DNA of 64,000 nucleotides. It comes from Bdellovibrionota bacterium (GTDB lineage Bacteria; Bdellovibrionota_C; UBA2361; JAAYZI01). How positions within the stretch are numbered: the first letter of the stretch is position 1; the number at the start of each line of letters is the position of its first letter. The notes beneath the pieces are model-generated. The model had not been told where the DNA came from and did no database searches. It worked only from the letters and a program-made list of their open reading frames with translations. The stretch covers positions 128,001-192,000 of the forward strand of contig JBMNIF010000001.1 in the NCBI GenBank assembly GCA_050950765.1. Reading direction: 5' to 3'. The position numbers and the translations under genes are program-made. Shown piece after piece: positions 1 to 64,000 of the stretch.

Positions 1-1
1 T

Positions 2-1414
2 AAAAATGAACAGGTCTTACTCCTCACAGCAACTGTTTATCAATCCTTAGATCTGATAGAGGAAGCAGAAAAAACATATCAGAAAGTTATAAAAAATAAT
101 CCAAACTCTTTGGAAGCACACGTGCTTTTATCAAGTTTATACACTAAACAGGGGGAAATTGACGAAGCGTTCTCTGTTTTAAGGGAACTTGCTGCAAATG
201 ATACGCATAAAACTTTGGCACAGTATTACATTGCTCATATTTATGAGTTGCAAGGAGATTTTGAAAAAGCGGAAGAAGGGTATCTTGCCGTATATAACAG
301 CGCAGAAAAAAATGATGCTGTTATTAATGATATCTTACGAGTTTATTTAGCTAATAATCAAACCGATCGGGCAGTTAGCTTTTGTGAGGAGATCGTAAAA
401 AAAGAGCCTAAAAATATCGTAGTAAGACAGACTTTAAGCCAACTTTTTGTTGCTTTGAAACGGTATGATGAGGCGGTGTTACAACTTAGAGCGTTAAGTG
501 AATTAGAAGAGAGTCCGAAGGAAAGCCTTTTTAAGATAGCTTTAATTCGTGCGCAGCAACAGAAGTTTGATGAAGCAGAAAATGAGTTTAGAAATATCTT
601 AGATAAAGATCCGAGATATGCTGAAGCTAGGTATTATTTAGCTTCTACTTACGCATTTAACGGTAAAAATAGAGCTGCTATCGAAGAGCTTTTGCAGATA
701 AATTATCCGAAAAAGATGGTGGCACGAGCACGCTCTTATGCAGCTTTCTTGTATAGACAAGAAGGAGATCTTACAAGAGCTGTTCTGGTTGCAAAAGAAG
801 CCTTTGAAGCAAATCCTAAAGATAAGAAAACTATTTCAATGCTCTTGATGTTGCTTAGAGAGTGTGGAAGAGAGAGCGAGGCTATTGAAGTGATAGAAAA
901 GTGCCTTGCTGATAATCCAGAAGATATTACATTGTGGTTTCAATATGGAGTAATCCTAAGTGAAAGCGGTAATAATGCAGCAGCTGTTGAAAAAATGTTC
1001 AAAGTGCTGGAGCTCGATCCCGATCACGCTAATGCCCTTAATTTTATCGCTTATACCTATGCTGAGAACGGAAAAAATCTCGATGAAGCTTTGCAAATGA
1101 TCCGTAAAGCTTTGGAGTTTAGCCCTGAAGATGGCTTTTTAATTGATACGCTAGGTTGGGTGTATTACAAACAGGGGCGTTTAAAAGATGCCGAAAAAGA
1201 GTTGGCGAAAGCAGTTAGTATTGTGGAGACAGATATTGTGATTTTAGAACATTACGGTGATGTTTTATCTGAATTGGGTAAAAGAGATGAGGCCACTGCT
1301 ATCTACAAAAAAGCCTTAGAGTACGCTTCTGCTGATGAAACTGTTAAAAGTCCGGAAGAAGAACAGGCGCTTAAACGTATTTCTGAAAAATTAAATAGAT
1401 CTGAAGTTAATTAG
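2..1414 (+). CDS. Tetratricopeptide-repeat protein, 5'-partial (frame is open from the window edge)
   Basis: Many TPR units; C-terminal NFIAYTYAENG...DTLGWVYYKQG...EHYGDVL motif typical of the envelope TPR protein encoded next to lolB-like genes. No stop codon between base 2 and the TTG at 110. Confidence 0.9.
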   Translation, partial: KNEQVLLLTATVYQSLDLIEEAEKTYQKVIKNNPNSLEAHVLLSSLYTKQGEIDEAFSVLRELAANDTHKTLAQYYIAHIYELQGDFEKAEEGYLAVYNSAEKNDAVINDILRVYLANNQTDRAVSFCEEIVKKEPKNIVVRQTLSQLFVALKRYDEAVLQLRALSELEESPKESLFKIALIRAQQQKFDEAENEFRNILDKDPRYAEARYYLASTYAFNGKNRAAIEELLQINYPKKMVARARSYAAFLYRQEGDLTRAVLVAKEAFEANPKDKKTISMLLMLLRECGRESEAIEVIEKCLADNPEDITLWFQYGVILSESGNNAAAVEKMFKVLELDPDHANALNFIAYTYAENGKNLDEALQMIRKALEFSPEDGFLIDTLGWVYYKQGRLKDAEKELAKAVSIVETDIVILEHYGDVLSELGKRDEATAIYKKALEYASADETVKSPEEEQALKRISEKLNRSEVN

Positions 1415-1445
1415 ATTTAAAATAAAAATTTCTTTACGAGGAGTT

Positions 1446-2243
1446 ATGTCTAGGTATCTTACGTTACTGTTTTTAGTGATAGGTTTAACAGCTTGTGCGG
1501 TGCGCTATCCTGTCTTGCCAAAACAGACAGTGACAGAAAATGAATTGCAAAAAATTGTAGCTGCTGTTTCTAAAAAGAGCGCAGAGGTTTTTTCTTTAAA
1601 AGCCCTTTCAAAAACACGACTCTCTTATAAAAAAGATCGAATGGTGCTGAAACATGCCATCAGCGCTCTACGTCCAAAGATGTTAAGGGTAGACACCTTG
1701 CCGCAGATGGGTGCCTTTACATTGGGAATACTTGTTGCGACAGATGAAGGTGTAATATTTTTAGATCCGTCTGCAAAAGAGGTGTTAAGATCTCGAGATG
1801 AGGCGTTGCTGATTGAAAAAACCTTAGGAATTCCACTAACTGCTAATGAGATCTTTGCTTATGTAACAGCTAGAGTTCCGAATGACCTTTTAAAAGCAGG
1901 TTCTAACTCTGCTTCAATTAAAGGTTACCGCGATGATAACGGCGATTATATCTTGGTTTGGGAAAACTTTCGTTACTATTGGAAGATTGGCGCTAATGAT
2001 CTCTTGTTAAAAGAGTTTCAATCATATGATCGTTTTAACGGAAAGTTATCACTGGTAATTACTTACGACGGCGATCTTAAAAGTGAAGATATCCCCCTAA
2101 AACGCAACGTACATATCGCCTTTCCAAGAAAAGGGGTGACAGTGCAACTACTTTTTTCAACGTTAGTTGCTAACGGAGAGATCCCAACCTCACGCTTTGA
2201 AGTTATCATCCCTGATGATTACAAAGTACGAGAGGTCTCGTAA
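1446..2243 (+). CDS. Lipoprotein, LolB/LolA-fold (DUF4292-like)
   Basis: Lipobox LTAC; beta-rich body; directly follows the TPR gene. Confidence 0.6.
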   Translation: MSRYLTLLFLVIGLTACAVRYPVLPKQTVTENELQKIVAAVSKKSAEVFSLKALSKTRLSYKKDRMVLKHAISALRPKMLRVDTLPQMGAFTLGILVATDEGVIFLDPSAKEVLRSRDEALLIEKTLGIPLTANEIFAYVTARVPNDLLKAGSNSASIKGYRDDNGDYILVWENFRYYWKIGANDLLLKEFQSYDRFNGKLSLVITYDGDLKSEDIPLKRNVHIAFPRKGVTVQLLFSTLVANGEIPTSRFEVIIPDDYKVREVS

Positions 2244-2346
2244 TGCCTTTAGTAAACACCGATCCGGGCAACTTAGATCAAAGCTTCCTCATAAAAAATA
2301 TAGGGAAGCCTTATCAGTTTTGATAGAAAAATAGTTTGTTCTATTT

Positions 2347-2529
2347 TTAACTATAAGAAGGCAACTTTTTGCCGTGCTCAGTAAGAATCTTTTCAATTGC
2401 TAGAGAGGCTAAGACATAGCCTTCTTCTTTGGTTTTTCCTGATTTGAGAGCGATTTGAGTAATCGCCTCGATTAATTCACCAACCGTAGTTTCTACTGCT
2501 TGATCGTTTTGAGTTACTTCAGAGTTCAT
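2347..2529 (-). CDS. Small hypothetical protein (TTVGELIEAI motif)
   Basis: 60-aa ORF with an AAGG RBS-like sequence upstream. Confidence 0.55.
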   Translation of the reverse strand: MNSEVTQNDQAVETTVGELIEAITQIALKSGKTKEEGYVLASLAIEKILTEHGKKLPSYS

Positions 2530-2849
2530 AGTTTACCTTTTAAAACCACCATAACCTTAATTGGTTAATGAAAACACACATCTGTTAAACTAAGATGCAC
2601 AAACGTCAGAAGGTATTCAAAAAAATGAAGTTTAAAAATGAAAAAAAGTGGTAGTAGCACCACTCTGTTCCATAACCTTATTATATACTATATTTTAGAA
2701 GGCGGCGAAGTTTATTTATTAAAGATGAAACGAAAGTTCTAATCTAAAAATATCCACAATTTAGCTGAAATACTACATAATTAGGGGCAAAAATACTTTA
2801 TTTTGGTAAATGGAATAAAATCATTCAGCGGAATAACACACGGGTGACG

Positions 2850-3515
2850 TTATTTAATAGAGGCTTTCAGATAATAGATCGGCATCCCTTTTGAATGAAA
2901 CATCTTCTCAAATTCAGTCACCCCCCGTTTCGGGATGGGATTATCTTTATATAAGTCATGCACTAGCTCCGTAATTTGATAATGGGGATGTTGTGCAATA
3001 ATTTTAGCAGTTGATTCAAAATAGTTTAGGTGGTCTGTTTTATATGAAAAGAAACCTCGATCTCGGATTAAGGTAGCTAAAAGATCGATATATGCAGGTT
3101 GGAGGATTCTGAATTTTTTCCATTTCTCCAGCTCCCAAGGATCAGGGAAATTTATATAGACTCCGGCTAGAAATTTCTGCGGGAAAATTTGAGAGATAAA
3201 ATTAGCATCAGTGCGAACAGCTAAGATATTGTTAAGGGATAATCGCTCCGCTTTTTTAGCGATGTTAAAGGCACGTTTAAATCTTAATTCGAACCCGAGA
3301 AAGAGAGTGTCGGGGTTGTCTTGTGCAAGTTCAACTAAGTGCCCGCCTGAACCACAACAAACTTCACAGATGACATCTGAAAAATGGGTGCATTTTTCAC
3401 GGATAGCAGTGATCTGCTCCGTAGATAACTTATCACGCTCCCCGAAGACGATATAATCCGGCTTGGTTTGAATTAATGTTATATACGGATTTATCCATTT
3501 TTTTCTTTCCTGCAT
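2850..3515 (-). CDS. trmB: tRNA (guanine-N7)-methyltransferase
   Basis: EVCCGSG SAM-binding motif, INFPDPW, KTDH, TEFE. Confidence 0.93.
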   Translation of the reverse strand: MQERKKWINPYITLIQTKPDYIVFGERDKLSTEQITAIREKCTHFSDVICEVCCGSGGHLVELAQDNPDTLFLGFELRFKRAFNIAKKAERLSLNNILAVRTDANFISQIFPQKFLAGVYINFPDPWELEKWKKFRILQPAYIDLLATLIRDRGFFSYKTDHLNYFESTAKIIAQHPHYQITELVHDLYKDNPIPKRGVTEFEKMFHSKGMPIYYLKASIK

Positions 3516-3761
3516 GCGCCGTAAGATACGTGATATTTCAGATAGTGCAAATATGACAACCCCAATTTTAAGTACTTTAATTGCTCACGGGCAATAATTA
3601 AGGCACCTGCCTCGCCCGTTATTAAAGAAAAAAATAAATAAAAGTAAGATGTTATAAAGTAATATCATATACTGTTCTAAAATATATGACTTTCTCTTTA
3701 GTTTTCATTACAATGCTGCAACGTTTGATTATATTATACCCGCTTGGAGAGGGGAGAAGTT

Positions 3762-5963
3762 ATGGCAAATACAGCTGATGATATAAAATCCGGACAAGTA
3801 AGTTCCGAAAGTGTTCCGTCTAAGAAAAATCAAAAATCTGTAAAAAGAAAAAAAACAACTAAGCAGACAAAAGATGAAGCTCAAAAGACACCAAAGAAGA
3901 TGGAGTCTGAGCTAACACCGAAGGCTGCTTCCGGAGATACTCTCAGTATGAGTGCAAAGGCAGTGGAGGTTACGAGAGCGGCTATTGCGAATCAGGAGGC
4001 TGCAGAAACAGGGGCTCGAGCAAAAACAAAAGCTGAGATTATCCCTATCAACCCTGAAGTCGTTGTATCTGATGCGCCTTTAGCAAGTCAGCAAGAACGG
4101 ATTGAAGCTGTCGCTAAGATCTTGGATGAATCTGGAAAGATAAATGATGCTGAGTCACGAGCAGCTACGAAAACTTTTATCTTCGATGATGTAAATGATG
4201 TAACAAAAGAAGATGAGAGTTCAACCCTTGATGAAGCGCAAGATGTTTCCGCTGATGTAGTTAAGGTTGAAGAAAAGAGTAGCGTTGAAGCAAAGGATAA
4301 TGCAGAACAGGTTTTACAAGAACCTTCTTCAGTTTTAACTAAAGATGCAGATGTAAAACCTCCTTTTGAATTCGTAAGCAAATGTGAGAATTCTTGTGAG
4401 AATTCTGGAGCTGCTTTGGCAGCTGTAAGGGCGGCTGCTGTTAAATCTGCCGCTAAAAAAGAGGGACGGTGGTTCTCGCGCTTATTATCACTCGCTATAA
4501 TCGTTATCTTTTCAGTTGTAATAGTTAATTTCTTAAGGAGTGGTGTTTCAACGCCTTCAACTGATCTTAGTTTAGATCACGTTGATTCGTACGCTATTCA
4601 AGATGATCTTTTTGATAATGTTCCTGTAGAAGGGGCACAAAAAGAGGGAACAACCGTAAAAGTTGAAAATAAAGAGAGCGCTACAAAGAAGCCCATTGTT
4701 GTTGCGGAAGTTAAAGTTGAAAGTGATGTTAAGGCAAGAAACTCTGCTAGAGTAGCTGAAAAAATTGATGCTGCTGCTAAAGCTGTGACAGAAGCGGAGT
4801 CACAAGTGATGTTGGCACCTGCTTATTTAAAAGGCTCTGAGTTTGAAAATGTAGAACAGGCTAAAGCTGGGCTTATTGCTGGTTTTAAGCGTGGTAGGGT
4901 CGGGCTTAAAGAAAGAGAGAGTGTCTCATCTTTAATTGCTAATAAGAGTATGGCGGCAGGTATCTCTCCCACTTTAGTTGCTTCCGTTGTAATGGCGGAG
5001 AGCTATTTTGATCAAAAAGCTGTATCAAGAAGTGGGAAAAAAGGTTTGATGCAGATCTCTCCAGAGCGAGAAGCTTTGATTAAACAGCTACGTGGTGGTG
5101 ATGCTAAAGCAGGAGATCTTTTCGATCCAGAATACAATTTAGAGTTAGGTGTTTGGTATCTTAAATATTTATTGAATAAATATGATGGTAATTTACAAAA
5201 AGCTTTGTTGGCTTATTCATGGAATGAAGAGACGTTACAAAATGTTTTAGATGGAAGTGAGAAAGCCCCCAGATGGGCAGGGCTCTATTTTGCAAATGTT
5301 CAAAGGTACTATAACGCTATCACAGGCTCTAAGGGACCTCGCTTAGTGTTGTCGTTGCCGACAGCGGAAAGAAACCTTCCGAAAAAAGTTAGTAGCATTA
5401 AGGTAGCGGAGCAAAAAGTTGAAACCGAGCAAGAGGCTTGGGAAAAGGCGATTATGGCTGTTGGGCGGCACGTCTCGCCACAGACAAAAACAGAGATTAT
5501 CTCTTTAATTAAGGAGCAGAGTCTGATCTATGCTATGGATCCGGCTTTTATCTCCTCCATAATCATGGCAGAGAGTGCTTTTAATCCGTCAAGTAAATCA
5601 AAGACGGGTAAAAGAGGGTTGTTTCAGTTGGAGCCTGAGTGGGCGAAAATTGTTGCAGCTACTCTTGGGGTGACTTGGCAAGATGATGCTGCCTTGTTTG
5701 AGCCTGCTTATAATATTGAATTAGGGGTGGCGTACTTACAACACTTACAGCTGCTTTTTGATGATGACGAGGAAAAGGCTGCTATCGCTTTTAATCTTAC
5801 TCCGTATAGGGTTTCACGCATCCTTGCTGGTAAAAAGAGACTTCCAGCTTCTGCTGAACTTTATGTTAAAAACGTTAAGAAGTATTGTGAGCAGTTCGGT
5901 TGCACTAAAAAAGTAGCTACTGAATACATTGAACGTTTAAAGAGGGTGCAATTAAAGAAATAG
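3762..5963 (+). CDS. Membrane-anchored protein with two lytic transglycosylase (SLT) domains
   Basis: Disordered N-terminus, one TM helix, two AES...GL(M/F)Q...P.YN.ELG..YL domains; ATG at 3762 follows GAGGGGAG. Confidence 0.85.
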   Translation: MANTADDIKSGQVSSESVPSKKNQKSVKRKKTTKQTKDEAQKTPKKMESELTPKAASGDTLSMSAKAVEVTRAAIANQEAAETGARAKTKAEIIPINPEVVVSDAPLASQQERIEAVAKILDESGKINDAESRAATKTFIFDDVNDVTKEDESSTLDEAQDVSADVVKVEEKSSVEAKDNAEQVLQEPSSVLTKDADVKPPFEFVSKCENSCENSGAALAAVRAAAVKSAAKKEGRWFSRLLSLAIIVIFSVVIVNFLRSGVSTPSTDLSLDHVDSYAIQDDLFDNVPVEGAQKEGTTVKVENKESATKKPIVVAEVKVESDVKARNSARVAEKIDAAAKAVTEAESQVMLAPAYLKGSEFENVEQAKAGLIAGFKRGRVGLKERESVSSLIANKSMAAGISPTLVASVVMAESYFDQKAVSRSGKKGLMQISPEREALIKQLRGGDAKAGDLFDPEYNLELGVWYLKYLLNKYDGNLQKALLAYSWNEETLQNVLDGSEKAPRWAGLYFANVQRYYNAITGSKGPRLVLSLPTAERNLPKKVSSIKVAEQKVETEQEAWEKAIMAVGRHVSPQTKTEIISLIKEQSLIYAMDPAFISSIIMAESAFNPSSKSKTGKRGLFQLEPEWAKIVAATLGVTWQDDAALFEPAYNIELGVAYLQHLQLLFDDDEEKAAIAFNLTPYRVSRILAGKKRLPASAELYVKNVKKYCEQFGCTKKVATEYIERLKRVQLKK

Positions 5964-5994
5964 ACTACAAAAAGTAATTAAGTAGATAATAAAT

Positions 5995-6037
5995 AAAAAA
6001 GGGAGCGAGGTTGTTTTTTATACCTGCTCCCTTTTTT
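5995..6037. terminator. Bidirectional rho-independent terminator
   Basis: AAAAAAGGGAGC-g-AGGT...ACCT-GCTCCCTTTTTT hairpin between convergent genes. Confidence 0.8.
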
Positions 6038-6047
6038 AGTATGGAAC

Positions 6048-7631
6048 TTAGTCTATACGAGAGCCTGTGCCAGGAACCTTCCAACAATAAGTTCCGCCAT
6101 TATAATGATCCGCTGCGAAGATGTGTGCTCCGAACGGTAGCCGTTTGCTGTATAAACGGAAATGACTACGTCCGCCGTTTGCAACACCTGTATATTTCGT
6201 TTTTGCTATGAGCTTATAGCTTCTTGGACTTAGGACACGACCGTTAGAAAATCCAGCTCCAGGGGTTAAATATACAGTACCTGGATGAAAGTCTGAGTTC
6301 TTAGCAAGAAATCCCATGTTCCCATCTCGAGCATTCAATATCTCGGTACAAGGTGTTCTTGCCATACCTGTATTAGAACCGTACTGAACGATTGATGTGA
6401 CATACCCTATCTCATTGGCAACAAAGTAGTCGTCATCTTTTTCACTATTCTTACCGGGGGTTGTTTTTCCATCTCCTCCATTAGCACTACCACCACCACT
6501 ACCACCACCATTAGAGCCGTTATCACCGATAATCCTTTCGCACTCTTCGAAATTATCTTCCTCCTTCTCCAAGATATTAAGGATACGCATCATTTCCGGA
6601 TAGTTGCCAGCTGCTACAGCAGCATTTAACTTATCAACTAAAGCTAAAATCTTATTGCAGTATGCGGCATCAACCTTTTGACTGTAAGCTTGAGTGGCAT
6701 AGGGGCGTTTTAATCCGAGAGCTAAGTTTAGTGTGACGACCCTTGTGCTTTTTGTCTGCGGATTTATAAGTCTAATCGTCGCCGTATCCGTACTGTAATT
6801 AAGCGCTTCTCCTATGGCGAGATCTGATATTGTGTTTGATGAGAAAAAGCCAGTAAAAGCTTTTGATGTTGTCGTTTTAACAAAAGAGTTTCGCTGAACC
6901 TTTTCTCCAAAGAGTTGCAATCTCTTGGGGGTGGATTGAACGATAAATCCAACTCTCCCTTCACTTAAAAGGACGGGAAAGGTACGTTGAGCATGAGTGG
7001 CGATTCTTATTTTTTTCTTTCTTCTAGAACCGTTTTTATAAGTGATAAAGTTTCTCTTCCCTGAAAGCTTTTTGGTGCTTCCTTTTGCATCAAGAAAATT
7101 TTTATTTAACTCTTCAAGTTTCAACGATGCTACATTAGCTCCGTTTAAAGTTAAAAGCGGCACAGCATCACTTAAGGCTGGAAGCTTGACCCTTGTAGTA
7201 TTTGCAGCATTAATAGCGGGGTCTAAATAAATCCTCACAATATTTTTTTTGTATTGAACAGCGAGGTCGCTTATTCCGTTTTTATTGTAATCAAGAGAAA
7301 AGATACGTAGCGCATTTTTTCCTAAGTTTATTTCAGTTCTAGCTCTACCAGAATTATCCAGAATAAAAGCGGAGAGATTTTTTTTCTTTAAAATAAGTGC
7401 AACAACGGAGTGTTTGTTCGCTATCCAATTACCTGATAAAAATTGTGCGTTTTTATAAGCATTATCGATAGGAATATCTGAAAGGTGGGCTCCCGTGCCA
7501 CTATAAACACGGATAAACTTGCCTCCACTATTATTTGTGGCGGTGATGTAAAAGTTATCAAGAGCAAAAGCTGCTTGAGTTTGAAAGAAGAACATACTTA
7601 AAACTAGAAATAAAACGCTTAATCTCTTCAT
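6048..7631 (-). CDS. Secreted hypothetical protein (FG-GAP-like motif, Gly-rich linker, small Cys-containing C-terminal domain)
   Basis: Signal peptide MKRLSVLF...AFA; DYNKNGISD; GGGSGGGS linker. Start moved from 7667 to the ATG at 7631. Confidence 0.7.
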   Translation of the reverse strand: MKRLSVLFLVLSMFFFQTQAAFALDNFYITATNNSGGKFIRVYSGTGAHLSDIPIDNAYKNAQFLSGNWIANKHSVVALILKKKNLSAFILDNSGRARTEINLGKNALRIFSLDYNKNGISDLAVQYKKNIVRIYLDPAINAANTTRVKLPALSDAVPLLTLNGANVASLKLEELNKNFLDAKGSTKKLSGKRNFITYKNGSRRKKKIRIATHAQRTFPVLLSEGRVGFIVQSTPKRLQLFGEKVQRNSFVKTTTSKAFTGFFSSNTISDLAIGEALNYSTDTATIRLINPQTKSTRVVTLNLALGLKRPYATQAYSQKVDAAYCNKILALVDKLNAAVAAGNYPEMMRILNILEKEEDNFEECERIIGDNGSNGGGSGGGSANGGDGKTTPGKNSEKDDDYFVANEIGYVTSIVQYGSNTGMARTPCTEILNARDGNMGFLAKNSDFHPGTVYLTPGAGFSNGRVLSPRSYKLIAKTKYTGVANGGRSHFRLYSKRLPFGAHIFAADHYNGGTYCWKVPGTGSRID

Positions 7632-7942
7632 ATTAACTCCGCAAAATAGTTTAAGAGGCACAACCATACACCTCTAATATCGTGCTAAAGGTGGGTTTTG
7701 ATCCTAGCTCTCTTTCTAAAAAATAATGGCTAACCCCCTTAAATTTATTCTGTTTTGCTAGGAAAAGGAGTGGATGGGGTTGGAAATTGTTACTAATGGA
7801 TTGTTTTTATTTATAAAAATAAATAGAGAAGCAGAAATATCAGTATTGATGATCTCTCTTCTGAAAGTCGGATTGTTTTTACTAATGATATCTTTCAATA
7901 TATTAAATATTTTAAGTAATGATTAAAAAGAGGGGTCGTAAT

Positions 7943-8386
7943 ATGAGATTTTTAAGTGGAACAAAATTATTGCTAACTCTTTTAATTCCAATAACTTTGA
8001 CTTCATGTTCGTGGTTTAGTAACCCCTATGTTAAAAGCGGTACGGTAGGTGGCGTGGTTGGTGCTGGCGTTGGCGCTGGAACAGGAGCTTTAGTCGGAAG
8101 CGCGATCTCCAGTGGTGATGTCGCTGCAAGCACCTTATTGGGTGGTGGCATAGGGTTGCCGGTGGGAATCCTCGCTGGTGTCTTGGTGCAATCCTATACG
8201 GAGAAAAGCGAAATCGAGAAAAATAGTGAAACCATCCAAGCAAACTATCAATATATCATGTCTCGTCAAAGAGAGATTGATGAAGAAAGAGAAAGGCTTA
8301 TAGAAGACTCCTTAACGATAACACCTGATAAGCATTTACGTGCTGAAATCTACACCGGTCCCACAATAGGCACTTATAATAGATAA
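7943..8386 (+). CDS. Glycine-zipper lipoprotein
   Basis: Lipobox LTSC; GGVVGAGVGAGTGALVG. Confidence 0.75.
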   Translation: MRFLSGTKLLLTLLIPITLTSCSWFSNPYVKSGTVGGVVGAGVGAGTGALVGSAISSGDVAASTLLGGGIGLPVGILAGVLVQSYTEKSEIEKNSETIQANYQYIMSRQREIDEERERLIEDSLTITPDKHLRAEIYTGPTIGTYNR

Positions 8387-8419
8387 ATACCTATTGTGAA
8401 CTCAATCTGTTCTTAGGTG

Positions 8420-9652
8420 TTATCCGTTACAGCAACAACATCTACTGGTTGCTACTGCGGTAGCTTCGTTATTGAGTAGAAGCTCTTTTGGGAAGAGATC
8501 TCGCAACTGTTCTACTTTATCTGTCCTTTCCCAAGTAAAATACCCGTCTTTAGTTGGGGTTCTGCCGAAGTGACCATAAGTTGCAGTTTTCTTATAAATG
8601 GGTCTTAACAGATCTAGAGACTCTATAATTCCACGTGGCGTTAAAGAGAAGATCTTGCGTACAGCAGCTGAAATTTTAGCATCTTCAATTTTAGCAGTAC
8701 CGAAAGTATTAACAAAGACTGAAACAGGTTCTGCTACCCCAATGGCGTAAGCGATCTGCACTTCGCATCTCTCTGCTATTCCAGCAGCAACTATGTTTTT
8801 GGCGATATGACGTGCGGCATAAGCTCCAGAGCGGTCGACCTTTGAAGGATCCTTACCTGAAAAAGCACCACCTCCGTGTCTACCGTAACCGCCATACGTA
8901 TCAACTATAATTTTACGTCCCGTTAGACCACAATCACCAACAGGGCCGCCGATCACAAAACGGCCTGTCGGATTAACGAAGATCTTAGTGTCTGCTTTTA
9001 AAAGCTTACACGGAATAACTTTTTTTATAACATTTTCTGTTATAAAGCCTTCTAATTCTGTTAGTGATTTATCAGCGCTATGTTGAGTGGAAACAACAAT
9101 AGTATCAACAGCCAGCGGCGTGTTTCCGTTATAACGAACAGAGACCTGCGTCTTGGAATCAGGCTTTAAAAAATCAACGCCACCTTCTTTGCGAACTCTG
9201 CTTAATTCAAAAGCTAACTTATGAGAGAGCGATATCGGAAGTGGCATCAGCTCAGGGGTCTCGTTGCAGGCGAATCCAAACATCAAACCTTGATCCCCAG
9301 CACCCTGTTCTTTTTGATCCGAGCTATCTACGCCCATGCTGATATCAGGTGATTGTTGATTGATAAACTGCATTATTTTACACGTGCTGTCGGAGAACCC
9401 TAAAGCTGGATCGGTGTATCCGATCTCTTTAAGAATTTCTTTTATGATCTGTTCATAGTTAATTGCAGCACTTGAAGTAATTTCACCAGCAAGAATGATA
9501 TTTTCATTTTTAACTAATGCTTCGCAAGCGACACGACTAGCCCTATCTTTTGCTAAAAGTGCGTCGAGAATGGCATCACTAATCTGATCTGCAACTTTAT
9601 CAGGGTGCCCTTCAGAAACTGATTCCGAAGTAAAAACGTAAGAGTTCGTCAT
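8420..9652 (-). CDS. metK: S-adenosylmethionine synthetase
   Basis: [35 protein letters not shown]. Confidence 0.98.
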
Positions 9653-9947
9653 ATTTCAACCTCCAGTGGATTTAATGTAGATCACTTCGCAGATATCAGC
9701 AGTTGGGGTCCTTGCCGGATGTGTAGAAATGATATTTTAGCATAGTATTACTGCATGAGGCGTCATCGTGCAAGGTCTCAGTGTTATGAATTTCCCCCCT
9801 TGATATATAAGGTTTTCACCTTTTGGATAAATAAGAAATAGGATCCATGATTTTAAAATATTGAGATTAAAAGCGCAGTTTTTTGGGGCTACCGAGTTCC
9901 CCGCCATATTGTTATCCTCTTGAAAAAATTACCTGTTTTTAAAGGTC

Positions 9948-11504
9948 ATGGATATGGATCTAAAAAAGATTATACGTCCTTTGGGGATTCAAGACATAGT
10001 AATGCTTGTCGCCATAGTGAGTTTAACGTGTGTACAACTTAGTAGGGTGACATCGGATCCCGGTTTCGGTTGGCATTTAGCAACAGGCGATTGGATCATT
10101 AATAACTTAAAATTGCCCACTGAAGATCCGTTCCTATCAATTTCACGCCCTTGGATAGTGGAACAGTGGTTGGCAGAGGTAATAATGAGTGCCTCTTTTC
10201 GATTAGGAGGTTGGTCCGCTCTTTATCTGTTGACCATTATTGTGTACCTCTTTTCCTTCACGGTTCTGTTATACCATTTCGCTTCGCATATTGTTAAAGA
10301 TCTCTTGGCTGTATCATTAAGTTGCTTCTTAGCGTTTAAATTAGGGCAGGTACATTTTCTTTCCAGACCTGTAATGTTCAGTTTCCCCTGTTTTATTGTA
10401 GTCTGTTCTCAGATCTTTATCTTATTAAGGGCGATTAAAACAGGGCAAAGTGATGGTATTAAAAAAGCTTTTAATAAAGCTTACCTTTATATTCCTATAA
10501 CTCTTGCAGTGTGGGTTAATCTGCATCCGAGTTTTATGCTGGGGCTAGCTGTCTGTGTTTTGTTACCTCTAGCGCTAGTGCTTGACCGTATCATTTTGCA
10601 CGCTAAGATCGTTATTCCATATAAGTATATTACAATTCTATTGATACTTGCTTTTTGTGCTACATTACTTAATCCCTATGGTTTTAAACTACACTACCTT
10701 GCATTTTCAGTTAATAATAGTGAGTTTATAAAATCATTATTTAATGAGTGGCATAGTCCAAACTTTAGAGAGTACAGCGGAGTTCTTTTTGAAATCAGTA
10801 TCATGGCTTTACTTGGCAGCCTCTTTATCAGTCGTTGTAAAGGATTGCAATGGGGGTTCTTTGAGTTTTTACTTTTAACGGGTTTAGGATATGCAACTAT
10901 CAATTCTGTTAGAATGTTGCCGTATTTCGGTATCGCATTGGTTATCCCATTGGCAGAAGCCTTTTCTTCTGCTGTGACTCAACTCCTTGAGGGTAAATTA
11001 AAGATTATCGCAGTTGCTCTTAAAAATATCAGTAGAAAAGAAGCATTAACTTTACGAGGGAAAGGCATTTTTTATGCCTTTCTTATTATAAGTGTACTTT
11101 ACGCCTCTTTTTATCAAAAAGTTCTGTTTTATAATGGAGAGTTTGGTCCAGAACAGGAAAAATATCCGTATAAAGCTTTAGACCTGATTAAGGTTCGTGA
11201 AAGAGATAGCGCGCGCACTGTTGTTGCGGCTATTATGAATTGGGGTGGTTTTATTACGTGGTATGGAGAAGGACGGATAAAAGCTATTATAGATGATAGA
11301 AGCGCTTTATTGGGAGAGACTTTTATCAAGAGGTATCTCAAGGAGATAGAAGGTGGCAAGAATTGGCGCGATCTGTTGAAAGAGTTTGAGGCAAAGTATC
11401 TTTTATTAGAACCTGAATCTACTTTTGCAAAAGAGTTAAAAAGCGATGCACCCGAAAGTGTTTTGTATGAAGACGACCATTCAATTCTATTTTATGGCTT
11501 GTGA
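9948..11504 (+). CDS. Polytopic membrane protein, probable GT-C-fold glycosyltransferase
   Basis: More than 10 TM segments; D.GWHLATG.WI...DPF, WVNLH, NPYG, EW.SP motifs. Confidence 0.6.
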   Translation: MDMDLKKIIRPLGIQDIVMLVAIVSLTCVQLSRVTSDPGFGWHLATGDWIINNLKLPTEDPFLSISRPWIVEQWLAEVIMSASFRLGGWSALYLLTIIVYLFSFTVLLYHFASHIVKDLLAVSLSCFLAFKLGQVHFLSRPVMFSFPCFIVVCSQIFILLRAIKTGQSDGIKKAFNKAYLYIPITLAVWVNLHPSFMLGLAVCVLLPLALVLDRIILHAKIVIPYKYITILLILAFCATLLNPYGFKLHYLAFSVNNSEFIKSLFNEWHSPNFREYSGVLFEISIMALLGSLFISRCKGLQWGFFEFLLLTGLGYATINSVRMLPYFGIALVIPLAEAFSSAVTQLLEGKLKIIAVALKNISRKEALTLRGKGIFYAFLIISVLYASFYQKVLFYNGEFGPEQEKYPYKALDLIKVRERDSARTVVAAIMNWGGFITWYGEGRIKAIIDDRSALLGETFIKRYLKEIEGGKNWRDLLKEFEAKYLLLEPESTFAKELKSDAPESVLYEDDHSILFYGL

Positions 11505-11536
11505 TCATTCGAATATCTTAGGGTGCTTTACAAAGG

Positions 11537-11572
11537 GACCGCTCGGCTTTTCTTTTTAAGTACCGAGCGGTC
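11537..11572. terminator. Probable terminator hairpin between convergent genes
   Basis: GACCGCTCGG...CCGAGCGGTC perfect 10-bp stem. Confidence 0.7.
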
Positions 11573-11579
11573 TTTACTA

Positions 11580-12722
11580 CTAGCGGTGTTGCTGCATAAA
11601 TTCGCGTAGTGCCGACTCAATATCTTGAATGATGACAGTATGAGTTTTCTTCTTACTCCCTGCCTCTCGTTTAAAGGCGTTTAATCCGGCTTGCTGGCAG
11701 ATGGCCTTTATATCTGCTCCAGATTTTCCTTCAGTGAAGTGTGCCAGAGCTGGTAAATCGACCTTATCTTCGAGTGGCAATTTTTGAAGATACAGTGCAA
11801 AGAGTTGTATTCTAGCTTCAAAATCAGGTAGCGGAATTTCTATTACTTTATTAAGTCTACCGGCACGTTTTAAGGCATCATCGACTAATTCAGCACGGTT
11901 AGTTGCTGCGATAATATAGAGCCCCCTTGTTTTTACAACACCATCAATCAACTGTAAGAGGTGATTAAGTAAGTTGTCAGCCCACTGTTCGTTACTACTG
12001 CTGCGACCACGACCGATAGAATCAACTTCATCAATAAAGATAATAGCGGGAGCGTGTTTTTTGGCAGCATTAAACAAACGAGTCAGATTCTTTTCTGATT
12101 CGCCCACCCACTTTGAAACGATCTGATCGGTTGAGAGTACAAAGAAATTCATTCCGGCTTCATTAGCCATAACTTTAGCAATAGTGGTTTTTCCTGTACC
12201 TGGAGGTCCCGTAAAAAGAATCCCTTTGGGCAGATCGATACCGTATTTTTGAGTCTCTTTCGGATCTCTTAGGAGGTGTGCAACTGAGATTAATTCAGCC
12301 TTTAAATCATTCCCGATAATAATATCGTCCCATGTTAACCGTTCAATGGCAGCATTAACAGGAGTTGGAAGGGGGGCATTATCGCGAGAGCGATCGGGAG
12401 AAGCGCCTGCTGTGTAATTAGCAACAATATTCAAAACTCTTTTTTGATAAGAGATCGTTAAAAAGGTGAAGATGATAGGGATGATGTGTAAAATGATTAG
12501 TAATATTTCATCGTTGCTGGCATTAGGAAGAACTCTTACGCCCTTAACAATAATTATGGCAGCAATTATGATGCAGACGGCACGTAAGAAAAAATCAAAA
12601 CTTTGTAGTTTATTAAAATCATACCAATATTTAAAATGTACAATAAAGTACAGAAAGGGCAGAGACATTAATATCAGTAATGTCAGGTGTGAAAAGCGGA
12701 GTGAGTAGATATAGTTCATCAT
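11580..12722 (-). CDS. Membrane-anchored AAA+ ATPase (FtsH/Cdc48-type module, no protease domain)
   Basis: GPPGTGKT, IFIDEVD, AATNR, RAGR; three N-terminal TM helices; no HExxH. Confidence 0.88.
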   Translation of the reverse strand: MMNYIYSLRFSHLTLLILMSLPFLYFIVHFKYWYDFNKLQSFDFFLRAVCIIIAAIIIVKGVRVLPNASNDEILLIILHIIPIIFTFLTISYQKRVLNIVANYTAGASPDRSRDNAPLPTPVNAAIERLTWDDIIIGNDLKAELISVAHLLRDPKETQKYGIDLPKGILFTGPPGTGKTTIAKVMANEAGMNFFVLSTDQIVSKWVGESEKNLTRLFNAAKKHAPAIIFIDEVDSIGRGRSSSNEQWADNLLNHLLQLIDGVVKTRGLYIIAATNRAELVDDALKRAGRLNKVIEIPLPDFEARIQLFALYLQKLPLEDKVDLPALAHFTEGKSGADIKAICQQAGLNAFKREAGSKKKTHTVIIQDIESALREFMQQHR

Positions 12723-12968
12723 GGCGTACTTTTATAGTTTCAAGCGCTTATCTTTTATGTACAAGTAGACGATAAGTTAAGAGCTCCTTATTTAAATATC
12801 ATAATCGGGAAAATAGTTGTGAGTAAATACAGCAAAAAGGGGCTTAGTGTATTGTTATGCGGCAATTGCTAGCGGGGGAATCGTAATTTTTAATAAATGA
12901 GGTTTCAGAATTGTTCTAAGCTATGATAAGTTATTGTAAGAGTTGTTTATTTTAAGGATTTTAGAAGG

Positions 12969-14153
12969 TTGGAAGAGATATCTGATAGACAAGAGGAAAG
13001 TCGTTTACAAAACGTTGATGTTATCACTCTAAATGGAAAAACTATATTTTTAGTGGGAACGGCGCACGTTAGTAAGCAGAGCGTTGAGCTGGTTGATGAA
13101 GTTATTTCAAAAGAAGTCCCTGATGCAGTAACTGTGGAGCTGTGTGAATCACGTTATAAGTCGTTACAAGATCCTGATCGTTGGAAAAATATGGATCTTT
13201 ATTCTGTGATTAAAGAGGGGAAGGCTTACGTTTTAATGGCGCAGTTGGCACTTGCTGCTTTTCAAAAAAAACTCGGGCAGCACCTTGATGTAGCTCCAGG
13301 GGCAGAGATGATGCAAGCCATTAATGCAGCAAAGCGAGAAGAGATTAATGCAGAGATTGTGTTGGCTGATCGTGATATTAAAACGACACTAAGGCGTACT
13401 TGGAGCGCCTTAGGACTGTGGTCGATGTTGAAAGTGATCGGATCAACAATAAACGGAATGTTTACAAGTGAAAAATTTGATGAAGATGATATCGAGAGGT
13501 TAAAATCGGCAGATGCACTTGATGAACTGATGAAAGATTTTTCAAAAGCGCTTCCTGATGTTAGGACTGCGCTGATTGATGAAAGAGACCAATATTTAGC
13601 TGCTAAAATCGCAGAAGCTCCAGGCAAAAAGATCGTTGCCGTTGTTGGAGCGGGGCATGTAGCGGGGATTAAAAAATGGATCGATAAAAAAATCGATACG
13701 GAAGCGTTAGAGGTTATTCCACCGCCTAAATTGTTAACACGCATCATAGGTTGGGGCATACCGCTATTACTAGTTGCGTTGATTGCTTATGGATTTATAG
13801 ATGGCGGAATGGAGCAGGGAATAGAAAAGATTTATATCTGGCTTGCGGTTACTTCTATTACGGCAGCTTTCGGATCTATTTTAGCGCTTGCTCATCCCTT
13901 AACGGTTTTAACATCTTTTATAGTAGCACCCCTTACTACTATTCATCCACTTTTAGCTTCAGGTTGGTTTGCTGGATTAGCAGAAGCTTCTATCAGAAAG
14001 CCGAGGGTGAGCGATCTTGAGAATATAGCAGAAGATGTAACGACGCTTAAAGGTGTTTGGAGGAATCGAGTTAGTAAGATCCTTTTAGTGGTGATCTTAA
14101 CTAATTTAACGGGAAGTTTAGGGACTTTTTTAGCTCTTTATCTCTTGAGTTAG
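12969..14153 (+). CDS. TraB/PrgY (pheromone-shutdown) family protein
   Basis: VGTAHVS, VELC..R, PGAEM, LADR, DERD, VVGAGH; C-terminal TM helices. Confidence 0.9.
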   Translation: MEEISDRQEESRLQNVDVITLNGKTIFLVGTAHVSKQSVELVDEVISKEVPDAVTVELCESRYKSLQDPDRWKNMDLYSVIKEGKAYVLMAQLALAAFQKKLGQHLDVAPGAEMMQAINAAKREEINAEIVLADRDIKTTLRRTWSALGLWSMLKVIGSTINGMFTSEKFDEDDIERLKSADALDELMKDFSKALPDVRTALIDERDQYLAAKIAEAPGKKIVAVVGAGHVAGIKKWIDKKIDTEALEVIPPPKLLTRIIGWGIPLLLVALIAYGFIDGGMEQGIEKIYIWLAVTSITAAFGSILALAHPLTVLTSFIVAPLTTIHPLLASGWFAGLAEASIRKPRVSDLENIAEDVTTLKGVWRNRVSKILLVVILTNLTGSLGTFLALYLLS

Positions 14154-14174
14154 GGGGAGTCGAATTTATTTAAA

Positions 14175-14293
14175 ATATAGGTGAGGTCAAATTGCGTTAA
14201 ACTTGTGAGGGTTTTTTTGCAAAGGGTAGTATTACTAGACCTTAAAGTGTTTTTAGATATAGGTGAGGTCAAATTGCGTTAAACTTGTGAGGG
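14175..14293. repeat. Two perfect 37-bp direct repeats separated by 45 bp
   Basis: ATATAGGTGAGGTCAAATTGCGTTAAACTTGTGAGGG at 14175-14211 and 14257-14293. Confidence 0.9.
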
Positions 14294-14306
14294 AGTGAGA
14301 CTAATA

Positions 14307-14756
14307 TTAAGCTGCTACAGTAAGAGGAGCTCCTTTTCCTTCTCCGTTATATTTAAAAACGTTATCTTTTGGGTGACTAGTAATTTTTCCTTTGCCGTTC
14401 CCCCTGTATGTCGGAACGATATAGAGTGGAAACCCATCAAAATTAACAACACCGTCATGAAATGTAAGGGTTATATTTGCATGACCTTTGCCATTCTCTA
14501 ATACGATGGGATTATTTACTGAAATTTTTATAAGATCAGGGTGTTTTAGGCCGGTAGCTAGTTTTACTCCATCGACAGGGTTATTTTCACTATCGATAAG
14601 TGTCATCTTTGGAGTAACAGTAAAGGTGCCTGAGATCTCCTCCGCTAATGATGGCTTGTGCATAGCACAGAGAGTTATATTCTTATTACGATTGGGGTGA
14701 AAATCGAAACGAGTAGCACCTGAATGATTTGAAGAAACTGCATTATTTTGTGTCAT
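14307..14756 (-). CDS. Hypothetical protein (beta-rich)
   Basis: 149-aa ORF with AGAGG RBS upstream. Confidence 0.55.
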   Translation of the reverse strand: MTQNNAVSSNHSGATRFDFHPNRNKNITLCAMHKPSLAEEISGTFTVTPKMTLIDSENNPVDGVKLATGLKHPDLIKISVNNPIVLENGKGHANITLTFHDGVVNFDGFPLYIVPTYRGNGKGKITSHPKDNVFKYNGEGKGAPLTVAA

Positions 14757-14948
14757 AAAACCTCTTTAAATTACCTTTTAAGGTGTGCCGCAAATTTGTT
14801 TTTTAGTAATGAGATGATAGTGGATAAGGCACTCCCCCTGTATATAGATCTTAATTGAAGCTAGTTTTGATCCTTTATTAATTTAAATTTTCTTTCTTTC
14901 CTGACTTAGTGATTTAATAATGTAAAAATATCCAGTAAAATAGAGATA

Positions 14949-15644
14949 TTAACAGTGTGCACGCCACTCCTTTTGAATGTTTATACCTGCTAGCTCTTCA
15001 GTAATAAAACTTATTTTATTTAAAAGGTCATCTTTTTGTAGAGGTTTAACGGTCTTATTTTTTAAATTTTCCGCTGTGATGGAGATATTAAGATCCTCCT
15101 TACAACAAGATATTTGAAGTGTTTGAGTCACGATTGGTGCAAACCCGAGCGATGCGAAGAAGCAACGACTTTGGAAAACTTCCAATCCTAAACGGAGTGT
15201 GTTGATCTTTAATGGGAAGACTCGTCCCAACTGTCCTACGGAGAGGTAATCAGGGAGTTCTGAAGAACGGATAATCTTTGTGCGGTGTTTAATATGGTGA
15301 TTTCCTTCAAAAGAGTCGAATTCTGAAAGGATCTGCAAGGTAAAATCCACATACACCGTTTGCTCTGAATCTGGATCATCATCTAGTATTTGTGTTTGCG
15401 GCGCTTCTCCTGATACGTAAAAGATCTCTTCTAATAGCTCTTCAGAACCTTTTGCAACGGGGAAATCCTTACCCTTTAAATCTAATAAGATACCGCCACT
15501 AAGAGTTGGAGCAGGTAGGATAACATTAAGGATATAATCTGTTAAACGTGCAATACCGCTAGGTTTTATTTTGGAATGAAGTTGATATTCAGCATTGTAA
15601 CCACCGAAGATAAACTGTTTTTTGAAGTTTAGTGTGGAATTCAT
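14949..15644 (-). CDS. Hypothetical protein
   Basis: 231-aa ORF, no recognised motif. Confidence 0.6.
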   Translation of the reverse strand: MNSTLNFKKQFIFGGYNAEYQLHSKIKPSGIARLTDYILNVILPAPTLSGGILLDLKGKDFPVAKGSEELLEEIFYVSGEAPQTQILDDDPDSEQTVYVDFTLQILSEFDSFEGNHHIKHRTKIIRSSELPDYLSVGQLGRVFPLKINTLRLGLEVFQSRCFFASLGFAPIVTQTLQISCCKEDLNISITAENLKNKTVKPLQKDDLLNKISFITEELAGINIQKEWRAHC

Positions 15645-15939
15645 AGGGTAATATTCTTTAGTAGTTAGAAAGCGCTACCTTTGTAACAATTTAAAGGTGT
15701 TTTCAGAAGAGGGAAAAGCTTCTCTTATACCGTTCTTTTTTAGAAGAGATGCTTCACTTTCTAAGTTAATACTGCGAAAAATCTGCATTTTGTAAAAATA
15801 TCCATTTTAAGAAACATTTTGCAAAAATTAGCGAAAGAACCTCAAGTTTCCTCAAAAAGTAATAAAAAAGTCATTTTTTTTTGCTTAGGATATTTGTAAA
15901 GAGTATCCTGCTTTAGTCGCTTTTTCTTAGAAACCTTAT

Positions 15940-17376
15940 ATGGAGGACGGCGGGATGTTGACGCTGTTTGTTGTTGATAAAAGTGCAGAAGCGCGTACAA
16001 GGTTGGTTGAAAAGATAAATGCTTTTTTGCAAAGTGATATCTCACTACTATCTTTTCTTCCTCAAATTAGTGTAAAGCCGCTCTCACTTGAAGAGCTTAA
16101 ATTTCATGCAGCTCCTGATTTATGTATTCTTGGAGATGAGCTTTTAAATGATGATATCTTTGAGATAGGAAAAATCAGAAAACAGATTCCTAGTGCAACG
16201 TTGCTGATTTGGTTAAGCTCTGAAGTTCAGGATTTTTCAGTTATTGAGCAGTTAGCTGGGATGGGGGTGGACGACACCTTAAATGCTAATTTAACTCCTC
16301 TAGAATTCGCTAAAAAATTAGTGCTCATAGCAGGGCGTAAAAAAAATGTAAAACACCACAGTAAGATGATAGTTGTCACATCTGGTAAAGGTGGTGTTGG
16401 TACTACCAGTATTGCCGCTGCTTTGGGGGAAGGTTTAGCGACTAACGGTTATTCAACGTTAGTTGTAGACTTTGATTGTGAAACACAAGATTTAAGTCGC
16501 TTTTTGCAAGCACGTCCTTTTCTTAATGAAAATTTACAAGGAATCTTTGATAGGACGAAAGCGATTACAAAAGAATCAATAGAAGAGTGTCTCGTTCAGA
16601 TTTGGGAAGAAGAAAAACGTTTTAAGTGCATGACTCCCATTTTAGAAAATGAGGCTTTATATGATCCGAATGCTTCTTATTCACGCACATTATTGTCTGT
16701 CTTGGAGGTCTTAGACGGTATCTTTGATTTTGTAGTAATCGATAGCGCTGCTGTAAAAGGTAATATCTTGCGAACTTTGATTAGAGTAGCGGATGAATTG
16801 ATTTTCGTAATTAACAATGATCCAGCTGCATTGTATGCAGGGGTTAATCGATTGGTGCAATATAGAAGTTGGTTATCTGCTGAAGCTTCTTTAACGTTAG
16901 TTGAGAATGCACCTCTCCGCAAAGGGCTAGCTTCAACATTTTTAAGAAGAGAGTTTCAAGATGCTGCGCAATTAGGGATGGATCATACATTTATCTCTAT
17001 TCCGCACTGTCATGCCGGATCAAGATGGCCTGCTTCGGGCGGAACTTTGTACAGCACCTCATCGAGCCGAACCATTAAAGCTTTACGCACTTTAGTTGAT
17101 CGTATGATCCCGCCGGAATTGAAGCAGGAAAGAGCCGGATTTCTACCTGCTTTACAGACAATAATAAGACGTTCAAACGTTAGGTTGGCAGAGCCGAGCG
17201 TTGCTTCTGAAAAGAAAAAGGTTATTGAAATATCTGAACTCCGTAAGGATTTAAAAGCCCTTCCTGCACCGTTGTTGCAAATCACTGAAAAAGAAAAAGA
17301 AGAGATAGAAATTGTGCCAGCAGCAGATAGCGATATCAGATCTCTTGTTTCAGGAGCACAACTTTTTAGTAACTGA
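15940..17376 (+). CDS. cpaE: CpaE/TadZ-like pilus assembly ATPase (receiver-like N-domain plus MinD/ParA domain)
   Basis: SGKGGVGTTS, VVDFD, VVIDS; first gene of the Tad cluster. Confidence 0.8.
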   Translation: MEDGGMLTLFVVDKSAEARTRLVEKINAFLQSDISLLSFLPQISVKPLSLEELKFHAAPDLCILGDELLNDDIFEIGKIRKQIPSATLLIWLSSEVQDFSVIEQLAGMGVDDTLNANLTPLEFAKKLVLIAGRKKNVKHHSKMIVVTSGKGGVGTTSIAAALGEGLATNGYSTLVVDFDCETQDLSRFLQARPFLNENLQGIFDRTKAITKESIEECLVQIWEEEKRFKCMTPILENEALYDPNASYSRTLLSVLEVLDGIFDFVVIDSAAVKGNILRTLIRVADELIFVINNDPAALYAGVNRLVQYRSWLSAEASLTLVENAPLRKGLASTFLRREFQDAAQLGMDHTFISIPHCHAGSRWPASGGTLYSTSSSRTIKALRTLVDRMIPPELKQERAGFLPALQTIIRRSNVRLAEPSVASEKKKVIEISELRKDLKALPAPLLQITEKEKEEIEIVPAADSDIRSLVSGAQLFSN

Positions 17377-17398
17377 TTTTTATTTTTAACTATATTTC

Positions 17399-17614
17399 AT
17401 GGAGATGAAAAAAATGACTAAAGTAAATGAAAAAGAAAGAAAAATTCGGAGCAAAAAAGAGGCAGCTTATACGTTGCTTGAATATTGTGCCGGTGCTGCT
17501 GTCATAGCAGGTATTGTATGGGTTGCTGTGTCTGCACTTGGCAGCAATTTAGGTGACCTCTTAGGCGCTATCGGTGAATGGGCAACAACGCGTGCTACTG
17601 AAATTCGTGGATAA
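17399..17614 (+). CDS. flp: Flp/Fap type IVb pilin
   Basis: Basic leader, TLLEY motif, hydrophobic helix; upstream of cpaB. Confidence 0.8.
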   Translation: MEMKKMTKVNEKERKIRSKKEAAYTLLEYCAGAAVIAGIVWVAVSALGSNLGDLLGAIGEWATTRATEIRG

Positions 17615-17637
17615 TCGCTTTTTAAGGAGAGGTAGAG

Positions 17638-18534
17638 GTGGCAGTTCGTTCAGCAGCAAAAGGTAGTTCAAGACGGCAACGCAATCGTTCATCTTTAGGT
17701 GGATCTATTGTAATTGCAATAGCATTTATTATCGGAGCTCATATTATTGCCGATAAAAATAAGAATGTAGAGGTTAAAGCAGTAGAACCGACTATTGTTG
17801 CAGAGTATGACACGGTTGATGTTCCTGTTCCGGTGGAAACTGTTCCGAGTGGTACGAAAGTAAAGGATATTGTAACGAAAGTTGTTAAATATCCGAGACA
17901 CCAGATCCCTTCTGGTGCGTTATTAACATTAGCATCCGTTCAAGATGCTGTAACAACAACGATGCTTCCTGCCAATCTTCCGCTTTTCCGCGAAAATTTA
18001 AGTATTGGAGTACATGCAGGTAATCCGGTTATTGAACAGATCCCACTAGGGATGCGTGCGATTACCATGCGAGTTGATGCTACTTCAGCCGTAGAAGGGT
18101 GGGCAGGTTCCGGTTCTATCGTAGACGTTTTGCTCGTAGAGAAAGACAGAACGAGTGTTATTGCGGAGCAGGTGCGGATCCTTTCAGCAGAACGTGTTGT
18201 AACACCCCTTGAAAATGTTTCCACTCCTCAGGTTCCAAGCACTGTCACACTCTTAGTAACGCAACAACAGGCGCTGGCTTTAACAACAGCAGTCCCGCGT
18301 GGTCGAATCGCTTTTGCTTTAAGGAGTAAAAAAGATGAAGAGAACTGGCAGGATAAGAATTTCACACCTGATAAGTTGCACGGTCGTACTTTAAATACTG
18401 CGGTTAAAGTAGATGTTAAAGGATTTGTGTCTGTTAAAACTGATAGTGGTGAGAAAAAATTCGCTCTAACTGATGACGGTTGGATCCCTTCAGAGGTAAC
18501 ACCTAAAGGTTTTATGATACCGATGGAGTTTTAA
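17638..18534 (+). CDS. cpaB: Flp pilus assembly protein CpaB/RcpC
   Basis: SAF-like domain, GMRAIT..VD...VEGW...GSIVDVLL, VTLLVT, ALR. Confidence 0.9.
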   Translation: MAVRSAAKGSSRRQRNRSSLGGSIVIAIAFIIGAHIIADKNKNVEVKAVEPTIVAEYDTVDVPVPVETVPSGTKVKDIVTKVVKYPRHQIPSGALLTLASVQDAVTTTMLPANLPLFRENLSIGVHAGNPVIEQIPLGMRAITMRVDATSAVEGWAGSGSIVDVLLVEKDRTSVIAEQVRILSAERVVTPLENVSTPQVPSTVTLLVTQQQALALTTAVPRGRIAFALRSKKDEENWQDKNFTPDKLHGRTLNTAVKVDVKGFVSVKTDSGEKKFALTDDGWIPSEVTPKGFMIPMEF

Positions 18535-18539
18535 CAGAT

Positions 18540-19877
18540 ATGCAAAAGTTTAATTTGGCACTATTAGATGATGTACACTCTGTTAATCAGCAGGTTATTC
18601 CGATAAAAACTGCTATCCATCGCCGTCAATTATCTGCGGCGTTGCTGCATATTTTACAAGAAACGCAGCGGGAGTTGGGATGTCTTGGTGATGAAAATTT
18701 TATTCCAACAGGGCAAGAAGTAAGTGCTGTTTTGGCAAAGGTCTCAACACGACTCGGATTTGATCTCTCAACTTTTGAAAGAGACCAGATACTAGCTTTT
18801 ATTGAAACAGATAAGAAGCCGTTCGGACTTTTGCAGCCGTTAGTAGAAGATCGAAGAATTACAGATATTATCGTAACTGATTATTCTAAAGTTACTATTC
18901 AGCAAGGACGCAAAAATTTAAATACAGATATCGTTTTCCCCAGTCAAGAAGCTTACGAAGCATTTGTTGAAAGACTTTTAAAAAAAGCTGGTGCAACTGT
19001 TTCTACAAAAAAACCGATTGCTGATGGCATGATTGGATCTTTTGCACGTATTCATGCCGTGCATAAATCTTTATGTGAAGGTGGACCTTATTTAACAATC
19101 AGATTGAATCGATTCTCAGAAGTGGTTTGCGCTGACCTGATTAAAAACGGTTTGGCGCCGCAAGAGATCTTTGATTATTTGCAAAGTGTTGTAAGGGGTG
19201 GGCATACAGTATTGGTTGTCGGTGAAGTTGCTACTGGTAAGACTACACTAACTCGTGCTTTGGCAGCTTCTGTTCCTCAAGATGAATCAATTTTAGTTAT
19301 TGAGGATACCCCTGAAATAAAATTATCACATCCGCATGTTCGTTACATCCGTACTAGAGAAGCAAATACTGATGGTGCTGGAAGAGTTTCTCCAGGGGAA
19401 TGTATCAGAGCTGGTATGCGTATGGCTATGAATCGTATCATATTTGGAGAGATGCGCGATGCTGAAGCTGCCGAGTCATTTATAGATGTGTGTGCATCGG
19501 GACATCCAGGATTATCCACAATTCACGCCAAAAGTAGTTTAGAAGCGATAAGTCGTTTAGAGCTTTTCTTAGGACGTGCACAAAAAGGTGTTTCTGCTGA
19601 TGTTATAGCAAGACAAATTTCAAAAGCTGTGCAGGTCATAGTGCATATCAATATATGCCCACTTAGTGGACGCCGCCGCATTATGGAAGTAAGAGAGATC
19701 GGTGCTGTTGCGGATGGTGCTTTACGCCAAAAAGAGATTTTTAAATATGAAGCTACAACAGGTCAGTTGGGGTGGCGGGTTATGTGCAAGGTAAGTAATT
19801 ACCGTGATGCTTTAGAGAATGGTGCAGAACCTGTTTTGTTAAGTAAGTTCCCATCTTTCTTAGTGGCAACGGTGTAA
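18540..19877 (+). CDS. cpaF: Tad pilus ATPase CpaF/TadA
   Basis: Walker A GEVATGKTT, IEDTPE, IIFGEMR, GHPGLSTIHA. Confidence 0.92.
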   Translation: MQKFNLALLDDVHSVNQQVIPIKTAIHRRQLSAALLHILQETQRELGCLGDENFIPTGQEVSAVLAKVSTRLGFDLSTFERDQILAFIETDKKPFGLLQPLVEDRRITDIIVTDYSKVTIQQGRKNLNTDIVFPSQEAYEAFVERLLKKAGATVSTKKPIADGMIGSFARIHAVHKSLCEGGPYLTIRLNRFSEVVCADLIKNGLAPQEIFDYLQSVVRGGHTVLVVGEVATGKTTLTRALAASVPQDESILVIEDTPEIKLSHPHVRYIRTREANTDGAGRVSPGECIRAGMRMAMNRIIFGEMRDAEAAESFIDVCASGHPGLSTIHAKSSLEAISRLELFLGRAQKGVSADVIARQISKAVQVIVHINICPLSGRRRIMEVREIGAVADGALRQKEIFKYEATTGQLGWRVMCKVSNYRDALENGAEPVLLSKFPSFLVATV

Positions 19878-19891
19878 ATTAAAAATCGGAG

Positions 19892-20743
19892 TTGTTAATG
19901 TTTTTTAGTTCTCGACGCGATATAGAAAATTTGGCGCATGAATTATTGCATGGCACTCCTGACTTTCGAGACAACTTTGAAAAAAAAGATCCGGCGCTGC
20001 AAGGTGTTTTAAAGGAGCTCTTTTATTATACTGGATTGCAGCAGAGCGAGATAAAAAAATATCTCAGACATATTATTTTTGTAGTTCTTGCTATCATTCT
20101 TTTTGTAATTATTGTCGGACGCTTCGAGCTGTTGCTAGCAGTTCCTATTTATGTAGCCATTGAATACCTTTTATTGCAGCGAATTGCTTGGAAACGAACA
20201 GAAGATTTTGAACGCGATTATGTGCCGTTCTTACTCTCCTTAGCTTCCGGAGTTCGTACGGGTATGGATCCTTTTGTTGCAATCTGTGAATGCGGCAGCC
20301 TCTTTCCTAGCACATCATCTCTTAGAAAAGAGGTCTCCGATCTGCAAGAAAAAGTTTCAAGAGGTGTTTCTGAAGATACTGCTGTTAGAGAGTTTGCCGC
20401 ATCTATTTTACACCCTGATATTCAGCTTTTTAGAAGCACTTTTATCTTGGCTAGGAGGGAAGGCTCTTCTCTGGGTGATAGCCTGCGCAGGTTAGGAAGG
20501 GTAACACGTCAGAGACAATCGTTTAGACGAAAGTTGAAAGGCGCTCTCGCCATGCAACGCCTTTCAGCTATCGGAATTACGGGCTGTGCGGTGCTTATCG
20601 GTTTGTTACAGGCGGTAACTAATATAGATGCTTTAAAAGATGCTTTTAATCATCCTCTCGGATCTCTTGCTATGATGTTTGGCGTGGGTTTAATTGCGTT
20701 GGGGCTTGTTTGGATGCTGTATCTTTCACGGAGGAGGATCTGA
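19892..20743 (+). CDS. tadB: TadB-like T2SSF membrane protein
   Basis: T2SSF-type helices (LASGVRTG, REGSSLGDSL); follows cpaF. Confidence 0.8.
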   Translation: MLMFFSSRRDIENLAHELLHGTPDFRDNFEKKDPALQGVLKELFYYTGLQQSEIKKYLRHIIFVVLAIILFVIIVGRFELLLAVPIYVAIEYLLLQRIAWKRTEDFERDYVPFLLSLASGVRTGMDPFVAICECGSLFPSTSSLRKEVSDLQEKVSRGVSEDTAVREFAASILHPDIQLFRSTFILARREGSSLGDSLRRLGRVTRQRQSFRRKLKGALAMQRLSAIGITGCAVLIGLLQAVTNIDALKDAFNHPLGSLAMMFGVGLIALGLVWMLYLSRRRI

Positions 20744-20744
20744 G

Positions 20745-21650
20745 ATGTTTAACTCGTCACTACTCTTATTCATCTTTATCGCTGTAACTGTTATCTATGC
20801 AGCAAATGTTGTTTTTCAAAGTAAGCGACGTAGCGCTACGGAAGTTTACTTTGATTTAGCTGATGACTTTGCAGAGTCTGATAAAGATATACAACAACAA
20901 GTTAAGGGGCTACGTTTATTTACGGATGAGTTCGGGCAAATGGGGCTCATTGATGCGGAAGAACGTAAGAAATTTAAGTTTTGGCAAGTAGCGATCCCTG
21001 TAATCGTTATACTGCTGTTAGAAAGTATAGTTTTTCTCCTTAATAAACAATCAATCTCTGTAATATGTGCAACGTGTGTGATGGGTTGGGGCATAGGTTA
21101 TATTATTACACGTTGGAGATTAAAAAACGGAATCACAACTTATCAAAGGCTATTGGAATTTAATCTACCCCTTGTTATGGAAAGATTGGTGATGGCGGTA
21201 GAGGCAGGGCTAGATATCGTTGCTGCTATGCAAAATATCGTTGAATTAGAAAAAGAGACGCAGAAAGAAGCACTACAACACGGCAGACAATATAAGATAG
21301 ATCCTGTAACAAAACTCTTGGAGATAGTAATAGGACTTTCTAACGCAGGGCTTCGCTTTGAGAAGAGCCTTTATGAAACTGCAAATATTGCAAATAATAA
21401 TGCAATAAAACACGCGTTTATTCACCTTGCCTTAGCGCAAAAAGAAGGGGGTGAATTGATCGTTCCATTAAGAGAATTGAGTGATGCAACACAGCTGCAG
21501 TATCAAGAAAATTTAGAAGAAGAGATCGCAAAGATGCCTGTTAAAGCGACTTTACCACTGGTTTTTACTTTTGCCGGACTGATTGTTTTTTTCCTAACGG
21601 GTCCAATCGTGCAGATTATAAAGATTACAACAAGTGCTATGCCGAAGTAG
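20745..21650 (+). CDS. tadC: TadC-like T2SSF membrane protein
   Basis: LPLVMERLVMAVEAGL, KMPVKATLPL; ATG at 20745 follows GGAGG. Confidence 0.82.
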   Translation: MFNSSLLLFIFIAVTVIYAANVVFQSKRRSATEVYFDLADDFAESDKDIQQQVKGLRLFTDEFGQMGLIDAEERKKFKFWQVAIPVIVILLLESIVFLLNKQSISVICATCVMGWGIGYIITRWRLKNGITTYQRLLEFNLPLVMERLVMAVEAGLDIVAAMQNIVELEKETQKEALQHGRQYKIDPVTKLLEIVIGLSNAGLRFEKSLYETANIANNNAIKHAFIHLALAQKEGGELIVPLRELSDATQLQYQENLEEEIAKMPVKATLPLVFTFAGLIVFFLTGPIVQIIKITTSAMPK

Positions 21651-21670
21651 TAAGAGGGAGCGAGTAAGAG

Positions 21671-22885
21671 ATGAAGATTTTTCCCATATTTCAAACGCTA
21701 CTTAAAAAGGAGAGCATTAGTATAGAGATACTACTCGAAAAGCTTTCAAGTATTGTAGGTTTATCCGCTTTAGAAACAGTAGTAAGAGAAAATATAGATA
21801 GACGTTTATTTATTTCTGCTGTTGCGGAACGTGCTGGAATTGATGAAAAAGTTTTAGTAAAAAAACTAGCAAAAAAGTTGAAGCTTAGGAGTGTAGAAAA
21901 CATTAGCGGTCTTGATTTTAGAGAGTTAACACAAGCGCTAAGTGTTTCAGAGTTGAGACAATACGGCATTATGCCGTTAGCGAACGGCGCAAACATTATA
22001 AGTTATGCTTGTAGTGATCCCAGCTTTGTGCCGGAAATTTACAGCAAACAATGCGAAAATGATCTGATCTTGGCAACTTGGGGAGATATTTCAAGAGCGC
22101 TTGAAGCAAGTGAAGCGTTATCGTCTTCAGATGGAGAAGAATCGTTAAAAAAATCGAAACGTGTCTTACGACTCTTAATTGATGAAGCAAGTTCTTATGG
22201 TGCTAAAGATCTGACCTTAAATTTTGATACTGATTCTCTACTGTATGAGTTTATGACACCTGACGGGAAATTGGGTAAGGGTAATGTCGACTTATCGATG
22301 AAGAGAAGTTTTCAAAACTTTTTTAATAAAATTATAAAAGAATCCTGCGGAAAATTTCCTTTAGAGGATAGTTTATTTATAAAGGTACAAAGCAATCCAC
22401 ACGGCTATCGTGTGGCATTTGGTGGTGTGCAAGATTTTGAAATAGAAGAAACGGAAGGAAAAGATATCCAAAAAAACGGGTACGTCCTTTTATTTGATGA
22501 AGACCACAATTTTTTGAATGTTCTCAAACGTTTTTTAGAGAGGATGGGGCTCTCTACGAAGGTTGTAACAACAGAAGACGGGATAAGAGAAAGTCTTGCC
22601 TCAGAGAATAAACCGCTTTTAGTGATTGCTGATTTTAAAACAACTAAAGGTGACGGAATTACTTTAATAAAAAATGTGAGAGATATGGAAAGGAATAAAA
22701 AAATACCACTCCTGATGTTGACAGATAATGAAAAGCTTGAAGACAAAGTAGCGTTTTTAGCTGCTGGAGCAAATGCTTATGTTTTAAAGAACGATAGCCC
22801 ACGTATCTTATATGCACAGATGGTGAGATTATTACAGGGGCAAGAAAAGTACTCTAAAAATATAACAAAGAGGGGTCTGTCATGA
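21671..22885 (+). CDS. Fusion of PilB/GspE-like N-terminal domains with a C-terminal response-regulator receiver
   Basis: LRQYGIMPL...ACSDP (T2SSE_N-like); LLIDEASSYGAKDLTL (like AXXXXASDIHI); REC with LFDED, VIADF, LMLT, AYVLK; no Walker A. Confidence 0.65.
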   Translation: MKIFPIFQTLLKKESISIEILLEKLSSIVGLSALETVVRENIDRRLFISAVAERAGIDEKVLVKKLAKKLKLRSVENISGLDFRELTQALSVSELRQYGIMPLANGANIISYACSDPSFVPEIYSKQCENDLILATWGDISRALEASEALSSSDGEESLKKSKRVLRLLIDEASSYGAKDLTLNFDTDSLLYEFMTPDGKLGKGNVDLSMKRSFQNFFNKIIKESCGKFPLEDSLFIKVQSNPHGYRVAFGGVQDFEIEETEGKDIQKNGYVLLFDEDHNFLNVLKRFLERMGLSTKVVTTEDGIRESLASENKPLLVIADFKTTKGDGITLIKNVRDMERNKKIPLLMLTDNEKLEDKVAFLAAGANAYVLKNDSPRILYAQMVRLLQGQEKYSKNITKRGLS

Positions 22886-24747
22886 GAATAATATTACTTT
22901 GTTTATTTACCTTCGCTTTAATCATAGCTGCTTTAGCAGAAGATCCCTTTTTACTTTTTACCACAGGCACACTCATTTTAGGGTATTGCGCTTTAATTTT
23001 AAAAGATCTTTCGGGGATAAAAAAGATATGTGTTGGTATGTTAAACACAGCTGCTAATAATCAGACTTTAACCTTTGCAACACCACGAACCTCGAGTGGT
23101 CTTGAGTTGCAGACTTATTGTGAGGCTCTAAAGTTCAGGTTTAATACACTGCATAATGCCATTGAAGATTTAAATAGGTTGCAACGAGTACAAGGAACGG
23201 CTTCAATCGCTCCAGCAATTTGTGATGAAGAACAGTTATATGAACATGCCTTAAAATTTGCAGTACAATATCTAAATTGCTTTGCTGCTGCTTTAATCGT
23301 TGATGCCGGATCAAAAGATCAAAGAGTCTTTAGCTACGGTATTAAAGGGGAGCGTTTTGAAAAAACGTTACTAAATGTTATCGGTAACAGATTAAGCACA
23401 CCTTCTTTCGAAAAATTTCGGGAAGATGATGACGGATCTTTTAGCAACTTCGGTTTAAAACAATCGTTATGTTTGCCTTTAAAGTGGCAGGAAGATAGTG
23501 CTGTTAGAAGTGGTGCTTTATGGTTCGGTTATTCTAGTGAGAGACCGATTACGGAGTCTGAAGAAAAACTCGCAGAAGAGATTCAAAAGAAAGTTTCTGT
23601 TGAGTTAACTTCACGTTGGTTAGTATGTGAATTAGGGCAAAAGGTTCAGGAAGCTGAATATATTAGTAAGGGGAAAAGTGATCTGATGAAGCACGTTTCT
23701 CATGATATCCGTTCTCCACTGAATAATATAAAGGCAGTTTTAAATCTGTTGCAGATAGAAGGGACTCCTTCAGATTCTTCTAAAATTCTTGAAATGGGGT
23801 TAAGAAATTGTGATGCCATGTTGGATATTGTGGAAAATATTATGGACCTTTCTAAATTTAATGCTGGAAAACTTGTTCCACAAAAACAAACAGTGCACTT
23901 AGCAGAGGAGGTAAAAAGTGTAGTTGAGGCCTATCAAATTGCCGCTAAAGTTAAGGGGGTCACTTTAACTCAAACTAATAGCGATCTTGAAAATAGTATC
24001 GTTGTTGATCCGCATCATCTAAAAAGAATTGCAGCTAACTTGATTAGTAATGCTTTAAAATATACTCCAAAGGGGCATATCGAAGTTGATGTCTATGATG
24101 ATAAGGAAGGCACCGTCCTTTCAGTCAGAGATAGTGGTATCGGGATATCAACACAACAGCTACAAAGTTTATTTACCCCTTTTTCAAGATTCGAACCGCA
24201 TCTGGCTGATGGTGTGGGGTTGGGGCTGACTTTGACAAAGATCTTAGTTGAGATGAATGGCGGAAAGATATCTGTTCGGTCCGCTCAAAATAAAGGAACG
24301 GTTGTTGTTGTAACCTTTCCGACACAGGGGAAAATTGTAAAAGATAAAGAGAAGCCTTCTTTATATGAAAATATCTGTAAAAAAGTGCTGGTTGTTGATA
24401 ATGATGCAGATTCTGTGCTTAGTCTCGGTCGAGTGCTTGAACGTTATGGCTACGAAGTTTCAACGGCGATTAGTGTTGATAATGCCTGCGCACAACTGGA
24501 AAGAGATCTACCTGATATCTTACTAACAGATTCTGATATGCCGAACGGTGGGGGGCGAAGAATATTAGATTTTATTGCTACTAAGGGCTTGGATCTTAAA
24601 ACAGTTGTTATTTCAGGAGAAGAGGAGGATGAACTGAAAACTAAATTTAGAGGGGTAAATGTTGACACCTTTCTTATTAAACCTGTTGATATTCAAGGGA
24701 TGGTAAGGATTCTACACTCATTAAGTGGTTATAAGATGGCAGCTTAA
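22882..24747 (+). CDS. Hybrid sensor histidine kinase (GAF-like, HisKA, HATPase, REC)
   Basis: VSHDIRSPL, NLISNALKY, DSGIG, GVGLGL, C-terminal DSDMP receiver. Confidence 0.92.
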   Translation: MRIILLCLFTFALIIAALAEDPFLLFTTGTLILGYCALILKDLSGIKKICVGMLNTAANNQTLTFATPRTSSGLELQTYCEALKFRFNTLHNAIEDLNRLQRVQGTASIAPAICDEEQLYEHALKFAVQYLNCFAAALIVDAGSKDQRVFSYGIKGERFEKTLLNVIGNRLSTPSFEKFREDDDGSFSNFGLKQSLCLPLKWQEDSAVRSGALWFGYSSERPITESEEKLAEEIQKKVSVELTSRWLVCELGQKVQEAEYISKGKSDLMKHVSHDIRSPLNNIKAVLNLLQIEGTPSDSSKILEMGLRNCDAMLDIVENIMDLSKFNAGKLVPQKQTVHLAEEVKSVVEAYQIAAKVKGVTLTQTNSDLENSIVVDPHHLKRIAANLISNALKYTPKGHIEVDVYDDKEGTVLSVRDSGIGISTQQLQSLFTPFSRFEPHLADGVGLGLTLTKILVEMNGGKISVRSAQNKGTVVVVTFPTQGKIVKDKEKPSLYENICKKVLVVDNDADSVLSLGRVLERYGYEVSTAISVDNACAQLERDLPDILLTDSDMPNGGGRRILDFIATKGLDLKTVVISGEEEDELKTKFRGVNVDTFLIKPVDIQGMVRILHSLSGYKMAA

Positions 24748-24758
24748 TTACCTGTATA

Positions 24759-25259
24759 TTATTCTCTTATCTGAGGATGTTGCTGTTTCCCGCCGTGAAA
24801 GTTTAGTACCTGTTGCTTTGAAAGTTGAATGTTCCGTTGAAGGTGAATAAGTGCATCAATAACTGTTTCCGGTCGAGGAGGACAACCAGGAACATAGATA
24901 TCAACAGGTAAAATCTTATCTATGCCACTTACAACGCTATAATTATCATACATTCCACCTGATGAGGCACAAGCCCCGAACGCCATAACCCATTTAGGTT
25001 CTGTCATCTGGTTATAAACTTGGCGTAAAACAGGTGCTATCTTGTGATTAACTGTACCTACCACCATTAATAGATCGGCTTGTCGTGGGGTGAAGCGGGG
25101 TAGTGCTGCTCCAAAACGATCTGTATCGTAATGAGAACAGCTAAGAGCCATATATTCCATACCACAACAAGCTGTTACAAAAGGATACGGGAAAAGGGAA
25201 TATTTTCGTGCCCAGCCTAAAAGCTCTTCAAGTCTTGTGGTAATGTAACTGAAATTCAT
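24759..25259 (-). CDS. nuoB: NADH-quinone oxidoreductase subunit B
   Basis: [28 protein letters not shown]. Confidence 0.93.
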
Positions 25260-25445
25260 ATCTGCAACTTACAAAATAATATAAAAAGTAAGCGACTAAC
25301 CCTCCACGTCCTTGACGGGTTTATGCTTTAGTGTATCCGTGCGGAAGGTGGATTTTTACAATAAAAACCCCCTCTAAATTAAGCTATGTTGAAATAAATA
25401 ACAAGAAGGAAGAATCGTATCTGCTTATGCTCCTGCTAAGTTATG

Positions 25446-26219
25446 CTAGGTCGGTAAATGGAAGAAATTAAGAGCTGTTTGCGTTGTTATCTCAGAAACT
25501 TCTTCAAGGGGGAGCTCTTTAATGTCGGCTAAGGCTTGTGCTGTTTTTATTATGTAGGCAGGTTCACACCGCTTACCACGATAAGGGACAGGGGCTAAAT
25601 AGGGCGCATCTGTTTCAAGCATTATTTGAGATAGCGGGATTTTTTTAGCTGCTTCCTTAACAGAAAGAGATTTTTTAAAGGTCAAAATACCTGTAAAAGA
25701 AACTAGGAAATTTAGTTCTGCCAGCTCGGCAGCAAAAGCAGCATCTTCTGCATAACAATGAAATACTCCGCCAACACGATCTGCATTTAGATCTTTTAAT
25801 ATCTTAAGACAATCTTGAGCGGCTTCTCTGGAGTGCACAACTAGCGGTTTTCCTGTTTGCAGTGCGACCTTAATGTGAAGTTTGAACCACTCTTTTTGTA
25901 GATCCTTTGTCTCGCTTGTGTAGTAATAATCTAAGCCTGTCTCCCCGATCGCTACGACACAATCTTCTAAGCCAAGTTTTAATAGCTTTTCATAATTTAA
26001 AGGAGTTGTAGCATCAAGGGGATGTACCCCTGCGGTTGCCCAAACGTTTTTATGAGATTTCGCCAGTGCTATCGAGGCAGCAGTTGATGTAAAGCCGTCT
26101 CCTGAGGCAACACAGATAATTCCATGAACTCCAGATTCACGAGATCGTGCCAAAACCTCTTCTAAGTCTGAGGAAAACTCAGATCCTGCTAAATGTGCGT
26201 GCGTATCAAATAGTTGCAT
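25446..26219 (-). CDS. tatD: TatD family DNase
   Basis: DTHAH, GETGLDY, HSR, HC, ETDAPYL. Confidence 0.95.
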   Translation of the reverse strand: MQLFDTHAHLAGSEFSSDLEEVLARSRESGVHGIICVASGDGFTSTAASIALAKSHKNVWATAGVHPLDATTPLNYEKLLKLGLEDCVVAIGETGLDYYYTSETKDLQKEWFKLHIKVALQTGKPLVVHSREAAQDCLKILKDLNADRVGGVFHCYAEDAAFAAELAELNFLVSFTGILTFKKSLSVKEAAKKIPLSQIMLETDAPYLAPVPYRGKRCEPAYIIKTAQALADIKELPLEEVSEITTQTALNFFHLPT

Positions 26220-26292
26220 AGCAGAGTTTTCTTTTTTGAAGCGGCACCTTTTTTAATGCCGCTTCTCTCTATTGTCTCGCAATTAAAGATAA

Positions 26293-26667
26293 TTAACGAA
26301 CTTCAGCTCCGGCAGCGATATCTTTTTCAGGTTGAAGAAGAACAATCCCTGATTGATCGTTACTAGCAGCTAAAAGCATTCCTCTTGATTCATATCCCAT
26401 CAGTTTTGCTGGTTTTAAATTAGCAACAACGATAATCTTTCTGCCGACTAACGTTTCTGGTGAATAAAATTGTGAGATACCTGCTAAGATCTGTCTCTCT
26501 CCGAATTCTTCACCAAGACTAATTTGAAGTTTGATTAACTTTTTAGAATTTGGCACTGCCTCAGCAGCTAATATTTCGGCAACGCGAAATTTAATTTTTG
26601 CAAAATAATCATAATCGATTAAATCTTCTGCTGACTCGGTTGGTTTTGTTTCTTGTTCGTTTTCCAT
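26293..26667 (-). CDS. Stand-alone tRNA-binding OB-fold (MetRS C-terminal/Trbp111-like)
   Basis: RQILAGI, NLKPAKLMGYESRGMLLAA. Confidence 0.88.
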   Translation of the reverse strand: MENEQETKPTESAEDLIDYDYFAKIKFRVAEILAAEAVPNSKKLIKLQISLGEEFGERQILAGISQFYSPETLVGRKIIVVANLKPAKLMGYESRGMLLAASNDQSGIVLLQPEKDIAAGAEVR

Positions 26668-26734
26668 CGTATTAACCCAAAATAAAAATTAAAAATATTT
26701 TTAGACACACGTCATTGACGGAGGGATTGTATAT

Positions 26735-27727
26735 CTAAACGACCACTTCGTGAAGTAGCCGTCCTTTTTGAGATAAAAATGAAGAGGTGGAGTCTTTTTG
26801 TTTAGCTAAATCTATTAAAATTAGTGAAAGCAAGTAGTTGGCTCCAATATTCCTTTCAAATATTAGAGACTCCGCATTTAGTAAATTTGTTAAACAGATT
26901 GACCAACTAAGACAGTTAGCGTCTGCTTTTAGCATCTCTGAACGAGCATAAATGCTCATCATGCGTAATTTTAAACGTAAAGCCTCCCTGTCTTTGTTAA
27001 GCTCGTAAGCCATTTCTCCGGCTAGTGCTATGTCGCCTGCTGCTATTTTTTTTAAAGAAGTTTGCAATGATTCCCAGAGTGAAAAATTTTCCTCTAAGGC
27101 TGTTACGTTTTCAAGTGTACCATCAGCTAATAATAGTAGCTCTTCATGATCTAAGTTCGAGGCGAGATCTTTTTGCTTTATAACTTCTTTGATTTCAGAG
27201 GTTGAGAGTTTATCAAAAAACCAATTATGACACCTTGATAGTACAGTCGGAGGAAGTCGTGAAGGGTTTGCAGATAACAAACAGAAATAAACATTCGGAC
27301 GTGGCTCTTCTAAAATTTTTAAGAGTAGGTTGGCACCTTGTGTTGATATCAGCTCAACGTTGTGAAAAAGAATAAAACGATATTTTCCAGCATAAGGAGT
27401 AAGGTGTAGTGAATATAAAAGTTCACGTAATTTTTCTACTGTTGTGTCTTCTTTGCAGAGGAAATCTCGCACATGAAAATCAGGATGATTACCAGCCGTG
27501 AAGAGGCGACAAGCGCGACACTCGCCGCAGCCACCATAGGTAGTGCCATCTTCACAAAAAAAAGTTTTGCTCAACTCTTTTGCAACTAGAGATTTACCGA
27601 TACCGGAAGAGCCCGTAAACATCATCGCTGACGGCACCTTATTAGAACGCCAAAGCTTCTCCAAACGTTGACGCTGCTTGGTGTGACCAATAATAAGATC
27701 AGAGTTTAGTTTCTTGTCATTTTCCAT
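26735..27727 (-). CDS. holB: DNA polymerase III delta-prime subunit
   Basis: GSSGIGK, Zn motif CGECRAC, HPDF, LLKILEEP, TVLSRC; next to tmk. Confidence 0.9.
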   Translation of the reverse strand: MENDKKLNSDLIIGHTKQRQRLEKLWRSNKVPSAMMFTGSSGIGKSLVAKELSKTFFCEDGTTYGGCGECRACRLFTAGNHPDFHVRDFLCKEDTTVEKLRELLYSLHLTPYAGKYRFILFHNVELISTQGANLLLKILEEPRPNVYFCLLSANPSRLPPTVLSRCHNWFFDKLSTSEIKEVIKQKDLASNLDHEELLLLADGTLENVTALEENFSLWESLQTSLKKIAAGDIALAGEMAYELNKDREALRLKLRMMSIYARSEMLKADANCLSWSICLTNLLNAESLIFERNIGANYLLSLILIDLAKQKDSTSSFLSQKGRLLHEVVV

Positions 27728-28377
27728 GATGCAATAAGGTTATCTATTACAGGTTTTATATCTTCCCACACTGCTTCTGGACTCTGCAAGGCATCGACTA
27801 ATAGACAAGGTTCTTGGCAAGTTTGGGCAAGTTCAATAAACCCTTGTCTGAGAGAAGTATGAAAGTCCAACTCTTCAGCCTCCATCTTATCTTGTTCTTT
27901 GGAAGCACGAGATTTAGCCCTTGCTAGTCCGATTTCAGGATCTAAATCCAATAAAATAAAGAGATCAGGATAACAATCTGCCACAGCTAGGGCGTTTACA
28001 TAATTAACTTGCTGAAGTGAAAGTTTACGACCATAACCTTGAAATGCGACGGTAGAATAATAATAGCGATCAGAGATCACAAACTGTTTTGCCGCTAACG
28101 CTGGTTTTATTTTTGCTGCAACGTGCTCAGCTCTATCTGCTGCGAATAAAAAGAGCTCTGTAAAGGATCCCGCACAATTTTCGCCAAGTATTAAAGGTCG
28201 TAATTTCTCACCAAGCTCTGATCCTCCAGGTTCTCTTGTTGAGAGGGGATTAAGATCTAATGAAAGTAAATATTGTGATAAGCGATTTATTAAGGTACCT
28301 TTACCAGCCCCATTAACGCCGTCAACAACGATAAAGCCTGACGGAGATTTAAATGTAAAGTCCTTTTTTATAAGCAT
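27706..28377 (-). CDS. tmk: Thymidylate kinase
   Basis: DGVNGAGKGT, TREPGG, SDRY..STVAFQG. Confidence 0.95.
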   Translation of the reverse strand: MLIKKDFTFKSPSGFIVVDGVNGAGKGTLINRLSQYLLSLDLNPLSTREPGGSELGEKLRPLILGENCAGSFTELFLFAADRAEHVAAKIKPALAAKQFVISDRYYYSTVAFQGYGRKLSLQQVNYVNALAVADCYPDLFILLDLDPEIGLARAKSRASKEQDKMEAEELDFHTSLRQGFIELAQTCQEPCLLVDALQSPEAVWEDIKPVIDNLIASWKMTRN

Positions 28378-28464
28378 CGGTGTTTTTACCTGTTTAATTT
28401 GAGAATATTTCTGCTGTGGGCGTAGGATAGGCTAAATATCTATTTTTTAAAATAGTAAGAGAGA

Positions 28465-29427
28465 TTATTCTTTAATATCTTCTTTTTTTAGTGCTTCTGC
28501 TACTTGCAAAATAGTATCAACATAAGCGGGACTTTTATTGTATTTCCAAAGGGTCTGTTTCTTTTCAGCTTGTGTCGACTCATCCCGCCAGCCATAACTG
28601 GAAAGAAAGTGTGCCGTTGAAGCAATAGCATCTTCAGGGGTAAAGAGTGAGATTATACCATCGTTATTCCCATCAATGCCAAACTTTAAAAAGGAAGAGG
28701 GTAAAAATTGTGTATATCCGAAAGCTCCTGCAAAAGATCCTTTTATCTCAAAAACGTCAGAATTAGTGGCATGAGCAATTTTAAAAATAGCTAATATTTC
28801 AGGATAAAATGTTTCCACTAAATACGCCGCTCTATCTGCTACTTTTTGACGTGTCAGAGTTGGATCTGTTTGTTTTAAGCGCTTAAAATTATTAGTTACA
28901 TTGTTTGGATCATCGATATTTGCCAAACGTATTAAACGTTCAAAGATAACGGATCCGCCCGTAACTTTTCCGCAAAGTGTTTCTACAAGCATGATGGCTG
29001 CAAGGATATGGCGATCTACATTAAAATCACCTTCAGATTTTTTAAATCCGTCAGCGTAACGCTCTAAACAGGCTCGACCGGCTTTCAGTCGAGGCGGAGA
29101 TAAGAAGAGTTGATATTGAGCGTGACTCTCCTGCGGGTTTATCGCAAAATTTACATAAGTGAAGGGTTCGATAGAGTCTCTATTAAATACCGCTTTAACC
29201 TCATCTGGATCGATGCCGTCCGCAATTAGCCTTTTTGCTAAATTATCCCAACCTTTATATGCAGATGATGAAAGAGCTTCTGTTGTAGGAGTGGGAGTTG
29301 GAGTGGAGAGGATAAGATCTTCTGCAAAGCAGAGGGAGGGTGTTATAAAAAATAATAAAGAAACGGCTAGAAAGTTTATAAATATACCTTTTAAAAAAAC
29401 TATATGAGTACGTTGCGAAGTTATCAT
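28465..29427 (-). CDS. MltB-like lytic murein transglycosylase
   Basis: IMLVET, GSFAGAFGYTQFLPSS, DGNNDG, YNKS..YV. Confidence 0.88.
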   Translation of the reverse strand: MITSQRTHIVFLKGIFINFLAVSLLFFITPSLCFAEDLILSTPTPTPTTEALSSSAYKGWDNLAKRLIADGIDPDEVKAVFNRDSIEPFTYVNFAINPQESHAQYQLFLSPPRLKAGRACLERYADGFKKSEGDFNVDRHILAAIMLVETLCGKVTGGSVIFERLIRLANIDDPNNVTNNFKRLKQTDPTLTRQKVADRAAYLVETFYPEILAIFKIAHATNSDVFEIKGSFAGAFGYTQFLPSSFLKFGIDGNNDGIISLFTPEDAIASTAHFLSSYGWRDESTQAEKKQTLWKYNKSPAYVDTILQVAEALKKEDIKE

Positions 29428-29466
29428 AAACTGTTTGATCTTCTCTGTTGTTCTCTTTGCAAAAGG

Positions 29467-30483
29467 CTATTTTGCTAAGCTTTGTAAAAGTTCTCCCAGT
29501 ACACACTCTGGACTTAGAGATCTATTTTTCAACTTACTATCAGCTCGTAAAATTAACGCTACTTTTCTATGTAATTGTAAGGCAGAGTTTGTTTTTGCGA
29601 CAGCAAGATATTTATTAAAAACCCAAGTTGATTTTTGATTGAGTTGGGTTTGGGCTGCTTCGGGAGAGAAGCCTTTATCTAAAATCATTCTAATGAGTAG
29701 CGATTGTAGGTACGATTTAAATATCATGGCTACTAACAGGAACGGATTTTTTCCGCTGTTAAGTAATTGTTGTAAAAGAACCTCAGCATCTAAGGTGCGT
29801 TTTTGTTGAAGTGCGTCTATTAGATCAAACTCCCCTGGATCTGGAACCTCACGAAAAACAGCAAAAAAATCTTTTTCGGTGACGGTGTCCGCGCTAACAT
29901 AAAGAGCTAGTTTTTCGATAATAGCCTCTGCCTCATCAAGGGATTCTTGGGATTGTGTAGTGATTAAATTTAAAAGCTGCGAGGAACATTTTGTTATACC
30001 ACGCGCTTCAAACTCTTTTTGAATCCATTTTTTGGTATCTGCTGGGGATAGTTGTGGTAGTTCTATGCACCTATTTTTTGTTGAAAGGAATTTAAATAAT
30101 TTTGATGTTTTCGGAAGTTTTTGGAGGGTGATAATCAATAAGATATCACACAGGTCACCCTTTAAGATCTCCAGAAATTGTTCGGAGAGGGCTGCATTTA
30201 ATCTATCTGCATTGTTAATAATGACACACCGTTTTTTGGAGAATAAAGAGAGGGTTTGCAGCGAATCAGAAAACGCTTGAAGTGTTTTTGTAGACCAATC
30301 AGCGGCATCTTGCGTCTCCACCGCATTTTTAGAGGGCAACTCTTTAGGGGAGACCTCAAGGAAAGAGGAGATCAGTTTTTCTGCTAGTCTCTCTCTTCTG
30401 ATATTATCAGAAGATAAGATAAGAACAGCTCCAGATTCTTTTGAAAGAGCTTCAATCTGTTGTTTTGTTTGAAGTTGAGCCAT
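29467..30483 (-). CDS. holA: DNA polymerase III delta subunit
   Basis: TLSLFSKKRCVII, IEKLALY, FDLIDAL, ADSKLK. Confidence 0.85.
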   Translation of the reverse strand: MAQLQTKQQIEALSKESGAVLILSSDNIRRERLAEKLISSFLEVSPKELPSKNAVETQDAADWSTKTLQAFSDSLQTLSLFSKKRCVIINNADRLNAALSEQFLEILKGDLCDILLIITLQKLPKTSKLFKFLSTKNRCIELPQLSPADTKKWIQKEFEARGITKCSSQLLNLITTQSQESLDEAEAIIEKLALYVSADTVTEKDFFAVFREVPDPGEFDLIDALQQKRTLDAEVLLQQLLNSGKNPFLLVAMIFKSYLQSLLIRMILDKGFSPEAAQTQLNQKSTWVFNKYLAVAKTNSALQLHRKVALILRADSKLKNRSLSPECVLGELLQSLAK

Positions 30484-30574
30484 TTTTGGTGCTTATCTCG
30501 TTGTATTACAGTGTCAAGCTTTTCTCTGTATTACAATCTCTTAAAGCTGAATTGAGATCTCAAGGTGAAAAATG

Positions 30575-30647
<73 letters not shown>

Positions 30648-30804
30648 ATAGCGCATCCCTTAGCTTTGCCAGATTTTTTGCTGATAAAAGCAAACAATAC
30701 TGTGGCATTGCTTAAAAGAAAGCCGCTGGATGTGATTGTTATCATGAAGAAAAATCAATTACAAGGGGTTTGAGATGAATAAGCAACGCTTTACATAAAA
30801 ATAA

Positions 30805-31617
30805 CTAACGCCTATTTCTCCTGCGTTTCTTTATAGTTGAGTTCAGAGTTAATCCGGAAATGGTGTCATGAAAAGAATTTTTACCAATGAGAGGTGCAAT
30901 CCAGCTACCGAGACATAGAGAAGGGAAAAAAAGGACGCTACGAGTAAAAACGGCATACTTTGAGGGTTTAGATCCATCGCTACCGATAATATTATATCTA
31001 AAGATCTTTCCGCCCAAAGTGTTGTCGAATAGTAGTGTTGTAAGTAATGGATAGAAGATAGTAAAGAAAAGAAAGGTAAGCCAGAGATATGATAACGCTA
31101 AAAATAAGAGGGGGTCGTTAGTGTTTTTTGCAGAAAAAATAGGGATGCCTTCTACCAAAGTAAGAAGAGCTCCTCCGCCAATAAGGCTAAACAGGAGTAC
31201 TAAGGTGCTATCTATTAAAAATGCACAGAAACGGTGCATTGTTCGTGGCTTTTGAGGAGAAAACCGAGAAGGAGTCACGGGATTAGTTGGAAGTTCTTCT
31301 CTACGAAGCTCTGAAATCTTTTGTGCTTGTAAACTTTTTGAAAGAGCCTCTTCTGTTTGTTTTAATTGAGTTTTGATGATCTTGCTTTCAAGCTCTGTTG
31401 TTGCACCTTGCGGTACATCTTTAACGTACTTTGCCTGTGCAGTTGGGTCTTCCAATGATTCTAAAGCTAAATCAAATAGTATAGTTATTTTTTCATGCTC
31501 TAAACTTTGCTGAAATGTAATAGGAGCACACTCAAAAGAGGTTTCAGCGATGTTGTCTAGCGCTACGAAAGCCTCTTCAAAGAGGCTTTCGATTTCTAGC
31601 TTTTCAGAATCTTCCAT
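30805..31617 (-). CDS. RDD-family membrane protein with an acidic N-terminal extension
   Basis: RFCAFLID, TLGG, FHDTIS. Confidence 0.8.
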   Translation of the reverse strand: MEDSEKLEIESLFEEAFVALDNIAETSFECAPITFQQSLEHEKITILFDLALESLEDPTAQAKYVKDVPQGATTELESKIIKTQLKQTEEALSKSLQAQKISELRREELPTNPVTPSRFSPQKPRTMHRFCAFLIDSTLVLLFSLIGGGALLTLVEGIPIFSAKNTNDPLLFLALSYLWLTFLFFTIFYPLLTTLLFDNTLGGKIFRYNIIGSDGSKPSKYAVFTRSVLFFPSLCLGSWIAPLIGKNSFHDTISGLTLNSTIKKRRRNRR

Positions 31618-31667
31618 ATATTAAATTTCTAATAAAATCAGTGTATTATTATGCAATACGACTAACG

Positions 31668-32105
31668 TTAATATGAAGTCGGTTGCCTTTCTTGGTCGCA
31701 ATTTGCAACACATCTTGTGTATTGAGCGACAAGCCCGCCACAATCCTGATAACACTCTCTGTAATCTTCTTCGCAACTATCAAAATCCGGACTTGAACAA
31801 TAGTTACTGGGGCAGTGACAATTCGCTATGCAACGCCAATCCCTGTCTTTTTCATCCCAAACAAGGTGTTTTCTCGCTTCGCAATCTCTCCTAATTCTTT
31901 GAGAGCGGTATTGGCAGGAATCATAAGAGCGTCTCTCTCTAGATCTACACTCTTCCCGTACTAAACGGCACGTCGTTATGCACTGTTTTCCAGAGTCGCT
32001 TCTCGGAGGGGTGTATTCATAGTAGTTGCTATAAATCGGTCCACAAGCAGAGAACAAAAAGGCGCTGCAAATGACGGCGATGATCTGAAAATAGCGTGTC
32101 TTCAT
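31668..32105 (-). CDS. Cysteine-rich lipoprotein
   Basis: Lipobox FSAC; many Cys; YRECYQDCGG. Confidence 0.75.
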   Translation of the reverse strand: MKTRYFQIIAVICSAFLFSACGPIYSNYYEYTPPRSDSGKQCITTCRLVREECRSRERRSYDSCQYRSQRIRRDCEARKHLVWDEKDRDWRCIANCHCPSNYCSSPDFDSCEEDYRECYQDCGGLVAQYTRCVANCDQERQPTSY

Positions 32106-32309
32106 AAGCTCTCTCTCTTATCAAATAAATATAAAATAAAATTGCCTCACTATATAATAAAAATGCTCCTCTGTAACACTAAAAAAACTATACAAGAGAG
32201 GAAAGGGGTTTTTTGTTATAAAAGCATAAATAATGATACTGCCTAACTTATCGAAATGAGGTGAAGCTGTTGATTCTTCTAAATTTTACGAGTATTCTTC
32301 CACGCATTC

Positions 32310-32392
32310 GCCCTGGTGCTGGAACTGGTAGACAGGCATGATTCAGGTTCATGTATCCCTAGGATGTGGGAGTTCGATTCTCCCCCAGGGCA
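32310..32392 (+). tRNA. tRNA-Leu(CAG)
   Basis: GCCCTGG acceptor stem, anticodon arm CATGA-TTCAGGT-TCATG, long variable arm, GTTCGA T-loop. Confidence 0.95.
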
Positions 32393-32730
32393 TTTTAATT
32401 AAATAACGAGGCACAACAGGTGTAGTAATCGTCTTTTTTACTGTTTTCCCCGAAAAAGTACACTTCACAACTCTTTATATCTCTGAACACGATGCTTTTC
32501 CCTATTTTTTGTAGTCATCATAGCCAGTAACTTGTTTTTAGTGTCTATCTTTATCTTTGTATGGGGCGATATTAGTAATGAAAAGCATGGAATATATAGA
32601 TGCAAGTCTAATATTGCAGGGTGTTGTCAGATATGGTTTTGTTTTTAAGGCGCAAGATGAGTGATAAAGTATCCCACTTGATACACCCTTTTTGAATCTT
32701 AAAGAAGTTGGAAAATAAACGGTTTTAGAT

Positions 32731-34755
32731 ATGACATCTTTTAGAGAACAACACCAAGCACTAAGACAGGACTTTAATCTCATTAGTCAATTTAAACCTT
32801 GTGGCGATCAGCCGAAAGCTATTGCGGGATTAAATGAATACCTTTCAGCAGGAAATAAATTTCAAACGCTCTTAGGTGTGACAGGTTCTGGAAAAACTTT
32901 TACTATCGGTAATGTCATAGCAGAACAGAAGAAACCCGCTTTGGTAATAGCGCCTAATAAAACATTAGCAGCACAACTTTATAGTGAATTCAGAGAGCTT
33001 TTCCCTAATAATAATGTACGTTATTTCGTTAGTTATTATGACTATTATCAACCTGAAGCTTACGTCCCATCAACGGATACGTATATTGAAAAAGATGCTG
33101 CTGTAAATGAAGAGATTGATAAGCTGCGGCACAGTGCTACTCGTGCCATCTTGGAATATACAGATACGATAGTAGTTTCCAGCGTAAGCTGCATTTACGG
33201 TTTAGGTGATCCGGAAGATTATTTCAATATGATGCTCTTCTTAGAGGTTGGAGATAAGATAGCGCGCGAAGATATCCTAAAGCAGTTAATCTATATGCAA
33301 TATAGCCGTGGCGATGCTGAGTTTGAGCGTGGCAATTTTCGAGTAAGGGGGGAGAGTATCGATATCTTGCCGAGTGACCAAGATGATCGTGCTTTGAGGA
33401 TTATCTATTTTGGCGATGAGATTGAAGAGATTAGAGAGATCGATGCGATAACAGGGGTAACTATTAGAAAGTTGGAGCGTTGCGCTATCTATCCCGTTAG
33501 TCATTTTGTGACCGATACTGAGCAAATAGAGATCGCTATAAAATCAATCCGTAAAGAATTAAAGGAGTGGCTACCTGTTTTGCGAAAAGGTGGGAAAAAC
33601 TTTGAAGCTGATAGACTTGAACAACGCACCTTATATGATTTGGAGCTACTTTCAGAGATCGGTTTTTGTTCAGGTATAGAAAATTATAGTCGGCATCTTA
33701 CTAATCGAGAGGCTGGAGAGCCGCCAACAACACTACTTGATTATTTTTCCGAAGATTTTCTGTTGTTTATTGATGAGTCACACGTAACGGTTCCGCAACT
33801 AGGTGGGATGTATCGAGGAGATCAGGCAAGAAAAAAAACTTTAGTTGATTACGGATTCCGTTTACCCTCTGCGCTGGATAATCGTCCTCTTAACCTTGAT
33901 GAGTTTTGGGAAAGGGTTAAGCAGGTGGTGTTTGTTTCCGCAACACCAGGTGATTTTGAAATCGCTTCAAGTCAAGGCAGAATTGTAGAGCAGGTTAATA
34001 GACCAACAGGTTTGTTGGATCCGAAAGTAATAGTAAAGCCTGCTATGAATCAAGTTGATGACCTTGTAGAGGAGATTAAAACTACCATAGCTCAAGATGA
34101 AAGAGTCTTGGTTACAACTCTAACAAAGAAGATGGCGGAAAATTTATCTGTTTATCTGCGTGAAGTTGGGATTAAATGTCGCTATCTGCACTCTGATATA
34201 CATACCTTAGAAAGGGTTGAGATCTTGCATGGTTTAAGAAAAGGGGACTTCGATGTTTTAATCGGTATCAATCTCTTACGAGAGGGCTTGGATTTAGTAG
34301 AGGTTAGTTTGGTAGCTATCCTTGATGCTGATAAAGAGGGGTTTTTGCGATCTACGCGATCCTTGATTCAGACGATGGGACGTGCTGCCAGAAATGTTAA
34401 CGGTAGGGTGATAATGTATGCCGATACTGTGACACGTTCTATGAAAGAGGCGATTGATGAATCAGAGAGAAGACGCCAGATTCAAGGTGAATTTAATAAA
34501 CAGCACGGGATCGTTCCGCGCTCCGCTGAGAAAGCGTTAAGTGCACCGATCATACCGATTGAAAACGATATCGATATGCTGGAGATAGCTGTTGGTGGTA
34601 GAGCCTATACTATCCCTGTGGATCAAAAAGAGCAGCAGATGCTTATAGAAAAATTTAAAAAAGAGATGTTTGCAATGGCTGCTAAAAAAGAGTTTGAACA
34701 GGCGGCACAACTGCGTGATGCAATAAAAAAGTTGTCAGCCATCAATTTACAGTAA
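32731..34755 (+). CDS. uvrB: Excinuclease ABC subunit B
   Basis: GVTGSGKT, YYDYYQPEAY, DESH, C-terminal UVR. Confidence 0.98.
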   Translation: MTSFREQHQALRQDFNLISQFKPCGDQPKAIAGLNEYLSAGNKFQTLLGVTGSGKTFTIGNVIAEQKKPALVIAPNKTLAAQLYSEFRELFPNNNVRYFVSYYDYYQPEAYVPSTDTYIEKDAAVNEEIDKLRHSATRAILEYTDTIVVSSVSCIYGLGDPEDYFNMMLFLEVGDKIAREDILKQLIYMQYSRGDAEFERGNFRVRGESIDILPSDQDDRALRIIYFGDEIEEIREIDAITGVTIRKLERCAIYPVSHFVTDTEQIEIAIKSIRKELKEWLPVLRKGGKNFEADRLEQRTLYDLELLSEIGFCSGIENYSRHLTNREAGEPPTTLLDYFSEDFLLFIDESHVTVPQLGGMYRGDQARKKTLVDYGFRLPSALDNRPLNLDEFWERVKQVVFVSATPGDFEIASSQGRIVEQVNRPTGLLDPKVIVKPAMNQVDDLVEEIKTTIAQDERVLVTTLTKKMAENLSVYLREVGIKCRYLHSDIHTLERVEILHGLRKGDFDVLIGINLLREGLDLVEVSLVAILDADKEGFLRSTRSLIQTMGRAARNVNGRVIMYADTVTRSMKEAIDESERRRQIQGEFNKQHGIVPRSAEKALSAPIIPIENDIDMLEIAVGGRAYTIPVDQKEQQMLIEKFKKEMFAMAAKKEFEQAAQLRDAIKKLSAINLQ

Positions 34756-34768
34756 ATAATTACACCGT

Positions 34769-36664
34769 ATGAGAGATAAAGAAGCGGCAAAAGAAGCTCA
34801 AGCGCCTGTAAGTCAACAGAAGCTTGATGAGTTAAAGGAAAGTTGGAAGACTTTTTCTTCTCATCCAGGTGTTTATCTGATGCGCGATAGGCATGAGAAG
34901 GTGATTTATGTCGGGAAAGCAAAGAATTTAAAAAATCGCCTAGCAAGCTATCTACGAGGTGGAGACGGCAGGCAACAGATCCCCTTTTTAATGCGTCGGG
35001 TAAATAAAATTGAAACGATAGTGACTGACAATGAGCAGCAAGCTTATGTTTTGGAACGTGATCTGATTGCTAAGTATCATCCCCGTTATAATGTAAAGCT
35101 TAAAGATGATAAATCTTTTTTGAGTATTCGGATTGATGAAAATCAAGCGTGGCCTCGATTAGAATTGGTAAGAAGAGTTGAAGGTGATGGAGCACGTTAT
35201 TTTGGTCCTTATAGCTTCTCTTATGAGTTAAGAGCGCTTCTAGAGATGATAAATAAAGCTATCCCGTTACGAAGTTGCAATAATACGATTTTTTATAATA
35301 GACAACGACCATGTCTTGAGTATCAGATAAAAAGGTGTGCGGGTCCGTGTTGTTTGGATGTTGATAGAAAACAGTATGCGTTATGGGTAAAGGAGGCCAT
35401 CGCCATTCTTGAAGGCAGGACGGCGGATTTAGAAAAGGATCTGACAAAGCAGATGGAAAAAGCGTCCGAAGATCTTCGTTTTGAAGATGCAGCTGCTATT
35501 AGAGATCGTATAGAGATAATAAAGAACTTTAAACAGGGAGGAACGTATATCTCAGCGGGTGCTGAAGATAGGGATGTTTTTGCACTTTATCGAGAGGAGC
35601 GTTTGGCTGTAATTTCCTTAATGAAAGTTAGAAACGGACGGATCTCCGATAATAATAATTATACCTTTTCTAATGTCGAGATCGCTGATGATGAAGTTTT
35701 GGAAGCGGTTATTTCGCAATATTATGATGGAGAACGTGATCTAGCGCCGGAAATAGTTTTACCGTTTGAACTTGATAATATCTCTCTTTTAAGAGAAGGC
35801 ATTGCTACTCGTTATGAGGTAGCGCCGACGTTTACTATCCCTAAGATTGGGTTAAAAAAACGTTTGTTGGGGCTAGCTGCTCTTAACGCCAGACAACATT
35901 ATATCTCTGTTTTTGATGCTGATAGCCGTTATAAAGAAGCTGCTACGGCACTTGCTAAGATCTTAAAATTGAGTCAGATCCCGAGAAGGATTGAGTGCGT
36001 CGATATCTCAAATTTACAAGCTTCTGATATCGTAGGTGGAATCGTTTCATTTTATGATGGTGTGCCTGATAAGAAAAATTACAAAAAATATATAATAACA
36101 AAACAGGACAAGCCTGATGATTTTGGTTCTATCTATGAGGTGATAACTCGTAGATTAAAACACGCTATGGAAGATGATGAAGATCAAGTTCCTGATCTGT
36201 TTTTGATTGATGGAGGACGTGGGCAGCTGGGTGCAGCCTTAGCAGCGCGTGACGATTTAGGAGTAACTTGCGAGATAGCTTCTTTAGCTAAGATTAGAGC
36301 AACGAAAGGTAAAAAGCTTAATTCAGAAGATCGCCTAAAGCCTGAAAGAATTTTTAGAGAAGGAGTAGAGGAAGCGATCCCGCTAGATCCGTCGGCGGAC
36401 TCGACCTTACTTGTGACGCGTATTAGAGATGAAGCACACCGCCACGTGATACAATTTCACCGTTCCAGACGATCTAAACGAGTTTTCTCATCTGTATTGG
36501 ATGACATTCCAGGAATAGGTTCTAAAAGAAAAACTGCTTTAATAGCTGCCTTTGGAGGTGTAAACGGGATGAAGCAAGCTTCCATAGATGAACTAATGGA
36601 GAAGGGACACTTGCCAAAAGTTTTGGCAGAAAAGCTTATGCAAAAGTTGCATAATTTGCAGTGA
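34769..36664 (+). CDS. uvrC: Excinuclease ABC subunit C
   Basis: GVY..YVGKAKNL GIY-YIG, UVR, IDGGRGQ, RIRDEAH, HhH. Confidence 0.97.
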   Translation: MRDKEAAKEAQAPVSQQKLDELKESWKTFSSHPGVYLMRDRHEKVIYVGKAKNLKNRLASYLRGGDGRQQIPFLMRRVNKIETIVTDNEQQAYVLERDLIAKYHPRYNVKLKDDKSFLSIRIDENQAWPRLELVRRVEGDGARYFGPYSFSYELRALLEMINKAIPLRSCNNTIFYNRQRPCLEYQIKRCAGPCCLDVDRKQYALWVKEAIAILEGRTADLEKDLTKQMEKASEDLRFEDAAAIRDRIEIIKNFKQGGTYISAGAEDRDVFALYREERLAVISLMKVRNGRISDNNNYTFSNVEIADDEVLEAVISQYYDGERDLAPEIVLPFELDNISLLREGIATRYEVAPTFTIPKIGLKKRLLGLAALNARQHYISVFDADSRYKEAATALAKILKLSQIPRRIECVDISNLQASDIVGGIVSFYDGVPDKKNYKKYIITKQDKPDDFGSIYEVITRRLKHAMEDDEDQVPDLFLIDGGRGQLGAALAARDDLGVTCEIASLAKIRATKGKKLNSEDRLKPERIFREGVEEAIPLDPSADSTLLVTRIRDEAHRHVIQFHRSRRSKRVFSSVLDDIPGIGSKRKTALIAAFGGVNGMKQASIDELMEKGHLPKVLAEKLMQKLHNLQ

Positions 36665-36702
36665 TCACTAAAGGTTTGGCGCTTCTTTTTTTTCGGTACT
36701 AT

Positions 36703-37878
36703 TTAGTTGTTTTTATAGTATTTAGGGAAAATAGCTCTACAACTTAAACCGACTAATAATAATACTAAAGGATAAAAGACAGTGTATTGTTGATCTAGTT
36801 TGTAAACATGAGAAATGATGATCGCTGTTGTTATAAGTGGAAGAAAGAGCAGGATCTGAGATATGAGGATAGAGCCTTTTTGGTAGAGGTCTTGTGATAG
36901 ATTAAAAAATACGAATAGAGTCGGAAGTAGTAACATCTGATCATAAGTCCAGCCGTATGGACTTGATAAAATAGAGAGTGGAAGGATTATTGATAGAAGA
37001 GTTAGTTTTGAAAAGCGTCTGTTAAAAATAAAAAAGCTTAACACGGTGATTATTATACAGAGTAGTGAGGGTAGAAATCTTAAGTTGTTGTTATGGATAT
37101 TTAAAAAATATTGTAACCAAGCTCCTAGTGTTGGAGTATGAAAGTTAAGTGGTGGTGTTTGCATTGCTTCAAGATATAGAGAGAAGATATGCGGTTGATA
37201 AATTAAGGCAGGGATCGATAAAAGTAGGCTCCCTACAAAAGCTCCTCCGAGTAATTTAAGGCTATCTTTTTTAAGATTAAGGATTAGAGCAAGGTAAAAT
37301 AGATATAAGATGTGAGGTTTAAAAAAAGTTAATGATAAAAAAAGACCGGCTATGAAGAGCTGATCTTTTTTTATGTAGTACAAAGAAGTTAAAAAGCCGA
37401 TCAGTAATAAAGGGCTGCACTGTCCAGGGTATAGTGAGATTAAGAACGGTTGAAAGAGTGTCAAAGTTATTAAGATTACATAACGAGTATATCTGGATCT
37501 GATCGGATTTTTTGAAACGACTTTTTGTGCTAAGAAGCATGATGAGATTATTAAGAGGATTGAAAGAGCGATCCAAATTCGGTACGAAATTCTGTAATTT
37601 GGTATGCTTGCTACAAGGGCAAAGCTAAGTGCTGGTGGTGGATTATACATCATAATCGGTAGGGGGATCTCTTCTCCGTGCCAAGTCTCTTTTTGCAAAG
37701 ACAACTGTTCGTTTGGGTCATATGGATTTTGTCCTGACCTGAGTAAACGACCTGCGGACCAATATTGCATAAAGTCATCACCACTGCGGCGTTCCACTTC
37801 CGGAATAAAGAGAGCGCAGAGAATCGCTAACGCTAGAGAGGAAAAAATTAAAAAAATGGTGTTATTCGATATTTTCAT
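36703..37878 (-). CDS. GT87/DUF2029-like membrane glycosyltransferase
   Basis: DF.QYWSAG..L..G.NPYD, YNPP, GQ, KPH, PYGW.YD. Confidence 0.8.
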   Translation of the reverse strand: MKISNNTIFLIFSSLALAILCALFIPEVERRSGDDFMQYWSAGRLLRSGQNPYDPNEQLSLQKETWHGEEIPLPIMMYNPPPALSFALVASIPNYRISYRIWIALSILLIISSCFLAQKVVSKNPIRSRYTRYVILITLTLFQPFLISLYPGQCSPLLLIGFLTSLYYIKKDQLFIAGLFLSLTFFKPHILYLFYLALILNLKKDSLKLLGGAFVGSLLLSIPALIYQPHIFSLYLEAMQTPPLNFHTPTLGAWLQYFLNIHNNNLRFLPSLLCIIITVLSFFIFNRRFSKLTLLSIILPLSILSSPYGWTYDQMLLLPTLFVFFNLSQDLYQKGSILISQILLFLPLITTAIIISHVYKLDQQYTVFYPLVLLLVGLSCRAIFPKYYKNN

Positions 37879-39031
37879 ATAGTAAACGGTTTTTATCTTT
37901 TAATCTTAAGAAAAGCACTGAGAAAAATAATACGACAAGTGGCTGAAAAATAAAGTAGTGATCCTGCAAAGTCTTTGAAAGTATGATGGAAGCAATATTT
38001 AAAGTTATTAATGTAATCAATGTTGCGAGGACTGTTCTCTTATAAAGGTTATGTTTATAAAGAATAAGCATGTTGTGGAATAGAAGCATTAGACTTGGAA
38101 CTAATAAGACCTGATCGGATCCCCAGCCGTATGGGGCTGTTAATAAAGAAAGGGGTATGATGGATGAGATCAGGGATTTCGGAAGTTTTTTCTGTTTTAA
38201 AGTAATGCCGCTGATAAGTATTAGAGTAATGAGAGCTGGTAGAAATGGTGTGGCGGAATAGCGGTTATCGCTAAAAATTTGCAGCCAAGAGCTGATGGTT
38301 GGAGTTATCCATTTTGTTGATGGTGGTGTAGAGATAACTTTTAGATAGATCTGAAAAATATCAGGTTTAAAGTAAAGGGGTATGGCTATGAGGAGTAGTA
38401 TACCTACGACAGCGCCAGCTATAATTTTAGAGAGGTTTTTGCGAAAATTGAGTAGCCACAACGGATAATAGAGGTAGAGTAGGTGTGGTTTTAAGGTGGT
38501 TAATGTTAGGAATAGTGAAGAGAGAAAAAATTTATTACTGTGTTGAAAAAAGATTGATAATGAAAGCCCTAGTAGTAAAAGTGGGCTAATCTGCCCCGCG
38601 ACGATGGAGGTTATAAATGGTCGAAAAGTGCAGAAGAATGTAAAAACGGCTAGTCGCAAAATAGGGGAGTGTAAGGAAAGGGGAAAGACACAGTTTAGTA
38701 GCGATAACGATATTAAAATAATAAAGATTGTAACAACGATCCAAGCGTAGTATGCGTGATCAAAAGTTGGTATTCCAAAAAAATAGGAATAGGTAAGGGC
38801 TGTTGGAGGATTCCAAATTTTAATCGGACGAGGGATCTCTTCTCCGTGCCAAGTAGCGTCTTGGATTCTTATTTGTTCTGTTGAGTCGTAAGGATTCTTA
38901 CGTTCTGCAAGGAGTCGTCCAGCTGTCCAGTACTGTAAAAAATCGTATCCGCCCCTTCCATTTAGGTTGTTGAATAAGAGCAGACCTATAAGTAGAGAGA
39001 TGCTGAAAAAGAAGAATAGTTGCTTTAACAT
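37862..39031 (-). CDS. GT87/DUF2029-like membrane glycosyltransferase (tandem paralogue)
   Basis: DFLQYWTAG..NPYD, WNPP, GQ, KPH, PYGW. Confidence 0.8.
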   Translation of the reverse strand: MLKQLFFFFSISLLIGLLLFNNLNGRGGYDFLQYWTAGRLLAERKNPYDSTEQIRIQDATWHGEEIPRPIKIWNPPTALTYSYFFGIPTFDHAYYAWIVVTIFIILISLSLLNCVFPLSLHSPILRLAVFTFFCTFRPFITSIVAGQISPLLLLGLSLSIFFQHSNKFFLSSLFLTLTTLKPHLLYLYYPLWLLNFRKNLSKIIAGAVVGILLLIAIPLYFKPDIFQIYLKVISTPPSTKWITPTISSWLQIFSDNRYSATPFLPALITLILISGITLKQKKLPKSLISSIIPLSLLTAPYGWGSDQVLLVPSLMLLFHNMLILYKHNLYKRTVLATLITLITLNIASIILSKTLQDHYFIFQPLVVLFFSVLFLRLKDKNRLLYENIE

Positions 39032-39236
39032 ATTGATTGCTTTTTGTTTTTTAGGTGTGACTGAAGATCAGTATTGCTGTACTTGAAAAATGAGGCAATA
39101 TGAAGTTTTGCTTAAGGTGCTTGATGGCGGTGTTATGAATTGTTTTTAGAGAGATGTGTTTTTAGTGGGGTTCCGTTTTTGTACTTTTATGTGATTTTAT
39201 GGTATAGGACGAGCGGTTCTGTGGAGATAAAATAAT

Positions 39237-40217
39237 ATGATTAACCATCCGTTGGAATTCGAAAAGCCGTTAGTGGAGTTGGAGATTGAACTCCAAAAAC
39301 TAAAAGATGAAATCGCTGCCGGAGATCTTAATAAGCAGTCTGAGTACGCTAGATTGGAAAAGCGGGTAGCGAAGATGATGACGGAAGTCTATGGACGACT
39401 TACTCCGTATCAAAAGGTGCAACTTTCTAGGCATTTGGATAGACCGTTCTCTCTCGATTATATTAAATTAATTTTCACAGATTTTATGGAGTTTCACGGT
39501 GATAGGCTTTTTCGGGACGATCCTGCTATCGTTGGGGGAACTGCTAAATTGCAGGGGCAGCCTATAATGATCGTGGGGCATCAACGTGGCAGGACAACGG
39601 CAGAAAGGCTACATAGAAACTTTGGGATGCCTCAACCTGAAGGTTATAGAAAAGCTTTAAGGCTGTTTGAGATGGCGGCGAAATTTGGACTTCCGTTAAT
39701 TACGTTTATTGATACTGCTGGTGCTTTTCCAGGCATTGAGGCGGAAGAAAGGGGGCAGGCGGAGGCTATTGCGCGCAATTTGCGGGTTTTATCTGAATTG
39801 CCGACTCCTGTTTTGGCTGTTGTAATTGGAGAAGGGGGGAGTGGCGGAGCTTTAGCACTAGGAGTTGCTGATAAAGTTTTAATGATGGAGAACTCCTGCT
39901 ACTCCGTAATTAGTCCAGAAGGTTGTGCTTCGATTTTGTGGAAAGTCCCTGAAGAAGAGGCTGCTCAATATGTACCTGTTGCTGCGGAAGCCTTGAAAAT
40001 TACTGCTAAGGACTTGAAGCAGGCTGGAATTATAGATGTGATTGTTCCGGAGCCTTTGGGTGGTGCACATAGAAATCATAAAGAGGCGGCGGAGTCGCTG
40101 GAAGCGGCTTTGGTGCGAGAGTTAAAAGAGGTTGAGGCGTTGCCACTCTCTGAGATGCTTGATTTAAGGTATAAAAAGTTTAGATCCATAGGAGTTTTTA
40201 CAGGGGATCGGGCATAA
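39237..40217 (+). CDS. accA: Acetyl-CoA carboxylase carboxyltransferase alpha
   Basis: LEFEKP, NFGMPQPEGYRKA, GEGGSGGALA. Confidence 0.98.
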   Translation: MINHPLEFEKPLVELEIELQKLKDEIAAGDLNKQSEYARLEKRVAKMMTEVYGRLTPYQKVQLSRHLDRPFSLDYIKLIFTDFMEFHGDRLFRDDPAIVGGTAKLQGQPIMIVGHQRGRTTAERLHRNFGMPQPEGYRKALRLFEMAAKFGLPLITFIDTAGAFPGIEAEERGQAEAIARNLRVLSELPTPVLAVVIGEGGSGGALALGVADKVLMMENSCYSVISPEGCASILWKVPEEEAAQYVPVAAEALKITAKDLKQAGIIDVIVPEPLGGAHRNHKEAAESLEAALVRELKEVEALPLSEMLDLRYKKFRSIGVFTGDRA

Positions 40218-40266
40218 GAGAGTGTATTGCTTAGGTGTTTTGTCTTGATTTTTAGGAGTTTGCTGT

Positions 40267-40512
40267 ATGTCTAGTAAAGATGCAATTGAAATGAATGGGG
40301 TGGTGAAAGAGTGCTTCCCTAATACGACTTTTAAGGTTGTATGTGATAACGGTCACGAATTATTAGCTTATTTGGCTGGAAAGATGAGACGATTTTATAT
40401 CCGTGTTCTACCAGGCGACCATGTCTTGGTGGAGATCTCTCCTTATGACCTTACAAAAGGTAGAATTGTCAAAAGATTAAAGGAAGCTAAGCCGCCGGAG
40501 AGTGCATCATAA
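40267..40512 (+). CDS. infA: Translation initiation factor IF-1
   Basis: [29 protein letters not shown]. Confidence 0.97.
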
Positions 40513-40517
40513 GACGC

Positions 40518-42176
40518 ATGCAGAATGAGCAGCAACACTTGGATTTTATAGGAAAATATAAGGTCGTCAGTACTCTCGGAGGTGGATCGACGGGGGGTGT
40601 GTATAAGGCGATTGATCCTGAGGTCGGACGAGTTGTTGCTATAAAAACATTACCTAAAGTTGAGGCAGAGTCAGCAGATAAAGTTAGTGCTATTTTGGAG
40701 CGTTTTAGACTTGAGGTGTGTTCTGCTGAAAGCTTGAGGCATCCCAATATCGTTCCTGTTTTTGATGTTAATCTTCAAGATGGTGTGCCTTATATTGTTA
40801 TGGATTACATTGAGGGTGAAAGCCTTGATGTAATCATCTCGAAGTATAAGCAGTTACGTCCTGAAGTAGTTCTCTATTATATGAAACAGGTAGCCGCTGG
40901 TCTTGATGCTGCCCATAAAAAAGGTCTCATTCATGGGGCTATTAAACCAACTAATGTTATTGTTGATCTTAATGATACCTGTTATTTGGCTGGTTTCGGT
41001 GTGTCCTCTTTTTCAAAAAAAGTATCGGGGCAATTCGATGAGTATGGTGCCATTGTTGGTACTGTTGGATATATGTCGCCTGAACAGATTATTAATAAAG
41101 ACCCGAGTGAGAAATCAGATCTGTTTAGTTTAGCTGTTATTGCTTTCGAGTGTTTTACAGGGGGGAAGCCTTTTTCAGGAAGTGATTTTACAGATACCCT
41201 TAGGAATATTCTTAATGCGGAGCCTGTTGCTTTGACTTCGTTGGTTGACTTGCCGCTATCATTAGAGGCTGAATTTGAAAGAGCTTTAGCTAAAGATCCT
41301 GCTTTTAGGTTTGAAAGTGCTGAAGAGATGGTATTAAGCTTTGCGCGTGCTCTTGGAATATCACGTATTGATAAGCCTATAATATCTGAAGCGGTGGGCA
41401 GTGAACGTGGAATAGTTATTGATAGTGGGGATCTTGCGGAGGATTTTACGGGAGATCTTACGGAAGATAGAGAAGTTACTCCATTCGGAGATTTTAGCCG
41501 AACGTTCAATCAAAATGTTGAGGTTGTAAAAGGAGTTAATAAAAAAATTTTTATAAGTATCGTTCTTGTCGTAATATCTTTGTGTGGTGGATTAGTTTAT
41601 TATTTTTTGGGAAAAACTGGTGACGCTTTTGTTATTTCCGATTCGGGAAATGCAGAGGGATTGAATGCCAAGAATAATAAAGGGGAAGGTGTTAGCCCTT
41701 CTATTGGGACCAAGATTTTTTCTGATGAAGAGTCACTCAAGGTGGTCTCTACTTCGGGAGTTGGAAAAGATCTTACTTCAATGACTGACAAGGAGTTGTT
41801 GGGGGTTCTTACTAATGCACAGAGTAATGAAAAAGAGTTGTTGAATGGACTTAGTGAAGTGAGGAGGCGACGACTCCCTGATTTTATAACTATTGCGAGT
41901 AGTTTGTTACACCATGACCATCATTTAGTTAGGTCTAATACATTAAAAGTTTTGCGTGATCTTGGAGATAAGAGTTGTGTTCCTGTGGTGATTGAGATGT
42001 TAGGTGATAGAGATCCGATTGTGCGTGGAACTGCAGCGAATACATTAGGTGCACTTGGAAGTAAAAAAGCGTTGGCGTATCTTGTGGCAAATTATAAAAG
42101 CGAGGAAGTTTTAGAGGTAAAAATAGCTATGAAACGAGCTATTGAAAAGATTAATGGGTATCCGTTAGTAGAATAA
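40518..42176 (+). CDS. Ser/Thr kinase-fold protein (probable pseudokinase) with a TM helix and C-terminal HEAT repeats
   Basis: LGGGSTGGVY, VAIK, HPNIV, YMSPEQ present; HRD replaced by HGA and DFG by GFG. Confidence 0.85.
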   Translation: MQNEQQHLDFIGKYKVVSTLGGGSTGGVYKAIDPEVGRVVAIKTLPKVEAESADKVSAILERFRLEVCSAESLRHPNIVPVFDVNLQDGVPYIVMDYIEGESLDVIISKYKQLRPEVVLYYMKQVAAGLDAAHKKGLIHGAIKPTNVIVDLNDTCYLAGFGVSSFSKKVSGQFDEYGAIVGTVGYMSPEQIINKDPSEKSDLFSLAVIAFECFTGGKPFSGSDFTDTLRNILNAEPVALTSLVDLPLSLEAEFERALAKDPAFRFESAEEMVLSFARALGISRIDKPIISEAVGSERGIVIDSGDLAEDFTGDLTEDREVTPFGDFSRTFNQNVEVVKGVNKKIFISIVLVVISLCGGLVYYFLGKTGDAFVISDSGNAEGLNAKNNKGEGVSPSIGTKIFSDEESLKVVSTSGVGKDLTSMTDKELLGVLTNAQSNEKELLNGLSEVRRRRLPDFITIASSLLHHDHHLVRSNTLKVLRDLGDKSCVPVVIEMLGDRDPIVRGTAANTLGALGSKKALAYLVANYKSEEVLEVKIAMKRAIEKINGYPLVE

Positions 42177-42197
42177 TTGTTATGCTTGGGGATTAAA

Positions 42198-42761
42198 ATG
42201 GGAAAACTAATAAACATATCAATATTTACAGTAATGATTTTTTCATTATCGGCGTGTTCTGTTCTTGATAAATTTTATAAAGAAGATTCAAAAGAAGAAG
42301 AAGTTGAAACTCCAACTTGCTTTATGCATAAAGTGAAATATCCTGGTGAAACATTAGCGGCGATCTCGCAGTGGTATACAGGGGATGCTAAAAAATGGAC
42401 TGAGATCCTTAAAGCTAATGAAGGACTTTCAGAGCGGCGCATCGCTATTGGCGCTGATATCTGCATTCCGTATGGGATGGTGATAAAACAAGATCCTCTT
42501 CCAAAGCCGAAAGTGCGTCCTGCTAGAAGTGCTGGAGTAAAACGAGAGATTATCAAAGAAGAGATTATAGAAGATGATGTTGTTGATATTGTTGACTCAA
42601 GGAATGAGGGTGTAGTACACGAAGAGGAAGAGGAGGAGTTAATCCCACAACCGTTTCAAGATAGTGTGGAAACAACGGTTGATGATAATAGTAGTGCAGA
42701 AGATGATCTGAAAAAAACGAGGGAAGAGCTTCTGCGTGAGATATTACAGGATGAATATTAA
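42198..42761 (+). CDS. LysM-domain lipoprotein
   Basis: Lipobox LSAC; HKVKYPGETLAAISQWYTG...IAIG..I.IP. Confidence 0.85.
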   Translation: MGKLINISIFTVMIFSLSACSVLDKFYKEDSKEEEVETPTCFMHKVKYPGETLAAISQWYTGDAKKWTEILKANEGLSERRIAIGADICIPYGMVIKQDPLPKPKVRPARSAGVKREIIKEEIIEDDVVDIVDSRNEGVVHEEEEEELIPQPFQDSVETTVDDNSSAEDDLKKTREELLREILQDEY

Positions 42762-42765
42762 AGCG

Positions 42766-43605
42766 ATGCGGTATTTCGGATGTCATGTTTCTGCTGCAGG
42801 TGGTTTAGTTAATGCGGTCTATAATGGGGAGGCGTTAGGTGTTAATTCTATTCAGATCCATCCGACGCCTCCGCAACGTTGGAATCGGCAGCCATTTGCC
42901 GCAGATGTTGAAAAAGAGTTCTTGATAAAGTTGCCGACCTCTGGCATTCAAAAAGTTTTCTTTCACGGTATTTATTTAATAAATTTAGCATCTCCTGATA
43001 AAGAAAAAGTTAAGCAGGGCGTTCAATCACTGAAATTTTATTTAGATTTAATGGAGCGTATAGATGGGGCGGGAGTGATCTTTCATGTAGGAAGTAATAA
43101 AGATCAGGAGCTTGAGAGTGTCGGTCTTGAGCAAGCAACTGCTGCGATAAACAGAGTCTTTCGAGAGTTGCCAGGTAAAAGTTTATTGTTACTTGAAGTA
43201 TCTGCTGGAAGTGGAAAGGTGATTGGTGCCCGTATGGAGGATCTTAGAGAGATCTATGATGGGATTGAGAATAAAGATAGGGTTGGTTTTGCCCTTGATA
43301 CTCAACATATGTGGGCTAGTGGTTATGATATTAAGGATGATTGTGCTGGAGTAGTTTCTGAAATTGATGCTGTGTTTGGTGCAGATCGTGTCCATATTAT
43401 TCACCTTAATGATAGTAAAAGCGATCTTGGAAGTAGGATTGATCGTCATGAGAATCTCGGACAGGGCAAGATCGGACTAGATGCTTTAAGGGAGTTTATT
43501 AATAATCCGAAGCTAAAACATATTCCGGTTATTTTAGAAACTCCTGCCATGAAAGACCTTGAAAGCGCTAAAGCGGAAGTGCAGGTGTTGCGCGAAATAA
43601 TTTAA
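42766..43605 (+). CDS. nfo: Endonuclease IV
   Basis: GCHVS..GG, HG.YLINL, DTQH..ASGYD, HLNDSK, DRHENLG.G.IG, ILETP. Confidence 0.95.
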   Translation: MRYFGCHVSAAGGLVNAVYNGEALGVNSIQIHPTPPQRWNRQPFAADVEKEFLIKLPTSGIQKVFFHGIYLINLASPDKEKVKQGVQSLKFYLDLMERIDGAGVIFHVGSNKDQELESVGLEQATAAINRVFRELPGKSLLLLEVSAGSGKVIGARMEDLREIYDGIENKDRVGFALDTQHMWASGYDIKDDCAGVVSEIDAVFGADRVHIIHLNDSKSDLGSRIDRHENLGQGKIGLDALREFINNPKLKHIPVILETPAMKDLESAKAEVQVLREII

Positions 43606-43622
43606 CTAAAAGTTGGAGATCT

Positions 43623-43715
43623 AGCGTCACCTTTCAGTGACACTTGAACGGGCTGAAACTTGCAGAGCGAATCAACTAGATTTTTACGGAGGTAAAAAGT
43701 GCCACCCTTTAGCAG
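43623..43715 (+). repeat. REP-like unit: degenerate motif AGCGTCACCT, spacer module A, then AGTGCCACCC
   Basis: Aligns closely by eye with 49283-49372. Confidence 0.8.
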
Positions 43716-44186
43716 GGGTCTCCCTATTTTTATATAAAAATTAGGTATTAGATGGTTTTGGAGGGCTCTTCCTATTTTTTGATGAAACTAAACGCAAAAT
43801 AATTATTTCTTTATTTGGATTATTTAATAAGGAGATAAAATCGAGCGATGAAATAACAAAAGAGAATAAAATTCATATAGATACTTTTTATCAATATAGA
43901 AAAGAAATTTTGAATATTTTTAGTCAAGTATTTAACGTGAACTTTTCAAACGAAACGGTAAAAATGTTAAGACAGAAACAAAAAAATAAATAAAAAAACA
44001 CGCTACAAAATCAATATATTATCCCACCCCCTTAACTAGCCTTAGGGTTTAAGCTTAAAATTCACGACTAAAATCTACAGCCTACAAGCTAATCTTTAAA
44101 AATAGATTTCTATAAAAAGCATTTAACGAGTATAATATTATATTTAAATGTAATTAAAACTAGCGATTGATTTAAAAGATAAATAA

Positions 44187-46055
44187 ATGCAAGTAGTAGG
44201 ACAACCGAGAGAACAACGACAGGTAAAAAAACGACAAGCAGAACAGAAAAACACTAAGCAAGGGGGAAATGAAGCTTCTTCTGTTCTTAGCGACTATTCG
44301 TTTTATCCTACCGATAATAGCCCTTGGGTCGATAATAGCCCTTCGATTGAATATTTTTATGCAACCCATGTTTTCCCATCTAACGACGAAACCACTGAAG
44401 CTATAAATGCTTTTCAAGAACAAGCTTATGAATTCAAAAAACAGTTTTTAAACAGCAAAGAGGTAATGTCTTATATCATATCACTAGTTAAAAAATATTT
44501 AACATTAAAAAGAAGTGAGCGTGACACACAATTTTTTTACGACAAAACGTTAAAAAGTTTTAAAAAACTATTACACGAAATCATACCTCCTTATTTTAAA
44601 ACATCTAATTCTTTTAATGATGATGATATAAAGATTTTAATAAAACATGCTACTAATAATTTTTATGCTTATATTATATCTAAGATACGAAAAGATATAA
44701 AACAAAAAGATATAGACGATTCAAATGAAACTAAATTAAAAACAGAAAAAGTAAAACTCTTAGAAAATATTATTAGTAGCTATCACAATTTAACTGAAAA
44801 AAGAAATTATATAGTAGATGCATATAGACAACTTATTAATTACGTCATTAATAAAGATTTTTATTATGAAGATAGAAATGCTACTCAATTCGCTGGGCTT
44901 TTAGGGCTTATTGAAGCCATCGACACTTATGATTCAAAAAAAGAAATCCCTTTTAAAAATTATGCTATAATTATGATTAAATTTTCTATCCAAAAGAATC
45001 TCAGAAGAACAAGAAGAGGAATAGTGGACCTATCTTTTGCAGATTTAGCAGGCGATGGCGATGATTCGGACTACCATGGTCAAGTCGCAGACCCTCGAGA
45101 CCCTTACTCTCAAAAAAACGTAGAAACCGCCCATAAATTATTAGGATATACTTACGGGAAAGCAAAATATATTATACAAATTTCGTGCGGATTTTACGCA
45201 AAAAACGAATATGAATATTATACGTCGCTTGGTGTTATGTCGTATCAACGTGCACACCAAATATATCAAATAACCATCGAAAAATTAAAATTTATATCAG
45301 AAGCCATAAACTATTCTCTTACGCAAGATGAAATCAAGGATATAAAAAATGAAATCAAAGAAAAACTACCAACGATACCAAACAATTATCGCCAAACCAT
45401 ATCGAAACACCTTGGTTTAGATGGAAATAGAGAATATTCAAGAGCTGAGCTATGTGAAGATTTCAATTGCGGAATTGAAACGACAGATACTTATATTTTT
45501 AATGCACTTAAAGGAACTTTTTCTAAAGACCCTAAAATGTTTAATAAAGCATTAAAATTTTCATTAACTATTGAAGATGAATTTATAAAAGAAAATATAT
45601 ATCCTTTGCCACATAATTTATACTCTATTTTAACAGAAGAAGAATCTAGGTTTTTAAAATGTAGATATGATTGGAAAAAAGGAATCTTTAAAGACCTAAA
45701 TCAAGTCGCAAATGATTTAAATACAGATATAACAGAACTTATCGAAATTGAAAGACGAGTTATAGAAAAATTAAAACAATATGAACCAGAAACATTCCCT
45801 AAAATTGGCGCAATATTTAAGGCTAATATTGAAAGCGGAAATATTCAAAGCTCTTTCGATAAAAACTCTCTTTTTATGTTATCTTCACTGCAATTTGAAA
45901 TTATAAATTTAAGGCACGGAATTACTACTTCGGAAAAGTTATCAAAAGAAGATATTATTGAAAAGCTATCTATCGACGCTCAAACGTACGACAAAGAATA
46001 TAAAAATGCGGTTTCTATCTTAAGAGAATTTAGACTAAATACAAACGAGAGTTAA
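44187..46055 (+). CDS. Divergent sigma-70-like protein: region 2 plus about four tandem region-4-like HTH domains
   Basis: RNYIVDAYRQLI...GLLGLIEAIDTYDSKKEIPFKNYA (region 2); repeated L...E..II..R.GL....S..E.A..L segments; AT-rich. Confidence 0.7.
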   Translation: MQVVGQPREQRQVKKRQAEQKNTKQGGNEASSVLSDYSFYPTDNSPWVDNSPSIEYFYATHVFPSNDETTEAINAFQEQAYEFKKQFLNSKEVMSYIISLVKKYLTLKRSERDTQFFYDKTLKSFKKLLHEIIPPYFKTSNSFNDDDIKILIKHATNNFYAYIISKIRKDIKQKDIDDSNETKLKTEKVKLLENIISSYHNLTEKRNYIVDAYRQLINYVINKDFYYEDRNATQFAGLLGLIEAIDTYDSKKEIPFKNYAIIMIKFSIQKNLRRTRRGIVDLSFADLAGDGDDSDYHGQVADPRDPYSQKNVETAHKLLGYTYGKAKYIIQISCGFYAKNEYEYYTSLGVMSYQRAHQIYQITIEKLKFISEAINYSLTQDEIKDIKNEIKEKLPTIPNNYRQTISKHLGLDGNREYSRAELCEDFNCGIETTDTYIFNALKGTFSKDPKMFNKALKFSLTIEDEFIKENIYPLPHNLYSILTEEESRFLKCRYDWKKGIFKDLNQVANDLNTDITELIEIERRVIEKLKQYEPETFPKIGAIFKANIESGNIQSSFDKNSLFMLSSLQFEIINLRHGITTSEKLSKEDIIEKLSIDAQTYDKEYKNAVSILREFRLNTNES

Positions 46056-46891
46056 CGAATTAACTTAACCACTTTCATAAAAAAATGATTAAACTAAAAA
46101 AATAAAGAAAAATGATACGTAGTAAAAAAGGCAAAATAGAACAACATGATGATTTTATCGAATGCTCATTTCCTCCCTCTTGCACAGCTATTAGAGGCGA
46201 TAATCTAAGCCCTGATAATAAGAAAACTATAGAAGCTATACGTTTATATAAGCAAGAAATGGAAAACTTTAAAGAAAAGTTTTTTAATAATGAAGAAGTT
46301 ACCCCTTATATCATCTCTCTAATTAGGGAGTATACATCTTTTAAAAAGTACAATATTTCAGATAATTTTACTAACCTTAGCGGACAAGATATTAAAGAAC
46401 TACAAGAGGTACTAGAAAGAATTTCTGATCCATCTTTTAAAACGTCACCTCTCTTAGAAAGTAGTGATATAAAAATACTAAGGCATAATGCAAAAGAATT
46501 TTTTTATTCAAATATTATGGGTAGAATAAAAAAAACTTTTGAAAATTTAAATAAAACTAATACGGAAAAAGAAAAATTAGAAGCACTATCTAGCATTCTT
46601 AATAGCTACAATCTTATAGCACAAATAAGAAACGATATAATAAAACCATACGAACGGATTATTAAAAATATAATCTTAAGACATATCATAAAACATGAGA
46701 TAAGCAGAAGCTGCGAAGACCTTTACTCTAGTGTTTTTTTAAAAGTTGTAGAAATAATTAGTGGTTATGACCACGAAAAAAACACATCTTTTTCAACTTA
46801 TCTTTGTGCTGGTTCAGCGTGAAATGGACATTTGAGGTGCTGAAAAAAGCTACTATAATAGCCTGAGTGATATTAACTAATGGGGTGAATA

Positions 46892-47197
46892 ATGGGAAAA
46901 CATTTTAGTGCAGAAGATAAGGTTAAGATATTGAAGGAGCATTTATTAGGAAATAAGCCGTTATCGAGTTTATGCGATAAATACGGCGTACACATTAGTA
47001 CATTTTATGAATGGCAGAAGCTATTATTTGAGGGAGCTATCCAAATTTTTGAGCGGAATAAAAATGGTAGGAAAGAAGAAAAGAAGCAAGCTGAACGGAT
47101 AGATATTTTGGAGAAGAAGCTAACGAAGAAGGATTCTGCGCTAGCGGAGCTTTTGGGGCTTCATATAGATTTAAAAAAAAAGCTTGGGGAGCTTTAA
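46892..47197 (+). CDS. IS3 OrfA (HTH)
   Basis: FSAEDKVKIL...CDKYGVH.STFYEW; ends in an A9G slippery run at 47173-47182. Confidence 0.92.
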   Translation: MGKHFSAEDKVKILKEHLLGNKPLSSLCDKYGVHISTFYEWQKLLFEGAIQIFERNKNGRKEEKKQAERIDILEKKLTKKDSALAELLGLHIDLKKKLGEL

Positions 47198-48195
47198 CGA
47201 AGCGTTGGGTTGAGCCACAAATACGAGATGAGGTGATAGATTTTGTACATGAATGGCAAGAGAAATCAGAAATGAAGCGGGAGATGTTTATAAAGAGGTT
47301 AGGGATAACACGGAGCAAGTACTATGCTTGGGAAAAACATTACGGTAAAGAGAACTTTCATAACGGGCTAATTCCGAGAGATTACTGGCTATTACCCAGT
47401 GAAAGGGAGGCTATTATTAAGTATTATTTAGAGCACTCAAGAGTAGGTTATCGAGCATTAACATACATGATGCTTGACGCAGATGTTGTGGCAGTATCCC
47501 CTGCGACGACCTATAGAGTATTGAAAAGTGCTGGCTTAATGCGTTGCTGGAATGGTTTAAAAAGCAAGAAAGGGACAGGATTTGAACAACCACTTAACCC
47601 GCATGAACATTGGCATACGGATGTTTCATATATCAATATTTGTGGCACATTTTACTATTTTATTGGAGTTTTGGATGGATGTAGTCGGTATTTAGTTGCA
47701 TGGGACATTAGAGAATCGATGAAAGAAATAGATATTGAAGTAGTATTACAAAAGGCTAGAGAAAGTTTTCCAGACGCAAGACCGCGAATTATTTCAGATA
47801 ACGGTTCAGCCTATATTTCAAAAGAGTTTAAGAATTTTATAAAGATATCTGGTATGACTCACGTCAAGACATCACCGTTCTATCCACAATCGAACGGTAA
47901 GATGGAGAGATTTAATGGGACATTAAAAGTAGAAGCGATACGACCTAACACTCCAGTATCACTTGATGATGCGAAAACTATAGTGAGTAAGTTTGTCGAA
48001 GAATATAACAATCAGCGGTTACATTGTGCGCTAGGTTATATAACACCAAATGATAGATTGAATAACAAGCAAGAGGAGATATTTAGAGCTCGAGACAGCA
48101 AATTGGAAGCTGCTAGAGCACATCGCAAGTTAGTAAGAGAGGGGTACCCCTCTCTTACTAACTACAACATTGAACAACAAGCTCAGGTGTGTTAA
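47173..48195 (+). CDS. IS3 OrfB DDE transposase, -1 frame relative to OrfA
   Basis: WHTDVSY, ISDNGSAY, PQSNGKMERFN; frame open from the slippery site (track start 47233). Confidence 0.92.
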   Translation, partial: KKKAWGALTKRWVEPQIRDEVIDFVHEWQEKSEMKREMFIKRLGITRSKYYAWEKHYGKENFHNGLIPRDYWLLPSEREAIIKYYLEHSRVGYRALTYMMLDADVVAVSPATTYRVLKSAGLMRCWNGLKSKKGTGFEQPLNPHEHWHTDVSYINICGTFYYFIGVLDGCSRYLVAWDIRESMKEIDIEVVLQKARESFPDARPRIISDNGSAYISKEFKNFIKISGMTHVKTSPFYPQSNGKMERFNGTLKVEAIRPNTPVSLDDAKTIVSKFVEEYNNQRLHCALGYITPNDRLNNKQEEIFRARDSKLEAARAHRKLVREGYPSLTNYNIEQQAQVC

Positions 48196-49235
48196 CTAGG
48201 GTTTTGTGGCATGACAAAAGTCCATTTCCATCAGAGGCAGAACATCTTTATGAGAGAATGCCTGGCGTTCTTATAGACATATATAGGGATGAAAATAAAG
48301 GAATACGAAGTTTAGGTGATGACGAAAAAAGCGTATTTTCTCCTACTCCTTTTTCGCAACTAGGTGATACGCAAATAGGTGGTAATACAGATAATGACAG
48401 CCGAGTAAATTATGACGGTAAAATTGAAGACAAACATGACCATACAGCCGATAATACGGCAAATCTTGCCTATAATTTTTTAAATTATACTTACGGAAAA
48501 GAAAGATATATTATAAAAAGTTCTTTCGGATTTTATGTAGAAGATAAATATCAATATCTTGTAGGTGATTTAGAACCTAGTGCACATTTTTATAGACAAA
48601 AAGTTTTAGGGAAATTACAACTTATATCTGTAGCCGTAGACTATTTTATCACACAAGATGAAAACAAGGATATAAAAAATGAAATTAAAAATGGGTTATC
48701 ACGCTTAGACAAACGTGTTGCTATATCTGTATCAAAACTTATCCCTAAACTTATCTCAAAACATTTTGGATTAGATGGAGATGAAGAGCAATCTAGGTTT
48801 GAACTGTGCGATATTTACGACTTAAAAATTGAGTCTATAGATAGTTATATTTTAAAATCACTCGAAATAATCTTTGAAAAAGACCCTAAAATGTTTAATA
48901 AAGCATTAAAATTTTCATTAACTATTGAAGATGAATTTATAAAAGAAAATATATATCCTTTGCCACATAATTTATACTCTATTTTAACAGAAGAAGAATC
49001 TAGGTTTTTAAAATGTAGATATGATTGGAAAAAAGGAATCTTTAAAGACCTAAACCAAGTCGCAAATGATTTAAATACAGATATAACAGAACTTATCGAA
49101 ATTGAAAGAAGAGTTATAGAAAAATTAGAAAAATATGAGCCAGAAATATTCCCTAAGCTTTGCGCAATGTTTGAAGCAAATATTGAAAGCGGAAATATAA
49201 GAGGAGAGGAGCTGTATGCTCTAGCTGTATGATCT

Positions 49236-49450
49236 GGTGCCACCCATTAGATTTGGCTAGATCTGCAGATTTTGCTGGCTTTGGTGCCACCCTTCACAGT
49301 GACACTTGAATGGGCTGCGATCGCAGAGCGAATCGGCTTGATTTTTACGGAGGTAAAAAGTGCCACCCTTTAGGGACGGCTGAACGGGCTGATACTGAAA
49401 AGCGAATCAGCTAGATTTTTACGAAGGTAAAAAGTGCCACCCTTCAGCAG
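49236..49450 (+). repeat. REP-like interspaced array, 4 motif copies
   Basis: GGTGCCACCC at 49236 and 49283; AGTGCCACCC at 49359 and 49433. Confidence 0.9.
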
Positions 49451-49682
49451 GACGGGATTAGCTGAATTTTGATCCTTACATAACGCTACTAACACAATTC
49501 TTGACTTCTAGCTGTACACAAAATTTATCGCGGTCTCTAAAGATGCAGTCATGTATACTATAATTTTACAGAAATTTAGGTTGTAAAGAAAAATTTTTTT
49601 ATAACCGATAGTAATCTGAAATATTTAGAAAGTTTCACAAAAATTTCTACAAGATAGTAATAAGTTTTAATAAGATATTAGA

Positions 49683-50366
49683 ATGATAAATACATTTAGA
49701 AAGTTCTGGCCTGTAATACTAGCTTCTTTTATGCCATTAATTTTACTGTACTGCTGTTGGCTAATTTCTCCTTATTTTTTAGAGGGTAAGTTTACTTCAA
49801 CAAAACTCCTTGCCCTACTTATATTGGCATTTTTAATAATACTAATAGAGTCTCTTTCATTTCCTTTAGCAATCTTAAGCATAAAAAAAGAAAAAAATTA
49901 CGTCATTATTAGAAAAAGCTTCTCATTTTGGAGGGATTCTTTCCTTATCTCTGCGACGGCTGGCGTGGTTTGGACTATTATAGCAGTTATAATAATCTAT
50001 GTTTTTAATTTGGATTTAACAAGAATAGAAGTAGAAATGAAACTAAGAATGGGACCTTTCTTTAACTTTATAAATATTTTTACTACATGTAGTATAATAT
50101 ATTTCATCAGCAAACTTGCAAATCGCACTTTTGGATTTCGTATTGAAAAATGGGGAGCAGTTAGACTATTACTATACTTCTTAATCTTTAGTTTAATAAT
50201 ACTTTATTTGAAACATATAATTATAATATCGCATGGGTGGTCAATGCCTTTCGTGGTATTACTAAATGTATTTGAAGATTGTATACTTTTAACCATTATG
50301 CAATTAGCTTTAGCGTATGAAGGATTTAAATCTATAAAAAATGTTACTGAAAAAACCAAAGTTTAG
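49683..50366 (+). CDS. Hypothetical polytopic membrane protein (AT-rich)
   Basis: 227 aa, about six hydrophobic helices. Confidence 0.65.
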   Translation: MINTFRKFWPVILASFMPLILLYCCWLISPYFLEGKFTSTKLLALLILAFLIILIESLSFPLAILSIKKEKNYVIIRKSFSFWRDSFLISATAGVVWTIIAVIIIYVFNLDLTRIEVEMKLRMGPFFNFINIFTTCSIIYFISKLANRTFGFRIEKWGAVRLLLYFLIFSLIILYLKHIIIISHGWSMPFVVLLNVFEDCILLTIMQLALAYEGFKSIKNVTEKTKV

Positions 50367-50405
50367 TAAAGAATTCCCAATTTTTGCCACTATACGGTTA
50401 AAATT

Positions 50406-51821
50406 TTAAATTTTAAGCTCTTGGCAGATTTCTTTAATGTATTTAAGCGTGGCACAATCTACCCATTTTTCTGGATTTTTTGCTGAGCGTTTTTTTACAC
50501 ACTTACTTAAAAAATGCATAACTTTTGAAAGAGAATGTCCTTTGCATTTTTGACTTTTATTGATTGGTTTTTTTATTCTTGTAAGCATAATACATGAAAT
50601 ATAATTTATAAATTCGGTTGCCATTAATCTATATGTGCCATGCACATTTTCTTCCGTTCGATTTATTATATTTTTGTATTTATAAAATAATGTCTCTATT
50701 TCCCATCTCTGTTTATATGCTTTATATATATCTCTTAAGTTTCCATCAAAATTACTCTCAAATACTATTAACCCAAAATTATCTTCCTTTTTTTTATAAA
50801 TCTCTTCATCAAATACTCCCTTTTCAATATTTCTACTAACATAACTTTTTTCTTGCTTAGCTTTTATTTCACTACTTTTATATGCATAGTAATATTTATT
50901 GTTATCTACTTTAACTTTATTACACCTTATACTGTCATTTTCGTATTTAAAAGATTCAGTAAATTTTCTATTAAGTTCATATTTAGTTATATCTTTTGAA
51001 TAATTCTTAATAGGTATCAAAAAATTAGTATTAAGTTTTTTTAATTCTTCTTTAATCTCCTTATCATTAAATCCCTTATCCATAATAATAAAACCGTTTT
51101 CAATCGTGTAAGTTTTAAGAAAATCTTTTAATGCCGTAAAATCAAGCATATTGCCAGCATACGGTGCGCAGGCTAAAGGTTCTTCGTTTTTAAGGTCATA
51201 AGCATAAATTAAATTTATATCCTTACAGCCTTTGATTCTTCCTTTCCTTGAGAATTCAGAATATATATTACTGTCTCCAGTGCTACTTTTAAGCATTCCA
51301 TCTATGACAATAGGATTATTAATATATTTACTTATCCTATAACTCATAAACTTCTCTATTAGAGTAGTTGTCTGACCTATCTTTTCTAAAAAAGCACTTA
51401 TGTTATTTCCAGATAAACCAAGCTTAGGAAATATTTCTGATATGTAATCCGTCTTGTATTCTAATAAGATTTCTCCATCTTTTAAATCTTCCTTAACCAC
51501 TCTTAACAAAGCAATGGTAAAGATTTTTTTAGCATCACTAGTATGATAAAATTTACATAAATCATAAAATATATCTTCGCACTCCTTATATATTAGCGCA
51601 GTTAATCCATATGACTTAAATTCAACTTCAAATTTAGGCTTTTCTATTGGAATATATTTACCATCAATTATTTTTCCTATTATCCCTAACTCTACGGGGT
51701 AAGGCTTGCCGTTTTTTCTGACGCTAGTTCTTTTGATAACATTGTATTCGTTTGGTGTTCTAGTTGCCTTTATTCTAGTATTTTTTGGTTTTAATTTTAA
51801 TATTTCCTCTGGTATTGGCAT
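50406..51821 (-). CDS. DDE transposase, IS4/IS1634-like
   Basis: IVIDG, IIMDKGF, YKQRWEIETLF..YK; likely start MPIPEE at 51821 with AAGGGG RBS. Confidence 0.85.
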   Translation of the reverse strand: MPIPEEILKLKPKNTRIKATRTPNEYNVIKRTSVRKNGKPYPVELGIIGKIIDGKYIPIEKPKFEVEFKSYGLTALIYKECEDIFYDLCKFYHTSDAKKIFTIALLRVVKEDLKDGEILLEYKTDYISEIFPKLGLSGNNISAFLEKIGQTTTLIEKFMSYRISKYINNPIVIDGMLKSSTGDSNIYSEFSRKGRIKGCKDINLIYAYDLKNEEPLACAPYAGNMLDFTALKDFLKTYTIENGFIIMDKGFNDKEIKEELKKLNTNFLIPIKNYSKDITKYELNRKFTESFKYENDSIRCNKVKVDNNKYYYAYKSSEIKAKQEKSYVSRNIEKGVFDEEIYKKKEDNFGLIVFESNFDGNLRDIYKAYKQRWEIETLFYKYKNIINRTEENVHGTYRLMATEFINYISCIMLTRIKKPINKSQKCKGHSLSKVMHFLSKCVKKRSAKNPEKWVDCATLKYIKEICQELKI

Positions 51822-51843
51822 TTCAAATCCCCTTAAAAAACGA

Positions 51844-52340
51844 ATAATGGCAGATCTGGCTGCAGGGTTTAGTCGGCTTTGTAGCTGGATAATGGCAGAT
51901 CTGGTGCCACCCTTCAACTTTGCTGCTTTAAGCTGCGATCTGGTCGCTAGTATCTGGTGCCACCCATTAATTTGGCTGGATCTGATAGGTTTCGGCTAGC
52001 TTTAGTTTTGGTGCCACCCTCTAGGGATGGCGGACGGTGGGCTAGCGTCTGGTGCCACCCTCTAGGGACGACGGATCAGCTACGGGGGTTAAAAAACTGG
52101 TGCCACCCTTCCAGTTGGCTGGATTTGCAGATTTTGTGGCTTTGGCTTTGGTGCCACCCTTCAGCGTTGCCGCTTTAAGCTGAATATCTGGTGCCACCCT
52201 TCAACTTTGCCGCTTTAAGCTGCGACTGGCTTTGGTGCCACCCTCTAGGGATGGCGGACGGTGGGCTAGCGTCTGGTGCCACCCTCTAGGGACGGCGGAT
52301 CAGCTACGGGGGTTAAAAAACTGGTGCCACCCTTCCAGTG
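51844..52340 (+). repeat. REP-like interspaced array, 10 copies of TGGTGCCACCC(T/A)
   Basis: Motif starts 51903, 51956, 52010, 52051, 52099, 52150, 52190, 52234, 52275, 52323 (pitch 40-54 bp). Confidence 0.95.
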
Positions 52341-52360
52341 ACAGTTCCTGCATGTAGTTA

Positions 52361-54643
52361 TTACCTCTTTAATAAATCGCTTAGTCCAGCTAATGGGGTA
52401 TTTTTAAAGGTTCCCTGTGGGGGAGTGCGCTTTTTTGGTTTTTGCAACTGTTTTGTTAGTGTGTAGTTACTACCGTCATTGCTTTCTTTCTTCATGCTTA
52501 AGGCGATTTGTCGTTTATCCGTATCTACGTTAACTACTCTAACTGTTACACGGTCTCCTGGATTAACTACGGTACGCGGATCTTTTACAAAGTTGTCACT
52601 TAATTGAGAGACGTGCACTAAACCGTCCTGATGTACGCCAATATCAACAAAAGCTCCAAAATTCGCAACATTAGTCACAATACCAGGGCAACTCATGCCG
52701 ATTTTAAGGTCAGATAGTTCGTGGATATCTTCCCTGAAAGAAAATGCTACAAAGGTTTCTCGTGGATCCCTTCCTGGTTTTTCAAGCTCTTTAATAATAT
52801 CAGCACTCGTAAACTCACCGAGATCATTTTTAAAGATGCTATCTTTTTTTAGTAGGGCAGCACCAACGCCGATTAAATCACTTACTGTCTTGTTTAAACG
52901 TTCTGCCGTGATTCTTAACGCTTCATACCTTTCTGGGTGTACACCAGTATTATCTAAGGGATTTTCAGATTCCGGAATCCTTAAAAATCCGGCAGCTTGC
53001 TCGAAAGCTTTTCCGCTAAAACGTGGGACCGATAGTAAGTCTTGCCTAGATTTAAAAAGCCCTACATTTGTACGATACTCTACTATTGATTTTGCTAAGC
53101 TCGGTCCAATGCCCGAAACGTAAGTTAAAAGATGTTCCGATGCTGTGTTTAAATTAACTCCGACGGAGTTTACCGCAGATTCAACGACACGGGTTAATCC
53201 TTGCTTAAGAGCGGATTGTGATACGTCGTGTTGATATTGACCAACGCCGATACTTTTTGGATCCACCTTTACCAATTCTGCCAGTGGGTCTTGTAAACGA
53301 CGAGCGATGGAGATGGCGCCGCGTACTGTCAGATCTAAGTCAGGGAATTCTTGTCTTGCAACTTCACTAGCGCTGTAAATACTAGCCCCTGCTTCACTAA
53401 TAACTACAACTGGAATGTTTTGTTTTAACTCCGTAAGTACTTTACGAATAAAAGTTTCGGCTTCTCTGGATCCTGTGCCGTTCCCTATGGCAATGGCACG
53501 CAGAGCTGATTTTTCAATTAAATTTTTTATTAGCCCCTTTGCTTGTGTCTGCATGCCGTCATTTTCGATATGTATTACTCCGCTAGCAATATATTTACCT
53601 GTTTGATCTACCAAAGCTAATTTACAGCCAGTTCTTATGCCGGGATCTACACCTAAAACTGTTTTTGATCCAAACGGCGCTGCTAACAAAACCTTTCTGA
53701 CGTTTTCTGCAAAAACGGCAATAGCAGCTTCATCTGCTACCTGTTTAAGTTTGGTATGAATCTCTGCTGAAATTGTAGATAAAACATAATATTTAAAAGA
53801 GAGACGCGCTGCATTAAGCAAAATTTTTGCAGCTGTAGAATCCCTAGCAGTACAAGCTTCCGATTCATAACGTGCTTGGAGTCTATCCATTAAGTCTGGT
53901 GTAGAACCTGTAATGGTTAAAGTAAGTTCGCCCTCTTCTTCGCCGCGGCGTAATGCTAAATAACGGTGAGAGTTTTCCGGTTTTAAAAGTGATGAAATAT
54001 TTTCTGTGAATTCAAAATAATTTTCGAATTTGCTGTTTGGTTTCGGGTTCTTTCCTTTTTCGGAGGTAATGGCACCTTCTTTTAATAAAGATTCTCTCAC
54101 TAATTGACGTAATTCCATCAATTCAGTTAGTCGTTCTACAATAATGGCTTGTGCACCATCAAGGGCACCTTTGGTGTCATTGATATTCATCTCAGTGTTG
54201 ATAAAATCTGAAGCTTTTGTCTCTGCTGTAATATCAGTCGTTAAACCGTGCCCAACCTGCCAAAGCCAATCTGCCAAAGGCTCTAATCCAGCATCTCGTG
54301 CTACGGCGGCTTTTGTTTTGCGTTTTCGTTTATAAGGAAGGTAGATATCCTCAAGGGTGTTTAGTTCAAAACACTTCTCGATACTGTGTCGCAATTCCGG
54401 AGTTAATTTATTTTGTGCTTCGATCTCTCCGATAATAAATGCCTTACGTTTTTCTATTTCGTCCCATAGATTTTTTGCTTTGATGATAGTTTCAATTTCG
54501 ACCTCATCCAAACCTCCTGTCTGTTCTTTTCTATAACGAGCAATAAAGGGAATCGTACAGCCTTCTGCTGTTAATCGTAAAACAGCGTCGGCTCCTGCTA
54601 GGGGAATATTACTAAAGTTAGATCTAAACCAATCAACAAACAT
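52361..54643 (-). CDS. tex: Tex/YhgF transcription accessory protein
   Basis: TIPFIARYRKE, GVDPGIRTGCK, IGVGQYQHDV, C-terminal S1 domain. Confidence 0.95.
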   Translation of the reverse strand: MFVDWFRSNFSNIPLAGADAVLRLTAEGCTIPFIARYRKEQTGGLDEVEIETIIKAKNLWDEIEKRKAFIIGEIEAQNKLTPELRHSIEKCFELNTLEDIYLPYKRKRKTKAAVARDAGLEPLADWLWQVGHGLTTDITAETKASDFINTEMNINDTKGALDGAQAIIVERLTELMELRQLVRESLLKEGAITSEKGKNPKPNSKFENYFEFTENISSLLKPENSHRYLALRRGEEEGELTLTITGSTPDLMDRLQARYESEACTARDSTAAKILLNAARLSFKYYVLSTISAEIHTKLKQVADEAAIAVFAENVRKVLLAAPFGSKTVLGVDPGIRTGCKLALVDQTGKYIASGVIHIENDGMQTQAKGLIKNLIEKSALRAIAIGNGTGSREAETFIRKVLTELKQNIPVVVISEAGASIYSASEVARQEFPDLDLTVRGAISIARRLQDPLAELVKVDPKSIGVGQYQHDVSQSALKQGLTRVVESAVNSVGVNLNTASEHLLTYVSGIGPSLAKSIVEYRTNVGLFKSRQDLLSVPRFSGKAFEQAAGFLRIPESENPLDNTGVHPERYEALRITAERLNKTVSDLIGVGAALLKKDSIFKNDLGEFTSADIIKELEKPGRDPRETFVAFSFREDIHELSDLKIGMSCPGIVTNVANFGAFVDIGVHQDGLVHVSQLSDNFVKDPRTVVNPGDRVTVRVVNVDTDKRQIALSMKKESNDGSNYTLTKQLQKPKKRTPPQGTFKNTPLAGLSDLLKR

Positions 54644-54776
54644 ATAACCGTTTCATTTATAAATAAAAAAATAACAAACTGCGCAGAGAGGTGTTAGAGA
54701 TACCCCAATTAAAAGCGTCTGTCGACATTTTTTAAGATTAAAATCAGAGTAATTATTATTGATAAAAAGAACGTAA

Positions 54777-55967
54777 TTATGTTGTTAGTATTTTGCTATC
54801 TATTCTGTCATATAAGCTGTTTAAGTCACGTTGAAAGATCTCAAAAGTGTAACGTTCTTCGGCAAGTTCGTGTGCGGCATTCCCTATTTTATGGCGCAGA
54901 TCTGGATCTGAAATTAATTTTTTTAATCCTTGCGCATAGCTATCGGGTGTGGGATCTGTGAGGATTGAAACGGTGTTGTTTAAAACCTGTGTGTGCGTTG
55001 GAAGATTTGTCGCAATGATTGCTTTACCGGAATGTAGATATGAATATATTTTCATGGGAGTGTTGTTCCCACGTAGTCTGGGAGAAGCTAAAATGTCAGC
55101 TTGAAGGAGGTAGCTTTTTAAACGATTGACAGCTCTACGTCCTGCAAGGTGTGCTCTATCTGAAAGATTTAATGCTGAAATCTTTGTTTTCCCTGCTGAG
55201 ATATGTTCATCACTACCACCAATAATAACGAGATGTGCTTTATCAAAGGAGTGCGCAATTTTTGCAAAAGCATCAATCAAAAGACCGCAGCCCTGATAAG
55301 GTTCAAGGTTCCCGACATATAGAATAACCAAAGAATCAGGGGGGATGTTTAATTCTTCTCTAAGCGTCTGCTGTGAAGTTGTTTGAGAATTATCTAATCC
55401 AAGGAGAGATATGTCTCGTAAGATCTGAGTGTCCTGTGAACCCTGATTGTAGGCAATGGCAGCGAGAGCATCGCAAACAGGAACTACTGCCATACTGTGT
55501 TTAATGGCTCGTCCTTCAAGAAAAGAGAGTAGCGGGAGAAAAGGACGAAAAATGCGCCATTTTTCAGTTAATTGTTGTGCTATTGATGAATCCATGTCGT
55601 AGATATACGGAATTTTCCAAAATACTTTGATTAGCATTGCAATGAAAACAGATTCTTCTACGGCATGAACTAAGTCATAAGGATTTTTTCTATTTTTCCA
55701 AACTAGCTTCAAAGCAGTAAATAAAAAAATGATATCGCAAAAGAGTTTTTTAACGGAGATACCAGGGGCGATATTGTTTAGAAAAAAAGGTGCTTTGATC
55801 CGTATATGATTAACATTCGGTATGCTTATGTCAGTCCCTTCGTGATATGTTAAAAGATCGATAGAGTCTTCTTTTCTTGTGGCAAGAACTTGAACTGCTA
55901 ATCTAACAGCTATCGGAGTGCCACGGTCTTGAAAAAACGGTTGTGGTGCTAAAAATAAAATACGCAT
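54777..55967 (-). CDS. Glycosyltransferase family 4
   Basis: MRILFLAPQPFF..RGTP, YVGNLEPYQG, PMKIYSYL; start reset to 55967. Confidence 0.9.
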   Translation of the reverse strand: MRILFLAPQPFFQDRGTPIAVRLAVQVLATRKEDSIDLLTYHEGTDISIPNVNHIRIKAPFFLNNIAPGISVKKLFCDIIFLFTALKLVWKNRKNPYDLVHAVEESVFIAMLIKVFWKIPYIYDMDSSIAQQLTEKWRIFRPFLPLLSFLEGRAIKHSMAVVPVCDALAAIAYNQGSQDTQILRDISLLGLDNSQTTSQQTLREELNIPPDSLVILYVGNLEPYQGCGLLIDAFAKIAHSFDKAHLVIIGGSDEHISAGKTKISALNLSDRAHLAGRRAVNRLKSYLLQADILASPRLRGNNTPMKIYSYLHSGKAIIATNLPTHTQVLNNTVSILTDPTPDSYAQGLKKLISDPDLRHKIGNAAHELAEERYTFEIFQRDLNSLYDRIDSKILTT

Positions 55968-56010
55968 AGCATGGGATGATAAAACAAAAATTGTAAAAAG
56001 GACACCCGAC

Positions 56011-56066
56011 TTGTCCCTGGTGCCACCCACCAGCGCTAAGCCCTTGTCACTGGTGCCACCCACCAG
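56011..56066 (+). repeat. Pair of REP-like motifs downstream of the RAYT gene
   Basis: TTGTC(C/A)CTGGTGCCACCCACCAG twice; motif starts 56019 and 56052. Confidence 0.9.
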
Positions 56067-56278
56067 TACGACCTGCTTTGCTGTTTTTGCTCTTCTGACA
56101 GCCTTTTTTCTGCTTATGCCACTGCCAGCAAGCTTAGTTCACCTTAAATTTCCTTAAATTTGATACTACAACTTACTATTAATTGACTATTTTCAGATTT
56201 TAGATAGATCTTCCCTGTTGAAATTTAGATTTCATATTATTAACGGGTCAAAAAAGCAGCTTTTTTACATTACTTTTT

Positions 56279-57247
56279 TCAGGTCGCCACCCCGCAAAGC
56301 CTACCTACAATAGGCATACTCGGACGAAATGCCCCATAAACAAACTTGGCTGAAATATCACCTTGCTTCCACTTCTTCCAAGCCTTTCTACACTCTTCAC
56401 AAAAAGCCTTATATTCTGCTATCGCCTTTATCCGTAACTCCTTAATCCAACAAATTAAATACGGCGTACGTGTCTTCTTCTTAGGTACATACGCAATATT
56501 TATCGATTGCTGCTGCACTTTACGCATCCCCATAAAATGCCCCTTCCTTTCAAGTGCAATCTCTTCTTCCCTTTTTGAAATCTCTGTCATTATTGTTTTA
56601 AAGATCTCTTCAGACGTAAGGTTTTTTGATTCTTCAAAACAATTCTTCCAAGCATCAGGGGTAATCTTAAGCTCATGACAAGTGTGCGGAAACATATTAA
56701 GCATTTTTAATAAAATAGCATCGCTTATTTTATGAAGTCTCTGCGGTAACTTACGTAAATTAGTAGAAGAGGTATACTTACCCTGCACTGTTAAAGAACC
56801 TGATTTATACATTCTAAAACTACTACACCCTTCCCAATCAGCAGCGTGTGCAACGAGTCCTGCTTTTACAGGATTTATATAAATATAGACTATCTTATCG
56901 ATAACATCATTATGAGTTACCAAACGTTGCTCCTTAAAACGTCCATCCCAAACGTTTCTCCTATATTGCGGTGTTAGTTTCTTAATAGCACGTGCAACTG
57001 CACTTTCCATCTCTCCCATAAATGCAGAGATGTGCTTTCCTTCACCAACTAATATCATGTGAAAGTGGTTACTCATCCAATTAAAATGAGCAATTCTAAC
57101 ACGATGGTGCTCTTGGCAACGTGCCATAATCCCTAACAGGATCCATTTCATAAAAAGGCGTGCTAGAAATGGCAAGCCAGATAATGTTCTATTGGTGACA
57201 TGTACCACCATTTTATTAGGATTTCTCCTATCTCTACGATTTCTCAT
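56279..57247 (-). CDS. HUH/Y1 tyrosine transposase, REP-associated (RAYT-like), long form
   Basis: HVTNR, WMSNHFHMIL (HUH), VWDGRFK, YIYINPVKAGLV (catalytic Tyr), WEGCSS; no adjacent tnpB. Confidence 0.88.
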   Translation of the reverse strand: MRNRRDRRNPNKMVVHVTNRTLSGLPFLARLFMKWILLGIMARCQEHHRVRIAHFNWMSNHFHMILVGEGKHISAFMGEMESAVARAIKKLTPQYRRNVWDGRFKEQRLVTHNDVIDKIVYIYINPVKAGLVAHAADWEGCSSFRMYKSGSLTVQGKYTSSTNLRKLPQRLHKISDAILLKMLNMFPHTCHELKITPDAWKNCFEESKNLTSEEIFKTIMTEISKREEEIALERKGHFMGMRKVQQQSINIAYVPKKKTRTPYLICWIKELRIKAIAEYKAFCEECRKAWKKWKQGDISAKFVYGAFRPSMPIVGRLCGVAT

Positions 57248-57397
57248 AAGACAACTCCAGAAAAAAAATAAAAATAATTAATAAATTGGCAGAATTGCCG
57301 GTTAGCTTGGCAGGATTGCCAAATTCTAACGCCTAATTGTCGCTAGAGTTGGGATTTTATTGTGGGTAAAAATGAAAAAAGTTTGGAGATTGGGATT

Positions 57398-57871
57398 GGT
57401 GCCACCCTTTAGTGCGAGGATGGTGTTAGAAAAAGAAAAGAAGGGTGGCACCAGTTTTACCCCCGTGAAGACCTAGCTGATCCGTTTTACAGTTCCAGCC
57501 CGTCCGATTGTCCCTGAAGGGTGGCACCAGTGACAAGCCTGCAACAATTGCTGATTTAAGGGCAAAAAGAAGGGTGGCACCAGTTTTTTAACCCCCGTGA
57601 AGACCTAGCTGATCCGTTTTGCAGTCCCAGCCCGTTCAGTTGTCCCTGAAGGGTGGCACCAGTGACAAGCCTGCAATAATTGCTGATTTAAGGGCAAAAA
57701 GAAGGGTGGCACCAGTTTTTTAACCCCCGTGAAGACCTAGCTGACTCTGTTTTCAGTTACAGCCCGTTCGGTTGTCCCTGAAGGGTGGCACCAGTTTTTA
57801 CCCCCGTGAAGAGCTAGCTGATCCGTTTTGCAGTCCCAGCCCGTCCGGTCGTCCCTGAAGGGTGGCACCAG
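57398..57871 (-). repeat. REP-like array upstream of the RAYT gene: one forward and seven reverse motif copies
   Basis: GGTGCCACCC at 57398; GGGTGGCACC at 57443, 57519, 57572, 57651, 57704, 57783, 57860; alternating ~77-bp and 53-bp units. Confidence 0.95.
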
Positions 57872-57883
57872 TGCTAACCTCGT

Positions 57884-58960
57884 TTAATAGATAACAGGTG
57901 TTGTGATTCTCGGGGGGTTATTGCCGTATCTTGTGATGGTTGCTTGCATAAAGTAAGAAGCTTGGTTCGGATATGCAACGCGGGCGATAACTTCATAGGT
58001 GTTATTGCTCGTGCTGTTTGTAGTAATGATGCTCTTTAGTTCATTCTGTTGTTCTTTTGCAACTTCTGTAAGGTTGAAGAATTCATTTATATCATTAAAT
58101 TTTCCGTTTTCACGGCTATTTCGTTCTTCTATAATCCTTTCAGCGGTGTCTTCGTCAATTTTATCGTCTAGCGCCATCAGAATTTCTTTTGGGGCAATGT
58201 TAACGTCGATTTTGCCACTTCCTCTTGTTGTAATAAATGGCACAAGTAGGCGTAAGCGTTGTGGAGTAAAGCCTGGAATGTTTGAAAGCTCTTCACGTTC
58301 AATAATACTGGCGTAATCGTTTTTAAATTCACTACCCTCAGGCAAGGTATCTTCACATCCTTTTACGATGACGCCGTTTATAGTATCACTGAAAGATGTT
58401 TTATCTATATCCAAGTAATCTATTAAATTCCCCAACATCTCTTCTGGAGTGAAAACTTTATTCCCACATAAACCAGAAGGATTTTTTTCTTCTATGGCAC
58501 CGAGATCAAGAATTGTGAAAAGTCGTAAACATACCTCTCGTAACTTCGTAATTGTGTTGGAAACGGTCGTATTATTTTCAACTCTATGAATTGGAAAACT
58601 ACCCGTTATTGGTGTAATTTGAAGCGCTATTCTGGCACCTTCATTAGGATCCACTCCAAAAAATCCTAAAAATTCAGGAGGGATTTCTAGCCCGTCTTTA
58701 AACGGCTCCCAAGCTTCTGTATTGATAATATCTTGACTATTTGTGTTTTTGCCAACCTGAATCAAGCTAGCAGCATAGTTTGTCAGAGATTTGAGAATGT
58801 ATTCCGCTTTTAGACGATTTTTAATTACACCTATTGATTCAGCTTGTAAAAATGTTGAATGCGCCAAGCTTGTCACAAGAATTGTGGCAAAAGCTAAAAA
58901 CATAATGACCAGCAGTAAGACAACAGCGTTTTCTCCCTTTTGTTGATTGCGGTGTGTCAT
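57884..58960 (-). CDS. gspK: Type II secretion minor pseudopilin GspK-like protein
   Basis: QKG|ENAVVLLLVIM prepilin-like N-terminus, LIDYLDID, EELSNIPGF, KIDVNIAP..IL.AL. Confidence 0.8.
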   Translation of the reverse strand: MTHRNQQKGENAVVLLLVIMFLAFATILVTSLAHSTFLQAESIGVIKNRLKAEYILKSLTNYAASLIQVGKNTNSQDIINTEAWEPFKDGLEIPPEFLGFFGVDPNEGARIALQITPITGSFPIHRVENNTTVSNTITKLREVCLRLFTILDLGAIEEKNPSGLCGNKVFTPEEMLGNLIDYLDIDKTSFSDTINGVIVKGCEDTLPEGSEFKNDYASIIEREELSNIPGFTPQRLRLLVPFITTRGSGKIDVNIAPKEILMALDDKIDEDTAERIIEERNSRENGKFNDINEFFNLTEVAKEQQNELKSIITTNSTSNNTYEVIARVAYPNQASYFMQATITRYGNNPPRITTPVIY

Positions 58961-59154
58961 TCTTTCCTTATCTCCTTAATCGAGATGATAGATATTTTTA
59001 CAAAGAATAACCACTCCTTTCATCTCCTGACTTCTGAGTTTTTTGTCTAAAATTATTTTTTTAAGGAGTTAACTTATTAAAAAATAATGAGAAGTTTTGA
59101 AAAACATTAAAAATGCCTAAAATATTTTCATATAATGCTATCCACCAGTAGGCT

Positions 59155-59175
59155 AAAAGCAGGTGCCACCCATCA
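59155..59175 (+). repeat. Solo REP-like motif within a 21-bp direct repeat (left copy)
   Basis: AAAAGCAGGTGCCACCCATCA. Confidence 0.85.
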
Positions 59176-60315
59176 AATTTGATCTATAAAGGAGCAAATG
59201 GTTTCAACATCTTGGTTGTCTGTATAATAATGCGGTGAAAATCTAAACACAAACTTACTTCCATTATCTGGGAAAAAAATCGGACAATCCCAATCACATA
59301 CTAAAGAAACAACAATACTTTCTGTTTCCAATGCTGTTTTTATTTCCACTTCTTTTGAAGGGTCTTTTAAGTAAAATGACGCAATTCCAGACCTTGATTT
59401 TTCTTTACCGAATAGATAAATATTCTGATTCCTCATAATTGCATCTCGTATTTTGTTGGCCTTTCGTTCAATTTCTAGCGAGGCTTTCTCCACTCCATAT
59501 TCTAAATATTCATTGATTGCATTTCCTAATCCTAATAATGAAGCAATACTTTTTTCCCAAAGTTCAAACTGTTTTGCATCATCACGAACTTTCACTCCTT
59601 TAACATCGCCATTACTATCAAAAATTAGATCAGCAGATGCTAAATCAATCTGTGGTGTATAAATATTTGCACCATCCTTGACATATAGAATTCCTGTCCC
59701 TCGTGGTCCGCGTAGCCATTTTCTCCCAGCTGCAACATATGCATCACAGTTTATTTCTTTCATATTCGCGACTATTTGCCCAACAGCTTGGCAACCATCA
59801 ACAATATAGGTAGCGCCATATTTTCTAGCCATTTTCCCCATTTCTACCACTGGATTAACGATTGATCCTTGTGCTGCAACATGGCTAACAGCTAAAATTG
59901 TTCCTCCTCCTCGCAATGCACTTTCTAAGTTTTCTAATGAAAAATCCCCATTCGGCTTGCACGGAATCACATTCACTGAGCAGCCAGTTTTTTTTGCAAT
60001 ATCAAATATTGTTAATAAGTTTGTACCATACTCACTTGACAACGTAACAATCTTATCGCATGCACTTATTTTTATTCCATACATGATTAGATTCCAGCCA
60101 CGACTTGCGCTATCAACAAATGCTATTTCACTTTTATTATCTGCATTAAGCATTTTGGCTGATAATTCGTAAAATTTGTTTACATCTTCCTGCTTATCAA
60201 TTGCAGCTTTATATGCGCCAATCTTCATTTCAAGTTTCATGTGGTCCACAACAGTATTAAATGTTCCATTACTCATTAATCCTGCTCCGGCATTATCAAA
60301 ATACAGTGTTTTCAT
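59173..60315 (-). CDS. PLP-dependent class V aminotransferase (cysteine desulfurase/C-S lyase-like)
   Basis: YFDNAGAG, VDGCQAVG, AGRKWLRGPRGTG, RFSPHYYT. Confidence 0.9.
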   Translation of the reverse strand: MKTLYFDNAGAGLMSNGTFNTVVDHMKLEMKIGAYKAAIDKQEDVNKFYELSAKMLNADNKSEIAFVDSASRGWNLIMYGIKISACDKIVTLSSEYGTNLLTIFDIAKKTGCSVNVIPCKPNGDFSLENLESALRGGGTILAVSHVAAQGSIVNPVVEMGKMARKYGATYIVDGCQAVGQIVANMKEINCDAYVAAGRKWLRGPRGTGILYVKDGANIYTPQIDLASADLIFDSNGDVKGVKVRDDAKQFELWEKSIASLLGLGNAINEYLEYGVEKASLEIERKANKIRDAIMRNQNIYLFGKEKSRSGIASFYLKDPSKEVEIKTALETESIVVSLVCDWDCPIFFPDNGSKFVFRFSPHYYTDNQDVETICSFIDQI

Positions 60316-60326
60316 TATTTATCCTC

Positions 60327-60547
60327 TCAACTTTCTGCAACAAATTTTGCAATAGCAACCCCCAGTTCTCTCAAATTCCAAACTGTCGGATTTGAATCAT
60401 TATCGGTTATCATGCCTCGCAATTCTAAATCCCTCACAGTGTTACGCAGCTCAATCTCTGGCACAGCAACCATTTCCGAAATCTTTATCGCCGAAAGAGA
60501 GTCGTTGTTCTTATATATTGCGGATAGAATTTGAAGTTGTATAAAGT
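60327..60547 (-). pseudogene. 3' remnant of a gene ending in a winged-helix-like domain, cut by IS1634
   Basis: Open frame FIQLQILSAIYKNNDSLSAIKISEMVAVPEIELRNTVRDLELRGMI...AES* reaches the IS end at 60548; not in the ORF track. Confidence 0.6.
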
Positions 60548-61348
60548 CCTAAATTCCCGTTTTTTTATAGTCTACACCTTAGTATTTAATATTTTATCGA
60601 CAAAAATCTTCTGGTCAATTTCTAATGCTTCTAAAATATCTTTTTGTTTTTTTGTTAATGGCTGTAGTAGCATGCTCAGATTTTCATTATCTATGCGTCT
60701 TATCATTTTAAGCGTTTCTAAAACTCTCTGAATGGTTTTTTCTACTTTTTTGTTATTATTATTTATAGTTCTTTGTAGGTCTGACCACATAATTAAGCTA
60801 AGAAAGGAAACGAAGCTTTTGCCGTCAGTAGTTTTTTCATTATGTGTTAGCATACGGTCATTATCCAATTCATTTTTTAAATTATCGAAAGCTTTCTCAA
60901 TAAAGTCTCGTCGTGAATAGATATGAAGTGCTTCTTGTGGTGTCATTGTTGAGTGGTTACTCAAAAAAGCAAAAACTCCTAGCATAGATAAGATATCGGT
61001 AATTTTTTCATGATCTCTTTCAAAACTTTCTAACTGCACTTCTTTCTTAGTTTTTATTTTGTAGTATTTAGAGTAGCGACTCATACTCATAGGCTTTTTC
61101 ATTTCTTTTAGTTCATCTTCTAATCTGTCAATATGAGAGTAAAGAGTGCTCTCTTCCTCAGATGCACTTTTTGTATTTAAGTAAACGTAGAGAGAAAATT
61201 TTTCTCCATTTATCACAATATCTTTTCTTACCCCATAACAATTTGTCCCAGATATGTGATTCCTAGAAGAGCGAAGAGTAACAGATACTTCCCTCATAGT
61301 GTTCTGCCTCTGATGGAAATGGACTTTTGTCATGCCACAAAACCCTAG

Positions 61349-62311
61349 TTAACACACCTGAGCTTGTTGTTCAATGTTGTAGTTAGTAAGAGAGGGGTAC
61401 CCCTCTCTTACTAACTTGCGATGTGCTCTAGCAGCTTCCAATTTGCTGTCTCGAGCTCTAAATATCTCCTCTTGCTTGTTATTCAATCTATCATTTGGTG
61501 TTATATAACCTAGCGCACAATGTAACCGCTGATTGTTATATTCTTCGACAAACTTACTCACTATAGTTTTCGCATCATCAAGTGATACTGGAGTGTTAGG
61601 TCGTATCGCTTCTACTTTTAATGTCCCATTAAATCTCTCCATCTTACCGTTCGATTGTGGATAGAACGGTGATGTCTTGACGTGAGTCATACCAGATATC
61701 TTTATAAAATTCTTAAACTCTTTTGAAATATAGGCTGAACCGTTATCTGAAATAATTCGCGGTCTTGCGTCTGGAAAACTTTCTCTAGCCTTTTGTAATA
61801 CTACTTCAATATCTATTTCTTTCATCGATTCTCTAATGTCCCATGCAACTAAATACCGACTACATCCATCCAAAACTCCAATAAAATAGTAAAATGTGCC
61901 ACAAATATTGATATATGAAACATCCGTATGCCAATGTTCATGCGGGTTAAGTGGTTGTTCAAATCCTGTCCCTTTCTTGCTTTTTAAACCATTCCAGCAA
62001 CGCATTAAGCCAGCACTTTTCAATACTCTATAGGTCGTCGCAGGGGATACTGCCACAACATCTGCGTCAAGCATCATGTATGTTAATGCTCGATAACCTA
62101 CTCTTGAGTGCTCTAAATAATACTTAATAATAGCCTCCCTTTCACTGGGTAATAGCCAGTAATCTCTCGGAATTAGCCCGTTATGAAAGTTCTCTTTACC
62201 GTAATGTTTTTCCCAAGCATAGTACTTGCTCCGTGTTATCCCTAACCTCTTTATAAACATCTCCCGCTTCATTTCTGATTTCTCTTGCCATTCATGTACA
62301 AAATCTATCAC
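61349..62311 (-). CDS. IS3 OrfB DDE transposase
   Basis: Protein identical to 47233-48195. Confidence 0.92.
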   Translation of the reverse strand: MIDFVHEWQEKSEMKREMFIKRLGITRSKYYAWEKHYGKENFHNGLIPRDYWLLPSEREAIIKYYLEHSRVGYRALTYMMLDADVVAVSPATTYRVLKSAGLMRCWNGLKSKKGTGFEQPLNPHEHWHTDVSYINICGTFYYFIGVLDGCSRYLVAWDIRESMKEIDIEVVLQKARESFPDARPRIISDNGSAYISKEFKNFIKISGMTHVKTSPFYPQSNGKMERFNGTLKVEAIRPNTPVSLDDAKTIVSKFVEEYNNQRLHCALGYITPNDRLNNKQEEIFRARDSKLEAARAHRKLVREGYPSLTNYNIEQQAQVC

Positions 62312-62346
62312 CTCATCTCGTATTTGTGGCTCAACCCAACGCTTCG

Positions 62347-62652
62347 TTAAAGCTCCCCAAGCTTTTTTTTTAAATCTATATGAAGCCCCAAAAGCTCCGC
62401 TAGCGCAGAATCCTTCTTCGTTAGCTTCTTCTCCAAAATATCTATCCGTTCAGCTTGCTTCTTTTCTTCTTTCCTACCATTTTTATTCCGCTCAAAAATT
62501 TGGATAGCTCCCTCAAATAATAGCTTCTGCCATTCATAAAATGTACTAATGTGTACGCCGTATTTATCGCATAAACTCGATAACGGCTTATTTCCTAATA
62601 AATGCTCCTTCAGTATCTTAACCTTATCTTCTGCACTAAAATGTTTTCCCAT
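62347..62652 (-). CDS. IS3 OrfA
   Basis: Protein identical to 46892-47197. Confidence 0.92.
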   Translation of the reverse strand: MGKHFSAEDKVKILKEHLLGNKPLSSLCDKYGVHISTFYEWQKLLFEGAIQIFERNKNGRKEEKKQAERIDILEKKLTKKDSALAELLGLHIDLKKKLGEL

Positions 62653-63870
62653 TATTCACCCCATTAGTTAATATCACTCAGGCTATTATAGTAGCTTTTT
62701 TCAGCACCTCAAATGTCCATTTCACGCTGAACCAGCACAATAGTATCGTTGTAATTTTTCTGAGATTTAGGAACAGCTACGAGAAATTCTATTTGCTCTT
62801 TTTTTATATATTCTAAATTTTCTTTTGTAATAAAACCTCTATCCAGAACATAAAATATATCATCAATACCTAAGTTTTTAGAGTATTCCATCATTGTTGT
62901 AAGAAAAACTTTATCAACAACACTTCCACTGTAAAGAAAAAAACTTATTGGTAAATTGCTATCGGTAGCGTATAAAAGCCCGACATTTAGTTGTGGTAAA
63001 TATTCTTTGTCTCTATTGTATCCATTCTCGGCAAGTGGCAAGTCTGCATAAGTAGAAAGGCTCGTAACATCATAAGCTACAGTCTCATTGTTTTTCATAG
63101 CATGGTTTTTCCACACAGAAAAAAACTTCATTTGATCTTGTTTGGTAATCGATGAAAAAAGCTCACTTGTCTTTTGCGAGGATAGAGATATGTTTTTAGG
63201 GGTAAGAGTATTTTGCAAAAAATTATCTATATTCATCATTACATTGCCTTCGCAAGCCATGTATAACGCAGTATAAAAGATATCTTCGTATTTATCGGGA
63301 AAGATTGTTTTTAAGCATTTTAATAACCCTATAGCCTTAGCTCTCATTTTTAATGCGACTACGTGACCTGCGTCCCAAACAAAGCGAGAAGAAGCTAGAT
63401 CAATAACGTCAGATGGCATTGGATAATATTTTTTAAAGTTCTCATTAGGAATCATTCTTCCTTGTCTATCAGGGTCTATCTTTCCCACAATCACTTCATC
63501 ACAAGTAGGTGTGCCGTTCTTATTACGACGATGACCAAGTACGTGATACACATACTTTACGTTTCCTTTGCTATCTTTTTTATACGAAATCTTTTTTTCT
63601 GGAATTGGAATTGAAATATTTATTAAAGCCATTTTGTCTCCTATTTTTTACTGTCCCGTAGACTACGGAAACATGTCTACAGAACAAAAAATGTCAATGG
63701 TTTTTTAAAACTTTCATAAAAACTTAATTAAATAAATATGTTGGAGGAAATATAATATTAGAAAATCTAAATATGAAATTAAATTATTGATATGGACTAC
63801 ATAAAAAACGGGAATTTAGGTCGTTATTGTGGACGAAAAATTTTTTAGGTGCTTCAAGTGCGAAGTCGGG

Positions 63871-63891
63871 AAAAGTAGGTGCCACCCATCA
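63871..63891 (+). repeat. Solo REP-like motif within a 21-bp direct repeat (right copy)
   Basis: AAAAGTAGGTGCCACCCATCA, 20/21 identical to 59155-59175. Confidence 0.85.
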
Positions 63892-64000
63892 CCTAGAAGC
63901 AAGGTTAAAAATATAAAAAAAGGGCAGCACGTATTTTTTGTTTACGTACCGCCCTCTACATTCTATCACATAATTATATCTGCAAAGGTAATAAAAGCTC

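Follow-up and report, generated by a model that had tools for sequence, protein, structure and literature searches.

The window, i.e., the whole 64,000-nt stretch of DNA that was analysed, comes from an uncultured predatory-type bacterium. It carries the gene of a 322-aa HUH/Y1 tyrosine transposase, P0001 (56279..57247, minus strand), a long RAYT-like protein according to Pfam, NCBIfam and structure matches. An exact search also detected 24 copies of the word GGTGCCACCC (17 on the plus and 7 on the minus strand), confined to seven intergenic loci. By chance 0.01 copies would be expected, and 24 were reached in none of 100 dinucleotide-preserving shuffles. The variant AGTGCCACCC occurs three times (at 43698, 49359 and 49433; 0.03 expected), and 28 matches are obtained when one mismatch is allowed. 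These counts and loci reproduce exactly those of a preliminary description of the same DNA. Its statement that the first 43.6 kb lacks the word holds for exact copies, the sole one-mismatch match before 43,698 being GGTGCCAACC at 27328 (minus strand). As also described there, the Y1 gene in the middle of the region is intact, with both the HUH motif and the tyrosine present, and the word lies on both sides of it (56019 and 56052 downstream, 57398-57869 upstream).

Upstream of the gene, seven copies in gene orientation form a head-to-tail array (57443..57869, minus strand) with a 132-bp higher-order period of 79- and 53-nt units. The copy at 57443-57452 on the minus strand forms an inverted pair, with 35 nt between, with a copy at 57398-57407 on the plus strand; this pair (57398..57452) lies ahead of the ATG, at a distance of ~150-205 nt, and recurs in each of the six copies of the unit described below. 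Downstream, two copies (56019..56061, plus strand) are inverted relative to the gene, and that at 56052-56061, which represents the conserved right end of the unit, can form with its flanks a hairpin (CTGGTG-loop-CACCAG). Ten copies lie in an array (51903..52332, plus strand) that separates tex from an IS1634-family transposase gene; its units of 40-54 nt form a mosaic with internal segmental duplication, a 41+48-nt block being repeated at 52.0-52.3 kb. Two exact copies and two AGTGCCACCC variants are grouped at 49236..49442 (plus strand). The other loci, all on the plus strand, are a single AGTGCCACCC variant after an nfo-like gene (43698..43707) and single copies between a gspK-like gene and a class-V aminotransferase gene (59162..59171) and beside an IS1634-family element (63878..63887).

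The RAYT-like transposase and its six-copy unit

P0001 scored 29.1 bits against the Pfam family Y1_Tnp (cut-off 23), which is matched in this genome by the six genes of the unit only. The NCBIfam model REP_Tyr_transpos (NF047646) gave 67.4 bits over residues 12-139, below its equivalog cut-off of 80, and the protein thus belongs to a diverged long RAYT subfamily rather than to the curated equivalog. The score for transpos_IS200 was 17.7 bits, versus an equivalog cut-off of 55. In a sequence-profile search of the PDB, E. coli TnpA-REP came first (4ER8; E 5.7e-7, compared with 0.02 for ISDra2 TnpA). A predicted model of P0001 (pLDDT 88) matched the same structure, both in Foldseek (E 1.7e-6) and as the best hit in a fold comparison (Z 13.3, rmsd 2.8 A, 154/165 residues; Z scores by VIA), with IS608 TnpA next at Z 7.8. 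The catalytic motifs H61-F-H63 and Y121/Y123-x-N-P are invariant in 15/15 homologues. For a helix-turn-helix (HTH) in residues 150-322, no Pfam match was better than E 0.03, the fold search barely covering the C-terminal ~90 residues. With 4ER8 as the top match by both sequence and modelled fold, and with these catalytic motifs, P0001 is a RAYT-type enzyme, in agreement with the preliminary assignment.

The gene forms part of a ~1.49-kb unit (56046..57531, minus strand; boundaries +/-5 bp) found in six genomic copies. These are 97-98% identical over 1441-1517 bp, and their flanks diverge beyond the ends (blastn and MAFFT, six loci). In gene orientation, the window copy starts with ACTGGTGCCACCC and finishes with ...CTGGTGGGTGGCACCAG; in 6/6 copies the ends are ACTGGTGCCACCC... 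and ...GGGTGGCACCAG. The motif layout is likewise the same in 6/6 copies: a forward word at -205, an inverted one at -160 and another inverted one ~218 nt past the stop codon. Homology between copies stops at the word on both sides, and the word thereby belongs to the element ends. Five of the copies differ by 0-9 changes, all synonymous, and a further 3 non-synonymous and 7-11 synonymous differences come from the window copy; P0001 is under purifying selection.

Abundance, arrangement and structure of the word

Genome-wide, GGTGCCACCC is the most frequent 10-mer, with 967 copies (2 for the reversed control) grouped in 143 loci. At least 94% of the copies are intergenic, and 127 of the 1469 intergenic regions contain the word. 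Most of the neighbouring pairs (802 of 824) are head-to-tail, the remaining 22 being inverted (18 convergent, 4 divergent), and array orientation is uniform across tens of kb. The top 15 16-mers listed all hold the word in whole or in part, or the bases directly beside it. The core TGGTGCCACCC has YT before it and either TTCAG or ACCAG after it, and the 16-mers of the two end forms of the unit occur 307 and 178 times in the genome. The linker modules between words are variable (20-120 nt). An HMM built from the linkers alone of one unit family produced 524 matches genome-wide, and shared 8-mers tie together a further 635 units, which are distributed over 93 loci; whole units are therefore dispersed, and not merely duplicated locally. 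In total, the repeat amounts to ~1,000-1,170 copies in the 143 intergenic loci, or ~64 kb (2.4% of the genome). The loci are enriched around the six genes: 18 of the 143 (12.6%) lie within 2 kb of a gene copy, versus 1.4% for random intergenic regions, and 34% lie within 20 kb, versus 9% expected (5-13%).

Most copies do not form a REP-like hairpin. Their mean DNA folding energy (MFE) is -6.5 kcal/mol, versus -6.0 for shuffles, and the 6-bp CTGGTG/CACCAG stem forms in just 16% of the minimum-energy folds. Characterised RAYTs require a folded REP and a GTAG tag; this tag is absent from the sequence logo of the word. The repeat is thus, as had been suggested from the window alone, a non-classical one that is short and arranged in head-to-tail arrays, and it is mostly hairpin-less.

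Homologues and related systems

The same word is found at similar distances from homologues only 26-30% identical to P0001, in two other families of the same order. In G025, from another family, two homologues (29-30% identical) are each flanked by TTGGTGCCACCCAC in the '> gene <' arrangement, with copies at -118/-127 on one side and near +240 on the other. The homologue of G040, 26% identical, has the word at -142 and three further upstream copies, one of which is a AGTGCCACCC variant. Upstream direct arrays of a locus-specific 10-mer were observed at 11 of 19 homologue loci, and 5 of these 11, including the window locus (L009), also carry that 10-mer in inverted orientation at 230-320 nt beyond the gene. 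L002, L010, L016 and L023 have a TIRtron-like layout with their own, different words. In G030 and G015, such own flanking words were found nowhere else in the genome, all copies (4/4 and 11/11, respectively) being at the gene locus; hence either the family does not in general spread its repeat, or the spread is hidden by the fragmentation of the MAGs. Within the order, relatives of the enzyme are present as 7-18 paralogous matches per genome. G019 (92% complete, 20 contigs) contains 51 copies of the word (control 3), and no homologue was detected there by protein, profile or Pfam search.

The REPtron of E. coli, comprising TnpA-REP and REP/BIME sequences (Bertels group 2, Quentin subclass 2.2; PDB 4ER8), is similar, as outlined in PMC3333891, in its HUH/Y1 enzyme of common fold, in the location of the gene between inverted copies of a repeat that is the top extragenic word (6/6 copies flanked here), and in its mosaic clustered arrays with variable linkers and varying tandem unit number. 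It differs in having one gene copy, versus six near-identical ones at distinct loci here, a protein of 165 rather than 322 aa, and alternating inverted REPs instead of head-to-tail units. Moreover, REPs are imperfect palindromes of 20-40 nt with a GTAG (or CGTC) tag; the present repeat has no GTAG tag and, in most copies, no such bulged palindrome, and the enzyme remains under the REP_Tyr_transpos cut-off (67 versus 80 bits).

TIRtrons, in the account of Di Nocera et al. (2013, PMC3733652), consist of RAYT-like genes (TIRYT) with non-REP terminal inverted repeats, which may give rise to moderately abundant repeat families. They resemble the present system in the short non-REP inverted repeats at fixed distances from a RAYT-like gene (6/6 copies, and G025) and, in the same account, in repeats located elsewhere as singles, dimers or clusters. 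Most described TIRYTs, as treated in PMC6006769, belong to Quentin subclass 2.1, with C-terminal HTH/DnaA-like domains (Bac_DnaA_C, HTH_23 or HTH_28) and the TIR motif GGGGWSAS. In contrast to these descriptions, the word is different here, and its ~1,000 copies are set against "moderately abundant" families. Among Pfam matches in residues 150-322, none better than E 0.03, no HTH family was detected.

As presented in PMC3116915 and PMC5581495, Pseudomonas REPINs form inverted doublets, and the RAYT that goes with them exists as a single, vertically inherited copy; near-identical RAYT duplicates on the same replicon are given as 0.8-6.3% for groups 1-3 (PMC5581495). A population of non-autonomous repeats linked to a RAYT, with the flanking word as the most abundant 16-mer, is common to these accounts and our system, whereas the rarity of inverted pairs (22/824) and the six gene copies of 97-98% identity are not.

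With IS200/IS605 elements (IS608, ISDra2), the unit shares the Y1 HUH transposase, the multi-copy state and the lack of an evident target-site duplication, judged at the sole copy with unique flanks. Unlike these elements, P0001 is closer to TnpA-REP (Z 13.3 versus 7.8, with transpos_IS200 far below cut-off), a single word, in inverted orientation, marks both ends in place of two different subterminal hairpins, and tnpB is absent. IS200/IS605 elements show replication-strand bias, and no such bias was seen here.

Origin of the dispersed arrays

The most probable reading, to which we assign a probability of about 0.7, is a REPtron/TIRtron-type system, in which an element-encoded RAYT-like transposase is accompanied by a dispersed, non-autonomous repeat of its end sequence. 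Three of its features are unusual: the multi-copy enzyme, the mostly hairpin-less core, and the direct instead of inverted arrays. The ~1.49-kb element, which encodes the long RAYT-like HUH/Y1 transposase and is bounded by inverted short ends with the core TGGTGCCACCC, would itself have spread to six loci, and the end sequence with its 20-120-nt linkers would have spread as the non-autonomous repeat. Following the example of E. coli TnpA-REP and of the BIME model, as given in PMC3333891, the enzyme may bind the word on ssDNA, nick beside it and rejoin the strands, and units may thereby be excised, inserted next to existing copies and added in tandem. Ordinary unequal recombination would contribute too, leading to head-to-tail mosaic arrays.

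Slippage or unequal crossing-over alone would yield the same unit-precise indels, and local higher-order duplications are evident (the 132-bp period at 57.4-57.9 kb and the 41+48-nt block at 52.0-52.3 kb). The repeat might accordingly be a satellite-like tandem family, generated in this manner and kept by the host, with an element that only targets or has captured the word and an enzyme that is not the array-maker. The few inverted pairs, the uniform orientation over tens of kb and the copies of G019, which has no detectable homologue, are consistent with such a family. Nevertheless, we consider it rather unlikely, since the word occurs at fixed gene distances in the 26-30%-identical homologues, and other homologues have different words at the same positions, as expected of element ends and not of a target. 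The same unit families, moreover, are found in >90 separate loci, and the loci are enriched around the six genes. A much smaller probability is given to a host-factor site (DNA-uptake signal, nucleoid protein, regulator or terminator) amplified for its function. In double-stranded DNA the core GGTG-C-CACC reads as a palindrome, and on the opposite strand some copies give a short stem with a T run behind it. Of 12 terminator-like sites in 49000-59400 (7.8 +/- 2.9 expected), 4 overlap the word; the loci are also over-represented between convergent genes (39/126 versus a background of 288/1750). Against this, the 143 loci fill just 74 of the 135 bins of 20 kb, fewer than in any of 1000 null draws (mean 88.6, minimum 78), with a largest locus-free gap of 191 kb (p=0.004). 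Uptake signals are generally spread evenly and also occur inside genes, unlike the word, of which at most 59 of 967 copies are inside crude ORFs. No orientation rule relative to neighbouring genes was apparent (82 same, 65 opposite), no sigma-54 -12 element was found after TGGCAC, and an Rfam search gave no family match.

The proposal that the arrays mark or create borders between core genes and foreign cargo, and serve as a platform for rearrangement or capture, is not supported genome-wide and seems very improbable. Three of the seven window loci (43.7 kb, 51.9 kb and 63.9 kb) do adjoin IS elements or a low-GC block, the "cargo" of the window consisting of IS3 and IS1634 elements and this low-GC block with sigma-like ORFs. 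Loci are also slightly over-represented at up to 5 kb from IS-like repeats (34% versus 24%, 18-31%). Within 2 kb, however, the share is 18% of the 143 loci, versus 13% (7.7-18%) for random intergenic regions, and in 20-kb bins the arrays were associated neither with repeats (Fisher p=0.30) nor with GC (rho 0.11, p=0.22). Several loci lie between ordinary genes, e.g., 59162 (gspK-like/aminotransferase), and the word is present in 127 of the 1469 intergenic regions of the genome. In other samples, whose public runs consist of short-read contigs that break at arrays, a strain-variable stretch (joint 44223 to 46172) has no motif at its ends, and an IS3 empty site (46799 to 48244) represents an ordinary IS insertion. 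The relatives considered for gene order are distant, at 30-62% aa identity. The system represents a known kind in an unusual form, and a gene-capture platform is not supported.

We tentatively raise a further possibility, that the long RAYT subfamily still constitutes an autonomous, mobile multi-copy element, at a stage between IS200-like elements and the domesticated single-copy RAYTs. Its enzyme would recognise not a folded REP but the short linear TGGTGCCACCC, which enzymes of only 26-30% identity have in common, and would insert units beside existing copies, producing directional head-to-tail arrays. If true, this would amount to a mode of single-strand transposition that is self-targeting and builds arrays, and no such mode has been described in RAYTs. 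In the current picture, as presented in PMC5581495 and 10.1101/2022.05.22.493013, RAYTs are single-copy, vertically inherited and domesticated, and serve inverted-doublet REPINs. This contrasts with an enzyme in six selected copies, a near hairpin-less repeat in head-to-tail arrays, and a DNA word kept across very diverged enzymes, which together offer a natural system for asking what lets Y1 enzymes recognise targets that lack a REP hairpin, and by what steps BIME-like arrays arise. Such systems are probably under-seen in MAGs, since arrays and a multi-copy gene break short-read assemblies, and the protein-database homologues sit on contigs of 930-4065 bp.

The word and its arrays

The window contains 24 exact copies of the word GGTGCCACCC and three of its variant AGTGCCACCC, where shuffled sequences would be expected to give 0.01 and 0.03, respectively. 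They occur at the seven loci listed in the preliminary description, which had also reported the first 43.6 kb as free of them; upstream of position 43,698 there is indeed no exact copy, and when one mismatch was allowed (28 matches in the window) a single site, at 27328, was detected there. The motif is thus real and far beyond chance. The window corresponds to C1:128001-192000 of genome G000 (2.64 Mb in 5 contigs, 40% GC). Across this genome, the word is the commonest 10-mer, with 967 copies (430 forward, 537 reverse), as opposed to two for a control in which its letters were reversed. All 15 of the top-listed 16-mers include the word, wholly or partly, or its immediate flank, among them TGGTGCCACCCTTCAG with 307 copies and TGGTGCCACCCACCAG with 178. 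One-mismatch variants add another 200 copies (control, 23). In the sequence logo, the conserved stretch extends over about 20 nt and consists of RRA-T-Y-T and the word, followed by TTCAG, ACCAG or TTCTT in about one half, one third and one sixth of the copies, respectively.

The word is largely intergenic, such that at most 59 of the 967 copies lie inside crude ORFs, which account for 82% of the DNA, and 127 of the 1469 intergenic regions carry it, the arrays spanning 64,344 bp in total. Grouping of copies at gaps of up to 300 bp yielded 143 loci; 105 of these were multi-copy, and 88 of the latter were of a single orientation. Among 824 neighbouring pairs, 802 were head-to-tail, 18 convergent and 4 divergent, with word-to-word spacings of 20 to 270 nt that formed several peaks. 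The loci are clumped along the genome, occupying 74 of 135 bins of 20 kb (mean 88.6 and minimum 78 in 1000 random intergenic draws), and the largest word-free gap measures 191 kb (p=0.004). Intergenic regions between convergent genes were over-represented among the loci (39 of 126, versus 288 of 1750 in the background). No rule was found in G000 for the orientation of arrays relative to neighbouring genes (82 same, 65 opposite), or for that of the word relative to the replication strand or GC skew. Array orientation was nevertheless uniform over tens of kb across many separate loci, unrelated to GC skew or gene strand, in C3:380-600 kb and C1:200-240 kb; between 380 and 460 kb of C3 the count was 63 in the plus and none in the minus orientation, and the orientation was mostly minus beyond.

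The 802 word-to-word units (word plus linker) comprised 704 distinct sequences, and single-linkage clustering on shared 8-mers joined 635 units from 93 loci in one network. Among the linkers, two main families stood out, ~69 and ~76 nt in length. A linker-only HMM of the 69-nt family produced 524 matches genome-wide, and among those reaching the respective model end, the exact word preceded 172 of 285 and followed 201 of 308. Conserved secondary structure in this family was rejected, as no Watson-Crick covariation was found; mutual information was high in adjacent columns only. The columns of the 69-nt family alternate between nearly invariant (≥0.95) and approximately 50:50 positions, mostly transition polymorphisms that do not covary in pairs, a pattern possibly arising from subfamily structure or from a mutational signature. 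No hairpin common to all copies of the word was found (mean MFE -6.5, versus -6.0 for shuffles). A CTGGTG-CCACC-CACCAG stem is possible in a subset of copies (16% of folds), and in another subset the 3' part of the word (GCCACCC) can form a short stem with a later GGGAC-type segment. A search of Rfam with window positions 43000-64000 gave no matches at E≤0.1.

Several known types of repeat were considered for these arrays. The sequence GCGATCGC at 49.3 kb had suggested a cyanobacterial HIP1/SDR element, a reading dropped on account of both its frequency (only 36 in 2.6 Mb) and the relatives, which are Bdellovibrionota/Oligoflexia MAGs. A CRISPR-like array was dismissed on the grounds that the putative spacers recur and form families, and a sigma-54 promoter, suggested by TGGCAC on the reverse strand, on the grounds that the logo contains no -12 element.

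The RAYT-like gene and its unit

The gene at 56279-57247 on the reverse strand encodes P0001, a 322-aa HUH/Y1 RAYT-like protein. It scored 29.1 bits against Pfam Y1_Tnp (cut-off 23), 67.4 bits against NCBIfam REP_Tyr_transpos, i.e., under the cut-off of 80, and 17.7 bits against transpos_IS200. Searched against solved structures, a profile of 15 sequences matched 4ER8, the E. coli TnpA-REP, with an E-value of 5.7e-7, and ISDra2 TnpA with one of 0.02. The AlphaFold model was of high confidence (pLDDT 88.1, pTM 0.87), and 4ER8 was again its top match in both Foldseek (E 1.7e-6) and VIA-align (Z 13.3, rmsd 2.8 Å, 154 of 165 residues; the next, IS608 TnpA, Z 7.8), in a fold search that barely covered residues 229-322. 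The residues H61-x-H63, Y121, Y123, N125 and P126 are invariant in all 15 homologues. The C-terminal 173 aa (residues 150-322) gave nothing better than E 0.03 against Pfam.

Six copies of the gene, at distinct loci, represent the sole Y1_Tnp matches of the genome. Their homology extends over ~1.44-1.52 kb at 97-98% identity and stops at the word on both sides, with ACTGGTGCCACCC at the left end and CTGGTGGGTGGCACCAG at the right. The layout of the word is identical in every copy: one in the '>' orientation at -205, one in the '<' orientation at -160 and another '<' about 218 nt past the stop codon. The number of upstream array units varies among the copies, and unit-precise indels were seen. 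For the two copies located near contig starts, the common sequence consists only of the element itself and a 771-bp contig-end segment. Beside one copy, at C2:8863-9087, the 3' end of the element is tandemly duplicated (~422 bp), so that an additional, partial 3' fragment of the gene is present, 84% identical in amino acids to residues 246-322.

Five of the gene copies differ from one another at 0-9 positions per pair, all synonymous, and the copy in the window shows 3 non-synonymous and 7-11 synonymous differences. This synonymous excess among the six copies indicates that P0001 is under purifying selection, at the level of either the host or the element. Two copies of a palindrome of the form GGCAAT(C/T)CTGCCAA lie at ~57275-57325 (reverse strand), at 50-95 nt before the start codon (ATG) of the RAYT gene, and the pair is kept in all six copies; the palindromes are candidates for an operator or promoter element of the transposase gene. 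In all four short-read runs from other samples, the depth of the RAYT contig was ~5-6 times that of its neighbours, which provides a weak hint of gene copy number.

The loci of the word are enriched near the RAYT gene copies: a copy occurs within 2 kb of 12.6% of them (expectation, 1.4%) and within 20 kb of 34% (expectation, 9%; range, 5-13%).

The word at homologues in related genomes

A word-indexed protein search recovered only 16 homologues of 40-58% identity, together with one 99% cluster, all on contigs of 930-4065 bp. In an exhaustive profile search, 340 cluster representatives passed E≤1e-30, almost all with lengths of 300-350 aa; at the looser threshold of E≤0.001 there were 13,429. 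The named genome records with homologues were Bdellovibrionota, Bdellovibrionales, Oligoflexia and 'Delta-/Proteobacteria' MAGs. Within the order, 37 of 41 genomes (including G000) contained matches, often several, and three genomes of one genus carried 7, 14 and 18. A metagenome scan contributed only 3 further homologue loci, at 30-31% identity.

Direct arrays upstream of the gene, with at least 3 copies of a locus-specific 10-mer within ~100-430 nt, were found at 11 of 19 homologue loci, including that of the window. At 5 of the 11 (L002, L009, which is the window's own, L010, L016 and L023), there was also an inverted copy, 230-320 nt beyond the gene. The remaining 8 loci had no array at that threshold, three of them with truncated flanks. 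In genome-wide counts for two relatives, no spread of the respective flanking word was seen in the assemblies of G030 (all 4 copies at the gene) or G015 (all 11 copies in one gene-adjoining array).

Counts of the 11-mer TGGTGCCACCC in 91 genomes of the order were highest in G000 (943), followed by G019 (37), G025 (16), G063 (15), G068 (11), G073 (9) and G040 (9). In G025 there are two homologues of 29-30% identity, each in a '> gene <' layout with TTGGTGCCACCCAC. In G040, a homologue of 26% identity has the word 142 nt upstream and three more copies beyond, one of which is the variant AGTGCCACCC. The association of the word with a RAYT gene, as claimed initially, is well supported by comparative evidence. 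The occurrence of the same word at homologues from other families is the strongest result of the sequence comparison and indicates that the link between word and gene predates the families of the order. The thousand-fold amplification of the word has so far been seen in G000 alone. The exception to the link is G019, from another family of the order, with 51 copies of the word (control, 3), which form MITE-like inverted pairs ~120-130 nt apart and short direct arrays (loci L017 and L018); in this 92% complete genome, protein, profile and Pfam searches revealed no RAYT-like homologue.

The G000 system works like the REPtron (PMC3333891) and most resembles the TIRtron/TIRYT arrangement (PMC3733652). 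From REPIN-RAYT systems (PMC5581495, PMC6006769) it differs in gene copy number and protein length; its arrays are direct, and its repeat lacks the REP hairpin and GTAG. We infer its mechanism by analogy. A description of this RAYT family was not found in the literature searched on Bdellovibrio RAYTs/REPs or TIRYT/TIRtron.

Arrays and putative cargo in the window

The proposal that the arrays partition core genes from foreign cargo, possibly as a platform for gene capture, was not supported genome-wide: in 20-kb bins, the word loci were associated neither with repeats (p=0.30, Fisher) nor with GC (rho 0.11). IS-like repeats (segments of at least 500 bp; 81 in G000, 143 kb in total) were present within 2 kb of 18% of the word loci, versus 13% (7.7-18%) of random intergenic regions, and within 5 kb of 34%, versus 24% (18-31%).

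The cargo of the window comprises two IS3-family copies, IS1634-family elements, a low-GC block and ORFs without an assigned family; PADLOC gave no matches for five of the cargo ORFs. The IS3-family element (1,444 bp; OrfA with HTH_Tnp_1 and OrfB with rve) is located at 46800-48243 (+) and 61296-62739 (-). The first copy was inserted recently or is polymorphic, since the contigs of three of four other-sample runs join 46799 to 48244. The second is nested in an IS1634-family element, whose transposase gene it splits into C-terminal (60572-61333) and N-terminal (62709-63632) parts, both on the reverse strand. The low-GC block (44187-46822, 28-31%) contains two ORFs (622 and 236 aa) with weak matches to sigma-70 region 2; its stretch 44223-46172 is strain-variable, as 92 other letters replace it in two of the four runs. 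Neither this replacement nor the absence of IS3 ends at a motif in the four runs, which consist of short-read contigs in which array-crossing joints with sides of 20-44 letters are repeat artefacts.

As an explanation for the negative GC skew between 50 and 63 kb, an inversion between the oppositely oriented IS3 copies was rejected. The IS3-less contigs join 46799 to 48244 collinearly, and the joint linking 61295 with 62740, present in each of the four runs, is accounted for by intact copies of IS1634 at other places in the genome.

In five distant relatives, compared for empty sites and synteny, homologues of the GT4 and gspK-like genes were 30-53% identical; the two were on one contig in G009 only, 4.6 kb apart, and tex was recovered in one of the five at E≤1e-50.

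Two listed gene starts fall within repeats. The TTG start of the IS1634-family transposase gene at 50406-51917 (-), which adjoins the 10-copy array at 51903, extends into the first repeat of that array and is probably too far upstream. Similarly, the GTG start of the GT4 glycosyltransferase ORF at 54777-56063 (-) lies inside the repeat copy at 56052-56061; as homologues align only from residue ~31 onward, translation probably begins ~90 nt further downstream.

Follow-up and report, generated by a model that had tools for sequence, protein, structure and literature searches.

The window (the whole 64-kb stretch of DNA analysed here) contains, between an IS1634-family transposase gene and tex, a tandem array of the 11-bp motif TGGTGCCACCC. 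Ten exact copies lie at 51902, 51955, 52009, 52050, 52098, 52149, 52189, 52233, 52274 and 52322, with pitches of 53, 54, 41, 48, 51, 40, 44, 41 and 48 bp, in agreement with the initial annotation, whose copies and pitches were all recovered. A further 12 exact copies that it had missed are found elsewhere in the window (49235, 49282, 56018, 56051 and 57397-57860). In total, the window holds 22 exact motifs and two one-mismatch copies against 0.20 per window expected by chance, and none of 100 shuffles approached 24. The features of the array and of related segments are as follows.

49235..49447, + strand: small sister array, with two exact motifs and two without the leading TG
50406..51821, - strand: IS1634-family transposase gene, a neighbour adjoining the array; single copy, outside the repeat system
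51844..51904, + strand: leading segment, a 16-bp duplication flanking a 29-bp piece
51902..52340, + strand: head-to-tail array of ten 11-bp motifs and nine 40-54-bp units, the last unit truncated after ~8 bp
52007..52115, + strand: 109-bp block, first copy (units 3-4 and flanking motifs)
52160..52272, + strand: units 6-8, absent from contigs of runs X7, X11 and X13
52231..52339, + strand: 109-bp block, second copy (units 8-9)
52361..54643, - strand: tex gene, a neighbour and the unique anchor for comparing alleles
56018..56061, + strand: element end downstream of the transposase gene, two stacked motifs
56279..57247, - strand: HUH/Y1 transposase gene, 322 aa, with NHFH (H61/H63) and YIYINP (Y121)
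57397..57870, no strand assigned: element end upstream of the transposase gene

Spacer 3 is identical to spacer 8 and spacer 4 differs from spacer 9 at one base; the recurrence of spacers 3-4 as spacers 8-9, already pointed out in the initial annotation, corresponds to a duplicated 109-bp block (52007-52115 and 52231-52339) that is 99% identical. The words reported to be common to spacers 1, 6 and 7, and likewise to spacers 2 and 5, are present in the spacer comparison, as is the 16-bp duplication ahead of the array (51844-51859 and 51889-51904); the 29-bp piece between its two copies also has a CTGG end. The first unit of the sister array is the nearest relative of unit 5, and the tex stop codon is about 25-30 bp from the last motif. 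The repeats had been described as invariant, which holds for the ten exact copies; in part it reflects ascertainment, since one module tail with 347 copies has the exact 11-mer next to it in only 172, and decayed arrays without the motif exist.

Elsewhere in the window, two AGG-variant motif copies (59161 and 63877) flank an aminotransferase gene block. Two paralogous ORFs at 44187-49232 have weak sigma-70 region 2 matches and a C-terminal block in common, the second of them (46112-46822 and 48189-49232) being apparently split by an IS with an rve integrase domain (46892-48195).

The motif family and its transposase gene

In the genome analysed (2.64 Mb, five contigs), TGGTGCCACCC is present in 943 exact copies and its 9-bp core in 986, which fall into 162 clusters, 107 of them multi-copy (maximum 28 copies). 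Neighbouring motifs are in direct orientation in 802 of 824 pairs, and 954 of the 986 core copies lie outside ORFs (crude set of ORFs of at least 150 aa). The arrays hold 802 units, 704 of them distinct, which range in length from ~20 to >200 bp and sum to 61 kb, about 2.3% of the genome. Twins of at least 95% identity were found in the same array for 238/722 units and in another array for 93/722, and 57 of the 65 array pairs with such twins are on other contigs or at least 20 kb apart. The motif forms about 100 head-to-tail intergenic arrays whose units come from a common, diverging pool. In a 79-bp unit family, spacers diverge by 24% while the motif is nearly fixed; the columns flanking the fixed 11 bp vary, and one-mismatch motif variants number 77 in the first three bases and 63 in the last eight.

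Arrays of 79-bp modules at G000:C2:794030-794420 and C1:65290-65570 have a decayed or deleted motif and are likely dead. Other regular, motif-free repeats were observed at G000 C4:25898, C1:454261, C2:497695, C3:143626 and C3:298424, the first of which is CRISPR-like in look, with no Cas1 match nearby.

The transposase gene at 56279-57247, 4 kb from the array, encodes a 322-aa protein that matches PF01797 (Y1_Tnp) above the Pfam cut-off and the NCBIfam model for REP-associated tyrosine transposases (NF047646) with 67 bits, short of that model's cut-off of 80. Residues H61, H63, W100 and Y121-N125-P126 are invariant in 15 aligned homologues, and the predicted structure (pLDDT 88) best matches E. 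coli TnpA-REP (PDB 4ER8). The HUH motif and tyrosine are, on the predicted protein, intact. There are six full copies of the gene in the genome, differing by 0-14 nt, and the motif bounds every one of them in inverted orientation: all six have an inverted motif pair ~150 bp upstream and a motif ~220 bp downstream, which is why the outer copies are taken as terminal inverted repeats. Further motifs stack outward from the element ends. At the upstream end in the window, the inverted pair (57397 on the + strand, 57443 on the - strand) common to all six gene copies is followed by six more motifs stacked outward; that the same inverted left pair recurs in six of six copies is unexplained by simple insertion of a one-strand circle. 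Beside two gene copies, an added array-like unit is a duplicated 3' part of the transposase gene itself. We infer that this six-copy Y1 transposase is the engine of the arrays.

The adjacent IS1634 element was considered as the engine and rejected, because it is single-copy and no clear inverted repeat pairs it with the array side. A second Y1 gene, single-copy and outside the window (G000:C1:418176-419288), has YVDLNP, is subclass 2.3-like and is flanked by stacks of another motif, GGGTGTCC, with 221 copies genome-wide; GGGTGTCC occurs inside many arrays of TGGTGCCACCC and is absent from the array at 51902..52340.

Transposase homologues of ~30% identity are present in 36 of 40 relatives; the distant homologues with a titled source come from Bdellovibrionota and similar bins. 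For the scoring of element ends, 29 relatives' loci were taken and six were dropped for short flanks, leaving 23, with 15 closer homologues (41-58%) left out. A TGG-started 12-mer forms an inverted pair at similar distances in 7 of the 23 loci (two of the seven belonging to one genus), compared with 8/506 in the cross-locus control and 1/23 in direct orientation. Two of these loci carry the same 11-mer, TGGTGCCACCC, and stacks at element ends are found in L008 and L011. Two results count against the transposase reading: 16 of the 23 loci are without TGG-type inverted ends, and one relative (G019, a 92% complete genome) has 37 motif copies without a match to the 322-aa protein. Exact motifs number 0-5 in 37 of the 40 sampled relatives, the others being G019 (37), G025 (16) and G040 (9). 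An initial scan of genome contigs gave no match; a further contig scan gave eight distant loci, with TGG-type ends in none of the six whose flanks were long enough.

In G015, a Y1 homologue has, directly upstream, eleven stacked copies of a short end repeat at 15-25-bp pitch (L011:1645-1840). Loci L027-L030 of G019 and L031-L032 of G040 have the same 11-mer with stuttered outer flanks.

Strain alleles, duplication scars and a candidate nick site

Several runs carry a different form of the array. A contig from run X7 covers unit 5 and the motif at 52159, beyond which it passes into unit-9-like sequence (joint 52159>52293), a contig from run X11 has a loose end behind 52159, as in X7, and a 202-nt contig from run X13 contains the joint 52136>52272 followed by the unique tex end. 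Because unit 5 and the tex anchor are each unique in the genome, these contigs are most simply read as alleles without units 6-8, a reading based on short contigs, one of them anchored in unique DNA, in which short-sided joints may stem from repeats. Further joints from 51983 are seen in runs X11 and X8. On the IS1634 side, alignment ends at 51839 in all four runs (X7, X8, X11 and X13), with zero cover over 51846-51889; in a separate contig comparison this interval is bridged in three of four runs. As four runs stop aligning at 51839 and the X7 and X8 contigs continue with other sequence behind it, the junction between IS1634 and the array is, judging from these contigs, specific to some strains.

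The IS1634-family element itself (50367-51839, single copy) adjoins the array edge, where its upstream end has likely been deleted in this strain. In the 25 bp that separate the array's last motif from the tex stop (52336-52358), X8 and X11 show 6-7 differences, compared with ~2% in tex. The array edges seem hypervariable. Contig depths in run X1 are 15-17 on the IS side and 30-37 on the tex side, a hint of mixed alleles. JGI metagenome contigs searched with the tex-side flank gave no match.

Short tandem duplications near the motif provide a second record of rearrangement. Among 43 distinct duplications ending -40 to +9 relative to the motif, 17 end after TGG (15 at +2 and two at +3), and 12 of these are unambiguous and end exactly at +2. 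TGG-ending duplications number 17 per 943 motif anchors and 4 per 892 other TGG anchors (p 0.007, Fisher’s exact test), an excess over the control that is real but modest, about fourfold. The same scar is found at 7 of 47 end copies in three relatives (G019, G025 and G040), with one ambiguous case in addition. Read from these scars, both the site and the strand point to TGG^TGCC (A^CCA on the other strand) as the likely nick site. A pairwise comparison of flank identity located no breakpoint, because the motif itself is invariant.

The 16-bp duplication ahead of the array ends at this putative nick, between 51904 and 51905. The initial annotation had taken it to mark a decayed leading unit. 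Loss of a motif from the same base would also fit, and the leading segment is better read as a scar that breaks at the candidate nick.

Growth of the arrays and alternative explanations

Quite probably, the array is a stack of 11-bp terminal repeats from a Y1 (HUH) transposase element, and the enzyme itself has likely enlarged and reshuffled it. In the proposed mechanism, the transposase would nick inside the motif, at TGG^TGCC (on the strand with GGGTGGCA, A^CCA), and would stay attached to the flank-side 5' end while the free 3' end was lengthened outward by host polymerase. If this 3' end were rejoined to the enzyme-bound 5' end after a few bases, the trace would be a short duplication that stops at the nick; rejoining at a later motif would insert or free whole units, and these might enter again at other motifs. 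Block duplications, such as that of units 3-4 as units 8-9, probably come in addition from slippage or recombination between motifs. An amplification model of this nick-extend-reseal type has been proposed for the BIMEs of E. coli (PMC3333891, Fig. 7B), and the same source describes strand transfer by TnpA-REP in vitro (PMC3333891). The unit-wise expansion and shuffling at the motif suggested in the initial annotation agree with the near-identical twins within and between arrays, the alternative unit orders and the duplication ends fixed in the motif; the array differs between runs, so shuffling also survives the comparison with an identical structure across strains.

More tentatively, and with rather less confidence than in the reading of this one array, we propose that a long Y1 clade, unclassified and widespread in the order, may use an 11-bp non-hairpin end nicked after TGG, so that every copy would act as a rolling-circle-like origin and a recombination site. 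Such a system would move its own gene and build about 100 mosaic arrays with units swapped genome-wide, and the scars would be in-vivo traces of the BIME amplification model.

Could host processes alone have produced the arrays from a motif that the transposon merely seeded? Slippage, recombination and gene conversion between 11-16-bp repeats would explain why the duplication of units 3-4 and the loss of units 6-8 break in or near motifs, and twins are commoner within arrays (238) than between them (93). We nevertheless consider this unlikely, as 12 duplications end at one base inside the motif without overlap at the other end, twin units lie on different contigs, and the motif is nearly fixed although the spacers of the 79-bp family differ by 24%. 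Nicking, extension and resealing fit the scars because they need no overlap at the far end, whereas backward slippage on the other strand needs it.

It is less probable still that arrays derived from transposon ends are today maintained because they serve the host, for example as sites for nucleoid proteins or a helicase, as transcript ends or in mRNA stability, as for REP/BIME in E. coli. The ~61 kb (2.3% of the genome) that they occupy would accord with such a role, as would the position of the present array behind the tex stop codon and the enrichment of arrays of at least three motifs between convergent genes (35/99, compared with 170/900 background gaps). This placement fits mere tolerance equally well, however, and arrays show no bias in replication direction (56 vs 43). 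RNA folding of the array strand gave no excess of structure over shuffles (z -0.18), and promoter and terminator scans were near chance, with 2 terminator-like sites against 2.0 expected. The low copy number of the exact motif in 37 of 40 relatives and the difference in array content between strains also speak against a host role.

The constant short repeat, variable spacers and 40-54-bp pitch had raised the further possibility of a CRISPR-like or TIGR-like guide array, with a transcript processed into unit-length small RNAs that direct a protein to its targets; we regard this as very improbable. Spacers recur within the array and come from a genome-wide pool: units 1, 2, 4, 5, 7 and 9 align with units of other arrays above shuffled controls, and units 3/8 and 6 barely or not. 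None of the units of this array is closely matched over its full length by a unit elsewhere (best local scores 11-24), so a recent transfer into it from a distant array lacks support. Across the genome, 379 of 802 spacers match DNA beyond the masked arrays, not one of the 802 has a match well inside an ORF, and two non-array match sites that were inspected are decayed, motif-less arrays. Searches of the array with blastn gave chance matches only among phages (best E 0.5) and plasmids (best E 1), and an Rfam search found no family. The wide range of unit lengths genome-wide is a further point against a guide role. The genome’s two Cas1 matches are on contig C2, a different contig from that of the array, beside arrays of other, unrelated repeats of CRISPR-like length and pitch. 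A CRISPR-style guide array was rejected on the grounds that its spacers are non-unique and its repeat is a transposon end, and the guide role raised in the initial annotation fared no better in matching of spacers to phage and plasmid sets and host genes; the same annotation’s judgement that this is not CRISPR stands, with an 11-bp repeat, spacers that are not unique and no foreign matches in these searches. The arrays are most likely selfish or neutral, and not guides.

An assembly or sequencing artefact, which a repetitive and mosaic sequence might suggest, is vanishingly improbable: over 50904/50470/51522-52036 and 52086-52260, contigs from X1, X3 and X4, three runs from three studies and one of them possibly the source sample, agree with the window letter for letter, which rules out an artefact of assembly, and the same anatomy is found in other genomes.

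Relation to known systems

The closest descriptions concern TIRtron/TIRYT elements, in which a Y1 gene is associated with terminal inverted repeats (TIRs) and the TIR families are moderately abundant, some of them dispersed (Di Nocera et al., 2013; PMC3733652). The element here has the same arrangement of a Y1 gene with TIRs on both sides and a dispersed family with some dimers and clusters (PMC3733652), and it has the class-2 motifs NH[YF]H and Y---NP. Unlike the TIR families as that text describes them, it has 943 copies and mosaic head-to-tail arrays. The consensus GGGGWSAS is given there for most, not all, TIRtron TIRs (PMC3733652), and by inspection TGGTGCCACCC is without it on either strand. 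TIRtron/TIRYT may tentatively be equated with TnpA-Y1 subclass 2.1 (PMC6006769). Unlike that subclass as described, the proteins here lack a C-terminal HTH (Bac_DnaA_C, HTH_23 or HTH_28) in 15 of 15 aligned sequences (Pfam, E 0.1), and the 322-aa protein differs from TIRtron/subclass 2.1 accounts in its 190-aa tail and in its six 99%-identical gene copies. The described subclass 2.3 (PMC6006769) is similar in size (~325 aa) and in having several copies per genome, and differs in that the 322-aa protein is without the 55-aa core insertion (H61 to Y121) and has YIYINP rather than YVDLNP. These class comparisons follow the text descriptions of TIRtrons and of subclasses 2.1 and 2.3, whose figures and supplements may list related ends.

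Similarities to REP/BIME/REPIN repeats are the extragenic position, the high copy number and the link with a Y1 gene. E. coli BIME-2 with TnpA-REP, as portrayed in PMC3333891 and PMC8266576, shares with the present arrays an intergenic, mosaic and tandem layout with strain-variable copy number, and PDB 4ER8 of TnpA-REP is the closest solved structure to the predicted fold. The HUH nicking and strand transfer of the E. coli enzyme (PMC3333891) would have counterparts in the mechanism proposed here. Relative to those accounts, the motif is without a GTAG-footed hairpin (fold z -0.18) and without inverted doublets (802/824 direct), the putative cut falls at G^T / A^C instead of C^T, a single array contains non-uniform units, and the gene is multicopy. 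Pseudomonas REPINs and tandem REP arrays are likewise described as RAYT-linked short repeats with hundreds of copies, some tandem (PMC3116915; PMC5581495); what replicates there is an inverted doublet, with a RAYT that is typically single-copy, in contrast to the direct, heterogeneous units here. Insertion sequences are matched only by the multicopy, 99%-identical gene, since IS200/IS605 elements have Y---Q, a short TnpA and subterminal hairpins, unlike the Y---NP, 322 aa and TIR ends found here. CRISPR arrays also combine a constant repeat with variable spacers, with a repeat of ~24-48 bp as given in PMC3733652; they differ from the present ~100 loci, with an 11-bp repeat, shared self-derived spacers and no cas neighbours in a Cas1 search.

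No enzymology of TIR-flanked Y1 transposases was found in the literature, the works listed for the term TIRYT being surveys. Among the matches listed in a literature search for the motif string, all were unrelated as judged by title, and a search for such transposases together with their terminal repeats, tandem arrays and the phylum gave REPIN work only.

The array is a negative case for guide RNAs. The array system is real, ordinary in kind and unusual in scale, a variant of TIRtron/REP-type systems. Recombination of DNA by a compact enzyme at an 11-bp site would have practical interest. For the question of how REP-type repeats spread, this system offers a short, defined end with a predicted cut base conserved in distant relatives, together with a gene that moved recently and with arrays of strain-dependent content.
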